DNA of 64,000 nt from Candidatus Eiseniibacteriota bacterium. GTDB taxonomy: Bacteria; Eisenbacteria; RBG-16-71-46; JABDJR01. The position numbers were made by a program, and so were the translations under genes. The stretch is taken from the NCBI GenBank assembly GCA_963762255.1, contig CAVXKA010000002.1:1056001-1120000 (forward strand), read 5' to 3'. This document shows positions 1-64,000 of this stretch, one piece after another. Numbering within the stretch: position 1 is the first letter of the stretch; each line of letters opens with the position of its first letter. The notes under the pieces are model-generated. The model saw only the letters and a program-made list of their open reading frames with translations. It was not told the origin of the DNA and made no database searches.

Positions 1-529
1 GCCCGGCGACACCGAGGAGTCCGAGAAACGCGTCCTCGCCGCCACCTTTGACGGCGTGCGCGTGGTGAACGTGTACGTCCCCAACGGCCAGGAAGTGGGC
101 TGCGACAAGTACGTCTACAAACTCGCATGGCTCGACCGGCTGCGCGCGATGCTCGCCAGGACGCACACTCCCGACCAACCGCTCGTGCTGTGCGGCGATT
201 TCAACATCGCCCCCGACGATCGCGACGTATACGACCCCGATCTCTGGCGCGGCAAGGTTCTCTTCAGCGAGCCCGAGAGAGCGAAATTCCGCGACCTCAT
301 CGGCTGGGGGCTCTCCGACGCGCTCCGCCTGCGCACGGCGGAACCCGGCCAGTACACATGGTGGGACTACCGCATGAACGGATTCAAAAGAGACCTTGGG
401 CTGCGCCTCGATCACTTTCTCGTCACCGCGCCGGTGGCCGCCCGCGTGCGCGAGATCGCCATCGACCGCGAGGAGCGCGCGGGCGAGAAGCCTTCCGACC
501 ACGCGCCGGTGATCCTGACGCTCGGCTAG
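1..529 (+). CDS. xth: Exodeoxyribonuclease III (5' partial)
   Basis: NVYVPNG, GDFNIAP, YTWWDYR, GLRLDH and PSDHAPV motifs; the frame stays open to the window start. Confidence 0.93.
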   Translation, partial: PGDTEESEKRVLAATFDGVRVVNVYVPNGQEVGCDKYVYKLAWLDRLRAMLARTHTPDQPLVLCGDFNIAPDDRDVYDPDLWRGKVLFSEPERAKFRDLIGWGLSDALRLRTAEPGQYTWWDYRMNGFKRDLGLRLDHFLVTAPVAARVREIAIDREERAGEKPSDHAPVILTLG

Positions 530-588
530 GCCGTCCGCCGGGGAACGCCGCAGGACGGCGCCGGCACGCTATACTCATCCGCACCCCC

Positions 589-1506
589 ATGAACTACGAC
601 CCGCTTCGAGAACAGCACTACAACGCCACGATCGTCGGAGAGCGGCTCCTCCACGGCACCGTCATGGTGATTCGCGTGCGTCCGGATGCACCTCTTTCTC
701 CCCCGCGCCCCGGCCAGTGGGTGGAGCTCGGGCTCGGCATCTGGGAGCGCGTGATGGACGGCGCCGAAGCGGGCAGCGCCCGCCGCGCCGCACCGGATTC
801 GCTGATCAAGCGCGCCTACTCGATCAGCTCCCCCATCCTCACATCGGACCTCTCGCGCCTCATCCAGCCGAGCGAAGAGAACGGGCTGGAGTTCTTCCTG
901 AGCCTGGTGGTGCCGCCCGCCGAGCGCTCGCGAAAGGTCCCCAACCTCACCGGGCGCTTGTTCTGTCTGCGCGAGGGAGATCGCCTCTTCATGTCCTCGC
1001 CGCCCATGGGCGAGTACGGGCTCGACGACGTGCGCCCCGGCGACGATGTCCTCTTCCTCGCCACCGGCACCGGTGAAGCCCCGCATAACCGGATGATCTG
1101 GGAGCTGTTGCGGCGTGATCATGAAGGGCGCGTGGCCTCCATCGTCTCTGTGAGACGAGGCATCGATCTGGCTTACGGCTCGACGCACCAACGACTCGCC
1201 GAAATGTTTCCCCGCTACCGCTACGCCACGTTGATCACCCGCGAACCGGGGCACGACGGCCGCCATCTACAGGACTACCTGCGGGACGGCACGCTGGAGG
1301 ACATGGCCGGGTTCCCGCTCGACCCCGCGCGCACCCACGTCTTCCTCTGCGGCAACCCCGGCATGATCGGCCCGCCGCGAACGCTTCCTTCCGGGCGCGT
1401 GTTCCCCGAACCGCCGGGCATGGTGGAGCTGCTAGAGGAGACCCGGGGATTCAACGACGATCCCGCGCGCGGGCCGCTCAACGTGCACTACGAGCGGTAC
1501 TGGTAG
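589..1506 (+). CDS. fpr: Ferredoxin/flavodoxin-NADP+ reductase
   Basis: RAYSISS, ATGTGEAP and LCGNPGM motifs with C-terminal ERYW; start taken at ATG 589 within ORF 127..1506. Confidence 0.85.
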   Translation: MNYDPLREQHYNATIVGERLLHGTVMVIRVRPDAPLSPPRPGQWVELGLGIWERVMDGAEAGSARRAAPDSLIKRAYSISSPILTSDLSRLIQPSEENGLEFFLSLVVPPAERSRKVPNLTGRLFCLREGDRLFMSSPPMGEYGLDDVRPGDDVLFLATGTGEAPHNRMIWELLRRDHEGRVASIVSVRRGIDLAYGSTHQRLAEMFPRYRYATLITREPGHDGRHLQDYLRDGTLEDMAGFPLDPARTHVFLCGNPGMIGPPRTLPSGRVFPEPPGMVELLEETRGFNDDPARGPLNVHYERYW

Positions 1507-1544
1507 GGCGTTTCGGGGCAGCGCCGGAGACGGAGCGTAGGGTC

Positions 1545-2615
1545 TCAGCCCACCTCGAGCATGCGATCCAGCGCCACGCGGGCGCGTGAGCGGATCGGCT
1601 CCGGCACGTCGATCTTGTATTGTTCCTTGCGCAGCGACTCCAGCGTGTCCTCGAGCGTGATCTCGTTCATATGCGGACAGCGCACGCTGCACAGACGCAA
1701 CATCTCTCGATGGGGGTTCTTCGCGGCGATGTTGTCCCCCATGCTGCACTCGGTCAGCAGCAGGTAACGGCCGCTCGTCATGTTCTCCACATACTTGATC
1801 ATGCCGGTGGTGCTGCCCGAGAAATCGGAGGCGGCCACGACCTCGGGGCTGCACTCCGGATGCGCGAGCACGACCACGTCGGGGAACTGCTTGCGGACGT
1901 TGGCGATGTCCTCCACCGTGAACTTCTCATGCACCTCGCAGCGGCCGCCCCACGCGATCACGGCGTTCGCCACGTGGCGCGCGTCGTCCCTCGGCCCCAC
2001 GCCCCCGTTCCCAGGCCCGATGAGCTCCATCCCCACCTCGCGGGCCACGTTGCCGGCCAGGTACTCGTCGGGGAGGAAGAGGATCCGGTCGTGCCCCTTG
2101 GAACGCAACGCGCGCACCATTGCCTCCGCGTTGCCCGATGTCACACAGTAGTCGGATTCGGCCTTTACATCCGCGTAGGTGTTCACATAGGTCACCACCG
2201 GCACACCCGGGTAGCGAGACCGGAGCGCACGCACGTCGGCGGCGGTGATGCTCTCGGCGAGCGAGCACCCGCCCTTCGCGCTGGGAAGCAGCACCATGCG
2301 ATCCGGATTCAGGATCTTGGCCGTCTCCGCCATGAAGCGAACGCCGCAGAAGATCACGATGTCGGCGTCGGCCTTGGCCGCCACCCGGCTCAGGTAAAGC
2401 GAGTCCCCGGTGAAGTCGGGCACCGAATGGAAGAGCACCGGCTCCATGTAGTTGTGCCCGAGGATGACGGCGTTCTTCTCGCGCTTCAAGCGGTTCACCT
2501 CGACGGCGATCTCCGCTTTGAGCTTCAACTCCACGGCGGGGACGACATCGCCGAGGCGCTCGGCAAGCCTCTCGAACATGGCTTCCCGCGTGGTCGGATA
2601 GTGGATCGAGTTCAT
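1545..2615 (-). CDS. nadA: Quinolinate synthase A
   Basis: GHNYM, FCGVRFMAETAKILNP, GCSLA, YVNT, AHPEC and CPHM motifs. Confidence 0.95.
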   Translation of the reverse strand: MNSIHYPTTREAMFERLAERLGDVVPAVELKLKAEIAVEVNRLKREKNAVILGHNYMEPVLFHSVPDFTGDSLYLSRVAAKADADIVIFCGVRFMAETAKILNPDRMVLLPSAKGGCSLAESITAADVRALRSRYPGVPVVTYVNTYADVKAESDYCVTSGNAEAMVRALRSKGHDRILFLPDEYLAGNVAREVGMELIGPGNGGVGPRDDARHVANAVIAWGGRCEVHEKFTVEDIANVRKQFPDVVVLAHPECSPEVVAASDFSGSTTGMIKYVENMTSGRYLLLTECSMGDNIAAKNPHREMLRLCSVRCPHMNEITLEDTLESLRKEQYKIDVPEPIRSRARVALDRMLEVG

Positions 2616-2626
2616 GGCCGACAAGT

Positions 2627-3025
2627 CTACCGCTTCCCGCGCTTCCTCAGGAGGCGATCCACCGAGAGGCTCCCGCCACCGTAGATGAGGAAGAAGAAGG
2701 CCACCGCCGCGTAGGTGAGCGCGAGTTCCTTCCGTCCCCACGGATCGGCCCCGTGGACCACGAAGGCCGCGCCGACCATGGTCCCCAGGATCGTCGCGGC
2801 CGCGAGGCGCGTCCAGAGCCCAAGCGTGAGGAGGATCCCGCCGGCGAACTCGGAGAGGATGGCCAGCCAGCCGAAGAGCACCGGCAACGGAAACTTCTGT
2901 ACTCCCCGGCCGTCGAGGAATGCAGTCGGGTCGCTGATCTTGCCGAGCCCGTGGGCGAACACGAAGTTGAGCCCTACCCAGGCCCGCAGGACAAGCACCG
3001 CGAACGGAATCAAGCGATCGAACAC
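2627..3025 (-). CDS. DoxX family membrane protein
   Basis: Four hydrophobic segments with HGLGK, EFAGG, LGLWTR and GGGSLSVD motifs. Confidence 0.85.
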   Translation of the reverse strand: MFDRLIPFAVLVLRAWVGLNFVFAHGLGKISDPTAFLDGRGVQKFPLPVLFGWLAILSEFAGGILLTLGLWTRLAAATILGTMVGAAFVVHGADPWGRKELALTYAAVAFFFLIYGGGSLSVDRLLRKRGKR

Positions 3026-3041
3026 GAATCGACTCCTTCCA

Positions 3042-3740
3042 CTAGCTGAGATCGAAGACCAGTAGCTCCGACGGCGCCGTTGCGTCGACCACCAGCGCAG
3101 GCTCCTCGCTCACCGCCGCGCCGTCGCCCGCACCCAGCTTCGTCCCGTTGACGTCCAGCTCGCCCTTCACCACCTGAACCCAGCCATGCCGGCCGGGCGC
3201 GAAGTCATGCCGCACGGTGGCCCCAGCGTCCAAGAGGCTCGAGTACAGGCGGGTGTCCTGGTGAATGCGCACCGAGCCCTCGGCGCCGTCCGGCGACGCG
3301 ATCAGCCGCAGCCGACTGCGGCGCTCCCCCTCCGCGAACGCCTTCTGTTCGTAGCTCGGCGCGATCCCCTTCGCCGCGGTCAGGATCCAGATCTGCAAAA
3401 GATGGACGGGGGTGTCCGGCGAGGGGTTGAACTCGCTGTGCACGACCCCTCTTCCCGCGCTCATGCGCTGCACCTCTCCGGGCCGGATCACCGAGCTCGT
3501 CCCCATGCTGTCACGGTGCTCGAGTTCACCCTCGATGATGTAGGTGATGATCTCCATGTCCCGATGCGGATGCATGGGAAAGCCGCCGCCCCCCGCGACG
3601 CGATCCTCGTTGATCACCCGCAGGGTGCGGAATCCCATGTGCTCGGGGTCGATGTAGTCGGCGAACGAGAAGGTGTGATAGGTGTCCAGCCAGCCGTGAT
3701 TGGCGTGCCCGCGATCCTGTGAGCGCCGAACGAGGATCAT
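3042..3740 (-). CDS. Pirin family protein (YhhW-like)
   Basis: HGWLDTYHTFSFA, HPHRDMEI, MSAGRGVVHSEFN and LLQIWI motifs. Confidence 0.93.
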   Translation of the reverse strand: MILVRRSQDRGHANHGWLDTYHTFSFADYIDPEHMGFRTLRVINEDRVAGGGGFPMHPHRDMEIITYIIEGELEHRDSMGTSSVIRPGEVQRMSAGRGVVHSEFNPSPDTPVHLLQIWILTAAKGIAPSYEQKAFAEGERRSRLRLIASPDGAEGSVRIHQDTRLYSSLLDAGATVRHDFAPGRHGWVQVVKGELDVNGTKLGAGDGAAVSEEPALVVDATAPSELLVFDLS

Positions 3741-3851
3741 GATTCTTTCCTTTCGATAATGGTCGCCCCCTGGCCGGGGCTACGGGGATGATACGCTGTA
3801 CGCGGTCCCGCCGGGTTTGATTCCATGACCATCGTCAGAGGAGACCCCGTC

Positions 3852-4763
3852 ATGTTCCGCCGGTTCCGCCTTTCCGTGCTCGTCCTGACCCTCATCCTCG
3901 CCGTCCTCCCCGCCGCGGTCGCCGCCCAAAGCTCGGGCGACGTCACGATCGAGACCATCCCTCTCGGGGGCGGGGTCTTCATGCTGACCGGCGCCGGAGG
4001 CAACATAGGGCTCTCCACCGGCAAGGACGGCGCATTCCTCATCGACACCCAATTCGCCCCGCTCACCGGGACGATCCAGGCCGCGGTGGCCCGAGTTTCG
4101 GAGATCCCGGTGCGGCTCGTCGTGGACACGCACTGGCATCGCGATCATGTCGGCGGCAACGAGAACTTCGCCAAGACGGGGGCGGTCGTGATCGCCCACG
4201 AGAACGTCCGCAGGCGCATGGCCTCGGGAGGGACGATCGAGGCGCTCCAAGCGGAGATCCCTCCGGCAGCACTCGGCGCGCTGCCCCAGGTCACCTTCAG
4301 CGACAGCCTTGACCTGCACTGGAACGACGAGGAGATGCGCATCTTCCACGTCGCCCCCGCCCACACCGACGGTGACGCGGTAATCTGGTTCGTCAAGGCC
4401 GACGTCATGCACGTCGGGGATGTCTACTTCAACGGGCTCTACCCCTTCATCGATCGCTCGAGCGGCGGGTCGGTGCAGGGCCTCATTGCCGCCGTGGATC
4501 GCGTGCTCGCGCTGGCCGACGAGAACACGAAGATCATCCCGGGGCACGGCCCCCTCTCCAACTCACGCGAGCTGCGCGCCTACCGGGAACTCGTGGCCAC
4601 GGTGTATGGTCGCGTACGCAACATGGTCGCCCAGGGCAAGAGCCGGGATGAGGTCCTCGCCGCCAAGCCCTCGGCGGAATACGACGCCGTGTGGGGAAAC
4701 GACTTCATGAGCCCCGCCGTGTTCGTGGGAATCCTATACGACGACGCCTCCACGGAAAGGTAG
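3852..4763 (+). CDS. Secreted MBL-fold metallo-hydrolase (cyclase-like)
   Basis: Signal peptide plus THWHRDH, AHTDGD, HVGD and IPGHG motifs. Confidence 0.85.
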   Translation: MFRRFRLSVLVLTLILAVLPAAVAAQSSGDVTIETIPLGGGVFMLTGAGGNIGLSTGKDGAFLIDTQFAPLTGTIQAAVARVSEIPVRLVVDTHWHRDHVGGNENFAKTGAVVIAHENVRRRMASGGTIEALQAEIPPAALGALPQVTFSDSLDLHWNDEEMRIFHVAPAHTDGDAVIWFVKADVMHVGDVYFNGLYPFIDRSSGGSVQGLIAAVDRVLALADENTKIIPGHGPLSNSRELRAYRELVATVYGRVRNMVAQGKSRDEVLAAKPSAEYDAVWGNDFMSPAVFVGILYDDASTER

Positions 4764-4770
4764 ACCAACC

Positions 4771-5250
4771 ATGCAGACCGCCGCCGAGCGTACCACGCAG
4801 ATCAACCGCATCCGACAGCTTCCGGCGCTGGCCAGGGAGGCAACCCGCGGCCTCGACCCGGTTCAGCTCGACACGCCCTACGGGCCGGGCAAATGGACCC
4901 CGCGCCAGGTGCTCCATCACCTCGCCGATGCGCACATGAACGCCTTCGTGCGCATGAAGCTCATCCTCACCGAGGACCATCCGACGCTCAAGCCGTACGA
5001 TCACGAGGCATGGGCGGAAACCGCCGACGGCGCGCGGTCCGACGCCGAGGCCTCGCTGACCATCCTGCGCGGGCTGCACGCGCGGTGGGTTGATCTCCTG
5101 AACGCGGTGCCGGAGGAGGCGTGGAAGCGAAGCGCGCATCATCCGGAGTCGGGCGACGTCACGCTCGATGCGATCCTGCGCATCTACGCCGCGCATGGAG
5201 AACTGCACCTCTCCCGCATTCACGAGCTGCGGCAGGATCGGGGCTGGTAG
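4771..5250 (+). CDS. DinB/YfiT family thiol transferase
   Basis: KWTPRQVLHHLADAH, PYDHEAWAE and YAAHGELHL metal-ligand His pattern. Confidence 0.85.
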   Translation: MQTAAERTTQINRIRQLPALAREATRGLDPVQLDTPYGPGKWTPRQVLHHLADAHMNAFVRMKLILTEDHPTLKPYDHEAWAETADGARSDAEASLTILRGLHARWVDLLNAVPEEAWKRSAHHPESGDVTLDAILRIYAAHGELHLSRIHELRQDRGW

Positions 5251-5264
5251 CGGAGTCGTGGCGA

Positions 5265-6110
5265 TCAGCTGATCGCCACGACCTCTTTGACCTCGGGCAC
5301 CGCGTCCTTGAGGAGTGTCTCCACGCCCATCTTGAGCGTGGCCAGCGAGGACGGGCAGCCCACACAGCTCCCCAGCATGTAGAGCTGGACCACGCCCTCG
5401 TCGAAGCCGGCAAACGCGATGTCGCCGCCGTCGCGCTGCACCGCGGGACGCACGACGTCTTCAAGCACCTCGATGATTCGACGCTCGACGTCGGTCACCT
5501 CGCCGAAGCCCTGCGCGGGAGGCGTCATCGCCGCGCCACCATGCGCGAAGTAGGCCTGCAAGCGCCGCCCGATCTCGGCTTGCAGCTCCGGCCACTCCGC
5601 CCCGGGGATCTTCGTCGCGGTGCAAAAGTTGCGAATGAAGAAGAGCGACTTCACGCCGGGAATCTCCAAGAGGTACTGCACCAGCAGCGGATCGTCCTCG
5701 CGCGACGGCTGGGCGAAGGTCGCGCTCCCCTCGGTGACCAGCTCGCGATTCATGATGAACTTGCGCGAGTCCGGGTTGGGGGTCTCGGCGAGATGCACCG
5801 AGACGTTGGTGAAGGTCACGAAACGGTCGTTACGATAGTCGATGGTGGTGCCGTGCAGGCGCTCGAGATCCTCATCGCCGACCTGGACCGGCACTGCGTA
5901 CTCGGGGCGTAGCGCCCGCTCCCCTCCCTGGCGCTCGAATCCCACCCCCACGGTGTATCCCAGACGCGAGGGCTGGGTGAGCACGAAGAACGCGGAAGGC
6001 TCTTCCCTGTTCAGCTCGGTCAGCTTCACGCGAATCGCCTCCTCGGCGGCGGCGGTCAGGGCGAGGGGCAGAAGCGTCTCAGTGGAGGATCCGGGGTGCG
6101 GCGAGTTCAC
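5265..6110 (-). CDS. NfuA/NifU-family Fe-S carrier (degenerate A-type domain + Nfu_N + NifU-C)
   Basis: ETPNPDSRKF (Nfu_N) and VRPAVQRDGGDI...GSCVGCPSS (NifU-C); GTG start after GGAGA. Confidence 0.82.
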   Translation of the reverse strand: MNSPHPGSSTETLLPLALTAAAEEAIRVKLTELNREEPSAFFVLTQPSRLGYTVGVGFERQGGERALRPEYAVPVQVGDEDLERLHGTTIDYRNDRFVTFTNVSVHLAETPNPDSRKFIMNRELVTEGSATFAQPSREDDPLLVQYLLEIPGVKSLFFIRNFCTATKIPGAEWPELQAEIGRRLQAYFAHGGAAMTPPAQGFGEVTDVERRIIEVLEDVVRPAVQRDGGDIAFAGFDEGVVQLYMLGSCVGCPSSLATLKMGVETLLKDAVPEVKEVVAIS

Positions 6111-6286
6111 GATGTCTCCCGTACCCGCGGCCCAAGCCGCGGGGATGCTGGGGTAAAGAAGTAGCGATAAGATGATAGCCGTTGGGCCACAATGGGTCGA
6201 TCCAGTGTATCCCAAGCAAGCCCGAACGTGACGAGCACACCGGGAGCGCACCGACTCCCTCCATCCATGACAGGACCCCCGAACTC

Positions 6287-7450
6287 ATGATCATCACGCG
6301 CCCCCATGAGCTGGCCGACCTGGCCGGCGCGCTCCGCCGGCACGGCGCCTTCGCCCTCGACATGGAGTTCGAGCGCGAGCGGTCCTACTGGCCGAAGCTT
6401 CAACTCGTGCAGGTGGCGATTCCGGATCTCGTGGCCGCGGTCGATCCGCTTGTCATGGACGATCTCTCCCCCCTATACGACCTCATCGCGGATCCGGCGA
6501 TCGAGAAGATCACCCACGCCGGACGCCAGGACGCGGAGATCTTCTTCCTGAAGACGGGGAAGGCCCCCGCCGGCATCTACGACACCCAGATCGCGGCGGC
6601 GCTGGTCGGGCTCGGCGAGCAAGTGGGATACGCCGTGCTGGTGCAGCGGCTGTTGGGTGTGCGGGTCGTCAAGCACGAGCGCGTGACGGACTGGGGGCGG
6701 CGCCCCCTGTCGGATGCGCAACTCGAGTACGCGCTCAACGACGTGCGCCACCTCCTCCAGATCCGGGACGCGCTCAACGCGGATCTGCGCGAGCTGGGGC
6801 GAGAGGCCTGGTTTCGCGAGGAGACCGCGTTTTACTCCGATCCGGATCTCTATCGCCACGACCCTGACCGGCTCTACATGAAGGTCTCTCGCTGGCGGTC
6901 GTTGGACCGCCGAGGCCTCGGCGTGCTCCGCGAACTGGTGGGATGGCGCGAGGAGGAGGCGAGGCATCGCGACCTGCCCCGCCAGCGCGTGGTTCCGGAT
7001 GATGTGTTGATCGAGCTGGCAGGCCGGCGTCCCAAGCGCGTGGCCGATCTCTCTCCCCTGCGCCGGCTCCATCCCAAGGAGATCGAGCGGGGCGGAGAGG
7101 CGATCGTGGCCGCGGTCGGCCGGGGCCTGGCCCTGCCCGACGCCCAGCTTCCCAACCCTCCCAAGCCGCCTCGCGAGGATCCCGACGCGTCGCTGGCAGC
7201 CGACCTCCTCGCCGTCCTTCTGCACATGCGCGCGAGAGAAATCCGCATCGCCCCCTCCTACCTGGGCACTCAGAAGGACGTTCTGGAGCTGGTCAACTGG
7301 CTGGCCGACAAGCGCGAGGGGCCGCCGCCGCACCTCATCGAGGGATGGCGCCGCGAGGCAGTCGGAAACGATCTTGCCGAGGTCTATGAAGGACGCGTCT
7401 CTCTCCGCGTGGACGCCGCGGCCGGCCGTGTGGTGGTGGAGCCGGTCTGA
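6287..7450 (+). CDS. rnd: Ribonuclease D
   Basis: DMEFERERSY, YDTQIAA, DWGRRPLS and YALNDV motifs plus an HRDC-like region. Confidence 0.92.
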   Translation: MIITRPHELADLAGALRRHGAFALDMEFERERSYWPKLQLVQVAIPDLVAAVDPLVMDDLSPLYDLIADPAIEKITHAGRQDAEIFFLKTGKAPAGIYDTQIAAALVGLGEQVGYAVLVQRLLGVRVVKHERVTDWGRRPLSDAQLEYALNDVRHLLQIRDALNADLRELGREAWFREETAFYSDPDLYRHDPDRLYMKVSRWRSLDRRGLGVLRELVGWREEEARHRDLPRQRVVPDDVLIELAGRRPKRVADLSPLRRLHPKEIERGGEAIVAAVGRGLALPDAQLPNPPKPPREDPDASLAADLLAVLLHMRAREIRIAPSYLGTQKDVLELVNWLADKREGPPPHLIEGWRREAVGNDLAEVYEGRVSLRVDAAAGRVVVEPV

Positions 7451-7461
7451 GCAAGCAGAAT

Positions 7462-7498
7462 GCGAGAGCCCCCCGGCCAAAGGCCGAGGGGCTCTCGC
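7462..7498. terminator. Strong hairpin between convergent rnd and the cytochrome locus
   Basis: GCGAGAGCCCC-CCGGCC-AAA-GGCCGA-GGGGCTCTCGC inverted repeat; U-tail is weak. Confidence 0.6.
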
Positions 7499-7555
7499 CT
7501 GCAAGGAGAAGAGACGCTTCAGGGTTCCCCGATCACCGGGATCGACCCTGCTCCC

Positions 7556-8587
7556 CTACTTCTGCGCCAGGGTCGGCTTCAAGGCCCCGTTCATGAATTG
7601 GATTGAGGATTCCAGGAGCCCCTTGACATAGGCCGGGTTGTGCACGCCGTGGCTTCGGTCATCCTCGGCCATGGCCAGGTTCCACACCGCTCCCGCGCTG
7701 TCCACAGAGGTCGTCACCACCTTGGGGCCGCCGTTGGCCCACAATCCAGCCGCCGTCAGCAGCTCCGCCAGTTCCTCCGCCATCGCGTCCACCTCGGTCT
7801 GGACGCCTGCGATGTCGAAGCTCTCGACGTCGCTGTGGCACTTCTCGCAGGCTGCGGTGTTCTCCAGCTCCTCCACGCTTCCATCTTCACCCCGGAGGGA
7901 GCCCACCATGTTGAACGAGTGCCCCCCGATCACATTGCTGCTGGTGACCCGGTAATGGCAGTCCAGGCATCCGTCGGTGACGGCGCTGCGGTGCTTGGTG
8001 ATGGCGTAGTCGTACCCCTCGTACTCGTACCCGTTCGAGCCGATCAAGATGTCGCCCTGGTTGCTGTAGTGCGGGCCCCAGTGGGTGCTGTTGATGTTCG
8101 TCCGGGCCGTGCCCTCGGCACCCACGTAGACGTTGACGTCCCGGCGGGAATGATGGCAGGCCACGCAGAGATTGCCGGCCCCCAGATCGAACGTCACCCC
8201 GTTCAAGAGGGTCGCCGTTTCCGTCCAGCGAAGCCCGAAGTCGCCGTCGGTATGCGGGCTGTGGCAAGTGAAGCAGTGAATCACGGTGGGGTTGGTGCTC
8301 GCCGTGACCGTCTCCCCGTTGACCCTCTGGATGAAGCCTTCGCTAATGTGGCACCCCGCGCAGCCGGCGCTTTCCCCTTCGGCCAGGCGGAGACCGCTGG
8401 CGTGGAAGGAATTCGCCCACTGAGCCTCCGCCGCGATCAGGAACGTGTTCTGGTCGCTATGGCACTCGAAGCAGGTCTGGGCCTCGCCGATCTGCTCCAC
8501 GCGAGTGATTTCGCGGTCGCATGCCGCGAGGGACACGACGAGCAGCACCATGAGCGCCGGTACTGCGACTATCGAGAATCGAGACAT
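7556..8587 (-). CDS. Hexaheme c-type cytochrome lipoprotein (OmcB/c552-like C-terminus)
   Basis: LAAC lipobox; 6 CxxCH (CFECH, CAGCH, CFTCH, CVACH, CLDCH, CEKCH); C-terminal DRSHGVHNPAYVKGLL. Confidence 0.85.
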   Translation of the reverse strand: MSRFSIVAVPALMVLLVVSLAACDREITRVEQIGEAQTCFECHSDQNTFLIAAEAQWANSFHASGLRLAEGESAGCAGCHISEGFIQRVNGETVTASTNPTVIHCFTCHSPHTDGDFGLRWTETATLLNGVTFDLGAGNLCVACHHSRRDVNVYVGAEGTARTNINSTHWGPHYSNQGDILIGSNGYEYEGYDYAITKHRSAVTDGCLDCHYRVTSSNVIGGHSFNMVGSLRGEDGSVEELENTAACEKCHSDVESFDIAGVQTEVDAMAEELAELLTAAGLWANGGPKVVTTSVDSAGAVWNLAMAEDDRSHGVHNPAYVKGLLESSIQFMNGALKPTLAQK

Positions 8588-8618
8588 CTCACCCTCCTTG
8601 TCAGCTTTCGCCTTACGA

Positions 8619-10187
8619 CTACTTCGTGTGCAGGTCGTAAGCTACGTTGAACCAAACCACATTGGCGGTGTAGTAACGATCCAAAAGAATGAAATCATCG
8701 TAGTTATACACGTTGTACTTGATCTCGAAGTGGATATCGTCTTTGACGGTGTACATCCCTTCGAAGAATAGAATCGACTTCTCGATGTTCAGATCGGCGC
8801 CCACATCCATGTACGTGAGGCCGCTCGAGAGGCGGATATTCTTGATCCGCTCCAAGTCCACGCGGCCGGTGACGCTGTGGCTCTTGGCGTCGAAGGTGCC
8901 GTTGAGATCCTCGTACTCGTCGTTGGAGTACGCATAGGTTCCCGTCAATCCACCCCACTTCGGATAGGAGTACCGGGCATGACCGGAAACGGTCCGCCCC
9001 TTGGCGTTGACGTCGATGTCGGGAAAGTCCCGCTCACGAACATGGAACCCCGAGCCCAGAGCGAGACCCTTGACGGGCTTCACCTCGACATCTCCGCGAA
9101 AACGGGAGGTTTCGATGTCCTTGAGAAGGGTGAGTTCCTCCTGGTCCTTCTTCACCCTGCCCGCATACCGGAACCTGGCGGTCAGCAGATCGTCGTAACG
9201 GAAGCTCGTGGCGGCCCGCCAACTGTGGTACCGCGTGAGCGTGATGTCATTGTCGTTGATCTCGTAGCCGTAGCCCGCCGAGATGTCGCCGCGCCGGCAG
9301 AAGGCCGTAACGTCGACGTTGTTCTGGAAGCGATCCGTCTTGAGGCTGGTGGATTGGTTGTCGATTCGCTGGGCCTCGAAGTTGTACTTAAAACGCAACC
9401 GGTCGACCGGGCTGAGCACGCCGGTGTACTGGAAGTTCGCCAGGGTGTAGTCCAGATCCCCGGAGGAGAGCTTGCTCACCCCGTAGGCCGCGCGGAACAG
9501 ATGCGTCGACTTCTTGAAAAGGATGCCGGGGGCGGCGATCCGGGCCGACACGACCTGGCCGGTGCGGTCGGCGGCGGCGTTCCGCTCGTCGTTGAAATCG
9601 GAAACGCGATAGTCGACGGCTGCAACCTTCCCACCCTTGCGGGCCTCCGCCGAGAAGCGACCGGAGGAGAGGGAATTGTCGTACCGCCCACCCAGGACGC
9701 TGTTGGTTCCGCCAGGGTAGGACAGGCGGTCCCCGACCCGGGTCAGATAGTTCAAGGATCCCGTCAGGTTGATCCAGCGAGCCGGGGTCAGATGGGCGCC
9801 CAGGTTCCAGTCCCGGCGATCGGATGTCACGTTCCGCTCCGGGTCGAAGACCTGACGGTGCTGATCGAGGGAGGCGGTCAGCTTGAGCTTGCCCGGACGG
9901 CGGTAGAGCAGATTCGCCTGACGACCGTCGAGATTGATTTCCCGCAGGTCGATCATGAGGTAGCTCTCGGGATTCGGGGTTCCGGCCAGGCGGAGTTGGG
10001 TGATGGAGAATCCCTCGTGGATGTTGTAGGTCTCCTGGACCGTCGACCGATCCCCTTGCTCGTCGAGAAGCACGCCGCCCAACTTCACCGTCCCGTTCCA
10101 CGTCCCCGCCTGAAGCGGAGCCGCCCCCAAGGTGACGACGAGCAGGGCCGGAAGCGTCGCTAGCGTCCTCATTCGCATTCGCACCAT
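8619..10187 (-). CDS. Outer-membrane beta-barrel porin, MtrB/PioB-like
   Basis: Signal peptide, amphipathic Tyr/Gly-rich beta strands, and position directly after a DmsE/MtrA-type decaheme. Confidence 0.75.
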   Translation of the reverse strand: MVRMRMRTLATLPALLVVTLGAAPLQAGTWNGTVKLGGVLLDEQGDRSTVQETYNIHEGFSITQLRLAGTPNPESYLMIDLREINLDGRQANLLYRRPGKLKLTASLDQHRQVFDPERNVTSDRRDWNLGAHLTPARWINLTGSLNYLTRVGDRLSYPGGTNSVLGGRYDNSLSSGRFSAEARKGGKVAAVDYRVSDFNDERNAAADRTGQVVSARIAAPGILFKKSTHLFRAAYGVSKLSSGDLDYTLANFQYTGVLSPVDRLRFKYNFEAQRIDNQSTSLKTDRFQNNVDVTAFCRRGDISAGYGYEINDNDITLTRYHSWRAATSFRYDDLLTARFRYAGRVKKDQEELTLLKDIETSRFRGDVEVKPVKGLALGSGFHVRERDFPDIDVNAKGRTVSGHARYSYPKWGGLTGTYAYSNDEYEDLNGTFDAKSHSVTGRVDLERIKNIRLSSGLTYMDVGADLNIEKSILFFEGMYTVKDDIHFEIKYNVYNYDDFILLDRYYTANVVWFNVAYDLHTK

Positions 10188-10188
10188 C

Positions 10189-11154
10189 CTAGTACTGGTG
10201 ACACCCGACGTTGAAACAGCCTTGATCCTGGAGCGATTCGCTCAGGAAATTCCGGCTGACATAGGAACCGTGAATGTCGGTGTGACAGTCGTTGCAGGCC
10301 AGCTCCGCCCACTGGGTCCCGTGATAGGGATTCATCTTGTGGAGTGGGACGGAGTGGCACTGCGCGCAGAGCTGGAAATTCGGAGCCTCGTAGGGCTGCT
10401 TGAGCATCCTCGGCAGATACGATCCGTGGGGTTCATGGCAGGTCATGCACCCACCCTCCTCCGTGGAGTAGTCCACCGAGGCCTGGTGTTCGTAGGGGAA
10501 CGGCCCCTGGAATTCGCCGTGGCAACTCGTACACGCGTCGTTCATCCCATTCATGGAGAGTTCCCGAGTCGTCTTGTCCAGCGTCAAGTGGCACTCGGAG
10601 CACTTCACGATCCCGTCGTTGACGGGATGCCGCGAAGGCTTGGCGAATTCGCTCGCTACTGCGGTGTGGCACCCCTGGCATAGCTCCACCTCGGCCTCCT
10701 CGAGAAGAGAGGGTTGCTTGCCGGCGTGGACGCTGTGACAGGAACTGCAGTTCACGTCGTTTTCGGCGTGGACGTTTCTCTCCATCATGTTCTGTTGGTG
10801 CGGATTCAGATGGCAGGATGAGCAGATCTCGCCCTCGGCGATCGCGCCCACAGCAGCCGGGTTGGTCATCGGATACTGCTCTGGACTCTCCTCGTAGTGA
10901 CGAGAATCCCCGCGGTGACAATCGGTGCAGGCCGTCAGGACCTCGGTCTTCTCGCCGGATTTCTCGAAGAGCCGGTGGGCAGTCAGCGCGAGTGAGGCGT
11001 CAAGTCCCTCGTGGCACGCGAGACACGCCTCGCTCTCACGAGGATTGTCCGCGGCGGAGAGTTCCGGTTGCGACCCGGAAAGGAGGGCGATGAGGAAGGG
11101 GGCAAGGATCAGGACGGGTACGTAGCGACCGAGATGCTTGCTGTGCGCTTTCAA
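10189..11154 (-). CDS. DmsE/MtrA-family periplasmic decaheme cytochrome c
   Basis: 10 CxxCH, GPFPYEH and CHTDIHGS family motifs, extra terminal CFNVGCH; TTG start after GGAGG. Confidence 0.88.
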   Translation of the reverse strand: MKAHSKHLGRYVPVLILAPFLIALLSGSQPELSAADNPRESEACLACHEGLDASLALTAHRLFEKSGEKTEVLTACTDCHRGDSRHYEESPEQYPMTNPAAVGAIAEGEICSSCHLNPHQQNMMERNVHAENDVNCSSCHSVHAGKQPSLLEEAEVELCQGCHTAVASEFAKPSRHPVNDGIVKCSECHLTLDKTTRELSMNGMNDACTSCHGEFQGPFPYEHQASVDYSTEEGGCMTCHEPHGSYLPRMLKQPYEAPNFQLCAQCHSVPLHKMNPYHGTQWAELACNDCHTDIHGSYVSRNFLSESLQDQGCFNVGCHQY

Positions 11155-11334
11155 CGAGTCCCCTCCGAAGAAAGACCGCCTGTGTACCTCTCAAGGACGG
11201 AACCTGCCGATACCCCAGAAGATCCGCCAAAGTGCTCTTCTTCTACTTGCCGGGCACTTTATCACGAGTATCGAGGCTTGTCTGTGCAGTCGACTGCCAC
11301 GGTCAAACTGCCATATCGGCAACTGCGCGGCAAG

Positions 11335-11363
11335 GCAATAGTGGAGAAAAGAGATAAGGTCAA
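11335..11363 (-). promoter_or_regulatory. Putative sigma70 promoter of the mtrA-like operon
   Basis: Minus strand TTGACC-17 nt-TATTGC in an AT-richer intergenic region; the -10 box is weak. Confidence 0.35.
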
Positions 11364-11446
11364 TCATGGAAAGCGAACGGAGCATTCACGACAAAATCGC
11401 TCCTATTTACCAGTGAGGCGACTCCCCCCCCCAACTGCGGAGCCTG

Positions 11447-14400
11447 CTACCGGCCCCCTCTTGGACGCGCTTCCAGGTCGCCGCCCTGATGACACTGCAC
11501 GCAGAGCAACCGCGTCTTGTCGTGGGTCAGAAGCTGCTCGTGGTCCGTGCCGTGCGGGTTGTGGCAGGAGGTGCACGTCAGATCCTGGCCGGTTCGCGGA
11601 TCCTTCTGCGGTCCCGAGTACGGGTGATAGTGCGACTCCGAGGCGTCGTGGCACTGGCCGCAAAGCGTCTGCTGGGGCTCGACCAGGATCCCCGCGTTCC
11701 CGCTGCCATGAGGATCATGGCAGGTGGAGCAGCCCCCGATGTCCGGGTGTTGGTACTTCGCGGCGAACATCTTGCGGTCGTGACAGGTCTGACAGGTCTT
11801 GGTCACGTCGTCGCGCACCAGCATCTCCTTGGTGCGGCCGGCGTGAGGCGAGTGGCAGTTGATGCAGCCCATGCCCGTCGTCACCGCGGCGTGCACGACC
11901 GGCTTCTCGGCGTCCTTCGCGTGACCACCGTGGCAGGTCACGCACAACGCCATCCCCTCCGCCTTGAGCCCTTCCTGCCCGGCGTGGCAGGCCATGCAGT
12001 CCTTATCCGCATAGGGTTTGTGCGAGAAGGCCAGCATGAGCCCCGCGTTCTTGGAACCGTGCGGGTCGTGGCAACTCGTGCACTTGGCCCCCTCGGCGTG
12101 GAACCCGCGGTGCTGTGCCAGGAACTGCGGGGCGCGCGGATCGTGGCAGGACGCGCAGAGTTCGCGCACCGGCGTGGTGAGGAGCCCTTCCTCCCGGCCC
12201 ACATGCGGGTCGTGGCATTGCTTGCACCCGGGATCCGTGACCGGTGCGTGCGTGAACTTCTCTTGGGTCTGCTTGATCACATCGCCGTGACAGTCCCCGC
12301 AGAGTTCAGGGCTCGCCTTGTTGAGAAGGCCGGGCTCGAATCCCTCATGGCCGCCATGGCAGGTGCGGCACTCCCCGGCCCGGGCGGGGGCGTGGACCAG
12401 CTCCGGGTTGGCGGAGCGGAGCTGCTGCGAGAGATCCGTGTGGCAGCGCTCGCACAGCTCCGAGGCTGTCTCGGGGAGAAGCTTCTTCCCCGAAGCGGCG
12501 TGCGGGTTGTGGCAGCCGCTGCAATCCCCCATCTCCACCGGGGTATGCAGAGCTTTGGGCGGTTTGGGCGGCTCGATCCCGCCGTGACAGCCGGCGCAGA
12601 GCTCCGCCTCCGGGGCCACCAGTTCCACCTTCGAGTCGGGCGACGGCGGCTTGTGGCAGGTCTCGCAGGAGCCGGGCCCGAACGGCTCGTGGCGCTCCGC
12701 ACGGAGAAGTCCCTTCTCCGATCCACGATGGGGATCGTGGCACGATAGGCAGTCGGTCTGCTCCACCGGGAAGCTCTCGTGGCTCCGCTTGAAGTCGCGA
12801 TCGGCTGCGTCGTGGCACGTCGTGCAAGGCGTTGCGAGGGCCACTCGTCCGTCGGCGGTGCGCGTCTGGTGCGCGCTGTGGCAGGTGGCGCACTCGCCGT
12901 TCTTGACCGGAGCGTGCACGACACCCGTGGCCAAGGACTCCTTCATCGTGTTGTGGCATGTGAAGCAGAGATCCGCGCCCGCCGCGCGCAGCAGGCTCTT
13001 TCCTTCCGGGATCGCGTGAGGATCGTGGCAAGAGTCACACTCACCCCGGGCGACCGGAGCATGCAGAGTAACGGCGGACGCGCCTCCGGCCGGCTCGCCG
13101 TGGCAGGTCGCGCACAGTTCCGCCTGCGTCGTCATGAGGAGCCCGGGCTCCTTCCCGCTGTGCGGCCGGTGGCAGGACGTGCATGCGTCGGTCTCGAAGG
13201 GAGGATGCTTCTGGGGCATCCGCATCTGGTCGACTTGCTCACGGTGGCACTGCAGGCAGAGCGCCGGCTGCGCCTTCGTTCCGAGCGCCGGCAGATCCGA
13301 CCCGTGAGCGGTGTGGCATGCCGCGCAGGTGCCGTCCAGGAACGGGAAGTGGACGATCGGTTCCTTGCCTTCCTTGGCCAGGCCGTCGTGACAGCTCTCG
13401 CATAGAAGGGCCTCGGGCTGGGCGAGAAGGGCCGTCTCCTCGCTTACATGGGGGGCATGACAGGTCCGGCAGTCCCCTTCCATGGGGGCATGGGGGACCT
13501 TTGCCGCCGCTGCCTTCTCCACCGCGGCGCCATGACAGGAGCGGCAGAGCACCTCCGAGGATTCGGTCAGCATCCCCTTCCCACCGCCGCCGTGCGCCTT
13601 GTGACATGAATCGCAGGCGAGCTCATCGAAAGGCTGGTGCTTGGAGGCCAACTCCGGATTCTGGCGCGGGTCCTCGTGACAGACGAAGCAGAGCTCTTCA
13701 GCGCTTCCCTTGAGCAGGCCCTTGCGGTCGGCCTTGTGAGGATCGTGACAGAAGAGGCAATCCCCTTCCGCCGCCGGCGGGTGGCCGTGGTCCGCCTTGG
13801 CCACATCCCCCACGTCGCTGTGGCAGGTGATGCATAGCTCTTCCTTGGGGGCGGTGAGGACTGACGGATCGTCCGGCAACCCGCTGTGGCAGGCCTGGCA
13901 GTCGGCTTCGGCGTAGGGGGCGTGGACAAATCCCCCTCCCTTGCCCTGTGGCGATCCGTGGGGATCGTGACACGACGAACACAAGAGCGCCCGCCACCTC
14001 CGGTCGAGTATGGAGTTCCGGCAACTCGGAAACGGGACCGTGGCAGCGGGCGCAAAGCTCGGCTTCGGGCGCGATCAAGAGCCCGGGATAATCGGACTGA
14101 TGCGGGGCATGGCAGGTCTCGCACTTGCCCTCGGCAAAGGGGGCGTGTTTTGCGGGGGATGCCTGGGCCTGGGCAAGTCGCGGGTGGCATGCCGCGCAGA
14201 CTTCCGCCGCTGGGGCGGCGAGGAGTCCCTTGCTGTCGGAAGCATGCGCGTCGTGGCACGAGACGCAGGAAACGCCCTTCGTCGAAAGATGGTCGAAGCC
14301 GCCCTCGGCGGGCTTCGGGTCACCGCGCCGGGGTGGCAGAGGTGCAGAGTTCGGGAAGATCCTTCTGCAGGATGAGTTTCTGCGCAAACCCGTGTCGTTT

Positions 14401-14605
14401 GTGGCAACTCTCGCAGTCCTCGGCCTTCACCGGGTCGTGCACGACCTTCTTCTGCGCGTACTCGTCCTGCGCCTTCTGATGGCAGTCGTAGCACCGACGC
14501 CGGGGCTGGGCATCCGAGCGCCCCGACAGCAATGACGCCACCACCCCCATGCCTAGAGCAAGAGCGAGTATCGCCAGTGCGACTCAAACGGATGCGGCCG
14601 CTCAT
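11447..14605 (-). CDS. Giant multiheme cytochrome c (~42 CxxCH, ~1050 aa), split by frameshifts near 14580, 14340 and 13985
   Basis: 35 CxxCH in ORF 11447..13984, 4 in ORF 13698..14387, 2 in ORF 14320..14550 and 1 spanning a frameshift; repeated HxP-x5-CxxCH-xPH-x12-LCxxCH units; N-terminal signal peptide. Confidence 0.85.
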
Positions 14606-14606
14606 C

Positions 14607-15087
14607 TCACTTCTCCTTCTCGGACACCTTGGGAGTCTCAGGCTTCGAAGAAGGCCCCTTGTAGCCGAGCACTTCCTTCAGCTGGAAGGAGTAGAACGAT
14701 TTCGACGAGAAATGGGGCGGAAAGTTCAGAAACGCCCAGGAGCTGTCCACCGCTCCGGTGTCGGCGAGGACGAAGACCTGGACGGCGGGGTTGTTCATCG
14801 CCTCGGAGAGGTTCAGCATCTTTCCGTCGATGATGCGGAAGTCGGTCAGGAACTGCTTGACCGTTCCGCTGAGCGGCGTGTCGCCGAAGATAGAACTTCT
14901 CCCCGATTCGGACGGTGTGATCTTCCTTCCAATCCGGGTAGAGCCGGTTCCCCGCCTGAATCACGAACTTGAGCGTCGTGTCGGTGATGGCCGGCACGGG
15001 CTTGGGTGCGGATTCCTGGGAGTGGGCAGGGTCCGCGGTGCACCAGCACATGAGACCCAGCACACTCGCAACCAGCAGGCTCTTCAA
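14607..15087 (-). CDS. Small exported protein (DUF2155-like), frameshift near 14888
   Basis: Signal peptide in ORF 14638..15087 joins the frame of ORF 14607..14819 (FLTDFRI...NNPAVQV...WAFLNFP). Confidence 0.6.
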
Positions 15088-15091
15088 GATG

Positions 15092-15712
15092 TCACCTCTC
15101 CTCTCCCGCCGGGGTCGAGGCGCGCTGACGCTTGCCTCCCCTCGATGCGGGGAACGTCTTCATAATCTCTTCGACCGCGTCCGCCGCGAGCCGCTCCAGG
15201 TTCGTGACGCGACCCAGGCCGAACACGGTCTCGCCGTCGCTCCCTCCACGACTGTGTACTGCGCTCCAGAGAACCCTGCCACCCGGCGCCTCGATGAGAC
15301 GCAGCGAGAGAGACACCTCGGGCAACGAGCCCTCGGGATCCTCGCGCAAGCCGTAGGCGAGTACCGCCCCGAGCAAAATGGCGTCCGCGCCCATCTCGGC
15401 GCCCAATGTATCGACGAGATCCGGCGGAAGCCGATCGATCATGAGCCACGGCTCCTTGGAAAGCGCTTCCTCCACCCGGCCGGACTCGACGACCTCTATG
15501 TCACGGAACTGGGAGAGCGCCACCGCCACCATGGGCCCCAACCGCTCCGGCGCTTCACGCGAGTCGGAGTAATTCGCCAGCGGAAGCACGGCGATCCGCA
15601 TCGGGCCGGCTAGTGGTTCTGCAATGTACGCCTGGGGCGACGGTGCGCATGCGGCCAACCCCAGCGCCCAGAGCGCCGCCGCCAGAGTGATCATCCCGCG
15701 CGACCGTTTCAT
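15092..15712 (-). CDS. CsgG/PelC-like outer-membrane lipoprotein
   Basis: LAAC lipobox; IAVLPLAN, GADAILLGAV and VSLSLRLIE...GRVLWS motifs. Confidence 0.7.
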   Translation of the reverse strand: MKRSRGMITLAAALWALGLAACAPSPQAYIAEPLAGPMRIAVLPLANYSDSREAPERLGPMVAVALSQFRDIEVVESGRVEEALSKEPWLMIDRLPPDLVDTLGAEMGADAILLGAVLAYGLREDPEGSLPEVSLSLRLIEAPGGRVLWSAVHSRGGSDGETVFGLGRVTNLERLAADAVEEIMKTFPASRGGKRQRASTPAGEER

Positions 15713-15717
15713 GGTTC

Positions 15718-16320
15718 TCAGTTCCTCGGCAGCGTCTTCAGAAAGTCACGACACACCGACGTCGTGAGCTCGCCCATCGTGTGGATCTCGCCGCCGCCGA
15801 AGAGACCCAGAATCCAACTCACCACCGGAGTTCCCGGCCCTCCGCGACGGGTGTCGCTCGCGCTCCAGACCAGCTTCCCGGACGCCGCATCGACCAATCG
15901 CACCTCCATCGAAAGCAGCGGAAACGCCGAGCGACCGGTGCGAGACATCTCGTACTCGCGCACCGTGCCCAAGAACACCCCCTCGACGCCGAGTTCCTCC
16001 GCCAGACGGGCCAGTTCCTCCGCCGACCATGGATTCTCGACCGGTGTCCCCCCGCGCAGCTTGACCACAGCGGCGGAGAACTGACCGGGCTCAACTACAT
16101 CCGCGAATCCCCGGCGAAGCAGCTCGCTGAAGAAGATGTCGCTCACGCGATATCCGGCCCCGCGATCCTGGGACAGCGACGTGAAGGGGATGATTGCCAC
16201 TTTCTGGTAATAGGGCAGGTCCGCTTCGGGGTTCACAAAGGCGGAGGAACCGCCACAGCCGACGACCGAGATCAAGAGCACCGCCATCGCCAGCTCCACC
16301 GCCTTCATCCGTGCACTCAT
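15718..16320 (-). CDS. CsgG/PelC-like outer-membrane lipoprotein (paralog)
   Basis: VVGC lipobox; KVAIIPF, LGVEGVFLGTVREY and EVRLVDAASGKLVWS motifs. Confidence 0.7.
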   Translation of the reverse strand: MSARMKAVELAMAVLLISVVGCGGSSAFVNPEADLPYYQKVAIIPFTSLSQDRGAGYRVSDIFFSELLRRGFADVVEPGQFSAAVVKLRGGTPVENPWSAEELARLAEELGVEGVFLGTVREYEMSRTGRSAFPLLSMEVRLVDAASGKLVWSASDTRRGGPGTPVVSWILGLFGGGEIHTMGELTTSVCRDFLKTLPRN

Positions 16321-16347
16321 GTCGTGTGTGACTCCCTGCTGTCCGAT

Positions 16348-18012
16348 CTAAAAGCTTCTGTCGAGGGTGAAGCCGTAGCTGTCGGCTCCGCGGCCGTAAC
16401 GCCACGGATCCTGGAGCGATCTGCGCGCGGCACGGCGCCATTGGACCTTGGCTCGGAGCTCGCTGGGCAACCAGAAGCCCAGATCGACGCCGCCGATTAT
16501 CTCACCGGTGCGCGAGCTCAACACCAGAGACTCCCTGCGGGACCAGTCCACGGAGAGCGTCGCCTCTTCCGAGATGCGTATGCCCGCGCTCACCGTTCCA
16601 AAGCGCTCCTCGCGGACGAGCCGGCCCGTGCCGGCAAGCCGCCGATACGAAGCAATGAAACTCGACCGGGGAACCGGCTGGTACCCAACCGTGTACTGCC
16701 ACTCCTGATCGGTCTGAGCCTGCCCGTCGAACATGGGCAGCGTGTCCCGGCGCCAGGTGATCTCACAGGTCGCGTTGCTGACGGGGGCGGTGCGAAGCTG
16801 GAGCGATCGTCCCCATTGCGTACCGGTCTGTGAGGCGCCGATCACCGCCCTGGAAGCCCGCAACTCGGCCCGCGCGGCGATCCCCTGGCGAAGTCTGCCG
16901 TCCAGCAGACCGTAGACCGTGTTCAGAGGGATGGAGCCGTTCCGGCTTGCCAGGTCCACCGCGCGTTGAGCGCCGGCCTGGAGGACCAGTCCTCGAATGA
17001 GGTCGCGAGCGAATGTCGCCTGGCCCTGCACATAGTCCGAGACGATGTCTCCTCCCGTCTGGGTCTGCTGCCGGTACTCGCGCAGAACACGAAGGCTCAT
17101 CCCGTCAATCGGCCGGTAGTCGGCGCTTCCGCTCAGGAATCGTTCCGCGCGAGACCTGGAGTCGGGAAGCGCATTGTCCTCGGCCCGGCCCCACTGCACC
17201 GTGCCCGATCCGCCGACCGAGAGCCGACGGCTGGGATTCCAGAAGGAGGACACACCGGTGCGCTGGCTGTACTGCTTGCGGTCGCGGTCCCGGGTCGAGT
17301 ACGTGGAGTAGCTGGCGTCATAGGAGGCTTGAGCGGACACGGCGCGCCAGGCTCTCGAGCCTTGTAGGGCGGCCCGCCAGTCATCCGTGTTGGAGCGAGC
17401 ACCCAAAGAGGAGGAAGACGGCGCGCTCTGAAGGCGCCGATAAGCCAAGGTGCTCCCCACGCCACCCCGGGAATAAGCGAGTTGGCCCCGCCAGTCGTCG
17501 GACCAGGAACGCTCGCTGCGCACACCGCTGGCGGTCCACGTGGGCGCGTCTCGATCCAGTCGATGGTAGTGCGCGCTCAGGCTGGGCGCCCCTGCCGGAG
17601 ACGCATTGAGATCCACTTGGGCCACGCGTTCCCGAACGCCGCCCACACCCGAATCCACGCCCTGCCATGGCACGAACTGGGTCCGAATGCGTACCGTCGA
17701 CTTCTGCGCGTCCGCGTACCAGCGATGCCGGAGAAGGTCACCGTCGCCGGACTCGAGCCCGTACCGGGTGTTGCGGCTGTAGTAGGCAAACGATCCTCGC
17801 AGCGTGACCGCGACGCCGCCCGGGAAATCGCTGCTGCCGCGCAGGTCGAGGTTGCTCCGCCAGGTGTCCTCGGAAATCGTGTCCTCCGTGCGCAGGAAGG
17901 AGGACACCCAGTTCCCCTGCATCGCGTGGACCGACCGGGGAGCCAGGAGCGCCAGAGCGGCCAGGAAGCCGACGCGGCAGCCTGCAATGATCGCCACCCG
18001 GAACACCGTCAA
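16348..18012 (-). CDS. Outer-membrane beta-barrel protein
   Basis: Signal peptide, alternating beta-strand pattern and C-terminal YGFTLDRSF beta-signal. Confidence 0.7.
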   Translation of the reverse strand: MTVFRVAIIAGCRVGFLAALALLAPRSVHAMQGNWVSSFLRTEDTISEDTWRSNLDLRGSSDFPGGVAVTLRGSFAYYSRNTRYGLESGDGDLLRHRWYADAQKSTVRIRTQFVPWQGVDSGVGGVRERVAQVDLNASPAGAPSLSAHYHRLDRDAPTWTASGVRSERSWSDDWRGQLAYSRGGVGSTLAYRRLQSAPSSSSLGARSNTDDWRAALQGSRAWRAVSAQASYDASYSTYSTRDRDRKQYSQRTGVSSFWNPSRRLSVGGSGTVQWGRAEDNALPDSRSRAERFLSGSADYRPIDGMSLRVLREYRQQTQTGGDIVSDYVQGQATFARDLIRGLVLQAGAQRAVDLASRNGSIPLNTVYGLLDGRLRQGIAARAELRASRAVIGASQTGTQWGRSLQLRTAPVSNATCEITWRRDTLPMFDGQAQTDQEWQYTVGYQPVPRSSFIASYRRLAGTGRLVREERFGTVSAGIRISEEATLSVDWSRRESLVLSSRTGEIIGGVDLGFWLPSELRAKVQWRRAARRSLQDPWRYGRGADSYGFTLDRSF

Positions 18013-19139
18013 GGAGGCCCGCCTTCACCCTCGCCTGGGTTGTGCACGTTGCTGCCGGTCGGGCTCGAGTAGTCCCGGCCATGGCAGTCGTAACAGCTCT
18101 TGGCGGAGTTGAGACGGTGCGGACCTTGGTCGGGGAGCGTATTCATCACGATCCCCTCTACGGTCTGGGTGCCTGGGATCCCGCCCGACGGGATGTGGCA
18201 ACCGAGGCAGAACTTCCGGCACTGGGCGGCGTCGGTGAGCGTGCTGGTGAGGCCGCTCCAGTTCGTCCGCTGGTCGCTGATCAGGAAGGCGTTGGGCTGC
18301 ACGCTGTTGTTCCCCTGGGAACCGTGAGGGTTGTGGCAGTCGTAGCAGGGAAGCATGTCGCCCACTTGGATATGCGCGGGCCAGGAGATGGCGACGTCGG
18401 GGTTCCGCCGGATGCGGTGCCCGCCGTGGTCCGGGTTCAGGCCGGCATCGTAGTAGTCCTCGATGAACCGGCTGCCAAGATCCATCCCTGCAGGGCCGTC
18501 GTTGCCGTGGCAGTCGAAGCACAACCTATACTGGTCCGGGGCGCCCATCGAAGCGTGGCCGCCGATACCGCCGTACTGCGCGATCAGGAGGTCACGCGGG
18601 TTCGGGGCATCGTGAGGCGTGTGACAATTCAGACAGAGCCCCTGCCCGGAGGGATCCTGTCGCGGCATGTCCGGATCCAACGCATGAGGCGAGATGTAAT
18701 GCCCCGAGGTGGTCATCGCGGGGTTTGTATAGACGCTCTCGCCGGGCCAACGGCCGCGCAGCTCCACTCCGATCCGCCGCACACCGGCGTTGTTGGCTTC
18801 GAAGTAGCCCGCGTCGGGTTCCGTCTCGGGCAGTCGGTCGGTCTCACCCAAGGGATAGTTCTGGGGCCGGGCGCGGTGGCAGGGACCGTCTCCCTGGTCC
18901 CAGAAGGCGATGCGGTTGACGTTGTCGGTGAAGAGTTCGATGGGAAAGACCGGAGCGTTCGGGGAGTCTTCGTGGGTCGCGTGGCACTGCCGGCACTGGC
19001 CGCGCGTGGAGGGAACCGTAACGAGGCGCTGGACCCCGGTGTTGGGGTCGGCGTGGGGATCGTACGTCGTTTGTGCGGAGATGGTCCAGGCGGCCAGAGT
19101 CAGGACGCCGGTGAGAACCACGCCGGAAACTGGTCTCAC
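18009..19139 (-). CDS. Exported multiheme cytochrome c (6 CxxCH plus one degenerate site)
   Basis: CRQCH, CLNCH, CFDCH, CYDCH, CLGCH, CYDCH and a lone GPCH; GTG start after GGAG. Confidence 0.8.
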   Translation of the reverse strand: MRPVSGVVLTGVLTLAAWTISAQTTYDPHADPNTGVQRLVTVPSTRGQCRQCHATHEDSPNAPVFPIELFTDNVNRIAFWDQGDGPCHRARPQNYPLGETDRLPETEPDAGYFEANNAGVRRIGVELRGRWPGESVYTNPAMTTSGHYISPHALDPDMPRQDPSGQGLCLNCHTPHDAPNPRDLLIAQYGGIGGHASMGAPDQYRLCFDCHGNDGPAGMDLGSRFIEDYYDAGLNPDHGGHRIRRNPDVAISWPAHIQVGDMLPCYDCHNPHGSQGNNSVQPNAFLISDQRTNWSGLTSTLTDAAQCRKFCLGCHIPSGGIPGTQTVEGIVMNTLPDQGPHRLNSAKSCYDCHGRDYSSPTGSNVHNPGEGEGGPP

Positions 19140-19283
19140 GCTCGACTCCGTCGGCCACCTTCCGGAACGCGGAATCAACAACGGCAGACCCAGGCTGCGG
19201 GCACCGACAGTGGCCGGATTGTCGGTGCCCGCGCCCAAGCGTCGTATTCAGGCTATGGAGAGATTAGCTCTCCAGGTCTTGCA

Positions 19284-20366
19284 TCACCAGGTCGTCGAGC
19301 TGCCTCCCATGCCGTGGCACTGGCGGCACATGTTGCGGGCGTCAACGCCGTCGTCGCCCTGCTCAGTGACCGTACCGGTTCCCAGCATGTAGATGAGGCC
19401 GAACGCGTTCTGGTTGCCATGACCCTTGTGGCAGCTCATGCACGAGGGGGTCAGGTCGGTGTCGGCAGCCAGATAGGTGCCGGCACGCTTGCCAGCGGGG
19501 GACATGACCTGGACCTGGTTCACCTTGCCGGCGAACCGGCTGAGGCTGGAGTGGCCGCCGCCGACAGCGCCGATGTTCACGGTGCTGGACGGGTGACGAT
19601 GGAACTCCTCCCAGATGCCGCCGCCGATGTCCACGCCGCCGACCTCAGCACCGCCCATGTCGCCATGGAAGTTGGTGTGGCAGGACTTGCACAGGTTGGC
19701 GTAGGCCGACGCAGTCGCCGAGGGCTCGTTGAACGTGATGTGGTTGTAGCCGTAGTGATTGGCACTCGTGCCACTGGAGGCATCCTCGAACACCGAGAGG
19801 GCCAGGTTGTTCGCGCCGTCCGCGTCCAGGCGCGAGTAGCCGATGCTCGCCGTGCCGGACCGGTACAGGTTGCGATACCCGCCGTTGGTGACACCGGTGG
19901 GAAGGCCGCTGGCCCGCCCGTGCGGCGAGTGGCAGTCGGTGCACTCGAGACCGTCTGCATTGGTGAACGTGCCGCCCGGAGCGACGTCGGTCGAGTTCAG
20001 GGTGTGTCCGGCCGCGGCCGGGTAGAGGCCGTTGCCGCCCACCTCGTTCAGAGCGCCAGCCTGACGGACGTAGCCGTTGGTGTGGCCCTCGAACACGTCG
20101 GGCGCCCAGCTCTGCCCGTCATGGCAGCCAAGGCACATGTCGTTGATGTCGTTGCGGAGCAGGAACTCGTACGGGCCAGCGGCGCCGAGCGGGTTATAGA
20201 TCCCACTTCCGTTGGCGTTGTAGCCATGGGTCTGGCTGTAGTGCATCACGTGACAGTCGGAGCAGATCAGGGTCGAGTTCATGTGGAAGTCGCCCGCGAA
20301 GCTCACAGACGCCAGCGCGGCCACAGCGACGAGGACCCCCACGTGGAGCATGAGTTGTTTCCTCAT
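19284..20366 (-). CDS. omcS: OmcS-family hexaheme cytochrome (candidate nanowire subunit)
   Basis: Signal peptide then FHMNSTLICSDCHVMH; GH...APGGT...LECTDCHSPHG, CKSCHTNFH...RHP, CMSCHKGHG and terminal CRQCH in OmcS order. Confidence 0.75.
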   Translation of the reverse strand: MRKQLMLHVGVLVAVAALASVSFAGDFHMNSTLICSDCHVMHYSQTHGYNANGSGIYNPLGAAGPYEFLLRNDINDMCLGCHDGQSWAPDVFEGHTNGYVRQAGALNEVGGNGLYPAAAGHTLNSTDVAPGGTFTNADGLECTDCHSPHGRASGLPTGVTNGGYRNLYRSGTASIGYSRLDADGANNLALSVFEDASSGTSANHYGYNHITFNEPSATASAYANLCKSCHTNFHGDMGGAEVGGVDIGGGIWEEFHRHPSSTVNIGAVGGGHSSLSRFAGKVNQVQVMSPAGKRAGTYLAADTDLTPSCMSCHKGHGNQNAFGLIYMLGTGTVTEQGDDGVDARNMCRQCHGMGGSSTTW

Positions 20367-21412
20367 CACCACCTATACCTCCCTTGCAGTGTTGCGAGAC
20401 TCGCCCCGGCTGCACCGGGGCCTCCTTGCTCGAGGGTCGCACCCGCAGGATGTTCGGATGCCGGTACTTGGACCTCGAGCACCTGGAAGCGAGCTCCCAC
20501 CCGCTCCAAGACCACGAGACGGTCGGGCGCAAGAAACGCGCAGCCGCTCGGATAATCGAACTGGCCGGGACCGTGGCCGAAGCCGCCGATCCGACCCAAA
20601 TACGTGCCCTGCACATCGAAGACGCTGATCGAGTGGCGAACGGTGTCGGTGACCCAGAGCGTCCCACCGGGTCCCCACGTCACGTCGCTCACCATGGAGA
20701 AGGTGCCGTCGCCTTCGCCGTGTCGTCCGAATGCGGTGATAAGGGTGCCTTCAACGGAAAAGAGAAGGACGGGCTTCTCGGCCATCGGGTCGGCCACCGC
20801 GATCATCGTCTCGGTCGGATCCACGTCCAGGGCGGTGGGGCCGGTGAACGGGCCCGTCTCGCTGGAATCGAAGCCGACATGGGTGACCGGTCTGCCATCC
20901 GAATCGCCTACCACAAAGCCGGGCCGCTCACCGCCGCAGAGAAGGTAGATCCGACCGCTCGGGCCGATCACGATGTCCTGAGGACGGGCATCGTCGCCGA
21001 CTCCTTCCGGGAGAAGCGACGGGAGATACGCGAGGTGCGTGCCGCGGGGGGTGAGTACTTCGACTTCGCGGCTCATGTTGTCGACCAGGAAGAGCCGCAT
21101 GCGCCGGTCGACGGCGAGAGACCGGGGCTCGCTGGCGTCCTTGCCGTTCGGCAGATCGAAGGCCACGACGCCCCGGGAGCGATAGGCCGCATCGAACGTG
21201 GCGATCCGGTGATTTCCGGTATCGGCGATGACGATCATGCCCCGGGACGGGTCCGTGACGAGGCCCTGGGGACGCTTGAAGGCGTCGAGAGGCGCCGGGC
21301 CCTGGACGATGGCCAGGACCGACTTGATGGCGGGTTCGCTGGCCTCGGCGGAGGGGGCCAAGGCCACCACCGCTGTACCCAGCGTAACTAGCACCGCGCG
21401 GCGCAGATGCAT
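20366..21412 (-). CDS. Exported NHL-repeat beta-propeller protein
   Basis: FKRPQGL, IADTGNHRI, GEGDGTF, WVTDT and GPGQFDYPSG repeats; stop overlaps the omcS-like start (TGATG). Confidence 0.88.
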   Translation of the reverse strand: MHLRRAVLVTLGTAVVALAPSAEASEPAIKSVLAIVQGPAPLDAFKRPQGLVTDPSRGMIVIADTGNHRIATFDAAYRSRGVVAFDLPNGKDASEPRSLAVDRRMRLFLVDNMSREVEVLTPRGTHLAYLPSLLPEGVGDDARPQDIVIGPSGRIYLLCGGERPGFVVGDSDGRPVTHVGFDSSETGPFTGPTALDVDPTETMIAVADPMAEKPVLLFSVEGTLITAFGRHGEGDGTFSMVSDVTWGPGGTLWVTDTVRHSISVFDVQGTYLGRIGGFGHGPGQFDYPSGCAFLAPDRLVVLERVGARFQVLEVQVPASEHPAGATLEQGGPGAAGASLATLQGRYRW

Positions 21413-21506
21413 GAATCCTCTCCAAGCAGCCCATGGCGCCAGAGGCCTGCCCCTGCGGAGGGCGCGGGCCGGAATACGACGTCCAAGAGATTATCTTGAA
21501 AAGAGA

Positions 21507-21524
21507 ATGTGATCTATTTCACAA
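21507..21524. promoter_or_regulatory. Palindromic Rex- or CRP/FNR-type operator
   Basis: TGTGA-TCTATT-TCACA at 21508..21523; minus strand reads TTGTGAAATAGATCACAT, ~95 bp upstream of the NHL start. Confidence 0.65.
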
Positions 21525-21626
21525 AAGCGATAACGCATTTTGCGCGAACGGATTGTGCAGTATATTGGGCACCGTAAAGCATTGACCGCCAACAGAATAG
21601 ATGATTTGTGTCGTGTTTAGGGGCTC

Positions 21627-21671
21627 ACAAAAGAACCGGCCCGCCGAGGCTTTCGCTCCAGCGGGCCGGTT
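21627..21671 (-). terminator. Intrinsic terminator after the imcH-like/tetraheme genes
   Basis: AACCGGCCCGC...GCGGGCCGGTT stem followed on the minus strand by CTTTTGT. Confidence 0.75.
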
Positions 21672-21712
21672 GAGAGGCATACAGGGCCGAGCCCCGAATC
21701 AGGTCGGTCGGA

Positions 21713-22285
21713 CTAGCCGCCCGCCTTCGGGATCGGGTGCGCGATCTTCTTGACGTACTCGGCGAACTTGAACTCCTTGTGGAAGGGGTTCCCCTCCGCC
21801 TTGTGGCAGGTCATGCAGAGCTTCTCATCCGGCGCGAGCAGGCCGACCGTCTCCGGCTTCACCGTGCCCGCGTAGAGCTCCTTCATAACCTTCATGTCCT
21901 TGTATGCGCTCCCCGGGCCATGGCAGCTCTCGCAGGACACGCCCTCTTCGAGCGTGATCTTCTGGGTGGCCAGGTCCTTCATGACCGAGAACGCGGTCAC
22001 GTGGCAGCTCAGGCACTTTTCGGACTTCTGCGGGTCGTCGATCCCCAGTTCCTTGGCCTTCGCCTTCGACTCGGGGCTCGCGAGCGACGCGTACGCCTTG
22101 GCGTGAGCGCTCTTCTCCCACAGCGCGAACTGGTTACCTGTGGCGTCCTTGCTGTGGCACATCTTGCAGTTCTTGATGCCCATGTAGGTGTTCGCCTTGG
22201 CGGGCTCAGCGGCGAAAGCCGCCATGCAGGACAAGGTCAGGAACACCCCCACGAGCGCGACGATCAGAGTCTTCTTCACTGTCAT
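21713..22285 (-). CDS. Periplasmic tetraheme cytochrome c (c554-like)
   Basis: Signal peptide; YMG..CKMCH, W..SAHAKA, CLSCH, GVSCESCHGPGS, CMTCH; Lys-rich. Confidence 0.85.
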   Translation of the reverse strand: MTVKKTLIVALVGVFLTLSCMAAFAAEPAKANTYMGIKNCKMCHSKDATGNQFALWEKSAHAKAYASLASPESKAKAKELGIDDPQKSEKCLSCHVTAFSVMKDLATQKITLEEGVSCESCHGPGSAYKDMKVMKELYAGTVKPETVGLLAPDEKLCMTCHKAEGNPFHKEFKFAEYVKKIAHPIPKAGG

Positions 22286-22368
22286 TGAACCTCCCCTACC
22301 CGATTCCGGGTTCGCTGTCCGACCAGGCACCTTACTGCCGGAAACCGCCCGCCGACAAGCATCTTCTC

Positions 22369-23883
22369 CTACTGCATGGGAGGGAAGACGCTGTCGTCGC
22401 CGGTATGACAGTCCGTGCACGGCATCTCCGTTTCGGCCCCGCCGATATCCGCCGGGTGCCGGAAAGGCAAGCCGGCGGCTACCAGAGTGTCCCCGATCTC
22501 GTGCACGATGCCCTGCGAGGCGATCGTGTGGCAGAGGTTGCAGTCATCGCTGATCCCCTCGCCATCCGCGGTCCGCAGGTCGGAACCGTGACACCGGAAA
22601 CACCCCGGATAGATGAAATGTCCTCGATTCTCGGGATAGCGGTCCCAGCGGACCCGCATCTCCGGAAACATGTTCTTCCCGTAGATATCCTGAACGGCGG
22701 CGATTGCTTCCGGGGGAAGTGAGACTCCCTGTCCCTCGTAGAAGGCTCCCATCGCCAGCGCGATGGAATCTCGTGCCCCTGCCGTCGTGGCGTAGTTCCG
22801 GGAGAGGGCCTCCACCGCCACGCGCTTGATCCACGGGATGCCAGGATCGAGCCTCCCGGAGGCCATCGCCTCGTTCACCGTCTCCATCGGGGAGCGATAC
22901 CGATGTGAGGGCCGGTTGTGGCAGTCCATGCAGTCGAACGGCCGGACGAGCTTCTCAGCCCGCTTGCGCACCAACACCGAGTCCGGGAGCGGCTCTCCGC
23001 CGCGCGTGTAGACGACTTTCCGGCCGTCCTTGGACCAGGTGACTTGGTCGAAGCCCTGGCGCGACCCATCGGTCGCGACATAGGTCATGTGGTTGGCCTT
23101 GTCGATGTGCCAGTGGATGCCGGTGGGCCTTCCTTCGGGAGAGGCCGAGGTGCCTCCCACCCGGACCAGCAGGTTGATCCGCCATTGCGTGTTCTCGCGG
23201 TCACTCAGGAAATGGTCGCGGATGACCTGAGTGGCGGGGAAGAACTTCTGGGGCCAGTGGCACTCCTCGCACACTTCCTGCGCGGGTCGCAGGTTTTCGA
23301 TGGGGGTGGGGATCGGCCGGGGATAAGTACCCAGGACGGTCTTTACGACCTGTCGGGCGCCGGAGAGCTTGCTCTTCACGTACCAGCCCGCGCCGGGCCC
23401 GATGTGGCAGGCAGCGCATTCCACCTGGGCGTGGGAGGAGTTCATGTAAGCGGTGTACTCAGGGTTCATCACCTGATGGCAGACCTTGCCGCAGAAGGAC
23501 ACCGATTCGGTGTACTGGTAGCCCTGGTAGAGACCGATCGTGGTGATGAGGAGGAAGGTGCATGCTCCAACCAGCGCGGTGACCATGAGGTTGCGGTGGT
23601 GGGCGTTGCCGAGATCGATGATGAGCGGCCGTGTCTTCCCCGATTCGCGGCGCTTCTTCTCGCGCCACATCCCGAATGGGACCAGGAGGAGCCCGAGCAC
23701 CATGATTCCGGGAAAGACGATGAACGTGAAGATCCCCAGATAGGGGTTGGAACCCTTGGCGAAGACGCTGAGCAGGAAGAGGATGATGATGGCGGCCAGG
23801 CCGAAGAGGGCCAGCCCCAACCCGAGCAGGGTGAAGAAGTTGTAGACCAACCCGGGGTAGCGCCCCTTCAGGTTCGTTTCCAT
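22369..23883 (-). CDS. imcH: NapC/NirT-family inner-membrane heptaheme quinol dehydrogenase, ImcH-like
   Basis: Three N-terminal TM helices with NPYLGI; FCGKVCH (CX3CH) plus 6 CxxCH; CHIGPGAGWYVKSKLSG and CHNRPSH motifs. Confidence 0.75.
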   Translation of the reverse strand: METNLKGRYPGLVYNFFTLLGLGLALFGLAAIIILFLLSVFAKGSNPYLGIFTFIVFPGIMVLGLLLVPFGMWREKKRRESGKTRPLIIDLGNAHHRNLMVTALVGACTFLLITTIGLYQGYQYTESVSFCGKVCHQVMNPEYTAYMNSSHAQVECAACHIGPGAGWYVKSKLSGARQVVKTVLGTYPRPIPTPIENLRPAQEVCEECHWPQKFFPATQVIRDHFLSDRENTQWRINLLVRVGGTSASPEGRPTGIHWHIDKANHMTYVATDGSRQGFDQVTWSKDGRKVVYTRGGEPLPDSVLVRKRAEKLVRPFDCMDCHNRPSHRYRSPMETVNEAMASGRLDPGIPWIKRVAVEALSRNYATTAGARDSIALAMGAFYEGQGVSLPPEAIAAVQDIYGKNMFPEMRVRWDRYPENRGHFIYPGCFRCHGSDLRTADGEGISDDCNLCHTIASQGIVHEIGDTLVAAGLPFRHPADIGGAETEMPCTDCHTGDDSVFPPMQ

Positions 23884-24153
23884 GGATCCGAACGCCCTCC
23901 TTCTTGGTCTGAGACAGTCGCCGTGCAGTGTGGCATCGCGACTTGCCGAATCAAAAGGAAAATATCCGGGTTCACAGGATTCATGGCTACAACCGGGAGC
24001 CCGGGGGCCTCGGCGTGGCCCTCATCTTCGTCGCCCTGACCCTGGTAGGATTGGCGATCAAGATCCGCGACACGACGCGGTCATCCCGGACCTGAGTCGC
24101 GGCGGACGATCCGGCTCGCGAGGCGCGGGCCGGCAGTCACGGGGAGAACGACG

Positions 24154-25158
24154 ATGGAGTACGTGAAGCTCGGCCGCACCGGGCTCGATGTCTCGCGCAT
24201 CTGTCTGGGGTGCATGTCCTACGGCGATCCCGCGTGGCGCCCGTGGGTGCTGTCGGAAGACGCGGCGGGCGAGCACTTCCGCGCCGCGGTCGAGGCGGGC
24301 ATCAACTTCTTCGATACCGCCGACATGTACTCGCGCGGGCGTAGCGAAGAGGTCACCGGCCGCTGGTTGCGCGAGCTGACCCGCCGCGACGAAGTCGTCG
24401 TGGCGAGCAAGCTCTACTTTCCGCTGCGTGACGGGCCGAACTCGCAGGGGCTCTCCCGCAAACGCGTCTTTGACGCCTGCGACGCCTCGTTGCGCCGGCT
24501 CGGCCTCGACACCATCGACCTCTATCAGATCCACCGCTGGGATCCCGAGACGCCGATCGAGGAAACCCTCGAGGCGCTGGACGCGCTGGTTCGCGCGGGC
24601 AAGGTGCGCTACCTGGGCGCAAGCAGCATGGCGGCCTGGCAGTTCGCGAAAGCGATCTACACCGCGGACCGCTTGGGTCTTCACCGCTTTGTCGCGATGC
24701 AGAACCACTACAACCTCATCTACCGTGAAGAAGAGCGGGAAATGATTCCCCTGTGCGACTCGGAGGGGATCGGCGTGATCCCGTGGAGTCCGCTCGCGCG
24801 AGGGCTCCTGGCCGGCAACCGCAAGCGTCTTGCGCAGGAGCCCACCGAGCGCGCGAGGAGCGACGACTACACGCGCCAGCTCTACACCGATGCCGACTTC
24901 GACGTCGTTGAAGCGGTGGTTGAGGTAGCGCGCGGGCGCGGCATCAAGCCGGCGCAGGCCGCGCTGGCCTGGATCCTCCAGGCACCGGGAGTCACCGCGC
25001 CCATCGTGGGCGCGACCCGGCTGGAACACCTCCAGGACGCGGCGGCCGCGGTCTCGATTCGGCTCGACCCGGAGGAGGTGGAACGGCTCGAAGCGCCCTA
25101 CCGGCCACACCCGGTGCTGGGACACCGCGCGCCCGTGGCCGGCGGTCGGGCCGTCTAG
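24154..25158 (+). CDS. Aldo/keto reductase
   Basis: LGCMSYG, FFDTADMYS, DLYQIHRWD and PWSPLARG motifs. Confidence 0.93.
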   Translation: MEYVKLGRTGLDVSRICLGCMSYGDPAWRPWVLSEDAAGEHFRAAVEAGINFFDTADMYSRGRSEEVTGRWLRELTRRDEVVVASKLYFPLRDGPNSQGLSRKRVFDACDASLRRLGLDTIDLYQIHRWDPETPIEETLEALDALVRAGKVRYLGASSMAAWQFAKAIYTADRLGLHRFVAMQNHYNLIYREEEREMIPLCDSEGIGVIPWSPLARGLLAGNRKRLAQEPTERARSDDYTRQLYTDADFDVVEAVVEVARGRGIKPAQAALAWILQAPGVTAPIVGATRLEHLQDAAAAVSIRLDPEEVERLEAPYRPHPVLGHRAPVAGGRAV

Positions 25159-25259
25159 GCGCCGCGCAGCGCGTCGCCCGTCGACCGCAGTCCGAAGGGC
25201 CGCGAAGCGGGGGCCCCTTCGGCGAGGACGACGGGCGCGTGCGGAGCGGCGCCTGGACG

Positions 25260-26216
25260 CTACGACATCCCGGACAGGTAGTGCTCAGCGTCGAGCGCGG
25301 CGGCACAACCGGCGCCGGCAGCGGTGATCGCCTGCCGGTAGCGGAAGTCGTGTACGTCGCCGGCGGCGAAGACCCCGGGCACGCTCGTCTCCTGACCGTG
25401 CTTGAGCACGATGTAGCCGGTCTCGTTGGTCTCGAGCTGGCCCTCCAGAAACGCGGTGTTGGGGACGTGGCCGATGGCGTAGAAGAGGCCGCCCACTTCG
25501 ACCTTGCGACGGGAGCCGTCCTTGGTGGAGAGGACGGTGATCGCCTCGAGCTGATCGGAGCCGTGGAGCTCGTCCACCGTCGTGCTCCAGAGCATTTCGA
25601 TCTTCGGGTTCTCGAGCACGCGCTCCTGCATGATCTTGCTGGCGCGAAGCTCGTCGCGGCGATGCAGCACGTAGACCTTGCTCCCGTACTTGGCGAGGAA
25701 GCTCGCCTCCTCCATCGCGGTGTCGCCGCCACCGACCACAGCCAGCGGCTTGCCGCGGAACATCGGGAGCGCGCCGTCGCAGACCGCGCACGCGCTCACG
25801 CCGTTCTGCCAGAACTTCTCGCTCCCTTTCGGATCGAGCTTCTTGGCCCGGGCCCCGGTGGCGACGATGACGCAGAGCGCGGCGATCTCCTGCCCCTCGG
25901 AGGTCCAGAGCCGGAAGGGGCTCTGCTTCAAGTCGACTCGGCTCACGTCCTCCTGCACTGTGCGCGCCCCGAATCGCTGGGCCTGGGCACGCAGGAGATC
26001 CATCAACTCGCCGCCGCTCACCCCCTCGGGGAAGCCGGGGAAGTTCTCCACCTCGGTCGTGGTCATGAGCTGGCCGCCGGGGATCTCGCCGCGATCGTTC
26101 GCGAGCGATCCCTCCACGATGAGCGGTTGAACCTCGGCGCGCGCCGCGTAGATGGCGGCGGTGAAGGCGGCGGGACCCGAACCGACGATGACGACCTTTT
26201 CCGGCGTAGCTGACAC
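25260..26216 (-). CDS. trxB: Thioredoxin reductase
   Basis: [26 protein letters not shown] and YRQAIT motifs. Confidence 0.95.
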
Positions 26217-26490
26217 GATTCCAACCTCCCTGCGAGAGCGATGAGCGAACGAGGCCCTAATCCTACACGGGCCGCCGCAGGGCCGTCATCCCGGGCCTCG
26301 GCGCGGTCAAACGGCCTCGGCGAGCCCACGCGGCGGGATACTGCCTCCTGGAGGTCCGGCGCATATCACAATTCGCGATTCCGGCACTCGACGGTCACGG
26401 TGCGGTCTGTTTAGAATGGCTCGGATTTTCGTATGGGATCCCCTGCTGCGGGATCATCCTTGCCAGGCCATTCTTGAAGTGAGGACGACG

Positions 26491-27642
26491 ATGCCGACGG
26501 TCTTTATTCCGAAGGAGATCACCCCCGGCGAAACGCGGGTCGCGGCGATGCCCGACACCGTAAAGCGCCTGGTCAAGGACGGGTTCACGGTAACGATCGA
26601 GGCCGGCGCCGGCCTCACGGCCAGCGTTCCCGACAAGCTTTTCCAGGACGCCGGGGCCACCGTGGGGTCGGATCTGCTCGCCCTCTATGCGGCGGCGGAC
26701 GTCGTGGGGCGGCTCAACCCGCCGCGCATGAACGAGAAGCTCGGCAAGCACGAAGCCGAGTTGATGAAGGACGGGGCGATCCTCGTCTCCTTCCTCTGGC
26801 CGATGGAGAACGCCGAGGCGGTGAAGATGCTCGCCAGCCGCAAGGCCACCGCGTTCGCGATGGATCTCATGCCCCGCACCACGCGCGGCCAGGCCTTCGA
26901 CGCGATTTCGTCCCAGGCCAACATCGCCGGTTACAAGGCGGTGCTGGTCGCGGCGAGCCACCTTCCCAGGCTCTTCCCCTTCATGACCACCCCGTCGGGC
27001 ACGATCAGCCCGGCCAAGGTCGTGATCATGGGCGCGGGGGTGGCCGGACTCCAGGCCATCGCCACCGCCAAGCGTCTCGGATCGGTGGTCGAGGTCTCCG
27101 ATGTGCGCCCCGCGGTGAAGGAGCAGGTCGAGTCATTGGGCGGACGATTCATCGAGGTACCCACCGACGCCAGCATGCAGGACGCGGGCGGCTACGCGCG
27201 CGAGGCGACTCCCGAGTTCCTGGCCAAGCAGCGCGAGATCGTGCGCAAGCACGTGGTCGAAGCCGATGTCGTCATCACCACCGCCCTCGTGCCGGGCAAG
27301 CCCGCGCCTCGGCTCATCACCGCCGACATGGTGAAGGAGATGAAGCTGGGCACGGTGATCGTGGACCTGGCCGCCGAGCGCGGCGGTAACTGCGAGCTGA
27401 CCGAACCGGGCAAGATCGTCGTGAAGGAAGGGGTGACCCTCGTCGGCACCCTGAACATGCCCGGCACCGTCCCCTTCCACTCGAGCGCGATGTACGCCCG
27501 CAACGTCTACGGCGTGATCGGGCTCATGTTCCAGAAGGGCGAGCGCAAGGTCAGCTTCGAGGACGACATTGTCGCAGCCTGCGTGGTCACCGATGCGGGC
27601 CAGGTGCGGCTGCCTGCTGTGTCGGAGGCGGCGAAGGGTTAG
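26491..27642 (+). CDS. pntAA: NAD(P) transhydrogenase alpha subunit, soluble domain I
   Basis: ETRVAA, SSQANIAGYKAV, GAGVAGLQAI, GGYARE and GGNCELT motifs; no TM segments. Confidence 0.9.
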   Translation: MPTVFIPKEITPGETRVAAMPDTVKRLVKDGFTVTIEAGAGLTASVPDKLFQDAGATVGSDLLALYAAADVVGRLNPPRMNEKLGKHEAELMKDGAILVSFLWPMENAEAVKMLASRKATAFAMDLMPRTTRGQAFDAISSQANIAGYKAVLVAASHLPRLFPFMTTPSGTISPAKVVIMGAGVAGLQAIATAKRLGSVVEVSDVRPAVKEQVESLGGRFIEVPTDASMQDAGGYAREATPEFLAKQREIVRKHVVEADVVITTALVPGKPAPRLITADMVKEMKLGTVIVDLAAERGGNCELTEPGKIVVKEGVTLVGTLNMPGTVPFHSSAMYARNVYGVIGLMFQKGERKVSFEDDIVAACVVTDAGQVRLPAVSEAAKG

Positions 27643-27661
27643 AGAATCGCCGCCGAGCCGC

Positions 27662-28419
27662 CTATTTCACTCTTCCGACGAGTCGGAGCAGACCGTCGAG
27701 AATGGTCAAGGGGTGGGGCGGACAGCCCGGGATGAACAGGTCGACGGGAAGCCGCGGTAGCGCCGTCATGCTGCTCGGGATGGTCGATGTAAGGGCCCGC
27801 CGCTGATGGCGCAGGCCCCGACCGCAATCACGATCTTCGGGTCGGGAACCGCATCGTAGGTCTTCTCCAAGGCCAAGCGCATGTTCTCCGTCACCGGGCC
27901 TGTGATCAATAGGCCGTCGGCGTGTCGAGGAGATGCCACGTACTCGATTCCGAAGCGACCGATGTCCCACCCAATCGTGGTGAGCACGTTCGTGTCGGCC
28001 TCGCATCCGTTGCAGCCGCCCGCGCTCACCACCCGCAGCTTCAGGGACCGGCCAAGCACCTTCCTCAGTCGCGCACCCAGGGCTTCGGCCAGCCGAAGCT
28101 CGTCCGCGTGCAACACCAGGTGATCCCGCTGGCCCGCCGCGAGTCGGTAGTCCGTCGTGTACATGATCTTCTTCTCGGGGCAGGCGTCCTCGCATTCCGC
28201 GCAAAACAGGCATTTGCCCAGATCGATCCTTACGCCACCGGACACTTCGATGGCGCCGGTGGGGCAAGCCGCCTCGCAATCGCTGCAGCCGGCGCGACAT
28301 TCGGCGGCCAGGATCACCGGCCGGCCTCGGAACCGATCGGGCAACACGGGGGGCGGGCCTTTGGGATACGAAGTCGTGCGATGCCCTTGCTGGATTCTGG
28401 CCAGAACCATCTTGATCAT
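27662..28419 (-). CDS. ehrS: Ehr complex small subunit: 2x[4Fe-4S] ferredoxin fused to a NuoB-like domain (frameshifts ~27760-27800)
   Basis: CRAGCSDCEAACP, CLFCAECEDACP, GGCNGCE, SPRHAD and GACA motifs; PGCPPHP lies in another frame. Confidence 0.85.
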
Positions 28420-29921
28420 AGGTCGTGCCCGCAGTAGGAGAGGTTGAAGCTCTTGTTGCAGAGGGGAAAGTCGGAGATCTGCTGGCCCCGCATTGCATAA
28501 GCGAGACCGAACCAGTTGTGGAACGACGGGTCGATCACCTTGTACGAAGAGAATCGCCCGTCAGGGCCTGTGACGGCCACGTGACAGATCTCGCCGCGCC
28601 AGCCCTCGACCATCGATACCGCGAACCGGTCGGGGGGTAGGGCCGGCGCCGAGGCGACCCGCGTTTCCCCGGAAGGCAGCGCGTTCAATTGCTCGCGGAT
28701 GAACGCGAACGAGCGCTGGATTTCGATCGAGCGGATGCGCGCGCGACCGAAAACGTCCCCCTCGCGCCACGTGCAGGAGGGAATGTGGGAGTAGCGGTAG
28801 ATTCCGAACGGGTGGTCCTTTCGGACGTCTCGATCGACCCCGCACGCCCTCGCGGCCGGGCCCACCAGACCGATCTCCTCGCACACGTCCGGCGGGACGA
28901 TCCCGGTCCCCTCGAAGCGCGCCATCGCCGAGGGACTCTCCCAGAGGAGCGTGTCGGCGACCGAAAGGTCTCTCGCCGCAGCCTCCAGGCGGCGCCGCAA
29001 TTCATCCACCCGATCACGGTCCAGATCGAAGGCCACCCCGCCGGGGCGGACCCATCCTCGGCCGAACCGGCTGCCGCATACCAGCGCCGTCAGGTTCAGG
29101 ACGTCGCCCCGGATTCGCCCGCAGAAGGAAGCCGGCGGGAGAAAGCCGACGTCCCCGGACAGGGCGCCCAGATCACCGATATGGTTCGCGATCCGCTCGA
29201 GCTCCAACCCGATTCCCCGGATCGCCATTCCCCGCGGCGGCACGCCGACCCTGCCGATCGCTTCAACTGCCTGGCAGTACGCATGGGCGTGCCCCACGCT
29301 CGTGTCGCCGGCCAAAGTCTCCATGTAATGGATCGTTCTCTTGTCGGGACCGCCGACGAGAGCGCGCTCGATGCCCCGATGCTGGTATCCGAGCGAGATC
29401 TCGAGGTGCAGGACTTCTTCCCCGAAGCATTGGAACCGGAAGTGACCGGGTTCGATCACCCCGGCGTGCACCGGCCCGACGGCAACCTCATGGATCTCCT
29501 CGCCGCCGACCTGAAAGTAATCGGTCACTCCACACGGCGGCCGCTCCCCGACCTCCCCACCCCGCGGCGGCTCGAAACGAATCGGCTTGAGCCACGGATG
29601 TCCGTTCGGCTTCACCCCCCACTGTTCGGCCAGCTCTCGCTCGAACCAGTGGACCTGGGGGCAATCCGGCGTGAGGGCCTCGAAGGTCTGCGTCACGTCC
29701 GCCGCGCACACCGCCAGTTCCCCCTGAGCATCGTCGCTGAGAACCGCAAGGAGGCGCAGGGCCTGGCCACTCCCCGGCATGCCGAACAACGCGGAGACCC
29801 GCTCGCCCCGATGCACCGCCTCGACCATCGTCCGCCGAAACGCACCGAATGGCAGGACCGGAATGTCGGTCGTCGCGATCGAATCGCCGTTGCGCAGCGT
29901 GGCCAAGCGTCCGTCCGGCAT
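28416..29921 (-). CDS. ehrL: Ehr complex large subunit (NuoC+NuoD/HyfG-like, no NiFe CxxC motifs)
   Basis: GPVHAGVIEPGHFRF, GYQHRG, ETLAGDTSVGH replacing ERICGIC, DPSFHNW and C-terminal FPLCNKSFNLSYCGHDL. Confidence 0.88.
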   Translation of the reverse strand: MPDGRLATLRNGDSIATTDIPVLPFGAFRRTMVEAVHRGERVSALFGMPGSGQALRLLAVLSDDAQGELAVCAADVTQTFEALTPDCPQVHWFERELAEQWGVKPNGHPWLKPIRFEPPRGGEVGERPPCGVTDYFQVGGEEIHEVAVGPVHAGVIEPGHFRFQCFGEEVLHLEISLGYQHRGIERALVGGPDKRTIHYMETLAGDTSVGHAHAYCQAVEAIGRVGVPPRGMAIRGIGLELERIANHIGDLGALSGDVGFLPPASFCGRIRGDVLNLTALVCGSRFGRGWVRPGGVAFDLDRDRVDELRRRLEAAARDLSVADTLLWESPSAMARFEGTGIVPPDVCEEIGLVGPAARACGVDRDVRKDHPFGIYRYSHIPSCTWREGDVFGRARIRSIEIQRSFAFIREQLNALPSGETRVASAPALPPDRFAVSMVEGWRGEICHVAVTGPDGRFSSYKVIDPSFHNWFGLAYAMRGQQISDFPLCNKSFNLSYCGHDL

Positions 29922-31398
29922 CAGTGAATCCCCAGGGCGTGAATCGCATCGTTGATCGCCCCGACCAGACCCTTCGGGACCCAGAGACCGAGGGCCAGAA
30001 CCGTGAGCGCGAACACGGCGGGCGGGAGGGTGGACGAGAGCCGTTCGCGCCGCCGAGGACTCTTCTCGAACGCCTCGGGGGGACTCCGTGAGCCATCCGA
30101 AGCATCACCATCGCCATTCCAACGAACACCGCCCCCAGAAGCACGAGGTACGCCACGGCCAGGATATCGTGGTGCGCGTCCAGGATCCCTTTGAGGATCG
30201 TGAACTCGCTCACAAACAGCCCGAACGGGGGCGATCCCGTGATCGCGAAGAACCCCGCAAGCCACAGGGTACCGGTGACGGGTAGCAGGCGGAGGACTCC
30301 GGTCACCTGACGAGCGGACTTGGTCCGATAGGTGGCGAGGATGTTTCCGGCCAACAAGAAAAGCATCGCCTTCGTGAGGGAGTGGTTGACGATGTGGAGC
30401 AGCACCCCGAAGCTCGCGCTTCCCCCCACGCCGATCCCCAGACAAGCGATCCCCATGTGCTCCACGCTCGAATACGCGAGCATTCTCTTGTAGTCGGCCT
30501 GACCGATGATGAATACCGCGGCGACCGCCATCGATACAACCCCGAAGAGAATCAGAAGCTCGCCGCTGAACGCGGCCAGTCCCGCGGCCACGCACACGCC
30601 GTGCATGCGGAGAATGGCCAGGAACGCACAGTTCAGGAGCGCGCCGGACAGCAGGGCGGAGATCACCGACGGCGCCTCGCTATGGGCGTCCGGCAGCCAG
30701 GTATGCAGCGGAGCCAGGCCCATCTTCGTCCCGTACCCCACGAGCAAGAGGAGGAACGCGGCCTTGAGCCACGCCGGGTCGAGTTCTCCGGCATGCGCCA
30801 TCAACTCCGGAATCGTCAGGGATGATATCCGGTGCCCGACGGGACTCGTCGCGACCACCAGGAAGAAGTTTCCGAGCAAGGCGATGGCGATTCCGACCGA
30901 GCAGATGACGAGGTACTTCCAGGCCGCCTCGAGCGAGCGGTGATGTCGGTGGAAGTGAATCAAGGGGGCGCTCGCCAGCGTCGTCGCCTCGATTCCGACC
31001 CACATCAACCCGACGTGCCGCGACGCGATCACGAGGGACATCGTACCGAGAAAGATCAGGAGGCAGCCGATGAACGTGGCCTCGGGAGCGTTCGGGAAGA
31101 GGAAACCCTCCTCGATGTCCGCCCGCGGCTCGCGACCCTCGCGCTTGAGGTAGCCGATGCCGTACGCCGCCGCCACCAGGAACAGGGCGCTGGTGACGCT
31201 CAGGAAGAGCATCTCCAGCGAATCGAGGGCCAGCCAGCCGCCCAGGAACGTCAGCGGGCGCAGGGTCCACGCCGCCGCGGTCAGCCCCGCGTGCGCGACC
31301 GCCGCCGCCATGAGCAGGATCCGGCGAAGGGGATCGCTTCGCAGGAAGAACGCCAGCCCGCCGGCGACGAGAGGGGTCAGGATGATGGCCAGGATCAT
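29921..31398 (-). CDS. ehrD: Ehr antiporter-like membrane subunit (HyfF-like); frameshift in the G6 run near 30080
   Basis: EATTL, EAAWKY, GYGTKMGLAPLHTWLPDAHSEAP and KRMLAYSS motifs; C-terminus is in the frame of ORF 29921..30595. Confidence 0.85.
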
Positions 31399-31423
31399 GA
31401 GGTCCAGTGCTCTCCTCGGGTAC

Positions 31424-32068
31424 TCAGCCCTTCAGCTGTGATAGTCGATCCGTGTCGATATGGTCGAATTCGCGATTGATGTTGTAGATCATGATGCCCA
31501 TCACGAATACGGCCATGAACACATCCAGGAGGATTCCCATCTCCACCAGAAGCGGCTCCCTTTCCGCGAACGCGAGGCCGAAAGCGTAGATGCCGTTCTC
31601 CATGGCCAGATAGCCGAGCACCTGCGTGATCGCCATGCGTCGCGCGACGATGATGAACAAGCCGACCATGATCGTGTTGAAGGAAGCGACGATCAGGAAC
31701 TGAGAGCCGATTGGAGTCGGGAGCGGCAGCCGCCAGCCCAGCCACAGCGCCACCCCGAGAAGCCCGCCTCCGATCAGCAGCGACGGCGTGTACCCTACGA
31801 TCGGATCGAGTTCGCGCCGGATGTCGGCGCCTCGCACCGCCCGCGTAAGCAACCATGGGAAGACAACGCCCTTCGTGATAATGCTCACCCCGCCCTGGAG
31901 AACGACACGGAGCGAGAGATCGCCCGCATGCGCGAGCAGCGGGATCAAACCGAGGAGGATTCCCTGAACGGCCACGGTCCGGATGCTGGCGACCAGGCGA
32001 CTCGTGCTCAGCAGGCGAAGATTGCTGAGCACGACCAAGGCGATCGCGGCGTCGATCCAGTCTCTCAT
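31424..32068 (-). CDS. ehrC: Ehr membrane subunit (HyfE-like)
   Basis: Hydrophobic; QVLGYLAMENGI and EMGILLD motifs. Confidence 0.85.
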   Translation of the reverse strand: MRDWIDAAIALVVLSNLRLLSTSRLVASIRTVAVQGILLGLIPLLAHAGDLSLRVVLQGGVSIITKGVVFPWLLTRAVRGADIRRELDPIVGYTPSLLIGGGLLGVALWLGWRLPLPTPIGSQFLIVASFNTIMVGLFIIVARRMAITQVLGYLAMENGIYAFGLAFAEREPLLVEMGILLDVFMAVFVMGIMIYNINREFDHIDTDRLSQLKG

Positions 32069-32104
32069 CCAATCGCTCCCGTTTCTCCGTTTCCCGGCCG
32101 CCGT

Positions 32105-33019
32105 CTACTGGAGTACCAGCATGAGGGCAAGGCAGGAGAGAACCACAGCGGCCACCAGAAGCTGGGGCACCCGATTGAGCCGCACCCTTGCAAACGCCGA
32201 CTCGACGCAGCCCGTAGCGATCCCCAGCAGCACCATTCCGGCCAGAGCCGCTCCAAGGTCGACCGCGACCCGACCGGTGCGGACCGGTAGCGCGATACCG
32301 ACGACAAGCGCTCCCAGCGTCCACAACTTGAGCGCCCCAGCGTATTGCACGAACGCCAGATCGGGTCCCCCGTGGTCCAGGATCATCACCTCGTGGGTCA
32401 TGGTCAACTCGAGGTGGGTGTTGGGATCGTCGAAGGGGATCCGGGCGTTCTCGGCCAGGTACACCACGAAGAACGCGCAGGCGATCAGGAGTAGCGGCAG
32501 ACCGCCACCGGGTCCGAAATCGAACAGCCGCACCGCGGCGTAACCGTCCGAAAGCGAGTAGCTGCCCGCGCGCCGGGCCAGGGCGGCAAGTCCCACCAGC
32601 ACCGCCGGCTCGGCCAGAGCCGAGAAAGTGGCCTCGCGGCTCGCCCCCATGCCCTCGAAGCTCGAGCCGGTGTCCAAGGCCGCGAGCACCATGAAGAACT
32701 TCATCACTCCGAGAAGGTATGTGAAGAGCAGGAGATCGCCGGGAAAAGAGACGACGGCGCGCACTCCGGCAAACGGCACGAAGAGCAGCGAGGCACCCAC
32801 GGCGGAGAGACCGATCAGTGGTCCGGCGCGGAACACCCAGGTCGTGGTCCGGCTGTAGACCGCCCCTTTGCGGAGCAGCTTCCACAGGTCGAAGTAGGGT
32901 TGAAGCATCGGCGGACCATGACGGCCGGCGAAGATCGCCTTGGTCCGCCCGATGACGGCGAGCAAGAGCGGGGCGAGAAGCATCGCCGCGAGCAGGTGGA
33001 CGATTCCGGCGAGGTTCAT
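32105..33019 (-). CDS. ehrB: Ehr membrane subunit (NuoH/HyfC-like)
   Basis: GRHGPPMLQPYFDLWKL, DTGSSFEGMGASRE and RIPFDDPNTHLELTMTHE motifs. Confidence 0.88.
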   Translation of the reverse strand: MNLAGIVHLLAAMLLAPLLLAVIGRTKAIFAGRHGPPMLQPYFDLWKLLRKGAVYSRTTTWVFRAGPLIGLSAVGASLLFVPFAGVRAVVSFPGDLLLFTYLLGVMKFFMVLAALDTGSSFEGMGASREATFSALAEPAVLVGLAALARRAGSYSLSDGYAAVRLFDFGPGGGLPLLLIACAFFVVYLAENARIPFDDPNTHLELTMTHEVMILDHGGPDLAFVQYAGALKLWTLGALVVGIALPVRTGRVAVDLGAALAGMVLLGIATGCVESAFARVRLNRVPQLLVAAVVLSCLALMLVLQ

Positions 33020-33022
33020 GGC

Positions 33023-35041
33023 TCAGCCCAGCTTCCAGACCAGAAGCACGAGGAGCGTCAGGGCGATGTAGAGGACATAGCGCTGCAATTGCCCGCTCTG
33101 CAGCCACCGATGCTTCGAGAGAAGCCTGCCGACGCCGGTGAAGAGAGGCTCATACACTCTCTTGGTCATCGGATCCGGAGTGTGGGTGGACAGGGTGGAT
33201 TCCGCGGGAAACAGACCGCGGGGCGGCGAAAAGACCCGATGGGTCCGAAGGGCGAAGTGGAAGAGACTCGTGAGAGGTTGCGCGAATCCGGAAGCCGTGT
33301 ACTGCATACGAGCGTTCGGGGCGGCATAGCCGCAGTCCCAGGTCACGGCCGTCCTCGTGGGTCTCCCGGCCAGAAGCAGCCGCCGCAGAATGACCAGCGC
33401 GCCCAACATCAGCAGGAACGCTGCCGCGCCAAGAACGACCATGCGCAGCGGAGCCGCGGCCAATGCCGGCGTCACCAGATCGGCCGAAGTGAGGCCCGCT
33501 GCGGAAACCACGACACCGTGCATTCCGCTGATCACGACGGGACCGAGCAAACCGATCGCAACGCAACCGGCTCCCAGCAGGACCATCGGAAGGCGCATCG
33601 TCCAGCCCACTTCGACCGCGTCGGCCGCGCTGGAACTCCGGGGCTCGCCGAGAAACGCGATGCCGAACGCCTTGGCAAAGCACGCCGCAGCGAGACCGCC
33701 GATGAGGGCAAGTGCGCCCACCGCGATGGCCCCTGCCGCCGCCCCGGCGGGGCCGAGGGCGACGATGCCGTGAAGCGCTCCGAGGTAGATGAGGAACTCG
33801 CTCACAAAGCCGTTGAAGGGCGGCAACCCGCTGATGGCCGCCGAGCCGGTCAGGAACAGCGCGCCCGTCCACGGCATCTTCTTGAGCAGCCCTCCGAGGC
33901 GGTCGATCTCGCGGGTGTGGGTAGCGTGCGCGACGGCGCCCGCGCCGAGGAAGAGCAGCCCTTTGAACAGGGCGTGATTCGCGACGTGCAGGATGGCACC
34001 GCCGAATCCGAGATAGGCCATCGCCGGAAGGTCGTAGCTCTTGCCCAGAAGGCCAACGCCGAGTCCCAACGCGATGATGCCGATGTTCTCGACGCTGTGG
34101 TAGGCAAGCAATCGCTTGAGGTCATGCTGAGCGAGAGCGAAGAGGACACCCAGGAGCCCGGAGGTCACGCCGATGCCGAGAAGAGTCCACCCCCACCAGA
34201 GAGGCGGCGGTCCCAGAAACACCAGCGTGCGAACCAGTCCGTAGATCCCCGTCTTGATCATGACCCCGGACATCACGGCCGACACGTGGCTGGGGGAAGC
34301 CGGGTGCGCCTCGGGCAACCAGACATGCAACGGCATGAAACCGGCTTTCGTGCCGAAACCGACTACGGCGAGGAGGAAGGCGATGCCCGCCGTTCTGCCG
34401 GAGCCCGCCCCGATTCCGAATGCGTCGAAGTCCAGGGATCCGGAGGACTGCCCGAGGATCAGAAAGAGTACCAGCAGGGCGGCGGTGCCCAGGTGCGTGG
34501 CGATGAGATAGATTCGGCCGGCCCGTCGCACTTCCTCGGCCTCGTCTTCGAACACGACGAGGAAGTAGGAGGCCAAGGCCATGACTTCCCACGCGATGAG
34601 GAACAGCATGCCGTTCCTCGCGACCAGGACCAGCACCATGCTGGCCACCAGGGTGTTGAAGAAGAACCAGCAGGCCCCCAGGTTTTTCTTCCCGCTCCAC
34701 GCCCTGAGATAGCTCCCGCCGTAGACAGCGGCCAGGGATGAGAGCACCAGGACCGGCAGCATGAAGAACGCCGAGACCTGATCGACGCCGAGAGCGAACG
34801 ATCCCGCCGGAATGCTCCAGGGGGCCTGGAGTCGGATGGCCCTGCCGCTCACCAGAACCTCGACCGCCGCGAGAAGTCCGCCGATCGATCCGGCCAGGAG
34901 TCCCGCCAGGGCCAGTCCCGTCGAGAGGCGTTCCCGCCGATGGGTCAGAGCCGCAAGGATCCCGCCGGCCAGGATGATGCAGAGCGAAGCGAGGAGGGCG
35001 GCCATGGCCCACCCGATCCCGGGACCGTGCTCGGCGATCAT
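33023..35041 (-). CDS. ehrA: Ehr antiporter-like membrane subunit (HyfB-like)
   Basis: WEVM, KAGFMPLHVWLPEAHP, KRLLAYHSVENIG, PPFNGFVSE, WDCGY and RMQYTA motifs. Confidence 0.9.
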   Translation of the reverse strand: MIAEHGPGIGWAMAALLASLCIILAGGILAALTHRRERLSTGLALAGLLAGSIGGLLAAVEVLVSGRAIRLQAPWSIPAGSFALGVDQVSAFFMLPVLVLSSLAAVYGGSYLRAWSGKKNLGACWFFFNTLVASMVLVLVARNGMLFLIAWEVMALASYFLVVFEDEAEEVRRAGRIYLIATHLGTAALLVLFLILGQSSGSLDFDAFGIGAGSGRTAGIAFLLAVVGFGTKAGFMPLHVWLPEAHPASPSHVSAVMSGVMIKTGIYGLVRTLVFLGPPPLWWGWTLLGIGVTSGLLGVLFALAQHDLKRLLAYHSVENIGIIALGLGVGLLGKSYDLPAMAYLGFGGAILHVANHALFKGLLFLGAGAVAHATHTREIDRLGGLLKKMPWTGALFLTGSAAISGLPPFNGFVSEFLIYLGALHGIVALGPAGAAAGAIAVGALALIGGLAAACFAKAFGIAFLGEPRSSSAADAVEVGWTMRLPMVLLGAGCVAIGLLGPVVISGMHGVVVSAAGLTSADLVTPALAAAPLRMVVLGAAAFLLMLGALVILRRLLLAGRPTRTAVTWDCGYAAPNARMQYTASGFAQPLTSLFHFALRTHRVFSPPRGLFPAESTLSTHTPDPMTKRVYEPLFTGVGRLLSKHRWLQSGQLQRYVLYIALTLLVLLVWKLG

Positions 35042-35043
35042 CC

Positions 35044-35754
35044 CTACACACTCTCCGAGCCGGGCAGCGACTTCCCATGAATCCCGCTGTCTCCCGCCCG
35101 CCTCACCGCGTTCAGAATCTCCTCGCGCGTCGCTTGCCTAGCCAGGAGCGCTCTGAATTCCTGGTCGCGCAGCGCGTAGACAAGTCGCGAGAGCAAGTGA
35201 AGATGGGCGCGCACGGCGGGGCTGAGGATCGTGAACAGGGTATTGACGGGCTGGCCATCGATGGCGTTGAAGTCGATCTCGTGCTCCAGGAAACACAGGG
35301 CGACGGTCGGCTTCGGGATGTGCATCACGATCGGATTGCGCACGTGCGGGATGGCAATGCCGTCGCCCACCCCCGTCGAGGCGAGCGATTCACGCGCGAG
35401 GATCATCTCGAAGAGGAACTGCCGGTTGACCTCGTCCGGCAGCCTCATCAGATCCACAACCGCTTTCAGTACCGACGCCTTATCGGTGCCCGCGACCCGA
35501 TAGTGGATCCCTCCCGCCTCCAGGGCATCCGCCAAGGCGGGCAGGGGGACTCGAAGCGCATCCGCCGGATCGTCGAAGATCTCGGGAGATACGTTGATCT
35601 GGCGGGCGGTGGCCCACTCGAGCAGCTCCGCCCGGTTGAACCGGTAGAGCTCGTTGATCCGGTAGGCTGGGAGCTTGCCCTCCTTGATCCAGCGGTAAAC
35701 GGTCTTCTCGGACACGCTGAGAAGGCGGGCGGCCTCCTTGACCCCGAGTTGCAT
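35044..35754 (-). CDS. Regulator: excisionase-like HTH fused to a PTS EIIA domain
   Basis: VKEAARLLSVSEKTVYRWI HTH; RE..STGVGDGIAIPH phospho-His motif, IDGQPV and HLHLLSRL. Confidence 0.9.
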   Translation of the reverse strand: MQLGVKEAARLLSVSEKTVYRWIKEGKLPAYRINELYRFNRAELLEWATARQINVSPEIFDDPADALRVPLPALADALEAGGIHYRVAGTDKASVLKAVVDLMRLPDEVNRQFLFEMILARESLASTGVGDGIAIPHVRNPIVMHIPKPTVALCFLEHEIDFNAIDGQPVNTLFTILSPAVRAHLHLLSRLVYALRDQEFRALLARQATREEILNAVRRAGDSGIHGKSLPGSESV

Positions 35755-35787
35755 GCCTCTCGCTCCCTGTCATACCTGAACGACGTC

Positions 35788-35829
35788 GGACATTTTGAGA
35801 CAGATCGATAATTGTGTCCACGAATGTCC
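35788..35829. promoter_or_regulatory. Imperfect palindromic operator upstream of the ehr operon
   Basis: GGACATTTTGAGACA-GATCGATAATTG-TGTCCACGAATGTCC: two GACA boxes mirrored by two TGTC boxes. Confidence 0.55.
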
Positions 35830-35988
35830 ATATGGTCAAGCGCTTCTCGCACCTCGGGCGATGCCACGTCCCGCCGGGATTTGCGGACGGCGGAGGTTCG
35901 ACGCACCGCGCCGGCGCCGGTAGAATCCGGCGAGGACGTCTTGGGGTCGTCTCCGCTTCACAGGTGCGTTCACTCGAATGGGGTACTC

Positions 35989-36354
35989 GTGCTCAAGAAG
36001 AAACTGATCGTCGTCGGCGACAACGTGATGGTCCGCCCCGAGACCAAGGGGAAGACCCGCGCGGGGCTCTACCTGCCGCCGTCGGTGATCGATTCCGACG
36101 CGGTCATGGGCGGTTGGGTGGTGCAGGTCGGCCCCGGCCTCGCGATCCCCGACATGGCGAACTGGGACGAGGAGCCCTGGAAGCGCCGCGAGCAGCGCCC
36201 CCGCTACATCCCGCCGCAGGCTCAGGACGGCGACTTCGCGATCTTCATGCGCAAGGCGGCGGTCGAGATCACCTTCGAGGACGAGAAGTACCTCATCGTT
36301 CCCAACGGCGCGGTGCTCGCGCTGGTGAGGCAGGACCTGGCAGAGGAGCTCTAG
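35989..36354 (+). CDS. Stand-alone GroES-like co-chaperonin
   Basis: VVGDNVMVRP, KTRAGLYLP, VQVGPG, GDFAIF and EKYLIV motifs; start uncertain. Confidence 0.8.
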   Translation: MLKKKLIVVGDNVMVRPETKGKTRAGLYLPPSVIDSDAVMGGWVVQVGPGLAIPDMANWDEEPWKRREQRPRYIPPQAQDGDFAIFMRKAAVEITFEDEKYLIVPNGAVLALVRQDLAEEL

Positions 36355-36555
36355 CCCGGCGCCCGGGAGTCGCGCGACGTCCCGGATCGGCGCGGCGAGC
36401 GGGAATCCGGCCGCACCCGCGGGTCGCGCCGCGCCCCGCAGATTTCCCTTTGCCCTCGCCCCCACCGGCCCTACGATGTTTCCCGCCTTCGGCAATCCGG
36501 GCCCCGACCCCGGCTCGGCCTTGGCCCCTATCGGCACGCATGCGCACAACGCGCC

Positions 36556-38589
36556 ATGGAGGGCACGACGATTTCCAGGAAGCCTTGGACCATCCGTAAT
36601 TCCATCGAGCTCTACAACGTCGAGGGGTGGGGCAGCGGCTACTTCGGCATCAACGAAGCCGGCCAGGTCATGGTGAACCCCACCCACGATCCACAGGTGG
36701 GGTTCGACCTCTACGACCTCGCCCTCGACCTGCACCAGCAGGGAGTGGGCCTGCCGATCCTCGTCCGCTTCTCGGACATTCTGAAATCGCGCATCCAGAC
36801 CCTGCAACAGTCCTTCATGGCCGCCATCGGCGAGACCGGCTACACGAACCGCTACACGCCGGTCTACCCGATCAAGGTCAATCAGCAGCGACACCTGCTC
36901 CAGGAGATCGTCGAGCACGGGCGCGAGTATGGCGTGGGTCTCGAGGCGGGTTCCAAGCCCGAGCTGCAGGCGGTGCTGGCGCTGACCGAGGACACCTCCC
37001 ACATCATCGTGTGCAACGGCTACAAGGACGAGGAGTACATGCGCCTCGCCCTGATGGGGCAGAAGCTCGGCCACCAGGTGTTCATCGTTCTCGAGATGGT
37101 CCAGGAAGTGGACACCCTACTCAAGGTGGCGCGCGAGATGGACGTGGTCCCCACCGCCGGCGTGCGCATCAAGCTCGCCTCGGCGGGGTCCGGCCGCTGG
37201 GCGGAGAGCGCGGGCGAGAAGAGCAAGTTCGGGATGAACCCGTCGCAGCTCGTGCGGCTCTGGGACAAACTGCGCGCGGCGGGGTGCGAGGACATCCTCA
37301 AGCTGGTGCACTTCCATCTGGGCTCGCAGATCCCCGACATCCGCACGATCAAGGTGGCGCTCTCCGAGGCGGCCCGCTACTACGTGGAGCTGATCAAGAT
37401 CGGGGCCAAGATCACCCACGTGGACGTGGGGGGCGGCCTCGGCGTGGACTACGAGGGCTCGCGCTCGGCACGCGCTTCCAGCACCAACTACTCCCTGCAG
37501 GAGTACGCCAACGACATCGTCTACACCCTGCGCGACGTCTGCATCGAGAACGAGGTGCCGATGCCCCACATCATCACGGAATCGGGGCGGGCGCTCACCG
37601 CGCACCATGCGATGCTCCTCATGAACGTGATCGACGTGGAGAGCCAGCTCGTGGCTCCCACGATTCCGGTGGATCCCGAGAACGATCATCAGGTGCTGGT
37701 GACGCTCTGGGAGAGCTTGAACGAGGTCTCGGGGCGCAGCCTCCGCGAGGTCTACCACGACGCGATCTTCGCCAAGGAGAAGGCGCGCGACCTGTTCAAC
37801 TCCGGTGTGCTCGACTTGCGCGAGCTGTCGCGGGCGGAGCAGATCTTCCTGCAGATCATGGACGCGATCCTGCGCACCGCGGATCCGCAGGCGCACGACG
37901 ACATCGTGGCCGAGGTCTCGGAGGTGCTCACCGACCGCTACTTCTGCAACTTCTCGCTCTTCCAATCGCTCCCCGACAGTTGGGCCATCGACCACCTCTT
38001 CCCCATCATGCCCATCCACCGTCTGGACGAGGAGCCGATGCGCCGCGGCACGCTGCAGGACATCACCTGCGACTCGGACGGCCGCATCGACAACTTCGTG
38101 GGCGGACGGCGCATGAAGCACTCGCTCGACCTGCACGCGCTGCGTCCGGGCGAGCCGTATATCCTGGGCGTGTTCCTGACCGGCGCCTATCAGGAGATCC
38201 TGGGCGATCTCCACAATCTCTTCGGCGACACCAACGCGGTGCACATCCGCATGCGCGACGACGGCAGCTACGAGGTGACCGAGGTCGTCCACGGCGACAC
38301 CGTGACCGAGGTGCTGGAGTACGTGCAATTCCATCCCGCCGATCTCGTCTCCACCTTCCGGCGCAAGGTCGCGCGCGCGGTGGATCTGACCCGCCAGGAG
38401 GCCAACACCTTCATCGCCGACTACATGGAGGGGCTGGACGGCTACACCTACCTGGAGTCGCCGATCGAGATGGACATGGACGACGACGAGGAGACGAACG
38501 GGTACGAGGCGCCACCCAAGGCCGACAACGGCGGGAAGTGCGAGGAGAAGGTGCCGCCCAGCTCCGCGGGGATCCCGCGGAACCGGTAG
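36556..38589 (+). CDS. speA: Biosynthetic arginine decarboxylase
   Basis: YPIKVNQ, GLEAGSKPEL, HFHLGSQI, DVGGGLGVDY, TCDSDG and GAYQEILG motifs. Confidence 0.96.
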   Translation: MEGTTISRKPWTIRNSIELYNVEGWGSGYFGINEAGQVMVNPTHDPQVGFDLYDLALDLHQQGVGLPILVRFSDILKSRIQTLQQSFMAAIGETGYTNRYTPVYPIKVNQQRHLLQEIVEHGREYGVGLEAGSKPELQAVLALTEDTSHIIVCNGYKDEEYMRLALMGQKLGHQVFIVLEMVQEVDTLLKVAREMDVVPTAGVRIKLASAGSGRWAESAGEKSKFGMNPSQLVRLWDKLRAAGCEDILKLVHFHLGSQIPDIRTIKVALSEAARYYVELIKIGAKITHVDVGGGLGVDYEGSRSARASSTNYSLQEYANDIVYTLRDVCIENEVPMPHIITESGRALTAHHAMLLMNVIDVESQLVAPTIPVDPENDHQVLVTLWESLNEVSGRSLREVYHDAIFAKEKARDLFNSGVLDLRELSRAEQIFLQIMDAILRTADPQAHDDIVAEVSEVLTDRYFCNFSLFQSLPDSWAIDHLFPIMPIHRLDEEPMRRGTLQDITCDSDGRIDNFVGGRRMKHSLDLHALRPGEPYILGVFLTGAYQEILGDLHNLFGDTNAVHIRMRDDGSYEVTEVVHGDTVTEVLEYVQFHPADLVSTFRRKVARAVDLTRQEANTFIADYMEGLDGYTYLESPIEMDMDDDEETNGYEAPPKADNGGKCEEKVPPSSAGIPRNR

Positions 38590-38610
38590 CTGGAGCTTCG
38601 CGAGGACCGA

Positions 38611-39738
38611 TCAGGCCGGGATCTTGACGCCGAGCCGCAGGGCCGTCGCCTCGAGTGCGGGGAGATCCACGGTGACCCCCAGCGGCGCGAGCGAAGTCGT
38701 GAGATCCCTCGCGTCCCGCCATAGCGTGCGCGCGGCGCCCGCGAAGCCCAGCCTCCACGTGTCGATCAGACTCTCCGCGCGGAATCCCGCCCGCATGAGA
38801 TCGAGTGCCTCGTGCGGTTCGGGGCGGAACTCGTGGATCGCGATCTCCGGATGCTCGCGGCGCACCCGCTCCCGCGTCGCGCGATGCTTGACCGTCGCGC
38901 TGATGCGCGCCATCTGATCCATGATCGCGGCCACGCCGAGATCGGCCACGCCCGGCGCGTGCGGGGTCGCTTGTCCCCCACCCCGGTCCGTTTCCTTCGC
39001 GCGGTACGGCACGAGCGGGCTCACGACGAGAATCGCGCGCGTCCCTTCGATCGCCGCGAGGTCCATGTGCGCGGGGTCCACGATCTGGCCGTCGATCAAA
39101 TGACGGCTCCCGATCCGCACCGGTTCGAAGTACATGGGGATCGTGGTCGAGGCGCGCACGGCGAGCGAGACAGGGGCCGACGTATCGTGGCCCGGCCCGT
39201 AGACGGCGCGCCCGCCGGAATCGAGGTCGCTCGCGGTGATGAGGAGCGGCGCGAGGAGCGCGTCGAAGCGATCGGCGCGGTTGTGCAGGGCCGCCGCGCG
39301 CTGGATCAGGGCGCCGATCCCGACGTTCGAGAAGAATCCGCCGGGGAGCAACGCTTGCAGGTCGTACACGACGTCCGCGAAGTCGGCCCGGCGATGCCCT
39401 CCGCCGCCTCGCACGACCCGCGGGAGCGCACGCACCGCGCGGCCGAACCCGCGCGCGTGGCGTCGCCAGGGCATACGGGAGAGCTCCCTCACGCGCGGGG
39501 CGAGCGGATGGCCCTTCTCGGAGAGCGCGCGGAGAGCCTCGGCGGGGTCCACGCCCAGCGCGAGCATCGCTCCCGCCACCGCGCCGCAGCTCGTGCCGAC
39601 GATGACGCGAGAGCGAGCGGCGGTCCATCCGGAGAGCGCCGTCTCGAGCGCGGCCACCGCGCCGAACTCGTAGAACGCGCCCGGGAAGCCACCTCCGGAG
39701 AGACAGAGCGCGATCGGGCTGCGGGGTTCCGCGCTCAT
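38611..39738 (-). CDS. Patatin-like phospholipase
   Basis: LSGGGFPG oxyanion motif, GTSCG nucleophile and IDGQ. Confidence 0.82.
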   Translation of the reverse strand: MSAEPRSPIALCLSGGGFPGAFYEFGAVAALETALSGWTAARSRVIVGTSCGAVAGAMLALGVDPAEALRALSEKGHPLAPRVRELSRMPWRRHARGFGRAVRALPRVVRGGGGHRRADFADVVYDLQALLPGGFFSNVGIGALIQRAAALHNRADRFDALLAPLLITASDLDSGGRAVYGPGHDTSAPVSLAVRASTTIPMYFEPVRIGSRHLIDGQIVDPAHMDLAAIEGTRAILVVSPLVPYRAKETDRGGGQATPHAPGVADLGVAAIMDQMARISATVKHRATRERVRREHPEIAIHEFRPEPHEALDLMRAGFRAESLIDTWRLGFAGAARTLWRDARDLTTSLAPLGVTVDLPALEATALRLGVKIPA

Positions 39739-39751
39739 GGCGGCGTCGCCG

Positions 39752-41932
39752 CTACTCCTCCCGCGCCACCGGGTAGAGTCGCCAACGCTCGTCGAAGAAG
39801 GGCGTACGCCGGTAGAACCACTGGAGCCTGGCGCGCGGGTTACCTGTGAACTCGGGTCCGGCCACGGCGAGCGTGTCCAGGAACGCCTTGGCCAGTGGGG
39901 GGTCCTCGGCGAGCATGCGCGAGGCCATCGGCTCCATCACGTAGGGCTCCACGTACTCGGGATTATTGAGCACGGATAGGAAAAATCCCCACTGGAAGAA
40001 CGACTCGGGCGATGCGGGCTCCAACAGCAGCACGGCAAGATCGCCGAGCGGCTGATCGGTCGGGACGCGCACCGAACCCGCGGGAAAGGTTTCAGTGCGC
40101 AGCTCCGCCTTCGGCGTCCCTGTCACCCGCGCGTGCCCCTCCGAGGGCTCGGCCTCGATGGCCGCGTCCTCGACGCGGTACATGCTCACCGCGATCTCGC
40201 GCGGCTCCGTGATCTCTTCCAGGCGCACGCCGTGCTGCTTCAGTCGCTCGATCACCTCCGGCCACCCGGCGGGAATCCAGTAGGCCTTGGGGCGCGTCGC
40301 CACGAGGTCCGGCTGCGTGTACGCGATGACCGGCGCGCGAATCGTGTCCGGCTCGCCGAGCCATTGCACCGCCAACCCACCCGACACCGCCGAGGGCGCC
40401 ACCCGCGAGCGCACACCGAGGAGCGTGACCATCTCCGGCGGCCCGTCCGGGCGCTTCCAGTTGAGCGGGATCGTGCGCCGGCGCGCGGCGCGATCCTCTT
40501 CGGTCGCCCGCTTCAGCTCGCGGCCGTGCTCGGCCAGGGTGCGTAGCGCGGACTCCAGCAGCACGTAGGTTCCGAGCACGCGCTGCGCGTACGGTTTGAG
40601 CGAGTGGTTCTCCACGAGCACGGTAGCGAGGTGGCGAGCGTCGCCATAGCCGTGCGAGAGCCGGACGCCGCTCGTGCCGACCCAGATCCCATCGGCGAGG
40701 CTGCGATCATTCACCGCGAAGATGAGGGGCCCGGGGACGTGCCCCATCGCGATGAGGTCCTGCCGGGCGGTGGGAGTGAACACGCCGTCCAGCCAGGCCG
40801 CAATGTTGGGCGAGTACGCGTGGGGGCCGTTGTAGCCCCAGGTGACGTCGTACTGGTAGTCGACCCCGTCGGTGACGTGAACGTCGATGTAGAGGTCGGG
40901 CTCCCACGCGTCGAGCACGCCCACCAGGGCCGCCGTCTCCGGCGCGTCGAGCTTGCCGAAGTCACGGTTGAGGTTCAGGTTTCGCGCCGTGGTGCGCCAC
41001 CCCGTCTCCACCGGGCCCCGCTGGTTGATGCGGCCGTTCGAACCGAAGCGATCGTGCCCCTCCACGTTGAGGATGGGGACGAAGAGGAAGTTCGCGCCGT
41101 CGAGGAGCGCGCGCTGGGTGCCCTTCACGGTCATGTCGCGCAGGAGCATCATCCCGGCGTCCTTGCCGTCCAGTTCGCCCGCGTGGATGGCACACTGAAC
41201 GAGGAGCGCGGGCTTGGCGGACTTGCTCACGGCCTCGGCCGTGAACGCATGATCCGCCGAGGCCACCACCATCCACACGTCGCGCCCGGTTGCGCTCTTG
41301 CCGATGGAGAGCATGGTGAGTTCCGGGGACGCGTCGCAGAGCTTGCGCAGCCAGGCCACTGTTTCGTCGGTGGTCGGCGTGACGTCGAGACCGCCCTTTT
41401 CGAACGGCGTGGCCCATGGATCGCTTGCGGGCAGCAGGAGCCGTTTGCTGGCGCCGTTCCAGGGGAGCGCGGGGGGAAGGATCGGCTCCGCGGCGGGGTT
41501 GCCGCCGACGTATAGCGTGTGCCCTCGTGACGTCGTCTGCGCCCCGCCCGATGATGTCGGTTGCGCGCTCAGCGGCACCGCGACGGCAAGCAGAAGCGAG
41601 CCAAGGAGCGCAAGCAACAGCGCGAGCGGCGAGGAGGGAAGCGAGATCAACGGTTTCTTGGGATGGCGTCGGAAGAGAAGGATGGTGCGGCCCAGCACCT
41701 GCACAAGCAGAGAGCCGCTGCGCTCCTCCAGCGCCGCCGCCGCCTCGTGGCGATCCACCGGACAGGTGTCGAGCACCTTGAGCTTGATGAGCTCCGCATG
41801 CTCGTGCGCGTCGACGATCGCCTGGAGGATGTCCTCGGAGACTCCCTGCTTACCGATATAGATCGTGGCTTTGAGTCCGTTGCCGAGCGCGCGCAGGGCC
41901 CGCTTGTCGGCGCCGGTTAAGGTCATTGACAT
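39752..41932 (-). CDS. YhbY RNA-binding domain in frame with a secreted M14 zinc carboxypeptidase
   Basis: N-terminal LRALG..LK..IGKQG...HELIK...QVLGRTILLFR (YhbY), then a hydrophobic signal-like segment, then IHAGE, NLNRDF and DVHVTDG (M14). Confidence 0.8.
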   Translation of the reverse strand: MSMTLTGADKRALRALGNGLKATIYIGKQGVSEDILQAIVDAHEHAELIKLKVLDTCPVDRHEAAAALEERSGSLLVQVLGRTILLFRRHPKKPLISLPSSPLALLLALLGSLLLAVAVPLSAQPTSSGGAQTTSRGHTLYVGGNPAAEPILPPALPWNGASKRLLLPASDPWATPFEKGGLDVTPTTDETVAWLRKLCDASPELTMLSIGKSATGRDVWMVVASADHAFTAEAVSKSAKPALLVQCAIHAGELDGKDAGMMLLRDMTVKGTQRALLDGANFLFVPILNVEGHDRFGSNGRINQRGPVETGWRTTARNLNLNRDFGKLDAPETAALVGVLDAWEPDLYIDVHVTDGVDYQYDVTWGYNGPHAYSPNIAAWLDGVFTPTARQDLIAMGHVPGPLIFAVNDRSLADGIWVGTSGVRLSHGYGDARHLATVLVENHSLKPYAQRVLGTYVLLESALRTLAEHGRELKRATEEDRAARRRTIPLNWKRPDGPPEMVTLLGVRSRVAPSAVSGGLAVQWLGEPDTIRAPVIAYTQPDLVATRPKAYWIPAGWPEVIERLKQHGVRLEEITEPREIAVSMYRVEDAAIEAEPSEGHARVTGTPKAELRTETFPAGSVRVPTDQPLGDLAVLLLEPASPESFFQWGFFLSVLNNPEYVEPYVMEPMASRMLAEDPPLAKAFLDTLAVAGPEFTGNPRARLQWFYRRTPFFDERWRLYPVAREE

Positions 41933-41975
41933 GGCGGTAGGCTAGCATATCGCGGAGGGGAAGATGACACCTCGG

Positions 41976-43259
41976 CTAATTGCCGGCGAACCTCCCCAAC
42001 TCCGCGCGCAGGGCCTCTTCGAGATTGGGAAAAGCGTAGCGGAAGCCCAGATCTTGAAGTCTTGCCGGCCGCACGTCCGCTCCTTCGAGAATGAGCGCGT
42101 CCCCCATCTCGCCCAACGCGGCGCGAATCACCGCCGCGGGCACGCGTAAGAGCACCGGCCGCCGCAGCACACGGCCCAGCACGCGCGCGAACTCCCTCTG
42201 GGACACCGGGCGCGGCGCGGTCGCGTTGACCGGCCCACGCAGCCGGGCGTCGAAGAGCGCGGTGAAGAAGAGTCCCAGCAGATCGTCGAGCGCGATCCAG
42301 CTCAACACCTGCCGCCCGTCTCCCATGATCGCGCCCCCACCCGCGGAGAAGACGGGAGCGAGGCGCGCAAGCATTCCCCCATTCCCCGCGAGCACGACCC
42401 CGATGCGGGGATGCACGACGCGGATGCCCGCGGCATCGGCGGGCGCGGCCGCGTCTTCCCACGCCCGCGCGAGGTCGGGGAAGAACCCCTCACCCTGGGC
42501 GGACGTTTCGGTGAGCGGCTCGTCGCCGCGGTTGCCGTAGAAGCCGACGGCGGAAGCGGAGATGAGAACGCCCGGGGGGTGCGCCAACGCGGCCAGCGTG
42601 CGGCAGAGGAGCGCGGTGCCCTCGGTGCGACTGCGCCGGAGAAGTTCCTTGCGAGCGGGCGTCCAGCGTCCCTCGCCCACGCTGGCTCCGGCGAGATTCA
42701 CCACGGCGTCGAACCCTTCGAGAGCGGCGGCGTCGATCTCTCCGCGTTCGGGATTCCAGGCGATCGCTCGCTCGCCCGGGCGCACCGCCCGGCGCACCAA
42801 CGGGACGACCTCGTGCCCGCCGGCGGTGAGGAACGCGGTCAGTGCGGTGCCGATCATCCCCGAGGCGCCCGTCATGGCCACGCGCAGCGGTCGGTCGAGC
42901 CGCGCGTCACGATGGCGCGTGAGATCCTCGCGAGTCCGGCGATGGCGAAACGCGAAGGTGCGTTCCAGCGCCCGCCGCACCGAGCGCCCGGCGGCGAACT
43001 CGCCCAGCGCGCCCAGCGGAAGCACGTAGTCGATCGTGTCCTCCAGCGTGCTCGCGCTCTCCCCTTCAGGCAGGAAGCGGTGCGCGTGAGCCCAACGCAC
43101 GAAAGGGCCCCGCACGTGCTCGCCCACCGGCCCGATGGATCTCCAGGGCGGGGTGAGCCGCGCGAACGCGCCGGGGCGCGCGTGCCAGGCGGCCAGGTCC
43201 TCGGCGGGGACCGGCATCGTGGAGCGCAGGACGAAGACGTTCCCGTGGTCGGTTCGCAT
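41976..43259 (-). CDS. TIGR01777/YfcH-family NAD-dependent epimerase with a shortened SRPBCC N-domain
   Basis: TGASGMIG, VNLAGA, SASAVGFYG, RIGVVL, SWIALDD and GPVNATAP motifs. Confidence 0.88.
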   Translation of the reverse strand: MRTDHGNVFVLRSTMPVPAEDLAAWHARPGAFARLTPPWRSIGPVGEHVRGPFVRWAHAHRFLPEGESASTLEDTIDYVLPLGALGEFAAGRSVRRALERTFAFRHRRTREDLTRHRDARLDRPLRVAMTGASGMIGTALTAFLTAGGHEVVPLVRRAVRPGERAIAWNPERGEIDAAALEGFDAVVNLAGASVGEGRWTPARKELLRRSRTEGTALLCRTLAALAHPPGVLISASAVGFYGNRGDEPLTETSAQGEGFFPDLARAWEDAAAPADAAGIRVVHPRIGVVLAGNGGMLARLAPVFSAGGGAIMGDGRQVLSWIALDDLLGLFFTALFDARLRGPVNATAPRPVSQREFARVLGRVLRRPVLLRVPAAVIRAALGEMGDALILEGADVRPARLQDLGFRYAFPNLEEALRAELGRFAGN

Positions 43260-43282
43260 GTCGCGCCATTATAATCGCGCGC

Positions 43283-44332
43283 GTGTCCGCCCCCGCGCTC
43301 AGTTCATCCATCGAACGATTCCTCATCCCGTGGACCCGACTCGACTGGCCGCTCGCCTGGCCCGAGATCTTCGGGCGGACGGCTCCGCTCGGCCTGGAAT
43401 TGGGCTTCGGAAACGGCGAGTTCCTGGAGGGGCTTGCCCCCGCGCATCCGGAATTGAACTGGGTCGGCATCGAGATCTCGTGGGCGTCGGTGCAGCGGCT
43501 GGTGAAGCGCGCCGAGGCGCACCGCCTCGACAACGTGCGCGCGATCCAGGGGGACGGCGCGTTCGTGCTCGAGCATCTCTTCGCCTCGCGCGCCGTCGAT
43601 CGCGTCTTCATCAACCACCCGGACCCGTGGCCGAAGAAGCGCCACTACGGGCGTCGACTGATCCAGCCCGCGTTTCTGGATCTTCTGGCGCGCCGACTCG
43701 TCCCCGGCGGCGAGGTCACCATCGTCACCGATCACGCCGGGTACGCGGAGTGGATCGCTGAAGCGCTCGAGGGGCAACGCGCGCTGCGCCCCGCTTTCGG
43801 AACCACGCGGGTCGACGAGCTTCCGGGCCGCGCGCGCACCAAGTACGAACGCAAAGGGGTCGAGGCGGGCTCGCGCATCAACTACTTCGTCTGGCGGCGC
43901 GAGGGCGAAGGCGGTCCCGAGCCCCCGCATGTGGAGAACACCGATACCATGCCCAACGTCATGCTCGAAGGACCGGTCTCTCTCTCCGCGCTCTTTCCCG
44001 AGTTCGCGCCGCGAATGTGGGAGACGGAGTACCGAGGCATCCGCGTGATCGTCCAGTTCGAGCAGGCCTACGTCCGCGCCGACGCGCGCGAGTGGCTGAT
44101 CGAGGCGCGCATTCAGGAGGGAACGTTCGTGCAGCACGTGGCGATCTCGGTGGCGTCCCGCCCGGAAAGCCGGCTCTTGGTGAAGCCGGCCTCGGTTGGC
44201 TCCCCGCGCCCGACCTGGGGCGTGAAGGAGGCGGTGCGGCTGACCGCGGAGCTGGTGCTGGCCGCGCACCCGGGGCTCGCCGTGCACTCGTCTTCCGTGG
44301 GGGACCCCGCCGGCCTCGAGGGTGTAGACTAG
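43283..44332 (+). CDS. trmB: tRNA (guanine-N7)-methyltransferase with a C-terminal extension
   Basis: LELGFGNG, GIE, HPDPWPKKRH, VTDH and TKYERK motifs. Confidence 0.9.
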   Translation: MSAPALSSSIERFLIPWTRLDWPLAWPEIFGRTAPLGLELGFGNGEFLEGLAPAHPELNWVGIEISWASVQRLVKRAEAHRLDNVRAIQGDGAFVLEHLFASRAVDRVFINHPDPWPKKRHYGRRLIQPAFLDLLARRLVPGGEVTIVTDHAGYAEWIAEALEGQRALRPAFGTTRVDELPGRARTKYERKGVEAGSRINYFVWRREGEGGPEPPHVENTDTMPNVMLEGPVSLSALFPEFAPRMWETEYRGIRVIVQFEQAYVRADAREWLIEARIQEGTFVQHVAISVASRPESRLLVKPASVGSPRPTWGVKEAVRLTAELVLAAHPGLAVHSSSVGDPAGLEGVD

Positions 44333-44368
44333 AGGCGTTCACCCCCACATCCCGCGGGAGAAGAAGCC

Positions 44369-45058
44369 ATGAAACTCCGCGGCTCAGTGTCGATGTCTGT
44401 CGCCTGTCTCTGCGTGTTCGTCGGTGCAGCGACTCCTCCGGCTGCCGCTGACGAGGTTATCATCCTTGAACCCGGATACGTGATCACCTCTCCCGTCAGC
44501 CTTCCCGGCTACACGATCTACACAGGCACCTCGCTCCAGGTGGTCGGCCACGTCCAGGAGTTCGTGGGTCCATTCGCGGATCTCAACCACCGTCCCCACC
44601 CGGAATTCACCTACGTGCTCTCGGGATTCGTTTGTACGGAGGAGTACTTCTGGGATGACTTCATCAACGATATCGGGGGATGGCTTGCCGAGTTCACCGA
44701 TGGCGAACTGAGCATCTACCGGGACATCTCTACCACCGCGCGTTTCGACGATCCTAGAACGTTTTCCGACGGGGAAGAACTCTTCGAAGCGGTCTGCTCC
44801 AACTTCCTGCTGGGCTGGATCCCCAATGCGCCACTCCCGGGACTCGTGTTCACCGGCGGTTCCCTCTTCGATCGGGTGAGTGCGAACGGGACTGGTTATC
44901 GGGGCATCGTCGCGGGGGAACTCGACGAGGGCACGATCCCAGCGGACATGCTGGCCTTGGGCTACCGGGCCGTTTACACCGGGACGGTCCAGGTCAGCTT
45001 CCCGGTCCCCGTCCAATCCACCACTTGGGGACGGCTCAAGACCCTCTACGATCACTGA
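44369..45058 (+). CDS. Secreted hypothetical protein with a C-terminal TWGxxKxLY tail
   Basis: Signal peptide; acidic beta-rich body; ends PVPVQSTTWGRLKTLYDH. Confidence 0.7.
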   Translation: MKLRGSVSMSVACLCVFVGAATPPAAADEVIILEPGYVITSPVSLPGYTIYTGTSLQVVGHVQEFVGPFADLNHRPHPEFTYVLSGFVCTEEYFWDDFINDIGGWLAEFTDGELSIYRDISTTARFDDPRTFSDGEELFEAVCSNFLLGWIPNAPLPGLVFTGGSLFDRVSANGTGYRGIVAGELDEGTIPADMLALGYRAVYTGTVQVSFPVPVQSTTWGRLKTLYDH

Positions 45059-45217
45059 TCTCCGCTCCCCGCCGGAAGTTGCCGCGCCCGGCCTCGGCGC
45101 GTGCCGCCAGGCTGAGAATCGTGCAGATTCTGGGTGGTCAAGAACCCCTATTTATGAGAAAAATATGGGGTTACGCCGATCCAAAACCACGCTCTCAACC
45201 GCCTCGGAGACGACCGC

Positions 45218-45760
45218 ATGCGCGATGCCGTGTTGAAGCTCTGGCCCGAACTCACCTGGATCAAGAACGAGAACCTGCGCGAGCGCGTGACCGTGACTTG
45301 GGAGCGTGCGTTCGAGCGGAGTCCGCTCACGCCGCAGGATCTCGAGACGATCCCCTTCACATTGCTCGTGCCCAACTGTCCTGTCACCTTCATGGCCCAC
45401 AAGCGGTGTGTGGTGCACATTGCGCGCCGCTCCGCCGAGGCCATGACCGAGTTCATGGGCACCGCGTTGCCGATCGACATGGACATCCTGATCGCGGGAG
45501 CGATCCTCGCCGATGTGGGGAAGCTCCTCGAATACGAGACGGTCGACGGCAAGGCCCGCCAGAGCCGGCGCGGCCAGTTGCTACGCCACCCGTTCACCGG
45601 CGCGGCGCTGGCCATGGAGTGCGGGGTTCCGGACGCCGCGTGCCACATCATCGCGACTCACTCCGAAGAAGGAAACCTCGTCAAGCGCACCACCGAGGCC
45701 TTGATCGTTCACCACGCCGACTTCATGAGCTATCTCCCCTTCAAGAACCTGGCCGGCTGA
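45218..45760 (+). CDS. HD-like phosphohydrolase (variant)
   Basis: AHKRCV, GAILADVGKLLEY (AD in place of HD), RHPFTG, HIIATHS and HHAD motifs. Confidence 0.75.
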   Translation: MRDAVLKLWPELTWIKNENLRERVTVTWERAFERSPLTPQDLETIPFTLLVPNCPVTFMAHKRCVVHIARRSAEAMTEFMGTALPIDMDILIAGAILADVGKLLEYETVDGKARQSRRGQLLRHPFTGAALAMECGVPDAACHIIATHSEEGNLVKRTTEALIVHHADFMSYLPFKNLAG

Positions 45761-45805
45761 TCCGCGCGGCCGCGATCTCGTGACGACAGAGGAGGACTTC
45801 CCCAG

Positions 45806-47203
45806 ATGACCGCCAAGGACAACGGCCAAGTCGCCGGCACCGTCACCGCCAAGATGGCCGCCTGGGCCGCCGGGCTGCGCTACGAGGACCTCTCTTCAGC
45901 CGCCGTGCGCGAGGCCAAGCGCTTCCTGCTCGACTCGCTGGGCTGCGCGCTCGGGGGGTATCTGCAGCACGATGTGCGCATCGCGCTCGAAGTGCTGGAT
46001 GAGATCGCGGGCCAGGGCTCCGCTACCGTGATCGGCTCCGGAAAGCGGATGGACCCGGTCTCCGCGTCGCTCGCCAACGCGCTCATGATCCGCGTCATGG
46101 ACTACAACGACATCTACTGGAAGCAGGATCCCTCGCACCCTTCCGATCTCATCCCCGCCGCCATGGCCTGCGGGGAACGGCAGGAAAGCGACGGCCGGGA
46201 GCTTCTGCTCGGCATCGCCCTCGGTCACGAGTTCGAGATGCGGCTCTGCGAGGCTGCGCTGCCCGGCATCCGCGAGCGCGGCTGGCACCACGCGACGCTG
46301 ACCGCCTTCGCCGCGCCGATCGTGGCCGGACGCGCGCTCGGCCTCAACGCCGAGCAGATCCAGCACGCGATCGGCATCGGGGCGAGCCGCCACGCCACCT
46401 ACGGCGCCGCGGTGGCGGGCAAGCTCACCATGATGAAGAACACGGTGGACCCGATGGCCACCCAGAGCGGCGTGCTGGCCGCTCTCCTGGCCGAGAAGGG
46501 ATACACCGGCCCCGAGCACGTGATCGAAGGCAAGGAGGGCATCGTCCACTGTCTCGGCCCGGAGTGGGATCTGGAAGTGCTCACCGACAGGCTCGGCGAG
46601 TCATGGCGCATCACGCAGTGCGGCATGAAGGCCTTCCCCACCGAGGCGCTCACCCACGCCCCGATCTCGGCGGTTCTCGACCTCGTGCGCGAACACGACC
46701 TGAAGCCGGACCAGGTGGACAAGATCCACATCCGCTCGCTCGCCCGCGCCGCCGACATCCTGGCCGATCCGAGCAAGTACGATCCGCACAGCAAGGAGAC
46801 CGCCGACCACTCCCTCCCCTACGTGATCGCGGTCGCGCTCGTGGACCGGCAGGTAACGCCGCTCCAGTTCACCGACGAGAAGATCCAGGACCCCACGATC
46901 CGCGCCCAGCTCCGCAAGGTGGAGGTGGTGGCGGACCCGCAGATCGAACAGGTGTTCCCGGTGCTGCAGCGCGTCGTGGTTTCGATCCACACGACGTCGG
47001 GCAGGTCCTACATGAAACAGCTCGACTTCCCGAAGGGCGATCCGCGGAACCCGCTCACCGATGCCGAGATCGAAGCCAAGTTCGACTCCCTCGCCGAGCC
47101 GGTGATGGACGCGGCCGCGCGCGCGAGGGTGAAGGACGCCGTGTGGAACCTGGAGAAGGAAGGATCGATCCGCAACTTCATGGCGCTGTTGAAATCGCGT
47201 TGA
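45806..47203 (+). CDS. prpD: MmgE/PrpD family dehydratase
   Basis: LLDSLGCALG, DYND, SHPSD, GWHH, KETADHSLPY and PKGDPRNPL motifs. Confidence 0.88.
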   Translation: MTAKDNGQVAGTVTAKMAAWAAGLRYEDLSSAAVREAKRFLLDSLGCALGGYLQHDVRIALEVLDEIAGQGSATVIGSGKRMDPVSASLANALMIRVMDYNDIYWKQDPSHPSDLIPAAMACGERQESDGRELLLGIALGHEFEMRLCEAALPGIRERGWHHATLTAFAAPIVAGRALGLNAEQIQHAIGIGASRHATYGAAVAGKLTMMKNTVDPMATQSGVLAALLAEKGYTGPEHVIEGKEGIVHCLGPEWDLEVLTDRLGESWRITQCGMKAFPTEALTHAPISAVLDLVREHDLKPDQVDKIHIRSLARAADILADPSKYDPHSKETADHSLPYVIAVALVDRQVTPLQFTDEKIQDPTIRAQLRKVEVVADPQIEQVFPVLQRVVVSIHTTSGRSYMKQLDFPKGDPRNPLTDAEIEAKFDSLAEPVMDAAARARVKDAVWNLEKEGSIRNFMALLKSR

Positions 47204-47258
47204 TCGAATCGCGGGCGAATCCGCCGGCGCCGGCCGGAGCCCGCCGAGGAGGTCCGTC

Positions 47259-49203
47259 ATGGGCCAGACCGTCGTCGAGAAGATCACTCAGCATCACCTG
47301 TCGGGCTCGCGGCCGCCGCGGGCGCTGCGCGCCGGAGACTTCGTCTCCATTCGCCCGCGCCACGTGCTGACCCATGACAACACGTCGGCGGTGATGAAGA
47401 AGTTCGCCGGCCTCAAGGCGGGGCGCGTACACGATCCCCGGCAACCGGTCTTCGCGCTGGATCACGACATCCAGAACCGCTCGGCGGAGAACCTCGAGAA
47501 GTACAGCAGAATCCAGGCCATGGCCGAGGACCAGGGGATCGACTTCCATCGCGCGGGGACCGGCATCGGCCACCAGATCATGGTGCAGGAAGGCTACGTG
47601 GTGCCGGGCTCGTTCGTTGTCGCCTCCGACTCCCACGCCAACATGTACGGCGCGCTCGGCGCGGTGGGCACGCCGGTGGTCCGCACCGACGCCGCCGCGA
47701 TCTGGGCCACCGGACACTTCTGGTGGCAGATCCCCCCCACCGTGCAAGTCGTGCTGAACGGCGAGTTGCCTCCGGGGGTGACCGGAAAGGACGTGATCAT
47801 CGCCCTGTGCGGCCTCTTCAATCGGGAGGAAGTGCTGAACACCGCGGTGGAGTTCACCGGCCCCGGTGTCACGTCGCTCAACATCGAGGCGCGGCTCACC
47901 ATCGCGAACATGACCACGGAGTGGGGGGCGCTGGTAGGCTGGTTCCCGGTGGACGACGTGACGCTGCGCTACATGGACCGCGTCCACGCCATCCTCGCCG
48001 AGCGGGGCATCGAGCGCTTCTCGCGAGCCCACCTCCAGGCATGGAGCACGAACTCGCCGCGGCCCGACACCAGCGCGGTGTATGCCGCGCGCATCACCTT
48101 CGATCTGAGCGAACTCACCCCGCACGTGAGCGGCCCCGACACCGTGCAGGCCATGTCCACACTGGCCGACATCGCCGAGAAGAAGATCGCGATCCAGAAG
48201 GCCTACATCGTGTCGTGCGTGAACTCTCGATGCAAGGATCTCGAGGCCGCGGCACGGGTGCTGGAGGGGAAGCGCGTGGCTCCGGGCGTGGAGCTCTACG
48301 TCGCGGCGGCGAGCAGGGCCGCACAGAAGATGGCGGAGAAGCGCGGCGCATGGCAGACGCTGCTCGCCGCGGGAGCGAAGCCGCTTCCGCCCGGCTGCGG
48401 GCCGTGCATCGGTCTAGGCGCCGGCCTCCTCGCCGCGGGCGAGGTCGGGATCTCCGCTACCAACCGGAATTTCAAGGGCCGCATGGGTTCCCGGGACGCC
48501 CAGTGCTACCTGGGGAGTCCGGAGACGGTGGCTGCCTCCGCGGTGGCCGGCTTCATCACCGGCGCCGCTTCGTGGACCGCCCGGCCGCTCACGCGCCGCA
48601 TCGAGGTCTTCGAGAGCGCGACGCCACCCGCCGGCGAGCGCATCGAGATTGTCGAGGGCTTCCCGGAACGCATTCGCGGCCGGCTCGTCTTCCTGCCCCA
48701 GGACAACCTCAACACCGACGGGATCTACGGCAAGGACTACACCTACCGCGAGGACATGACCCGCGAGGCGATGGCCCGCGTGGTCATGGAGAACTACGAC
48801 CCCGGCTTCGCGGGGGCGACGCGGGCCGGCGACGTGGTGGTGGGCGGATTCAACTTCGGGACGGGCTCGAGCCGCGAGCAGGCGGTGACCGCGCTGCAGG
48901 CCAAGGGCATTCCGATCGTGGTGGCGGGAAGCTACTCGCAGACCTATCTGCGCAACGCGTTCAACAACGGCTACATGTGCATCGAGAGTCCCGCGCTGGT
49001 CAAGGCGCTCAAGGAGCGCTTCGCGGGACGCCCGGAGAAGACGATCATCCCGGGCGACGAGATCGAGGTGGATTTCACGATCGGGCACGCTCATCTGGGC
49101 CGGGCAGACGTTCCGTTTCCCGCCCTTGAGCCGCGTGCCGCAGGAACTGGTCGTGGCGGGAGGTATCGAGAACCTCGTCCGCCGCAGCTTGGCGCAGGCA
49201 TAG
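47259..49203 (+). CDS. Single-chain homoaconitase-type hydratase (LysF/Lys4-like); frameshifted near 49085-49125
   Basis: THDNT, GIGHQIM, ASDSH, VRTDAAAIWATG, SCVNSR, GCGPCIG, NRNFKGRMG and GSSREQA motifs; C-terminus QELVVAGGIENLV lies in another frame. Confidence 0.85.
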
Positions 49204-49216
49204 GGAGGAATCGAGC

Positions 49217-50410
49217 ATGGCGCGCTATACCGTGGTGACGATGCCGGGGGATGGGATCGGGAAGGTGGTTCTTCCCGAGTCGGTGCGGGTCCTCGATGCG
49301 GTCGGGTTCGACGCCGAGTACGTGCACGGCGACATCGGCTGGGACTTCTGGATGAGCGAGGGCAACGCGCTGCCCGAACGCACCGTGGAGCTGCTGGCCA
49401 AGCACAAGCTCGGGCTTTTCGGGGCGATCACCTCCAAGCCCAAGGGAGACGCCGACGCGCGAACTCCGCCCCGAGCTGCGCGGCAAGGGACACACCTACT
49501 TCAGCCCCATCGTGGGCATGCGGCAGCGGTTCAACCTCGACATCTGCCTGCGCCCGTGCCGTTCCTTCCCGGGCAACCCGCTCAACTTCATCCGGCGCAC
49601 GATGGACGGCGGCTTCGAGGAGCCGGTGGTGGACACCGTGATCTTCCGGCAGAACACCGAAGGGATGTACTCGGGCGTCGAGTGGACCGATCCCGCCGCC
49701 CGCCGTCCGCGATGCCTTCGCCTCGCATCCCAAGTTCAAGCCGTTCAGCAGCACGCCCGGCCCCGATCTCGCGATTTCGACGCGCATCATCACGCGTGCG
49801 CGCCACCCGGCGCATCCTGCGGGCCGCGTTCGAGTACGCGCGCAAGTACGACTACAAGTCGGTGACGGTGTGCGAGAAGCCGAACGTGCTGCGCGAGACC
49901 TCCGGGATGATGGAGGAGGAGGCCAAGGACGTCATCCAGCGGGATTTCCGCGACATCCAGCTCTGGTCCACCAACATCGACGCGCAGATGATGTGGCTCA
50001 CGAAGAACCCCGAGGACTACGGGGTGCTGGTCGCGGAGAACCTCTTCGGCGACATCGTCTCCGACGCGTTCGCGGGACTGGTGGGCGGGCTGGGATTCGC
50101 CTGCTCCGGCAACATCGGCGACGAGGTCGCGGTGTTCGAGCCCACGCACGGGTCGGCTCCCAAGTACGAGAAGCTGGATCCGCCGATCGTGAACCCGATC
50201 GCCATGATCCTCTCCGCGGCGATGCTGCTCGACCACGTCGGCGAGATCGACAAGGCCGAGCGCGTGCGCGATGCGGTGGCGGCGGTCGTGCGCGAGGGGA
50301 AGGTACGCACCTACGACATGATGCGTCTCACCGGCGGACCCAAGTCGATTGCGAACGGCGCGGCGACCTCGATTCAGATGACGGACGCGATCCTCGCGCA
50401 CCTGAAGTAG
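49217..50410 (+). CDS. Isocitrate/homoisocitrate/isopropylmalate dehydrogenase family; compensating frameshifts ~49460, 49700, 49800
   Basis: PGDGIG, LFGAITS, IFRQNTEGMY (alternative frame), NLFGDIVSD, EPTHGSAP and NPIAMILS motifs. Confidence 0.88.
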   Translation: MARYTVVTMPGDGIGKVVLPESVRVLDAVGFDAEYVHGDIGWDFWMSEGNALPERTVELLAKHKLGLFGAITSKPKGDADARTPPRAARQGTHLLQPHRGHAAAVQPRHLPAPVPFLPGQPAQLHPAHDGRRLRGAGGGHRDLPAEHRRDVLGRRVDRSRRPPSAMPSPRIPSSSRSAARPAPISRFRRASSRVRATRRILRAAFEYARKYDYKSVTVCEKPNVLRETSGMMEEEAKDVIQRDFRDIQLWSTNIDAQMMWLTKNPEDYGVLVAENLFGDIVSDAFAGLVGGLGFACSGNIGDEVAVFEPTHGSAPKYEKLDPPIVNPIAMILSAAMLLDHVGEIDKAERVRDAVAAVVREGKVRTYDMMRLTGGPKSIANGAATSIQMTDAILAHLK

Positions 50411-50468
50411 ACCGCGGGCGGAGCGGACGGTTCTCGACGCCCGGCGCGGCCGGGCAAGGAGGCAGGCG

Positions 50469-51671
50469 ATGACGGCGGCAGCCACGGTCCTCGGACACGG
50501 CGAAGCGGGACGGCGGGGAGCCGATGTCCGCTCGGATCTCTTCGTGGCGATCGACGTGCGGGACGCGGGGCCGCTCGATCTGGACGTGCGATCCAAGGTC
50601 GAAGTCATGTACGGCGCCGATCTGCGCGCGCAGGCGAAGCAGGTGCTGGCCGACCTCGGCGTCGAGCACGGCACGGTCGTGATCGAGGATCAGGGCGCGC
50701 TCCCGTTCGTGATGGCGGCCCGCATCGAAGCCGCGGTGCGCCGCGCAGGGGCGGGGAAGGAGAGAAGATCCCTCCCCAAGACCGCGGCCGCGCCGACGAT
50801 CACGACCCGCGACCGCCTGCGCCGCTCCCGCCTCTACCTTCCCGGCGCCGAGCCCAAGTTCCTGGTCAACGCGAAGCTCCACGGAGCGGACGCGCTCATC
50901 CTCGACCTCGAGGACTCGGTGCATCCCGCCGAGAAGGACGGCGCGCGGCTCATCGTGCGCAACGCGCTCCGCGCGGTCGACTTCGGCGGTTGCGAGCGCA
51001 TGGTGCGCATCAATCAGGGCCCGCTCGGACTGGAGGACCTGGACGCGATCGTGCCCGAAGCGCCGGATCTGATCCTCATCCCCAAGACCGAGACCGCGGA
51101 GCACGTGAAGGAAGTCGACGAGCGCATCCGCAACATCCTTGCCCACGACGGACTCGCCCACTCGATCTGGCTCATGCCGATCCTGGAGTCCGCGCTCGGG
51201 ATCGAGAACGCGTTCGCGATCGCCTCGGCATCTCCCCGCGTGGTCGCGCTGACGATCGGGCTCGAGGACTACACCGCCGATCTCGGCGTGGTGAAGACCC
51301 CCGAGGGCGCGGAGACGCTCTACGCGCGGCAGCGCCTGGTGAACGCGGCCAAGGCCGTGCACATCCAGGCCATCGACTCCGTGTACGGCGATGTCGACGA
51401 TCTGGACGGGCTGCGCGCCTGGGGGCTGCGGTCGCGGGCGATGGGCTTCGAGGGCATGGGCTGCGTACACCCGCGCCAGATCTCGGTCATCCACGAGGCG
51501 TTCGCGCCGACCGCGGAGGAGATCGCGAAAGCGGAGCGCATCGTGGCCGCGTTCGACGAGGCCAAGGCGAAGGGGTTGGGTGTGGTGAGCCTGGGCTCCA
51601 AGATGATCGACCCGCCGGTGGTGAACCGCGCGCTCAAGCTGGTCGAGCGCGCGAGGAGGATGGGGCGATGA
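50469..51671 (+). CDS. citE: Citrate lyase acyl-carrier (CitD) fused to the lyase beta subunit (CitE)
   Basis: N-terminal AG...VRSD, SKV..MYG and DQGAL...ARIEAAV (CitD); RRSRLYLPG, LDLEDSV, VRIN and GKMIDPP-like (CitE). Confidence 0.88.
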   Translation: MTAAATVLGHGEAGRRGADVRSDLFVAIDVRDAGPLDLDVRSKVEVMYGADLRAQAKQVLADLGVEHGTVVIEDQGALPFVMAARIEAAVRRAGAGKERRSLPKTAAAPTITTRDRLRRSRLYLPGAEPKFLVNAKLHGADALILDLEDSVHPAEKDGARLIVRNALRAVDFGGCERMVRINQGPLGLEDLDAIVPEAPDLILIPKTETAEHVKEVDERIRNILAHDGLAHSIWLMPILESALGIENAFAIASASPRVVALTIGLEDYTADLGVVKTPEGAETLYARQRLVNAAKAVHIQAIDSVYGDVDDLDGLRAWGLRSRAMGFEGMGCVHPRQISVIHEAFAPTAEEIAKAERIVAAFDEAKAKGLGVVSLGSKMIDPPVVNRALKLVERARRMGR

Positions 51672-53270
51672 CCGCGAAGAAGGATCTGGTCGAAGAACGC
51701 GGCGGGACGCATGGTGCCGGCTGTGGTGAACGGCCGCGAGCAGACGCCCTACAAGGGCGTGAACAAGCACGTGCCGCAAGGCGCCAAGCACGGGCCTCCG
51801 ATCCGCTCCTGCGCTGACTTCCCGGCGAACGGCGACAAGCGCGCCCCCGATCTCGAAACCGCGCTCAAGCTCTGCGGTCTGCGCGACGGCATGACGATCT
51901 CCAACCACCACCACCTTCGCAACGGCGACGTGACCGCGCTGGCCGCGCTGCGAGGCCGCGGAGCGACTGGGGGCCAAGGACCTGATGTGGTTCCCCAGCG
52001 CCTCCTTCCCGTCGCAGGCGGCGGTCATCGACCTCATGGATCGCGGCGTGGTGCACCACATCGAGGGGAGCATGAACGGGCCGCTCGGCGAGTACTGCTC
52101 CCGCGGAAAGATGCGCGGGCATGGGCGTGCTGCGCTCGCACGGCGGGCGCTGGCAGGCGATCCAGGACGGCGAGGTGCACATCGACATCGCGGTCATCGC
52201 CGCGCCCACCGCGGACGCGTTCGGCAACGCCGACGGCTCGCACGGGCCGTCCGCGTGCGGCTCGCTGGGCTTCGCGCTCGCCGATTCGATCTACGCCGAC
52301 AAGGTGATCGTCGTCACCGACAACCTGGTGCCGTTCCCGTGCATCCCCTGGCAGATCCAGGGGAACAACGTCGACGTGGTGGTGCAGGTGGACTCGATCG
52401 GCGACCCGGCCAAGATCGTCTCCGGCACGACCCAGATCACCAAGAGCCCGGATCGGCTGCTGATCGCGGAGCAGATCGCCCAGTTCATGCGCGACGCGGG
52501 GATCATGCGCGACGGGTTCTCGCTCCAGGCCGGCGCGGGCGGGATCTCGCTCGCGTTCGTGGCGTACCTGCGCGAGATGATGCGCAGGAGACACGTGAAG
52601 GCGCGCTTCGTCCGCGGCGGCTCCACACGCGTACCTGGTGGAGATGCTCGAGGAGGGGCTCACCGACTATCATCCTGGACGGCCAGACCTTCGACCTCGA
52701 CGGCGGTGCGCTCCATCGCGAGCGACCCGCGGCACGTCGCCACCTCGCCGTTCACCTCCTACAACTACCACGGCAAGGGCAACTTCGCGTCGATGGTGGA
52801 CGCGGTCGTGCTGGGCGCCACCGAGGTGGACGTGAACTTCAACGCCAACGTGGTCACCCACTCGCGACGGGCTGCTGCTGCACGGCATCGGCGGCTGGCA
52901 GAACTGCCTCTTCGCCGGGTGCACGATCCTCGCCGTGCCGTCCTTCCGCGACCGCATCCCGGTCATCGTGGATGAGGTGACCACTCTGGTGGGACCGGGC
53001 GAGCTGGTCGACGTGGTCGCCACCGAGCGCGGCATCGCCATCAACCCGCGGCGCAAGGACCTGCTCGACGCGGTGAAGGGGTCGAGCCTGCCGATCCGGC
53101 CGATCGAGGAGATCAAAGCGGAGGTCGAGCGCATGTGCGGCAAGCCCGCGCGGCCCAAGCGCACGACCGAGCCGGTGGCGGTGGTCAAGTGGGTGGACGG
53201 CACCGTCATCGACACGGTGTGGAAGGTCGGCGACGACGTGCGGCCGATGACGACCGAGGGCGGGGAGTAG
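51668..53270 (+). CDS. citF: Citrate lyase alpha subunit / citrate CoA-transferase, about 7 frameshifts
   Basis: GLRDGMTISNHHHLRNGD, LRSHGGR, GPSACGSLG, IGDPAKIVSG, QAGAGG, LGATEVD.NFNAN, VATERGIAINP and DGTVIDTV spread over several frames. Confidence 0.88.
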
Positions 53271-53276
53271 ATCCCC

Positions 53277-54002
53277 CTACTCCTGCCCCAGGATCCCTCC
53301 CAGCAATCCGCCGCCTCGGCCCCCGCCGGTCGCGCCGCCGCGAGGCAGCTTCGGCACGAGCCAGGAGAGGAACGCCTGGCTGCTGCGCGTCTGCATGTAC
53401 AGCGTGCCGCTCCCGCGGAACTCGCAGACCAGCCCTTCCCCGGAGAGGACCGTGGACTTCCAGTTCCCCACCCGGCGCACCTCGAAGTCGAGCCCGGCGG
53501 TGAAGCCGACCACGTGGCCGGTGTCGACGATGTACGGGGCGCCCGAGATCTGCACCTGATGGATGGCGCCGTAGCTCGAGAAGATCAGCGGCCCGCGGCC
53601 GGCGGCCTTCAAGAGGAAGAGCCCCTCGCTTCCGAAGAAGGTCTTCGCGCCACCCCAGCTCGCGTCCACGGTCAACTCCGGGCTGGCGGCGAGGAACGAT
53701 CCCGACTGCAGGTAGAACGCCTCGCCGGTCATCTCGATCGAGGTAATGTCCCCGGGCAGAGACGGAGCCAGGGTGATCTCCCCCGGCCCGCCCTTCGAGA
53801 CGAAGGTGTTGAAGAAGAGCGACTCGCCGCCCAGCACCGTGCGCTTGAGCGCGCCCATGAGCCCGCCCTTCATCCCGGTCGCAATCTCGAGGTTGGCCGA
53901 CATGCTGACCATCGCGCCCCCCTCGGCCTGGATGACCTCTTCGGGGGCAAGCGAGACGATGGCGAGCGAGTAGGACGGCTGGTACTTGATGTCGATTTTC
54001 AT
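53277..54002 (-). CDS. TIGR00266/AIM24 family protein
   Basis: AEGGAMVSM, GGESLFFN, APSLPGDI, SSYGAI, VDTGH, SGEGLV and QTRS motifs. Confidence 0.9.
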   Translation of the reverse strand: MKIDIKYQPSYSLAIVSLAPEEVIQAEGGAMVSMSANLEIATGMKGGLMGALKRTVLGGESLFFNTFVSKGGPGEITLAPSLPGDITSIEMTGEAFYLQSGSFLAASPELTVDASWGGAKTFFGSEGLFLLKAAGRGPLIFSSYGAIHQVQISGAPYIVDTGHVVGFTAGLDFEVRRVGNWKSTVLSGEGLVCEFRGSGTLYMQTRSSQAFLSWLVPKLPRGGATGGGRGGGLLGGILGQE

Positions 54003-54006
54003 GGTG

Positions 54007-57000
54007 TTACTCCGTCCCTTGCATCTCGTTCTGGAACGCGTCGCGAGTGCGCTGGCGCACCGGCCCGAACTGCGGCTTCACCGGAGGTTGCTCCTGGTGG
54101 AGCTTCATCACTTCGGTGATGGCCCGCTCCAACTGCGTGTCGACCCCCCTGGCCACGTCGGGAGGCATGTTCTGCACGACGATGTCCGGATCCACGCCGT
54201 GGTTCTCGATGGTCCAGCCGCCGTCCGGTTCCCACCAGGCGAACTCGGGCTGCGTCACCATGCCGCCGTCCACCAGGGTCTTGTCGCCGCGAATGCCGAC
54301 CACGCCGCCCCAGGACCGCATGCCGATCACGGGCGCCAACTTCAGCCGCTGGATCGCCGCGGGGAAAATGTCCCCGTCCGAGCCCGCGAACTCGTTGGTG
54401 AGGACGACAAAGGGGCCGTTCAACACGCGGCTCGGATACGTGAACACGCCGCCGCCGCGCGCCCGGTCGAAGCTCACTACCTCGCGCCGTAACCGCTCGA
54501 CCATCATCTGGGAGACCGAGCCGCCGCCGTTCCAGCGCGCGTCCACGACCATCCCCTCCTTGTCGAGCTGTGGGTAGAACCAGGTGTTGAACCGGATGAG
54601 GCCGTTCTGCCCCATGTCCGGGATGTGGATGTAGCCGATCTTGCCGCCGGTCTTCTCCGCGACGAACTCGCGGTTGCGCCGGACCCAGTCGACGTAGCGA
54701 AGGTCCGCTTCGCTCCCGATCGCCGTCACCACCACCTCGCGCGCACCGTCCTTGGCGTTGCGCGAGTTCACGGTGAGGACGACCTCCTTGCCCGCCATGT
54801 TGTCGAAATAGGAGTAGAACGATCGGCCGGCCTCGAACGGCCGGTGGTTGACGGCCAGGATGTAATCGCCTTCCTTCACCCCCGCGCCGGCGACGGTGAG
54901 TGGGGACACCGCATTGTCGGCCGGGTCGCCGCGGTAGATGCGTTCGATCCGGTACGCGACCCCCTCGGGTTTCACGTCCGCCCCCAGAAGCCCGATCGAC
55001 ACCTGCGGCACCTTCACGCCGGGGTCACCGCCCCAGGTGTAGGTGTGCGAGTTGTTCAACTCGCCGATCAACTGCCCGATCAGATCCTGCAAGTCGCCTC
55101 GGGTGGACAGGCGCGGCAGGAGGGTCGCGTACTGATCCCCCATCGCCTTCCAGTCCAGGCCGCCCATCGCGGCGTCCCAGAAGAAGTCGCGCTGCTCGCG
55201 CCAGGCCTCCCAGAAGATCTGATCCCACTCCTCGCGGGGATCGAGTTCGATGACCAGGTCGTCCATCTTCACCATGGCCTCGCTCAGGTCCCCTGGCGGG
55301 CTTCCGGCATCCACGACGAAGATCTTGCCCTTCTCCTTCATCACCGCGATCTTCCCCCCCTTGGCGGCGACGGCGTAGGTGGCCACCCCCTCCATGAAGG
55401 GCTTCGCTTCCTTCTTCTCCAGGTCGAAGGACATGAGGGTGTTGTCGGGTCCGCCCTCGCCGCCCCCATCCGACATCTCGGCGAACCCCTTCACCGGCAC
55501 GTTCAGATAGAACACGTTCTTGGCGGTGGCGCCGAGGCCGAAGTAGTTCCCGATGGGGACATCAAGGACAAGCACGCGTTCGGCGATCCCGTCGAAATCG
55601 ATAGCGATCGGCTCGGGGGGCTTCTTCTCCTCGTCTTTCTTCCCGTCATCCTTCTTGGCATCGTCCGCCTTCTTGGCGTCCTTCTTCTCCGCATCCTCGT
55701 CGGGAGGAAGGCCCTCGAGGTTCGCGAAGGGGTTCTTCACGTCCTTGCGCAGGGTCACCAGATAGGGCCGCGTGTTCTTGGCCTCCACGTTGTCCCAGTC
55801 CATCGTGCCCAGGAGCGGGTTCGTGTTGCGGTGGCTCAGGAAGTACAGATAGCGGCCGTCGGGATCCCATGCCGGCGAGTAGTCGTCGGTCATGGGACCG
55901 GTGATCTCGTGAACGCTCGACTCCTTGGCGTCGTAGACGTAGATCGACGCGTAGTCGGTGGGGAGCACCTTGGAGTAAGCCAGCCAGCGGCCGTCCGGGC
56001 TCCACGTGTAGTCGCGGATCTCGGCCTGGGAGCTGCGGTCCACCTTCTTCGGCGCGCCGCCCTCGGCGGGCATCACGTAGAGCGTCTGCGTCTCGTCCGC
56101 GTAGGCCACCCACTTGCCGTCGGACGACATGCGGGGCGGGAAGTACCAACCTCGCTCCGATGCCGGCTTCACCACCTTGGGCTCGCCGCGACCCCACGCG
56201 TCCGTCATCCGCATCTCGAGTTCGTGCGGCGCGTCGGTCACGTAGATGACACGCTTGCCCTCGTTGTCGAAGCTCGCGAAGTTCTCGCGCGCGCCGGTAC
56301 CGCGGGTGACCGGCAACGTCACGCCGTCCTTCACCGGCACCGAGAAGATCTCGCCGCGGGTCACCACCGCGAGCCGATCGCCGTCCGGGGAAAGGTCGAA
56401 CCAGGTGAGACTCTGCGCGGCGTCGGGGTAACGGGAGCGCGTGAGCACGCGGTCGCTCGGCAGGACGACGTCGATCCGGCGCACGGCGTCGGTGCCCGGA
56501 TCGAAGACGTTCAAGTCGGCGGCCAGCGTGAAGGCGATGCGGCCGTCGGGCCCCATCCCCGGCCAACGCGCGTCCCAGTCCTCGAAGTCGGTATGACGTT
56601 TGAGATCGCTTCCGTCCGGCAGGATCGACCAGACGTTGGCGGTGCCGCCCTGGTCGCTCAGGTAATAGATGCGCCCGGCATGCCACATCGGAAACGCGTT
56701 GCTTCCGTCGAAATTGGTGATCTTCTTGAAGTCGGCCTTCCTGGGATCGCCCACCCAGATGTCGGGGGCCGTGCCGCCCCGGTACCGCTTCCAGGTGGCG
56801 TTCTCCCACGACTTGCGATTGAACGCCCACATGCCGGTCTGCGGATCGATGTCGAGTCGAACCGCCCACCCGAGCGGGAGCTTCTCGGGGTCGCCCCCCG
56901 ACACCGGCACCTGGAACAGCTCGGGCGAGCGATAGCCGGCGGATCGGAAGCTGCGGAAGATGACCGCCTTCCCATCGGGAGTCCACCCGACGACCTCGTC

Positions 57001-57336
57001 CCCGAAGGGATGCCAGGTGAGACGACGCGGCTCGCCACCATCGGCCGAGATCACGTAGACGTCGCTGTTGCCGTCGTACTGGCCGGTGAAGGCGATCCAC
57101 TTCCCGTCGGGGGAGAAGTTCGCGAAGTACTCGTTGCCGGGGTGCGTGGTAAGGCGCCGAGCGATACCGCCCTGGTCCGAGACGATCCAGAGATCGGCCT
57201 CGGCGGAGAAAACGATGCGGTCGCCGTAGATGTCGGGGTACCGGAAGTACGCCGCTGTCCCCGCCGCCTGCGCACTGCAGGCGGCGAGGGTGAGCGCGAC
57301 ACAGCCGAGAATACAAAGAGAGAGACGGAGTCTCAT
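54007..57336 (-). CDS. Secreted tricorn-like S41 protease
   Basis: Beta-propeller repeats, YRGG, GELNNSHTY, PDZ region, GYIHIPDM, AGSDGD and SWGGVVG motifs. Confidence 0.93.
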   Translation of the reverse strand: MRLRLSLCILGCVALTLAACSAQAAGTAAYFRYPDIYGDRIVFSAEADLWIVSDQGGIARRLTTHPGNEYFANFSPDGKWIAFTGQYDGNSDVYVISADGGEPRRLTWHPFGDEVVGWTPDGKAVIFRSFRSAGYRSPELFQVPVSGGDPEKLPLGWAVRLDIDPQTGMWAFNRKSWENATWKRYRGGTAPDIWVGDPRKADFKKITNFDGSNAFPMWHAGRIYYLSDQGGTANVWSILPDGSDLKRHTDFEDWDARWPGMGPDGRIAFTLAADLNVFDPGTDAVRRIDVVLPSDRVLTRSRYPDAAQSLTWFDLSPDGDRLAVVTRGEIFSVPVKDGVTLPVTRGTGARENFASFDNEGKRVIYVTDAPHELEMRMTDAWGRGEPKVVKPASERGWYFPPRMSSDGKWVAYADETQTLYVMPAEGGAPKKVDRSSQAEIRDYTWSPDGRWLAYSKVLPTDYASIYVYDAKESSVHEITGPMTDDYSPAWDPDGRYLYFLSHRNTNPLLGTMDWDNVEAKNTRPYLVTLRKDVKNPFANLEGLPPDEDAEKKDAKKADDAKKDDGKKDEEKKPPEPIAIDFDGIAERVLVLDVPIGNYFGLGATAKNVFYLNVPVKGFAEMSDGGGEGGPDNTLMSFDLEKKEAKPFMEGVATYAVAAKGGKIAVMKEKGKIFVVDAGSPPGDLSEAMVKMDDLVIELDPREEWDQIFWEAWREQRDFFWDAAMGGLDWKAMGDQYATLLPRLSTRGDLQDLIGQLIGELNNSHTYTWGGDPGVKVPQVSIGLLGADVKPEGVAYRIERIYRGDPADNAVSPLTVAGAGVKEGDYILAVNHRPFEAGRSFYSYFDNMAGKEVVLTVNSRNAKDGAREVVVTAIGSEADLRYVDWVRRNREFVAEKTGGKIGYIHIPDMGQNGLIRFNTWFYPQLDKEGMVVDARWNGGGSVSQMMVERLRREVVSFDRARGGGVFTYPSRVLNGPFVVLTNEFAGSDGDIFPAAIQRLKLAPVIGMRSWGGVVGIRGDKTLVDGGMVTQPEFAWWEPDGGWTIENHGVDPDIVVQNMPPDVARGVDTQLERAITEVMKLHQEQPPVKPQFGPVRQRTRDAFQNEMQGTE

Positions 57337-57368
57337 GGTCCAACCTCGCTCTGAGGGGCTCGAAGAAC

Positions 57369-59525
57369 CTAGGGCTTCTTGAAGACCGCCGGATCCACGC
57401 CGGAGTTGACCTTGACCGAGGTCAGGGTCACGCTGATGAACGGCTCTCCGTCGTAGAGGATCCGCGTGCTATACGCGACTTGGATTCCGCCGACGGGCTT
57501 GTACCCGCCGAGCATCTCCTGGGCTGTGACCGGACCGCCGGTTATCTCCGACTTGGTCTTGTAGTCCATGCGCACGACGAGATGGCTCTGCTTGTCGACG
57601 TAGACCTTCCATCCTTCGACGAGCGGGTTCTGGATGAGAACGACGTCGGCGGGGAATCCCTCCACGTCGACCGGCTCGGCCAGCGCCTGTGCCTTGACCT
57701 TGGACGGATCGCGCAAGAGCGTGGTGAGATCCCGTGCCTGCTCCTGTCGAGCGGCGGCGATCGCCTCGGGGGGCATGTCCTCCACCCCGCGCGGCGACTC
57801 CAACCAGCCTGTGTCCCCGCAGATGCACTGCGTGGCCGAGCCCATGGGCGTGTTCTGCACCGCGCGCACGCAGTCGGGGAGGAGCTTCACGATGCTCTGG
57901 GTGAGCTTGATCTCCATCCCCTGCACCGCGACCACCGCCTCGGCGTCCACCGAGATGTCCTTCAACGTCTGGAGCGCCTTGCCGCCGGTTGCCTCGGCCG
58001 CCTGACGCAGGATTTCCTGCCCGCGGACGAAGTCCGCTTCGCTCGCCTTGGGGGCTTCGTCACCGGGCGCCGGCGGGATCGTGATGTCGATCTCCTTGTA
58101 GGCGCCGGCTTCGGCCTTGAGGGCCGCACCGAACTTGCTTTCCTCACCCACCACGATGGTGGCCATCTGCGACGGCGGGACCACCTTCCGCTTGGCCGCA
58201 TCGAGGACCTTCGGCCCGTCCAGGCTCTGGACCGCCGCCTGGTACTTCTGCAGGAAATCGTGGGGATAGCCGTAGTATTCGTACTGTCCGATACGGTTCA
58301 GCACGCTTCCCTTCGAGGAGAGCGCGAAGACCAGCGAGTTCAGGATGGTGTCCTTGCCGCGCTGGATTTCCTCGGGGGTGAACGGCTCCTGGATGGAGCG
58401 ATCCACCTCGTGCTTGATGTACTGCAGCGTCTTGGCCGTCGAATCGGTCTGGGTCAGGGCGTAAAAGAACTCGCCGCCGGGATAGGCCATGCCCGCACCG
58501 GATGCGGAGCCAGTGGCGTAAGCAAGGCCGCGCTTGGTGCGGATCTCGCCGAAGAGACGGCTCGAAAGCCCGCCGCCCATGATCTCGTGATAGACCTGCA
58601 TCGCAGCGTAGTCGGGGTCGTCCATCTTCATGCCGACCTGGGCCAGCACGACCGCGCTGTTCGTCGTGTTGGTCTTGTCCGCGACGAAGGTCCCGGTCAC
58701 CGCCTTCGGGTTCATGTCCGGCTCGGGCGGGAGCGGCTTGGTCGACTTCGGCCAGTCGCCGAAGCACTCGCCGAGGAGCTTCTTCATCTTCGCGGTCTCG
58801 AAGTCGCCGTACACGGTCATGATGACGCGGTCGGGATGGAAGAACTCCGCGTGGAACGCCTGCAGGTCCGTGCGGGTGATGGCCTCGATGGTGGCGTACT
58901 CGGTATGCCGCGCGAACGGATGGTCCTTGCCGTAGATCAGCTTGGGGATCTCACGGCCCAGGATCGAAAGCGGCTCGTCGTTGCGGCTCGCGATCGCGGT
59001 GCGCTCCTGCTTCCGGGCCAGGTCGATCTTGTCCTCTGGGAACGCCGGCTGGCGAAGCACCTCGCTCAGGATGTGCATCCCCTCGTCGGTGTCCTGGCTC
59101 AGAACGGACATCGTGGCGAACCCCTGGTTGCCGCCGATGTTGACTTCGACGGACGCGCCGAGCGACTCCAGTCGCTCGTCCAGCGCATCGCCGGCCATGA
59201 CGGTGGTTCCGCCGCTGCGCATCACCTCGCCGGTGATGGAGGCGAGACCGACCTTGTCCTTGGGGTCGTACATCGAACCCACGCGGACGATCGCCTGCGC
59301 GTCGACCAGCGGGAAGTCGTGATCCTCGAACAGGAAGAACACCATGCCGTTCGGAAGCACGAACTTCTCGGGCTCGATCGTCTGAATCGGGTTCAGGGCC
59401 GGAGTCGGAATGTCCTTGGGATCGACCCACGGACCTTCCGCCGCGCCCACCGCACCGGCCAGCGCCCCCACACCGAGGGCCGTCGCCAGCACCAGCAACA
59501 TCGTCTGCTTCTGGAAGAAACTCAT
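57369..59525 (-). CDS. M16 peptidase-like non-catalytic subunit with a C-terminal beta-rich extension
   Basis: LPNGM, EDHDFPLV, SSRLF.EIRTKRGLAY motifs; HXXEH absent; signal peptide. Confidence 0.82.
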   Translation of the reverse strand: MSFFQKQTMLLVLATALGVGALAGAVGAAEGPWVDPKDIPTPALNPIQTIEPEKFVLPNGMVFFLFEDHDFPLVDAQAIVRVGSMYDPKDKVGLASITGEVMRSGGTTVMAGDALDERLESLGASVEVNIGGNQGFATMSVLSQDTDEGMHILSEVLRQPAFPEDKIDLARKQERTAIASRNDEPLSILGREIPKLIYGKDHPFARHTEYATIEAITRTDLQAFHAEFFHPDRVIMTVYGDFETAKMKKLLGECFGDWPKSTKPLPPEPDMNPKAVTGTFVADKTNTTNSAVVLAQVGMKMDDPDYAAMQVYHEIMGGGLSSRLFGEIRTKRGLAYATGSASGAGMAYPGGEFFYALTQTDSTAKTLQYIKHEVDRSIQEPFTPEEIQRGKDTILNSLVFALSSKGSVLNRIGQYEYYGYPHDFLQKYQAAVQSLDGPKVLDAAKRKVVPPSQMATIVVGEESKFGAALKAEAGAYKEIDITIPPAPGDEAPKASEADFVRGQEILRQAAEATGGKALQTLKDISVDAEAVVAVQGMEIKLTQSIVKLLPDCVRAVQNTPMGSATQCICGDTGWLESPRGVEDMPPEAIAAARQEQARDLTTLLRDPSKVKAQALAEPVDVEGFPADVVLIQNPLVEGWKVYVDKQSHLVVRMDYKTKSEITGGPVTAQEMLGGYKPVGGIQVAYSTRILYDGEPFISVTLTSVKVNSGVDPAVFKKP

Positions 59526-59575
59526 GCCTCTGTCCTCTCGGCGATTCGATTTCCGGGTGGTCGGGTGGATGCGGC

Positions 59576-61076
59576 TCATGACTGGGGCTTCCTCATGACG
59601 CCGACCACGCGATTGCCGGGCCGGAACGCTTCCTCGGCTGCGGCCTTCACGTCCGCGGCGGTCACCGCGTCCAGGTTATCCAGGTAGCGGAAGAGCTTCG
59701 CCGTAGTCGCCCCGCATTCCCTCGTAGGTGGCAAGCTGACCGGCAAGCCCCGAATTGGAGCGCAGGCCTCGCACGAACTCCGCCCGCTGCATGGTCTTCA
59801 CCTTGGCCAATTCCTCGGCGGTCGGACCGTCCTTCGCCAGCCGGGACAGCTCTTCGTAGACCGCCGCCTCGACCGCTTCGGGAGTTGAGTCCTTGGAGAC
59901 GATGCCCTGAACGGCAAGGAGGGTCGGGTACTTGTCGCCGATGATGCCGACACCGGCTCCCGCCTGGGCGGCGATCTTGTCCTGCTTCACCAGCCGCTGG
60001 TAGATGCGGCTCGAGCGGCCGCCGCCGGCGATGTCGGCAAGAAGCTGATTGGCGAACCACTTGGGATCGCGCGAGCCGGGAATGTGGTAGCCGATGAGCA
60101 CGATCGGGAGCGCGTCTTCTTCGCGGATCACGCGCACCTCGGCCTCATGCCGCGGCTCTACCGTGCGGAGCGGCGGCGGAGCCTCGCCGGCGTGAACGCC
60201 GGAGAAGTACTTCTCGGCGAGGCGCTTCACCTCGGCGAACTTCACGTCCCCCACCACCGCGATCGTGATGTTGGAGGCGACGTAGTTCCGGTTGAAGAAG
60301 CTCTGGGCGTCATCGCGGGTGATCCGCTTGAGATCGGACGCGTTGCCGATCACCCCGCCGATGCCGTAGGGGTGCGCGTCGAACGAGGCGGCCAGCCAGT
60401 CGAAGAAGAACCGACCGGTCGGGCTCGACTCCTGGAAGCGACGCTCCTCGTAGACCACGTCGCGCTCCGTGTAGTACTCGCGCAGGACCGGGTTGGTGAG
60501 GCGGTCCCCCTCCATGCGCGCCCACAGCTCGAAACGGTTCGACGGAAGGCTGTAGTAGTACTGCGTGAAGTCGGTCCAGGTGCTGGCGTTGAGGCCCACC
60601 GCACCGCGCTCCTCGAGGATCTTGGAGTACTCGTTGTTGACGACGTACTTGCGTGCCTCGTCGCGGGCCTTCTTGTATGCGTCTTCGAGCTGGGCGAGCC
60701 GGGTCGAGTCCGTGTCGACACCCTTGTCCATCTCGCGGGACACCGCGTCCCACGCGGCGTCTTCCGCAGCCATGGCCTTCTTCTCCGCCGAGATGTCGGT
60801 CGTGCCGATGGTCTCGGTGCCCTTGAACGCCATGTGCTCGAACATGTGGGCGACACCGGTGATGCCCGGCACTTCGTCCACGCCTCCGGCATCGACGTAG
60901 GTCCAGAACGAGAAGACGGGCGCGTCGTGGCGCTCCAGAACGAGGAAGGTCAGGCCGTTGGGAAGCGTGAACTTCTTGACCTGGGACTCGAGGTCTTTGA
61001 ACCCCGCGGCGCCGGCCGGTCGTGCCGCGACGAGCAGCGCGGCCAGGGCGCACACGGAGAGCAGGCGAAACCGCAT
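59576..61076 (-). CDS. M16 zinc peptidase catalytic subunit; frameshift near 59697
   Basis: GVAHMFEHMAFKG, LNAST, ERDVVYEERR and SSRIYQRLV motifs; C-terminus VTAADVKAAA...NRVVG lies in another frame. Confidence 0.88.
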
Positions 61077-61357
61077 GGATGGGCCTCCGGATAGAGATTG
61101 CGTGCCGAACGATGTGGGACTGGGGGGGTAAGGACGAAGCATTCTAGCGCCCGGGGGCGAGGTGAACAAGGCAGGAGTGGTGGGGGCCTGCAGCCCTGGC
61201 GCCTCTGCCGCCCCGTGGCGCGGCAAGCGCTCGCCGGCTAGACGCAAGGGTGGGGTATACTCTCCGAGGAACCCGTCCAGAGGCAGGTATGCGGTCGCAT
61301 GGCCCTGGTCAGGTTCTAAGGGCGGAAGGCGCTCCGGCGTCGATTTCGGAGAAAGCA

Positions 61358-61555
61358 ATGAGCACTGGATTCCCGGCAGGATGGGACGAAGCACGCGTGC
61401 GCCGAGTCCTCGCCCACTACGAGTCGCAGACCGACGAGGAATCGGTGGCAGAGGACGAGGCGACGTATGAAGATGTGTCCGTCACACTGATGGAGATCCC
61501 GGTCGAGCTCGTCCCCGCCGTCCGCCACTTGATCTCAGAACGCAAGCGCGCCTGA
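61358..61555 (+). CDS. Small acidic protein, probable orphan antitoxin
   Basis: FPAGWDEARVRRVLAHYESQTDEE...MEIPVELVPAVRHLI; 65 aa; resemblance is recalled, not searched. Confidence 0.55.
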   Translation: MSTGFPAGWDEARVRRVLAHYESQTDEESVAEDEATYEDVSVTLMEIPVELVPAVRHLISERKRA

Positions 61556-61565
61556 CGCGCCGACC

Positions 61566-62567
61566 CTACAGCCGCCGCGTCCCCCCCGCGGTGACGTGCT
61601 TGAACACCGCCTCCAGCGTGTTGTCCAGCGTATGCACGCCGCGCACGGGAACGCCGGTGCCGACCACCAGCGCGGCTAGCTCACGATACGCGGTCTCCGG
61701 GTGATCGGTGACGAACTCCAGTCGGTCGGGCGCGGTGACCTTGAGTTCACGCACATGGGGCAGGCCAAGGAGCGCGGCCCCGAGCGCCCGCGGGTCGTCC
61801 GCCGAGACCTCCACGCGATGCGGATGGCGGTCGCGAAGGTCGCGCAGAAGATCCTCGATCTTGCCGAAGCCCAGGAGCCGGCCGTGCGCAAGGACACCGA
61901 CCCGGTCGGTGAGGCTCTCCACTTCGTGCAAGACATGCGAGGAGACGAGCACGGTGCGCCCGCTCTTCCCCAACACTTCGATCGCGTCGGAGAGCTCGCG
62001 GCGGCTCGGCGGGTCCACGCCAAGGAACGGCTCGTCCAATAGCACCAACTCCGAATCGTCCGCGAGCGCCAGCCCGAGCTTCAACCGCTGACGCATGCCG
62101 CGCGACCATGTCCGCACGCGGCGGTTGCCGTCGGCGGTGAGATGAATCACGTCGAGCGCGTGCGCGGCGAGTTGGCGCGCGGCACGGCGGTCGTGACCGC
62201 GGGCCAGAAATGCGATCTCCAGGTTGCGCCGCCCGGAGAGCTCGTCATGGAAGCACTGCGTCGCGGGCACGAGTCGAATGCGCGCGCGGATCGAAGCATC
62301 CGCGAAGCTGTTCCCCCCCAACACCACCGCGCGCCCCTCCTGCGGCGCGATGAGACCCGTGAGCACGCGCATGAGCGTGGACTTGCCGCTCCCGTTGGGG
62401 CCCACGATGCCGGTGATGCCGGGGCGCAGCGTGAGCGACACGTTGCTCAAGCCCACCACCTCGCCGTAGAAAACGCTCACATCGGTGAGGACGATTGGGT
62501 CGCCGGTGAACGGCGCTCTTGCAGACGGCGTGCGGCGGTCGACGCCGCTGTTCAACGCCGCGCTCAC
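61566..62567 (-). CDS. ABC transporter ATP-binding protein
   Basis: GPNGSGKST, WSRGMRQR, LLDEP and SSH motifs. Confidence 0.9.
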   Translation of the reverse strand: MSAALNSGVDRRTPSARAPFTGDPIVLTDVSVFYGEVVGLSNVSLTLRPGITGIVGPNGSGKSTLMRVLTGLIAPQEGRAVVLGGNSFADASIRARIRLVPATQCFHDELSGRRNLEIAFLARGHDRRAARQLAAHALDVIHLTADGNRRVRTWSRGMRQRLKLGLALADDSELVLLDEPFLGVDPPSRRELSDAIEVLGKSGRTVLVSSHVLHEVESLTDRVGVLAHGRLLGFGKIEDLLRDLRDRHPHRVEVSADDPRALGAALLGLPHVRELKVTAPDRLEFVTDHPETAYRELAALVVGTGVPVRGVHTLDNTLEAVFKHVTAGGTRRL

Positions 62568-63394
62568 GGGATCATCTCCTTGCGCACGGCGCGCAACGTC
62601 ACCAGCGTTCCGAGCGCGCCGTAGACGGCCAGGACCGCGGCACCCGCCACGCCTCGGATCGGCTCGCGGTCCCCGAAGAGAGCGCGCAAGAGTTCCACGG
62701 CCGCGTTGCCTGGCCCGGCTCCGTACGCGTCTTCCTGCCAGATCCCTTCGACGATGGCGTCGGGCACCACGAACACCGCCAGCGCGAGCAGTAGAGCCCA
62801 ACGAGCGCGCCGCGTCGCCGCGCTCGGCCCCACCGACGCACCCGCGTAACCCATGGCGATGAAGAGCGCGGCCACGCCCACCTTGAGCATCAGCATCACG
62901 GACTGCCCGGTGCCGATCTGATCCCCCATCACCCCTTGCCGTAGCACCGCGATAAGAATGCCGGGCAGGAACATGAGCAGGAACGTGGGGATCGCCACCG
63001 CAAGGAGCTTCCCCCAGGTGTAGTGCCACGGCAGCACCGGACGCACCGCGTAGAGGTAGAGCACGTCCTCGGCGCGGTCGCGCGCCACCAACGGCGTCCC
63101 CAAACCCAGCGCCAGCAACATGACCGGCATCGCCTGGATCATGAGCATCCGCAGGACGGGATCCCAGCCGAGATCGACGCCCACGGCCTTCTTCGCCATC
63201 ACGCGAACGACGAGGATGATGCCCATGACGAGCGGCGGCAGAAGACTCCCCAGGAAAAAGAGCCGCACCATGCGCCCGCGGAACGCGATCCCCACTTCGC
63301 GGCGAGCGATGGCCCGGATCACGTGTGCGTGGCTCGGCGCCTTGCCGGGGCGGTGCGTGCCGCCGTTCGCGACGGCGAGAGTGCTAGGTGACAC
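62564..63394 (-). CDS. ABC-2 type permease
   Basis: Six TM segments with ARDR...LYLYAVRP...Y..GK motif, between two ATPases. Confidence 0.82.
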   Translation of the reverse strand: MSPSTLAVANGGTHRPGKAPSHAHVIRAIARREVGIAFRGRMVRLFFLGSLLPPLVMGIILVVRVMAKKAVGVDLGWDPVLRMLMIQAMPVMLLALGLGTPLVARDRAEDVLYLYAVRPVLPWHYTWGKLLAVAIPTFLLMFLPGILIAVLRQGVMGDQIGTGQSVMLMLKVGVAALFIAMGYAGASVGPSAATRRARWALLLALAVFVVPDAIVEGIWQEDAYGAGPGNAAVELLRALFGDREPIRGVAGAAVLAVYGALGTLVTLRAVRKEMIP

Positions 63395-64000
63395 GGGCCC
63401 GCTCCATCGCGGAGAGCACCGCGTCTTCGAGGGTGGCGGTCTGTCGTTCGAGTCGGCGCACCTCGGCGCCCGCCTCCGCGACCGCGCGCCAGAACGGCAT
63501 GAGATCGCCGTCGGGTCCGGTCATGAACACGATGCGCCCGGGCTCGCGTTCGCTCACGCGATACCCCACCGTTTCGAGGCGGGCGGCCAGCTCCGCGCCC
63601 AGACCCTCGCCCTGCGCTTCCAATATCTGCGATTCGGGGCCGAGAAGCTTGCCCACCGGCCCATAGAACGCCACGGAACCGCCTTCGAGCAAGAGCATCT
63701 CGTCGCAGAGCATTTCCGCGTCGTGCAGCACGTGAGTGCTGAAGATGATGCGCCGCCCCTCGTCGCGCAGCTCGCGAATGAGATTCAAGAGCTGCATGCG
63801 TCCGGGTGGATCGAGGCCGACGGTCGGCTCGTCGAGGATCAAGATCTCGGGATCGTGGACGAGGCTCATGGCGAGCTTGCATCGCTGGCGCATGCCGGTC
63901 GAGTAACCGACCGTGGGACGGTAGCGCTCTTCGCCGACATCGAGCGCGTCCAGTGCGCGGTGCGCCCGCCGAAGCGCCTCGCGGCGCGCGAGCCCGCTCA
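63384..64000 (-). CDS. ABC transporter ATP-binding protein (5' partial)
   Basis: YSTGMRQR, ILDEPTVGLDP and STH motifs; runs off the window end. Confidence 0.88.
   Translation of the reverse strand, partial: SGLARREALRRAHRALDALDVGEERYRPTVGYSTGMRQRCKLAMSLVHDPEILILDEPTVGLDPPGRMQLLNLIRELRDEGRRIIFSTHVLHDAEMLCDEMLLLEGGSVAFYGPVGKLLGPESQILEAQGEGLGAELAARLETVGYRVSEREPGRIVFMTGPDGDLMPFWRAVAEAGAEVRRLERQTATLEDAVLSAMERARVT

What the first reader, a model, noticed from the sequence alone, without database searches (positions are those of the whole stretch)
7556..23883. Self-contained quinol-to-nanowire electron transfer superlocus in an apparently non-Geobacter bacterium
Seen: 13 co-oriented genes carrying about 81 heme-binding motifs in 7 cytochromes, plus 2 beta-barrels, 2 lipoproteins, a propeller and a small exported protein. 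Known: ImcH-type quinol oxidases, MtrAB-type porin-cytochrome conduits and OmcS filaments each act in extracellular electron transfer. Inference: one locus encodes the whole chain (inner membrane, periplasm, two alternative outer-membrane exits), mixing Geobacter-type and Mtr-type parts in a lineage not known as electroactive.
Basis: partly seen in the sequence, partly recalled or inferred. Interest (0 to 1): 0.92.

Follow-up and report, generated by a model that had tools for sequence, protein, structure and literature searches.

The report
Three-module extracellular electron transfer operon, Eisenbacteria
An uncultured soil and sediment bacterium of the candidate phylum Eisenbacteria carries, in one 16-kb operon, what look like all the parts needed to move respiratory electrons from its inner membrane to the outside of the cell, including a distant relative of the Geobacter "nanowire" protein OmcS.

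Summary
Window 7556-23883 carries 13 minus-strand genes between housekeeping genes, with 80 CxxCH plus one CX3CH motif in 7 cytochromes. Two genes (I, J) are frameshifted in this assembly. Short-read contigs of 95-99% identical relatives carry indels at those sites that reopen both frames, so I read the shifts as assembly errors or strain-specific lesions.

Titles of related genomes place the host in Candidatus Eisenbacteria, not Desulfuromonadia.

The locus is three modules, each found separately elsewhere:
1. A and B: an ImcH-architecture quinol dehydrogenase and a c554-like tetrahaem.
2. C to J: an NHL propeller, an OmcS-related hexahaem, a second hexahaem, a barrel, two PelC-like lipoproteins, a small protein and a 42-haem cytochrome.
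3. K, L and M: an MtrA homologue, a modelled 26-strand barrel whose best structural match is MtrB, and a surface hexahaem lipoprotein.

The OmcS-like gene occurs in 62 of 206 phylum genomes. The PelC-like pair lies beside it in 54 of those 62.

Function, filament formation and direction of electron flow remain inferred. I rate it a new variant of known kinds, of moderate to high interest.

The parts
22369..23883 (-). A: inner-membrane multihaem quinol dehydrogenase with ImcH architecture (504 aa)
   Evidence: Three hydrophobic segments at 11-47, 47-74 and 98-119. CX3CH (CGKVCH) at 131. Six CxxCH. PF03264 NapC/NirT E 2.2e-8 at 100-187. NrfH TIGR03153 E 3.4e-15 at 105-209, below its cut-off.
21713..22285 (-). 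B: periplasmic tetrahaem cytochrome, c554-like (190 aa from the internal ATG)
   Evidence: PF13435 Cytochrome_C554 E 8.2e-17. Four CxxCH. One N-terminal hydrophobic segment.
20366..21412 (-). C: exported NHL-repeat beta-propeller (348 aa), no lipobox
   Evidence: PF01436 NHL E 1.6e-15. First gene of the conserved C-to-J unit.
19284..20372 (-). D: OmcS-related hexahaem cytochrome (362 aa); overlaps the end of C by 7 bases
   Evidence: Six CxxCH. The family profile A2 has OmcS 6ef8 as top PDB match, E 7.9e-7, with the N-terminal CxxCHxMH aligned. M43 and H44 are invariant in 45 sequences. 709 relatives at E<=1e-3 among the 8000 candidates scored.
18009..19238 (-). E: second hexahaem cytochrome (start uncertain, up to 409 aa), no solved relative
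   Evidence: Six CxxCH plus an invariant Cys120-His121. Only a local, weak likeness to D's family (hhalign probability 84%). No credible PDB match: the only row is an unrelated protein at E 0.27.
16348..18012 (-). F: putative outer-membrane beta-barrel (554 aa); overlaps the end of E by 4 bases
   Evidence: No Pfam or NCBIfam family. N-terminal hydrophobic segment. All five C-termini read (the window's, three orthologues read to their ends and one more) end in Phe. Atlas neighbours are outer-membrane barrel clusters. Not folded.
15718..16320 (-). G: PelC-like outer-membrane lipoprotein (200 aa)
   Evidence: Lipobox VVGC. The G/H profile A5 matches PelC 9h80_C at E 1e-14, 5t11 and 5t10 at about 1e-12, and GNA1162 4hrv at 5.7e-7.
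15092..15712 (-). H: PelC-like outer-membrane lipoprotein, paralogue of G (206 aa)
   Evidence: Lipobox LAAC. 26% identical to G in alignment A5. Same PDB matches as G.
14638..15087 (-). I: small exported protein of no known family, frameshifted near 14886 in this assembly
   Evidence: The G007 orthologue (183 aa) matches in two frames. Contigs of runs X1 and X4 lack one base at 14886. With that change it aligns 1-181 in one frame. No Pfam family.
11447..14580 (-). J: 42-haem cytochrome with an N-terminal membrane anchor or signal (about 1040 aa; the 5' end is approximate); two frameshift sites in this assembly
   Evidence: 35 CxxCH in the open frame 11447-13984. The N-terminus lies in two other frames. 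The G007 orthologue is intact, 1066 aa with 42 CxxCH. Indels at 13982, 14320 and 14338 in related contigs reopen a 1044-codon frame with 42 CxxCH. 18 paired-CXXCH stretches and 8 DmsE-family stretches. The C-terminal part 678-816 matches MtrA 6r2q_A 180-326 at E 1.4e-16.
10189..11154 (-). K: periplasmic decahaem cytochrome, MtrA/DmsE homologue (321 aa)
   Evidence: Ten CxxCH. TIGR03508 covers 3-257 of 258 positions at 176.5 bits, cut-off 192.2. 6r2q_A E 1.6e-29. Adjacent to L in 39 of 39 related loci.
8619..10187 (-). L: 26-strand outer-membrane sheath, MtrB-like by structure (522 aa)
   Evidence: AlphaFold2 model with a 32-sequence alignment: pLDDT 86.3, 26 strands, short strands 2-4, a small helix between strands 1 and 2. 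Foldseek top match 6r2q_B at E 1e-15, TMq 0.77; the next match is at 4.3e-8, TMq 0.50. No Pfam family and no PDB sequence match.
7556..8587 (-). M: hexahaem lipoprotein, presumed cell-surface partner of K and L (343 aa)
   Evidence: Lipobox LAAC. Six CxxCH. Downstream of L in 34 of 39 related loci; 3 of the 5 misses are contig ends. No PDB relative.
7462..7498 (-). Terminator-like hairpin after M, the likely operon end
   Evidence: 17-pair stem with 14 G-C pairs. Of the minus-strand sites inside the gene block, none has a stem longer than 6 pairs.

Best explanation
The locus is one operon for extracellular electron transfer in a member of Candidatus Eisenbacteria. It is built from three modules that also exist separately in other genomes.

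Module 1.
- A is an inner-membrane, ImcH-type multihaem quinol dehydrogenase. It takes electrons from the quinol pool.
- B is a c554-like periplasmic tetrahaem that carries them on.

Module 3 is a porin-cytochrome conduit of the Mtr type.
- The decahaem K (an MtrA homologue) sits inside the 26-strand barrel L, which is MtrB-like in structure only.
- K hands electrons to the surface hexahaem lipoprotein M.

Module 2 is a second, self-sufficient exit.
- J is a 42-haem, MtrA-like polymer long enough to bridge the periplasm.
- F is a barrel, flanked by two PelC-like lipoproteins, G and H.
- D is an OmcS-related hexahaem and E is a second hexahaem. Both are presumed extracellular.
- C is an NHL propeller.
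- I is a small periplasmic protein.

I think it most likely that F, G and H form the outer-membrane channel or anchor, and that D is displayed through or on it, possibly as an OmcS-like polymer, with J wiring it to the inner membrane.

Shown by computation: gene content, homologies, export signals, the barrel model of L, and conserved synteny and modularity.

Inferred: the electron path, outward direction, polymerisation of D, and the export or anchor role of F, G and H.
For: Content and boundaries. A terminator-like hairpin lies only after M. The two largest intergenic gaps, B-C at 300 bp and J-K at 292 bp, fall on the module borders. Other gaps are at most about 85 bp, or the genes overlap (coordinates).

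A.
- It meets the ImcH architecture of PMC6295460 (passages): 495-519 aa, three N-terminal helices, CX3CH next to them, six CX2CH.
- It has NapC/NirT and NrfH likeness at residues 100-209.

K and L. MtrB has 26 strands, the first four short, and a helix in the loop between strands 1 and 2 (PMC7198977, passages).

The K-L-M trio is conserved. K is present in 39 of 39 related loci and M in 34 of 39.

D is related to OmcS.

G and H are PelC-like. PelC forms a periplasmic ring of twelve lipoproteins on the PelB export barrel (PMC12141448, start of the abstract in the search listing).

Synteny.
- All 13 genes in G007.
- A to J in G001.
- A-B-K-L-M contiguous in G004.
- C to J alone in G038, G045 and G021.
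- Modules 2 and 3 together, without A or B, in G144.

Tallies over 206 phylum genomes, G000 included.
- A: 44.
- D: 62.
- G/H profile: 70.
- L: 22.
- F: 11.

D and the G/H pair lie on one contig, 3.4-4.7 kb apart, in 54 of the 62 D-bearing genomes.

L was not found in families f13 (0 of 3) and f15 (0 of 13), where module 2 occurs. Module 2 therefore does not depend on module 3.

The genome has cytochrome c maturation genes (3 matches). It holds 281 CxxCH motifs in 31 ORF pieces that carry at least 3 motifs each.

Published nanowire clusters of OmcE and OmcS likewise combine multihaem cytochromes, beta-propeller proteins, the subunit gene and a large barrel (PMC13712944, passages).
Against: - There are no expression or physiological data.
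- I and J are frameshifted in the window's own sequence. The repair rests on contigs of 95-99% identical relatives at depth 2.7-6 from two runs, not on this strain's reads.
- A could not be compared directly with Geobacter ImcH.
- K scores 176.5 bits, below the NCBIfam cut-off of 192.2.
- L has no sequence match to the Pfam MtrB/PioB family or to 6r2q_B.
- The match of D to OmcS is weak (31.9 bits) and comes from a profile only. D alone finds nothing.
- The model of D is poor (pLDDT 52) and found no fold match.
- E, F, I and M have no characterised relatives.
- F was never folded.
- C is not a lipoprotein, unlike the propellers of OmcE clusters.
- The MtrA-like C-terminus of J fits a plain second porin-cytochrome reading as well as the filament-base reading.
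Confidence: 0.75

Rival explanations
1. Module 2 is simply a second porin-cytochrome conduit of the PCC3 or Pcc kind. The C-terminus of J threads barrel F. D and E are monomeric surface cytochromes. No filament is made. G and H only stabilise the barrel.
For: - The only solved relative of J is MtrA, and the match is to the half of MtrA that lies inside MtrB.
- Conduits with periplasmic cytochromes of 21-27 haems are described in iron oxidisers (PMC10734462, passages).
- Module 2 occurs without module 3, so it must cross the outer membrane by itself.
- The likeness of D to OmcS is distant.
Against: - The OmcS-like gene is tightly and widely coupled to the PelC-like pair (54 of 62 genomes). PelC-type lipoproteins are known from polymer export.
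- D keeps the N-terminal CxxCHxMH invariant. In OmcS, from recall, this motif supplies the histidine given to the neighbouring subunit.
Confidence: 0.3
2. The operon works inwards. It takes electrons from Fe(II), minerals, cathodes or partner cells and delivers them to the quinone pool or to oxidases.
For: - Mtr-type conduits are reversible and occur in iron oxidisers (PMC10734462 and PMC6295460, passages).
- The genome has four haem-copper oxidase family matches.
- Cyc2-type iron oxidase homologues were reported in Eisenbacteria MAGs (PMC9769843, passages).
Against: - ImcH homologues had been found only in Fe(III) reducers in the 2018 survey (PMC6295460, passages).
- No Cyc2 or carbon-fixation link was examined here.
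Confidence: 0.2
3. The locus is decaying. I and J are pseudogenes, and the chain is broken in this organism.
For: Three shift sites within about 950 bp of the window's sequence.
Against: - The remaining 845 codons of J are open with all 35 motifs intact.
- The other 11 genes are full length against G001 and G007.
- Related contigs from two runs of two studies carry exactly the compensating indels, and these reopen both frames.
- Relatives assembled into few contigs show similar splits in other genes: F in G007, and C, D, E, F and H in G021. This points to consensus errors.
Confidence: 0.08

Closest known systems
ImcH (GSU3259) inner-membrane quinol oxidase family of Geobacter and others
   Same: The length is 504 aa, within 495-519. 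There are three N-terminal helices, an atypical CX3CH right after them, six CX2CH, and a NapC/NirT-like region (PMC6295460).
   Different: No direct sequence comparison with a named ImcH was possible. Eisenbacteria is not among the 12 phyla of the 2018 survey. That survey also found no mtrAB beside imcH. Here, and contiguously in G004, an MtrAB-like pair is in the same operon.
MtrCAB porin-cytochrome complex of Shewanella (PDB 6r2q)
   Same: K is a decahaem homologue of MtrA (E 1.6e-29). L is modelled as a 26-strand barrel whose best fold match is MtrB. The gene order is cytochrome then barrel, followed by a surface lipoprotein cytochrome.
   Different: L is 522 aa against 649 in the chain, is 12% identical, and matches neither Pfam MtrB_PioB nor MtrB by sequence. 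The surface partner M has six haems and no likeness to MtrC.
OmcS nanowire and its omcS-companion (osc) cluster in Geobacter sulfurreducens
   Same: D is a six-haem protein with collinear motifs and a profile match to OmcS. Its neighbours are a second hexahaem, a barrel, two lipoproteins, a beta-propeller and a giant multihaem cytochrome. This recalls the secondary descriptions of the osc operon, in which OscE/F/G act in secretion and OscD in morphology (PMC13194489 passage), and of barrels in OmcS and OmcE regions (PMC13712944 passages).
   Different: The homology is remote. There is no prolyl isomerase (OscH-like) gene in the locus. Whether OscE and OscF are PelC-like could not be checked, because the primary paper (Shen et al. 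2025) is not held. Filament formation is untested.
PelBC exopolysaccharide export complex of Pseudomonas aeruginosa
   Same: G and H match PelC at E 1e-14 and are lipoproteins encoded next to a barrel.
   Different: There are two paralogues instead of one PelC. Barrel F shows no sequence likeness to PelB. There are no Pel synthesis genes. The neighbours are cytochromes.
PCC3 and Uet porin-cytochrome systems of iron oxidisers and cathode oxidisers
   Same: Very large periplasmic multihaem cytochromes, a porin, extracellular cytochromes, and NHL-repeat proteins in Uet (PMC10734462 passages).
   Different: No sequence comparison was made. Here the periplasmic cytochrome has 42 haems, and the surface cytochrome is OmcS-related.

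Membership tests
ImcH family | Length 495-519 aa with three N-terminal transmembrane helices | tested here: met
   504 aa. Hydrophobic segments at 11-47, 47-74 and 98-119. Criterion from PMC6295460 (passages).
ImcH family | Atypical CX3CH next to the membrane domain, followed by six CX2CH | tested here: met
   CGKVCH at 131. CxxCH at 156, 205, 318, 428, 448 and 489.
ImcH family | NapC/NirT likeness around the third helix and the first haems | tested here: met
   PF03264 E 2.2e-8 at 100-187. TIGR03153 E 3.4e-15 at 105-209, below that model's own cut-off.
ImcH family | Sequence homology to GSU3259 or another named ImcH | not testable with these tools
   No named ImcH sequence could be fetched, and no library model of the family exists.
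MtrA/DmsE decahaem family | Ten CxxCH and a full-length match to the family model above its cut-off | tested here: inconclusive
   Ten motifs. TIGR03508 covers 3-257 of 258 positions but scores 176.5 bits against a cut-off of 192.2. MtrA of 6r2q matches at E 1.6e-29 over 37-297.
MtrB/PioB barrel family | Sequence match to Pfam MtrB_PioB or to MtrB | tested here: not met
   No Pfam or NCBIfam family. A 32-sequence profile finds no PDB chain at E<=10.
MtrB/PioB barrel family | 26-strand sheath encoded next to the decahaem | tested here: met
   The model has 26 strands at pLDDT 86.3. The best fold match is 6r2q_B at E 1e-15, TMq 0.77. K is adjacent in 39 of 39 loci.
OmcS family | Six haem motifs collinear with OmcS and detectable homology | tested here: met
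   Profile A2 against 6ef8: E 7.9e-7, profile positions 122-319 against chain residues 124-336, plus the N-terminal stretch. The single sequence finds nothing.
OmcS family | Histidine after the first haem motif that ligates a haem of the next subunit (role in OmcS recalled, not read here) | tested here: met
   CSDCHVMH in D aligns with CEGCHTMH in OmcS. M43 and H44 are invariant in 45 sequences.
OmcS family | Polymerises into an extracellular filament | not testable with these tools
   The AlphaFold2 model without haems has pLDDT 52. No complex prediction could be run.
PelC-like lipoproteins | Sequence homology to PelC and a lipobox | tested here: met
   9h80_C E 1e-14, 5t11 2.2e-12, 5t10 4.1e-12. 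Cys after the signal segment in G and H.
PelC-like lipoproteins | Twelve-membered ring docked on an export barrel | not tested
   The complex job F+G+H was never accepted.
osc (omcS-companion) cluster | OscD-H homologues beside the OmcS-like gene | not testable with these tools
Only the gene-type composition could be compared.

The most novel reading that the evidence does not exclude
Module 2 is a dedicated machine for cytochrome filaments. A heteromeric ring of two PelC-type lipoproteins (G and H) on barrel F exports and anchors a polymer of the OmcS-related hexahaem D. The 42-haem cytochrome J plugs the base of that filament into the respiratory chain. Under this reading, a secretion principle known from exopolysaccharides (PelBC) was recruited for protein nanowires. 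About 30% of Eisenbacteria species (62 of 206 genomes) would then be nanowire producers in soils and sediments.
Probability: 0.35. Interest if true: 0.8.

Novelty: new variant of a known kind. Interest (0 to 1): 0.6.

Why it matters
Extracellular electron transfer has been dissected almost only in Geobacter and Shewanella. This locus joins parts of both schools, an ImcH-type quinol oxidase and an OmcS-type cytochrome with an MtrAB-type conduit, in one operon. The host phylum has no cultured member that I know of and is common in soils, sediments and aquifers.

The modular pattern gives testable units. A-B-K-L-M is a minimal chain. C to J is a stand-alone exit.

The tight coupling of an OmcS-like gene to PelC-like lipoproteins (54 of 62 genomes) offers a concrete handle on an open question: how cytochrome nanowires cross and attach to the outer membrane.

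It also suggests that Eisenbacteria take part in iron, manganese or humics reduction, or in interspecies electron transfer. If so, this bears on carbon and methane budgets of anoxic soils.

Tried and rejected
- D and E alone against PDB sequences: no OmcS match.
- AlphaFold2 of D with 45 sequences gave pLDDT 52. Foldseek with that model found nothing. This is uninformative, because haems are absent from the model.
- Profiles of E, F and L, and M alone, against PDB sequences: no credible match. E and F gave only unrelated rows at E 0.27 and 0.3; L and M gave nothing relevant.
- The small protein I (G007 orthologue) has no Pfam family.
- The primary osc paper (PMC11845295) and the OmcS structure paper (PMC6720112) are not held. 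Searches for PelC with OmcS and for OmcS with His16 found nothing relevant.
- Complex prediction never gave a result.
  - F+G+H: queue full.
  - F + J C-terminus: queue full, and no usable answer.
  - The cap was reported as used.
  - So no verdict exists on any binding.
- The look-up of sequencing runs: no RNA holder was listed, and no run holds more than 0.20 of the sampled words. Nothing can be said on expression or on habitat from these shares.
- I first considered that K-L-M is the only conduit and F-G-H purely a secretion pore, in a single chain. I dropped this as the leading reading, because module 2 occurs in genomes where L was not found.
- The sigma-70 promoter scan found 0 sites. 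This is not informative for this phylum.

Full report
**What is there.**

The stretch 7556-23883 is filled by 13 ORFs on the minus strand, all with the codon-position G+C pattern of real genes in this 66-67% G+C genome. I label them A to M in the order of transcription.

The flanks are unrelated. On one side lie NadA, pirin, a metallo-beta-lactamase-fold protein, DinB, NifU and RNase D-like genes. On the other lie an aldo/keto reductase, a thioredoxin-reductase-like flavoprotein and alanine dehydrogenase.

A 17-pair terminator-like hairpin follows M at 7498-7462. Of the minus-strand sites inside the gene block, none has a stem longer than 6 pairs.

Genes overlap or lie at most about 85 bp apart, with two exceptions. 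The gaps B-C (300 bp) and J-K (292 bp) turn out to be module borders.

**Haem count and frameshifts.**

As the ORFs stand they hold 73 CxxCH motifs. The large cytochrome J begins abruptly, and its first ~220 codons lie in two other frames. The small gene I also changes frame once.

The orthologue of J in G007 is intact, at 1066 aa with 42 motifs.

I laid contigs of four public runs on 13800-15200. Contigs of X1 and X4 come from two studies, are mostly 95-99% alike, and have depth 2.7-6. They differ from the window by these indels:
- one base left out at 13982 (X4 only; X1 does not cover that place);
- two bases left out at 14320, and a C put in after 14338;
- one base left out at 14886.

These are the places I had inferred for the shifts. 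Applying the four changes in a script gives one 1044-codon frame with 42 CxxCH for J. It also gives an I that aligns to residues 1-181 of its G007 orthologue in one frame.

Relatives assembled into few contigs show similar splits in other genes: F in G007, and C, D, E, F and H in G021. I therefore read the shifts as consensus errors or strain-specific lesions, not as decay of the system.

**Host.**

The window lies on contig 2 of a 4.14-Mb, three-contig genome. Its estimated completeness is 93.6% and contamination 0.1%.

G007 is in the same family but another genus, and G017 is in the same class. The host is thus an Eisenbacteria member, not Desulfuromonadia.

The genome holds 31 ORF pieces with three or more CxxCH each, 281 motifs in all. 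These include further clusters on contigs 2 and 3. It also has three cytochrome c maturation matches and four haem-copper oxidase family matches.

**Module 1 (A, B).**

A is 504 aa. It has three hydrophobic segments, a CX3CH (CGKVCH) at residue 131 directly after the third segment, and six CxxCH. It matches NapC/NirT and NrfH models over residues 100-209.

These are the published marks of the ImcH family: 495-519 aa, three helices, an atypical CX3CH, six CX2CH, and NapC/NirT likeness (PMC6295460, passages). I could not compare A with a named ImcH.

B is a c554-like tetrahaem with a signal segment.

**Module 3 (K, L, M).**

K has ten CxxCH. It covers the whole DmsE-family model at 176.5 bits, against a cut-off of 192.2. 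It matches chain A of 6r2q, the Mtr complex, at E 1.6e-29.

L has no Pfam or NCBIfam family, and a 32-sequence profile finds no PDB chain. Its AlphaFold2 model, however, is confident (pLDDT 86.3). It shows 26 strands, short strands 2-4, and a small helix between strands 1 and 2. MtrB is described with exactly these traits (PMC7198977, passages).

Foldseek puts 6r2q_B first at E 1e-15 and TM 0.77. The next match is a 22-strand transporter at 4.3e-8 and TM 0.50.

M is a hexahaem lipoprotein without solved relatives.

The 39 related loci fetched from species-representative genomes carry these title labels:
- Eisenbacteria: 10.
- Krumholzibacteria: 11.
- Latescibacteria: 2.
- Gemmatimonadota: 2.
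- Other labels: 3.
- Unclassified: 11.

K lies beside L in 39 of 39 loci, and M follows in 34 of 39. Three of the five misses are contig ends.

**Module 2 (C to J).**

C is an exported NHL propeller.

D has six CxxCH. Alone it finds nothing in the PDB. A profile of 45 family members has OmcS (6ef8) as its best match at E 7.9e-7. Haem motifs 3-5 are aligned, and so is the mature N-terminus including CxxCHxMH. Met43 and His44 are invariant in the family. From recall, the corresponding His16 of OmcS ligates a haem of the next subunit. For OmcE, the same principle is stated in PMC13712944 (passage).

E is a second hexahaem with only a local likeness to D and no solved relative.

F has no family. 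It has a signal-like segment and a conserved C-terminal Phe, and its neighbours in the protein atlas are outer-membrane barrels.

G and H are paralogous lipoproteins. Their joint profile matches PelC (9h80_C at E 1e-14; 5t11 and 5t10 at about 1e-12) and GNA1162 (5.7e-7). In the representative library the family has 4799 clusters at E<=0.001. Many members are ~360 aa with two copies of the domain. The names found for them are CsgG/HfaB, TolB-like and OmpA family. PelC forms a ring of twelve lipoproteins under the PelB export barrel (PMC12141448, start of the abstract in the listing).

J consists of 18 paired-CXXCH units. Its only solved relative is MtrA, matched by J's C-terminal part against the MtrA half that lies within MtrB.

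**Modularity.**

- G007 has all 13 genes in the same order.
- G004 has A-B-K-L-M contiguous.
- G006 and G017 have K-L-M.
- G013 has K-L.
- G001, of the same genus, has A to J up to its contig end.
- G038, G045 and G021 have C to J in the same order, with none of A, B, K, L or M within the 18-20 kb fetched.
- G144, a one-contig genome of another family, has D-like, E-like, G, H, J-like (42 motifs), C-like, K, L and M on one strand, without A or B.

Counts across 206 phylum genomes, G000 included:

| Query | Genomes with a match | E-value limit |
|---|---|---|
| A | 44 | 1e-30 |
| D | 62 | 1e-20 |
| G/H profile | 70 | 1e-12 |
| L | 22 | 1e-20 |
| F | 11 | 1e-3 |

Only 7 of the F matches are strong, so the barrel diverges fast.

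For the 62 genomes with D:
- In 54, the G/H pair lies on the same contig, 3.4-4.7 kb away.
- In 5, it lies on another contig.
- In 3, it was not found. In two of these, D sits at a contig edge.

L was not found in the families where module 2 stands alone: f13 (0 of 3) and f15 (0 of 13). Module 2 must therefore cross the outer membrane by its own means.

**How it most likely works.**

1. Quinol is oxidised by A.
2. Electrons pass to B and to the long periplasmic J.
3. One branch leaves through K inside L to M.
4. The other branch leaves through the F-G-H assembly to D and E outside.

Outward flow is inferred from the ImcH-type entry point, which was known only from Fe(III) reducers in the 2018 survey. 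Inward flow is not excluded.

Two questions remain open: whether D polymerises, and whether F houses J, D or both. The complex predictions that could have addressed them never ran.

**Comparison with the literature.**

- Eisenbacteria MAGs have been listed among carriers of FeGenie iron-cycling genes (PMC8478452).
- They have been listed as carriers of Cyc2 homologues (PMC9769843).
[quoted passage not shown] Only passages of these three papers were read.
- Searches pairing 'Eisenbacteria' with multiheme, cytochrome, extracellular electron transfer, porin-cytochrome or MtrB found no description of such a locus.
- The 2018 survey of quinol oxidases found no mtrAB next to imcH (PMC6295460).
- The osc paper (Shen et al. 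2025), which claims a widespread OmcS assembly machinery, could not be read. It or its supplements may already cover this phylum or the PelC likeness.

**Verdict.**

All the parts belong to known kinds. Their union in one operon, in this phylum, with a PelC-like pair tied to an OmcS-like gene, is a new variant.

Noticed in passing
window 13982, 14320-14338, 14886; also 14555-14581 and 15110: The assembly differs by single-base indels from short-read contigs of 95-99% identical relatives. Four of these sit in coding sequence and break I and J. The others lie in the I-J spacer and near the end of H.
   Followed up: yes
G000 contig C2:796-807 kb, C2:1124-1142 kb (4 kb beyond the window's end) and C3:873-883 kb: Further multihaem clusters with ORFs of 11, 19 and 13 motifs; of 13, 10 and 7 motifs; and of 14, 9 and 36 motifs plus several small pieces that look like another frameshifted giant cytochrome.
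   Followed up: no
window 28416-35041 (-): A membrane-bound complex I / Mbh-like module: a 49-kDa (NiFe large subunit-like) protein, two antiporter-like subunits, and NuoK-like and NuoH-like subunits. An EIIA/HTH regulator follows. The first two ORFs overlap by about 430 bp, which may be another frame problem.
   Followed up: no
proteins P0122-P0270: Many relatives of G and H are single proteins of about 350-370 aa with two PelC-like domains, a fused form of the G-H pair. A few are much longer (551-1045 aa).
   Followed up: partly
window 18009-19238 (E), residues 120-121: An invariant Cys-His without a partner cysteine, in addition to the six CxxCH, in all 5 orthologues aligned. It may be a single-cysteine haem site or a ligand.
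   Followed up: no
window 10189-11154 (K), residue 313: A C-terminal CFNVGCH (CX4CH) beyond the ten canonical motifs.
   Followed up: no
window 52121-52975 (+): A CitF-like ORF of 284 aa that covers only positions 101-344 of the 466-position model. It may be truncated or frameshifted. It lies within a citrate lyase / aconitase / PrpD gene group.
   Followed up: no
L073+L074 (G144:C1:3100000-3131999): In this other family the E-like gene has 9 CxxCH instead of 6. The NHL propeller lies after J instead of before D.
   Followed up: partly

Follow-up and report, generated by a model that had tools for sequence, protein, structure and literature searches.

The locus and its genes

The gene described here lies on the minus strand of the window (the whole 64,000-nucleotide stretch of DNA that was analysed). 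It is the last of a cluster that includes an OmcS-family hexaheme cytochrome, GNA1162-like lipoproteins, and an NHL propeller (Table 1). When four indels are masked, by removing the surplus bases and inserting N for the absent base, positions 11447-14605 read through as a protein of 1051 aa with 42 CxxCH motifs, at a density of 25 aa per heme, and no internal stops.

Table 1. Genes and frame breaks at the 42-heme cytochrome locus, with positions in the window.
Feature	Position	Strand	Remarks
Decaheme cytochrome, 321 aa, MtrA/DmsE-like	10189..11154	-	Directly downstream of the 42-heme gene; 10 CxxCH; TIGR03508 176.5 bits, under the 192.2 cut-off
Whole 42-heme cytochrome gene	11447..14605	-	Masked read-through; 76-79% aa identity to same-genus ortholog
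Longest plain ORF of the 42-heme gene	11447..13984	-	845 aa, spurious TTG start, 35 CxxCH
Break 4	13982..13983	-	+1 (at 13982); frame 0 to frame 1 (main ORF)
Break 3	14320..14321	-	+2 (at 14321), 18 nt past break 2; frame 1 to frame 0
Break 2	14338..14339	-	-1 (at 14339), within a CxxCH motif; frame 2 to frame 1
Break 1	14581..14582	-	+1 (at 14582), where the signal peptide is encoded; frame 1 to frame 2
Small gene with signal peptide	14607..15087	-	Two ORF pieces, 14638-15087 and 14607-14819; stop overlaps cytochrome start region
Lipoprotein, 206 aa, GNA1162-like	15092..15712	-	PF05643 20.4 bits, under the 25.9 cut-off
Lipoprotein, 200 aa	15718..16320	-	Homolog of a 193-203-aa lipoprotein in 6/6 Desulfobacterota OmcS-linked blocks
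Exported protein, 554 aa, C-terminal Phe	16348..18012	-	Candidate outer-membrane beta-barrel
Six-heme cytochrome, 409 aa	18009..19238	-	Six hemes
OmcS-family hexaheme cytochrome, 362 aa	19284..20372	-	hhalign vs OmcS-like proteins, prob 99.8, E 2.8e-28
NHL-repeat beta-propeller, 348 aa	20366..21412	-	Pfam NHL
NapC/NirT/NrfH-like multiheme cytochrome, 504 aa, membrane-anchored	22369..23883	-	Candidate quinol dehydrogenase

Reading frame of the 42-heme gene

The start codon, an ATG at 14605, follows an AAGGAG sequence 6-7 nt before it and the stop of the upstream gene 1 nt before it. It opens a short basic stretch, which is followed by the first break and then by a hydrophobic stretch ending in SDA/Q before the first heme motif. 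In the window as assembled the signal peptide is divided by this break, and a single uninterrupted frame with an N-terminal signal peptide appears only when the indels are masked. The 845-aa ORF begins with MCSSCHDPH and lacks a signal peptide. Upstream of it, four CxxCH motifs lie in frame 0 (about 14387-13990, minus strand) and two in frame 2 (14550-14320, minus strand), while one more straddles a break. The Pfam doubled-CXXCH model (Paired_CXXCH_1) matches 21 times over three pieces (18 + 2 + 1), the 18 being in the 845-aa ORF.

Break positions were set by alignment with an intact same-genus ortholog, which also places an additional in-frame +3 at 14551. All four frame-breaking indels fall within the first 625 nt of the 42-heme gene. 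The sites are covered by sequences from metagenome contigs of relatives (runs X1, X3, and X4), which are 88-97% identical to the window. At break 1 the surplus base is missing from all three covering runs. The C absent at break 2 is present in both covering runs (X1, X3), from which the two surplus bases of break 3 are also missing, and the surplus base of break 4 is missing from both runs that cover it (X3, X4). A fifth indel lies in the small upstream gene, which is frame-shifted at about 14886-14890, where the same-genus protein matches in two frames by tblastn; runs X1 and X3 omit one base at 14886. The tblastn synteny comparison gave many alternative-frame matches and was used for this upstream gene only.

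These results support a single gene whose product, about 1050 aa long, is a Sec-exported cytochrome with 42 hemes. The original prediction, made from the DNA letters and their open reading frames, had joined the frames into a product of about 1050 aa with a signal peptide, 42 CxxCH motifs, about 25 aa per heme, and tandem paired-heme repeats, and had noted that a plain ORF would yield 35 hemes and no signal peptide. The masked frame, the doubled-CXXCH matches, and the 845-aa ORF agree with it on each of these points. It had also counted three frameshifts. The frame breaks stand, but their number is four, as the one placed near 14340 consists of two indels 18 nt apart.

Orthologs and conservation

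Of 11 related loci, eight have the 42 motifs in a single open frame; in a ninth, one +1 interrupts the frame, and the other two are truncated at contig ends. The intact homologs which the original prediction had proposed to look for thus do exist. The same-genus ortholog reads without interruption for 1050 aa, carries one signal peptide, and has an expected mass near 134 kDa. All 84 cysteines of the intact ortholog lie inside motifs, and it contains 90 histidines. Compared with 42-motif orthologs, the 845-aa ORF shows identities of 79%, 61%, 53%, and 37-40%.

Exactly 42 CxxCH motifs are found in 69 of the 70 best database matches, the remaining one having 41. Members of this family are about 990-1100 aa long, and the masked frame falls within it in both size and motif count. 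With 69 database members, the same-genus ortholog aligns over 96-100% of its length at 32-39% identity. In a 70-sequence family alignment, all 42 motifs form invariant columns, and the motif pattern is therefore far beyond chance. About 40 further histidines are invariant or nearly so, and these conserved distal histidines indicate bis-His ligation. The family is unnamed and carries the database label ‘cytochrome c3 family protein’.

The 42-heme query found no match at E <= 1e-20 in four genomes (Gemmatimonadaceae, Calditrichaeota, Nitrospiraceae, and Desulfobacteraceae records) and one partial match in a Hydrogenedentota genome. A literature search on ‘42 heme’ wording returned nothing relevant. 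The novelty implied in the original prediction does not hold, as relatives carry the 42-heme protein intact and it occurs commonly in databases. Nor is the protein ‘hidden’ by frameshifts in the sense first meant: to judge from the relatives' contigs and the frameshifts in conserved genes, the shifts are most likely assembly errors.

Origin of the frame breaks

The gene is most likely intact in nature, and the five indels would then be local consensus errors of a long-read metagenome assembly. The frame breaks can be read as assembly errors with good confidence, because contigs of relatives span the sites without the window's indels and because the assembly contains frameshifts in conserved genes. 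The assembly consists of three contigs, and single-base frameshifts occur in 5 of the 96 conserved genes compared. This rate was taken from a GC3-filtered gene set, since the GC-rich DNA yields spurious alternative-frame ORFs. In a few-contig relative (G021), the same gene is broken by one +1 at another site.

The main alternative holds that the indels are real, and that the 42-heme gene and the small upstream gene are recently inactivated pseudogenes in this strain, which would make no full-length protein. Five indels in 905 nt amount to about 150 times the genome-wide rate measured (expected 0.034, P = 4e-10 under a uniform rate), while frameshifts elsewhere in the assembly are single and isolated. 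A purely random error model fails on this density, and a local cause must be assumed; no long homopolymers were found at the indel sites. In a search of sequencing runs for the window's own sequence, none held it, the best share being 0.18 of its words, which leaves room for inactivation. So does the absence of the downstream decaheme/522-aa/6-heme module from a same-genus relative, since the locus evidently varies between strains.

The distribution and nature of the changes argue against decay. The five small indels run across the boundary between two genes, whereas the other 2.5 kb of the 42-heme gene contain none, and no further damage was found in the masked gene. Nucleotide identity to the same-genus ortholog is 77.7% in the shifted part versus 78.4% in the rest, and amino acid identity is 76.2% versus 78.8%. 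Synonymous and nonsynonymous codon differences stand at 61:49 in the shifted part and at 258:179 in the rest (Fisher p = 0.52). There is thus neither an excess of substitutions nor a relaxed codon pattern. Covering contigs from close relatives are intact at each site, and indel errors are demonstrable in conserved genes of the same assembly. Inactivation is accordingly a possible but rather unlikely explanation. Separate genes or programmed frame changes (recoding), for which the frame changes alone speak, have a negligible probability and are rejected, as orthologs have a single uninterrupted frame and covering contigs of relatives are free of the indels. Moreover, a heme motif is interrupted by one of the breaks, only one of the four pieces has a start bearing a signal peptide, and the natural 26/16 split, near residue 655, is not the site of any break.

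Kinship with a 26-heme and 16-heme cytochrome pair

Two parts of the 42-heme protein have counterparts in Desulfobacterota, in the same order: residues 10-650 in 26-heme proteins (E 1e-95 to 1e-124) and residues 664-1039 in the 15/16-heme proteins next to them (about 1e-70). The 42-heme protein is thus probably a single-chain (fused) form of the 26-heme and 16-heme cytochrome pair. In all six Desulfobacterota loci, the pair consists of two genes, each with its own signal peptide, within a block that also encodes a GNA1162-like lipoprotein, a peptidyl-prolyl isomerase (PPIase), and an NHL propeller. OmcS-like hexahemes were called in three of the six (L062, L064, and L065), and one of them matches OmcS (6ef8_A) at 8.5e-65; in the remaining three, the stretch analysed shows none near the block start.

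The Desulfobacterota pair behind an OmcS gene probably corresponds to the published osc operon block, an equation with OscI/OscJ that is based on heme counts, sizes, and gene order from papers. In that block, oscI is GSU2495 and oscJ is GSU2494, both tabled as periplasmic (PMC13194489). GSU2495 is described as a protein of about 70 kDa with 26 hemes, within the eight-gene block GSU2500-2493 (PMC12977616). An earlier study describes a 26-heme gene adjoining a 16-heme gene, together with a propeller and a PPIase, and reports signal peptides without membrane anchors for both cytochromes; in its account, four cultured species did not express the homologs while respiring metals, and no physiological role is known for these cytochromes (PMC5539420).

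Neighboring genes

Several proteins of the window's cluster have counterparts in the OmcS-linked blocks. The 206-aa lipoprotein resembles a 438-486-aa two-domain protein (phmmer E 2e-15 to 3e-18), and the 200-aa lipoprotein matches its block homologs at E 1.6e-23 to 2.1e-27, the homolog in L062 itself matching PF05643 with 42.6 bits. The 348-aa propeller matches the NHL protein encoded after the 16-heme gene in six blocks (E 5e-10 to 2e-16). For the 362-aa hexaheme, the link to OmcS was made via profile comparison, in which an alignment of this protein and its orthologs matched over 289 columns. A phmmer search of both six-heme neighbors against the PDB gave no OmcS match, and a fold prediction of the 362-aa protein from a 7-sequence alignment was unusable (mean pLDDT 31.7).

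The 554-aa protein has no match in Pfam or NCBIfam, and phmmer finds none between it and the 706-770-aa proteins of the OmcS-linked blocks. Its Atlas look-alikes belong to outer-membrane barrel families, which is a lead only. No PPIase (rotamase domain), which in an osc-type cluster would be expected directly ahead of the 26-heme gene, was found among the ORFs scanned at 1.5-25 kb of the window; one is present in L062. The connection to nanowires that had first been suggested for this DNA therefore has a basis in its gene neighborhood, where proteins homologous to OmcS and to those of the eight-gene ‘nanowire secretion’ block, as described in PMC12977616 and PMC13194489, are encoded.

Structural relatives

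The closest solved relative of the 42-heme protein is chain A of 6r2q, an Mtr complex (phmmer 2.1e-14; Foldseek 2e-6, TM 0.44 on the target). This chain, which we take to be MtrA, presumably lies inside a porin and spans about 8 nm. An AF2 model of the 42-heme protein has a mean pLDDT of 83 and a pTM of 0.54, and its global shape is uncertain. The DmsE-family decaheme model (TIGR03508) matches the protein in nine stretches, with a sum of 407.6 bits versus a cut-off of 192.2. On the basis of its length and motif count, the protein would not be filed as a member of the MtrA/DmsE family, as it has 42 hemes in 1050 aa versus ten hemes in about 300-350 aa; it would rather act as an extended MtrA.

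Proposed function

As a whole, the evidence is probably best explained by an intact, Sec-exported, soluble 42-heme cytochrome of fused OscI/OscJ type that acts as a periplasmic heme relay. The protein would be a soluble cytochrome c in which the doubled-CXXCH unit recurs 21 times in tandem, at about 25 residues per heme, and which after export and heme attachment may form an MtrA-like linear heme chain. Gene structure, family, homology, and gene context are established by the analysis, whereas its cell location and partners, the direction of electron flow, and its function as a wire are inferred. Electrons would be received from inner-membrane or periplasmic cytochromes of the cluster, the NapC/NirT-like protein (22369-23883) being a candidate donor. 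They would then travel along the 42-heme chain to the outer-membrane lipoprotein/barrel module and the OmcS-family cytochrome, and up to 42 electrons could meanwhile be held by the protein. Wires, periplasm-spanning conduits, and capacitors, roles which the original prediction had likewise put forward, are the standard, untested reading for giant multiheme cytochromes, as presented in PMC5566968 and PMC7399161.

It has to be considered whether the outer-membrane barrel/lipoprotein module instead holds the protein threaded through it, or exports it, so that it would be mainly extracellular, like the giant cytochromes of PCC3 type. Its closest solved relative belongs to an outer-membrane complex, the candidate barrel and the lipoproteins are conserved just upstream, and giant cytochromes of 30-53 hemes, as covered in one survey, are predicted to be extracellular or of unknown location, never periplasmic (PMC7399161). 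Yet the 26- and 16-heme homologs are tabled as periplasmic (PMC13194489) and are reported to have signal peptides but no membrane anchors (PMC5539420), and the 42-heme sequence has no lipobox and no secretion signal besides Sec. An extracellular location is unlikely.

A main role in charge storage is similarly improbable. In that case, the protein would be a heme capacitor that buffers electrons when an acceptor is lacking, rather than a directed conductor. The 42 hemes in one soluble chain would suit such a role, and the capacitor idea has been published for proteins of this kind (PMC7399161). Across phyla, however, the number and order of all 42 sites and the colinearity with the pair are conserved, which suggests a defined geometry with fixed ends that would be superfluous for storage alone. 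Storage and conduction are not mutually exclusive.

That the two cytochromes of 26 and 16 hemes occur fused, with all sites kept in several phyla, speaks for their acting as one unit. A more far-reaching and still tentative suggestion is that the fusion reveals the two cytochromes to act end to end, as one continuous 42-heme chain. Such a chain would be a fixed, periplasm-spanning cable that leads directly from the inner-membrane quinol dehydrogenase to the base of an OmcS-type filament at an outer-membrane assembly site, in Eisenbacteria, Zixibacteria, Latescibacterota, Krumholzibacteria, and Gemmatimonadota. If this is true, the continuous chain would be about 30-40 nm long, as scaled from MtrA. 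To our knowledge, no extracellular electron transfer has been shown in these five groups.

The advance is modest and adds no new kind of system. For studies of how cytochrome filaments receive their electrons, the fused form does provide one clearly defined protein to express and to analyse structurally. The case also bears on annotation: gene callers yield a truncated, unexported 35-heme protein here, and at least one more relative with few contigs is affected likewise. Where bins come from long-read metagenomes, both heme counts and ‘pseudogene’ calls should therefore be checked with frameshifts in mind.

Comparison with known systems

The giant cytochromes of porin-cytochrome clusters (PCC3 and relatives), with 21 to 85 hemes, resemble the 42-heme protein in being repetitive, very rich in hemes, and low in residues per heme (PMC5566968, PMC7399161), and in both cases outer-membrane proteins adjoin, a likeness drawn from descriptions. 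In contrast to PCC3, the conserved five-helix inner-membrane protein and the very large porins are not seen here.

Among solved structures, MtrA of the Shewanella Mtr complex matches best in both sequence and fold. Heme density is also alike, with 25 residues per heme here versus 25.1 for MtrA (PMC7399161). The two differ in heme count, 42 versus 10, and the DmsE-family model matches the 42-heme protein nine times, not once; nor is an MtrB-type porin established as a partner of the 42-heme protein.

The remaining comparison is with OscI/OscJ of Geobacter sulfurreducens and the corresponding pair of SEEP-SRB1, partners of methanotrophic archaea, the names OscI and OscJ being taken from papers. 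Unlike the pair, which is encoded by two genes with two products in the six Desulfobacterota loci, the protein described here is one polypeptide with one signal peptide. Its cluster also differs from the osc blocks in being compact and in another order, with the NHL gene first and no PPIase found. The pair and the single chain are nevertheless colinear, 26 and 16 hemes adding up to 42, and are built from the same doubled-CXXCH units. They also share as neighbors an OmcS-family hexaheme, GNA1162-like lipoproteins, and an NHL propeller.

A 42-heme frame interrupted by four indels

In the assembly, the 42-heme cytochrome gene is divided among three coding-like pieces, over which the Pfam doubled-CXXCH domain is matched 18, 2 and 1 times, as expected from the tandem paired-heme repeats of the original prediction; one additional CxxCH is split in two by a frame change. 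The start ATG at 14605 is preceded by AAGGAG at a distance of 6-7 nt, and the stop of the preceding gene lies one base before it. This ATG leads into a short basic stretch; beyond the first frame change comes a hydrophobic segment whose end, SDA/Q, immediately precedes the first heme motif. The reconstructed N-terminus is a normal Sec signal and has no lipobox.

The breaks were placed by DNA alignment with the intact ortholog (1050 aa, locus L002) of the same-genus genome G001. Three frameshifts had been claimed, but this alignment gives +1, -1, +2 and +1 and therefore four frame-breaking indels, the middle site consisting of two indels 18 nt apart; over 3.16 kb, it contains no gaps beyond the five listed in the table. 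Masking the four indels (surplus bases removed, N for the absent base) yields a frame of 1051 aa with 42 CxxCH and zero internal stops. The earlier observation, that the joined frames encode a signal peptide and 42 CxxCH in about 1050 aa of which a plain ORF reveals only 35 hemes and no signal peptide, is therefore confirmed with the indel count corrected. In the signal-peptide region, the 3-nt in-frame difference from the ortholog (14551-14558) corresponds in contigs of metagenome runs X1 and X3 to a +1 and a -1 that lie 3 nt from each other and compensate, and may be natural variation or two further small errors.

Features of the 42-heme gene and its surroundings, and indel-bearing conserved genes elsewhere in the assembly (window coordinates, except for contigs C1 and C3 of the window's genome)
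Feature	Position	Strand	Details
Longest plain ORF	11447-13984	-	845 aa, TTG start, 35 CxxCH, no signal peptide
Frame 0 coding-like piece upstream of main ORF	~14387-13990	-	4 CxxCH
Frame 2 coding-like piece upstream of main ORF	14550-14320	-	2 CxxCH
Break, +1 vs G001 ortholog	14582	-	DNA alignment
In-frame +3 vs G001 ortholog	14551	-	DNA alignment
Break, -1 vs G001 ortholog	14339	-	DNA alignment
Break, +2 vs G001 ortholog	14321	-	DNA alignment
Break, +1 vs G001 ortholog	13982	-	DNA alignment
NapC/NirT/NrfH-like membrane-anchored cytochrome	22369-23883	-	504 aa, N-terminal transmembrane stretches, 6 CxxCH; farther upstream
MtrA/DmsE-like decaheme (module gene)	within 7556-11154	-	321 aa, 10 CxxCH
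Exported protein (module gene)	within 7556-11154	-	522 aa, no family match; possibly barrel
6-heme lipoprotein (module gene)	within 7556-11154	-	343 aa
Conserved gene with single-base indel	C3 near 888,125-888,192		vs same-genus genome
Conserved gene with single-base indel	C1 near 1,029,907		vs same-genus genome
Conserved gene with single-base indel	C1 near 220,064		vs same-genus genome
Conserved gene with single-base indel	C1 near 1,444,245		vs same-genus genome
Conserved gene with single-base indel	C1 near 871,270		vs same-genus genome

Origin of the frame breaks

Intact homologs, proposed as a check on the original prediction, are found at most of the 11 related loci of the same class: eight have a single uninterrupted frame carrying 42 motifs, two end at contig edges, and one has its frame broken by one additional base. 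In the broken copy (L006, in the 4-contig genome G021) this base lies about 600 nt from the gene's start, at a site other than the window's, and the copy of its congener G038 is intact. No public sequencing run searched holds the window's own sequence (best share 0.18). Logan contigs of four metagenomes were compared with the window, their pieces being 88-97% identical; run X2 covers no break site. The window's indel is absent from all covering runs, namely 2/2 at 13982, 2/2 at 14320, 2/2 at 14338 and 3/3 at 14581. A fifth site emerged from the same comparison: one base differs at 14886, within the small gene upstream, which falls into two frames against its same-genus ortholog.

For an indel survey of the window's genome (4.14 Mb, 3 contigs), 233 kb of the same-genus genome supplied 109 open frames of >=150 aa that passed a GC3 filter. 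Three frames with >=4 heme motifs were removed, and 96 with a match of >=55% identity were retained. Five of these 96 conserved genes (44,211 aligned residues) contain a frame change, each a single-base indel (four extra bases, one missing), a sign of indel errors throughout the assembly. At this background rate, taken as uniform, 0.034 indels are expected in 905 nt where five are observed (P = 4e-10), and those of the 42-heme gene region sit outside long homopolymers. A local cause is therefore needed, such as a poor-consensus patch or mixed strains.

Both the density and the sequence context speak against simple error. Real indels in a very recent pseudogene are a reading we regard as unlikely. 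The burst is confined to 0.9 kb, crosses a gene boundary, and is accompanied by no surplus of substitutions or stops and no relaxed codon pattern. Identity to the ortholog in the frameshifted first 625 nt versus the rest is 77.7 vs 78.4% (nucleotides) and 76.2 vs 78.8% (amino acids), and codon differences divide into synonymous and nonsynonymous as 61:49 vs 258:179 (Fisher p = 0.52). This pattern looks like consensus error, not decay, and assembly error is the probable source of the breaks.

Protein family and structure

When the intact same-genus protein (1050 aa) served as database query, 120 matches were listed, with exactly 42 CxxCH in 69 of the best 70 (41 in the other) and exactly 26 in 31 of the remaining 50. 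Sources among the matches listed include Zixibacteria, Latescibacterota, Krumholzibacteria, Gemmatimonadaceae and candidate division GN15, and their product names are only 'cytochrome c3 family protein' or 'predicted CXXCH cytochrome family protein'. A Candidatus Eisenbacteria relative has an ortholog with 61% identity. In two matches, P0093 (26 CxxCH) and P0115 (23 CxxCH), a PPIase domain is fused to the cytochrome. The protein belongs to a common, conserved family, a fusion variant of a published cytochrome pair, and the frameshifts in its gene are probably artefacts. A literature search on '42 heme' cytochromes returned nothing relevant.

All 42 motifs are invariant in an alignment of 70 sequences, as are about 40 other histidines. 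Bis-His hemes throughout would fit the intact ortholog, as all 84 of its cysteines lie inside motifs, it has 90 histidines, and its successive motifs are spaced in regular alternation by about 23 and about 25 residues. The NCBIfam doubled-CXXCH domain is matched 22 times and the DmsE/MtrA decaheme model over nine stretches. The AlphaFold2 model built from the alignment has a mean pLDDT of 83 and a pTM of 0.54. Among solved structures, the only clear relative is 6R2Q chain A, from the Mtr complex (phmmer 2.1e-14; Foldseek 2e-6), which we take to be MtrA. MtrA is about 80 Å long. A maximal dimension of about 100 Å is given for MtrA in the available text of PMC5566968. Scaled from these two figures, a fully extended 42-heme chain would measure an estimated 30-40 nm, very roughly.

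Gene neighbourhood and possible role

Gene order is mostly kept between the window and members of the class that belong to other families: an NHL propeller, a six-heme cytochrome (about 350-375 aa), a six- to nine-heme cytochrome, an exported protein (about 540-575 aa), one or two lipoproteins (about 200 aa) and the 42-heme gene. The window's exported protein (554 aa) has a C-terminal Phe and, as a lead only, may resemble outer-membrane barrel families (Atlas look-alikes). The 504-aa cytochrome likely serves as the entry of quinone-pool electrons into the cluster. Directly downstream of the 42-heme gene, a three-gene module (table) is also present in a same-family relative (L027) and missing from the corresponding position of the same-genus genome. 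Locus L042, which belongs to a relative in another family, encodes an extra 18-heme cytochrome of at least 606 aa that runs off the contig end (16773-18593, +) and a 9-heme cytochrome some 12 kb from its 42-heme gene.

The 42-heme protein may act as a periplasmic, MtrA-like linear heme chain that would take electrons from the cluster's inner-membrane or periplasmic cytochromes, relay them to an outer-membrane lipoprotein/barrel module with the OmcS-family cytochrome, and possibly buffer electrons too. Several points count against such a relay: no PPIase appears among the ORFs scanned in the window's cluster, its 554-aa protein has no detectable similarity to the 706-770-aa proteins of the Desulfobacterota block described below, the fold prediction of its hexaheme was unusable, and 26/16-heme homologs are reported, in the available portion of PMC5539420, as not expressed during metal respiration. 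The wire and the capacitor feeding a nanowire secretion site that had been proposed are partly supported: the cluster context fits 'nanowire', and the protein's function as wire or capacitor is putative. Known cytochromes reach 85 hemes, and periplasm-spanning wire and capacitor are standard, hypothetical readings for giant cytochromes, as far as the available passages state (PMC5566968, PMC7399161).

Comparison with the split 26-heme and 16-heme pair

Partners of methanotrophic archaea and Geobacter relatives have an operon in which a 26-heme cytochrome gene lies beside a 16-heme one and which also encodes a PPIase and a six-bladed propeller; the accessible text gives it no known physiological function and describes it as unexpressed during metal respiration in four cultured species (PMC5539420). 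Excerpts of other papers describe GSU2495 as a protein of about 70 kDa with 26 hemes (PMC12977616), and give oscI (GSU2495) and oscJ (GSU2494) as periplasmic, with OscH assigned to folding, OscE/F/G to secretion and OscD to morphology in a summary of Shen et al. 2025 (PMC13194489).

Among 301 genomes of Desulfobacterota searched, 12 gave strong matches, and the loci of six were examined. All six have the split form: a gene of 657-670 aa carrying 26 motifs (query residues 10-650) stands directly before one of 396-426 aa carrying 15 or 16 (query residues 664-1039), and both have a signal peptide of their own. The signal of the 26-heme protein is lipobox-like at two loci (L063, L067) and plain at the other four. 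The pair stands at the end of a block that also encodes a beta-propeller, a protein of 706-770 aa, a GNA1162-like lipoprotein of 193-203 aa, a protein of 390-561 aa and a PPIase; an NHL propeller comes after the pair. A six-heme gene lies upstream at three loci (L062, L064, L065), that of L062 matching OmcS (6EF8) over its full length (8.5e-65); the other three stretches have no six-heme gene near the block's start.

In the window, the lipoprotein of 200 aa is similar to the 193-203-aa lipoproteins (E 1.6e-23 to 2.1e-27), that of 206 aa to the 390-486-aa proteins (E 2e-15 to 3e-18), and the NHL protein to that of the block (E 5e-10 to 2e-16). A 7-sequence alignment of the window's 362-aa six-heme protein matches the OmcS-like alignment over 289 columns (hhalign probability 99.8, E 2.8e-28). 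These comparisons place the 42-heme gene in a cluster that is compact and related to the OmcS-companion cluster. The colinear matches to the split pair identify the single gene for the exported 42-heme cytochrome as the fused form of the 26-heme and 16-heme pair, which in Desulfobacterota comprises two genes with two signal peptides.
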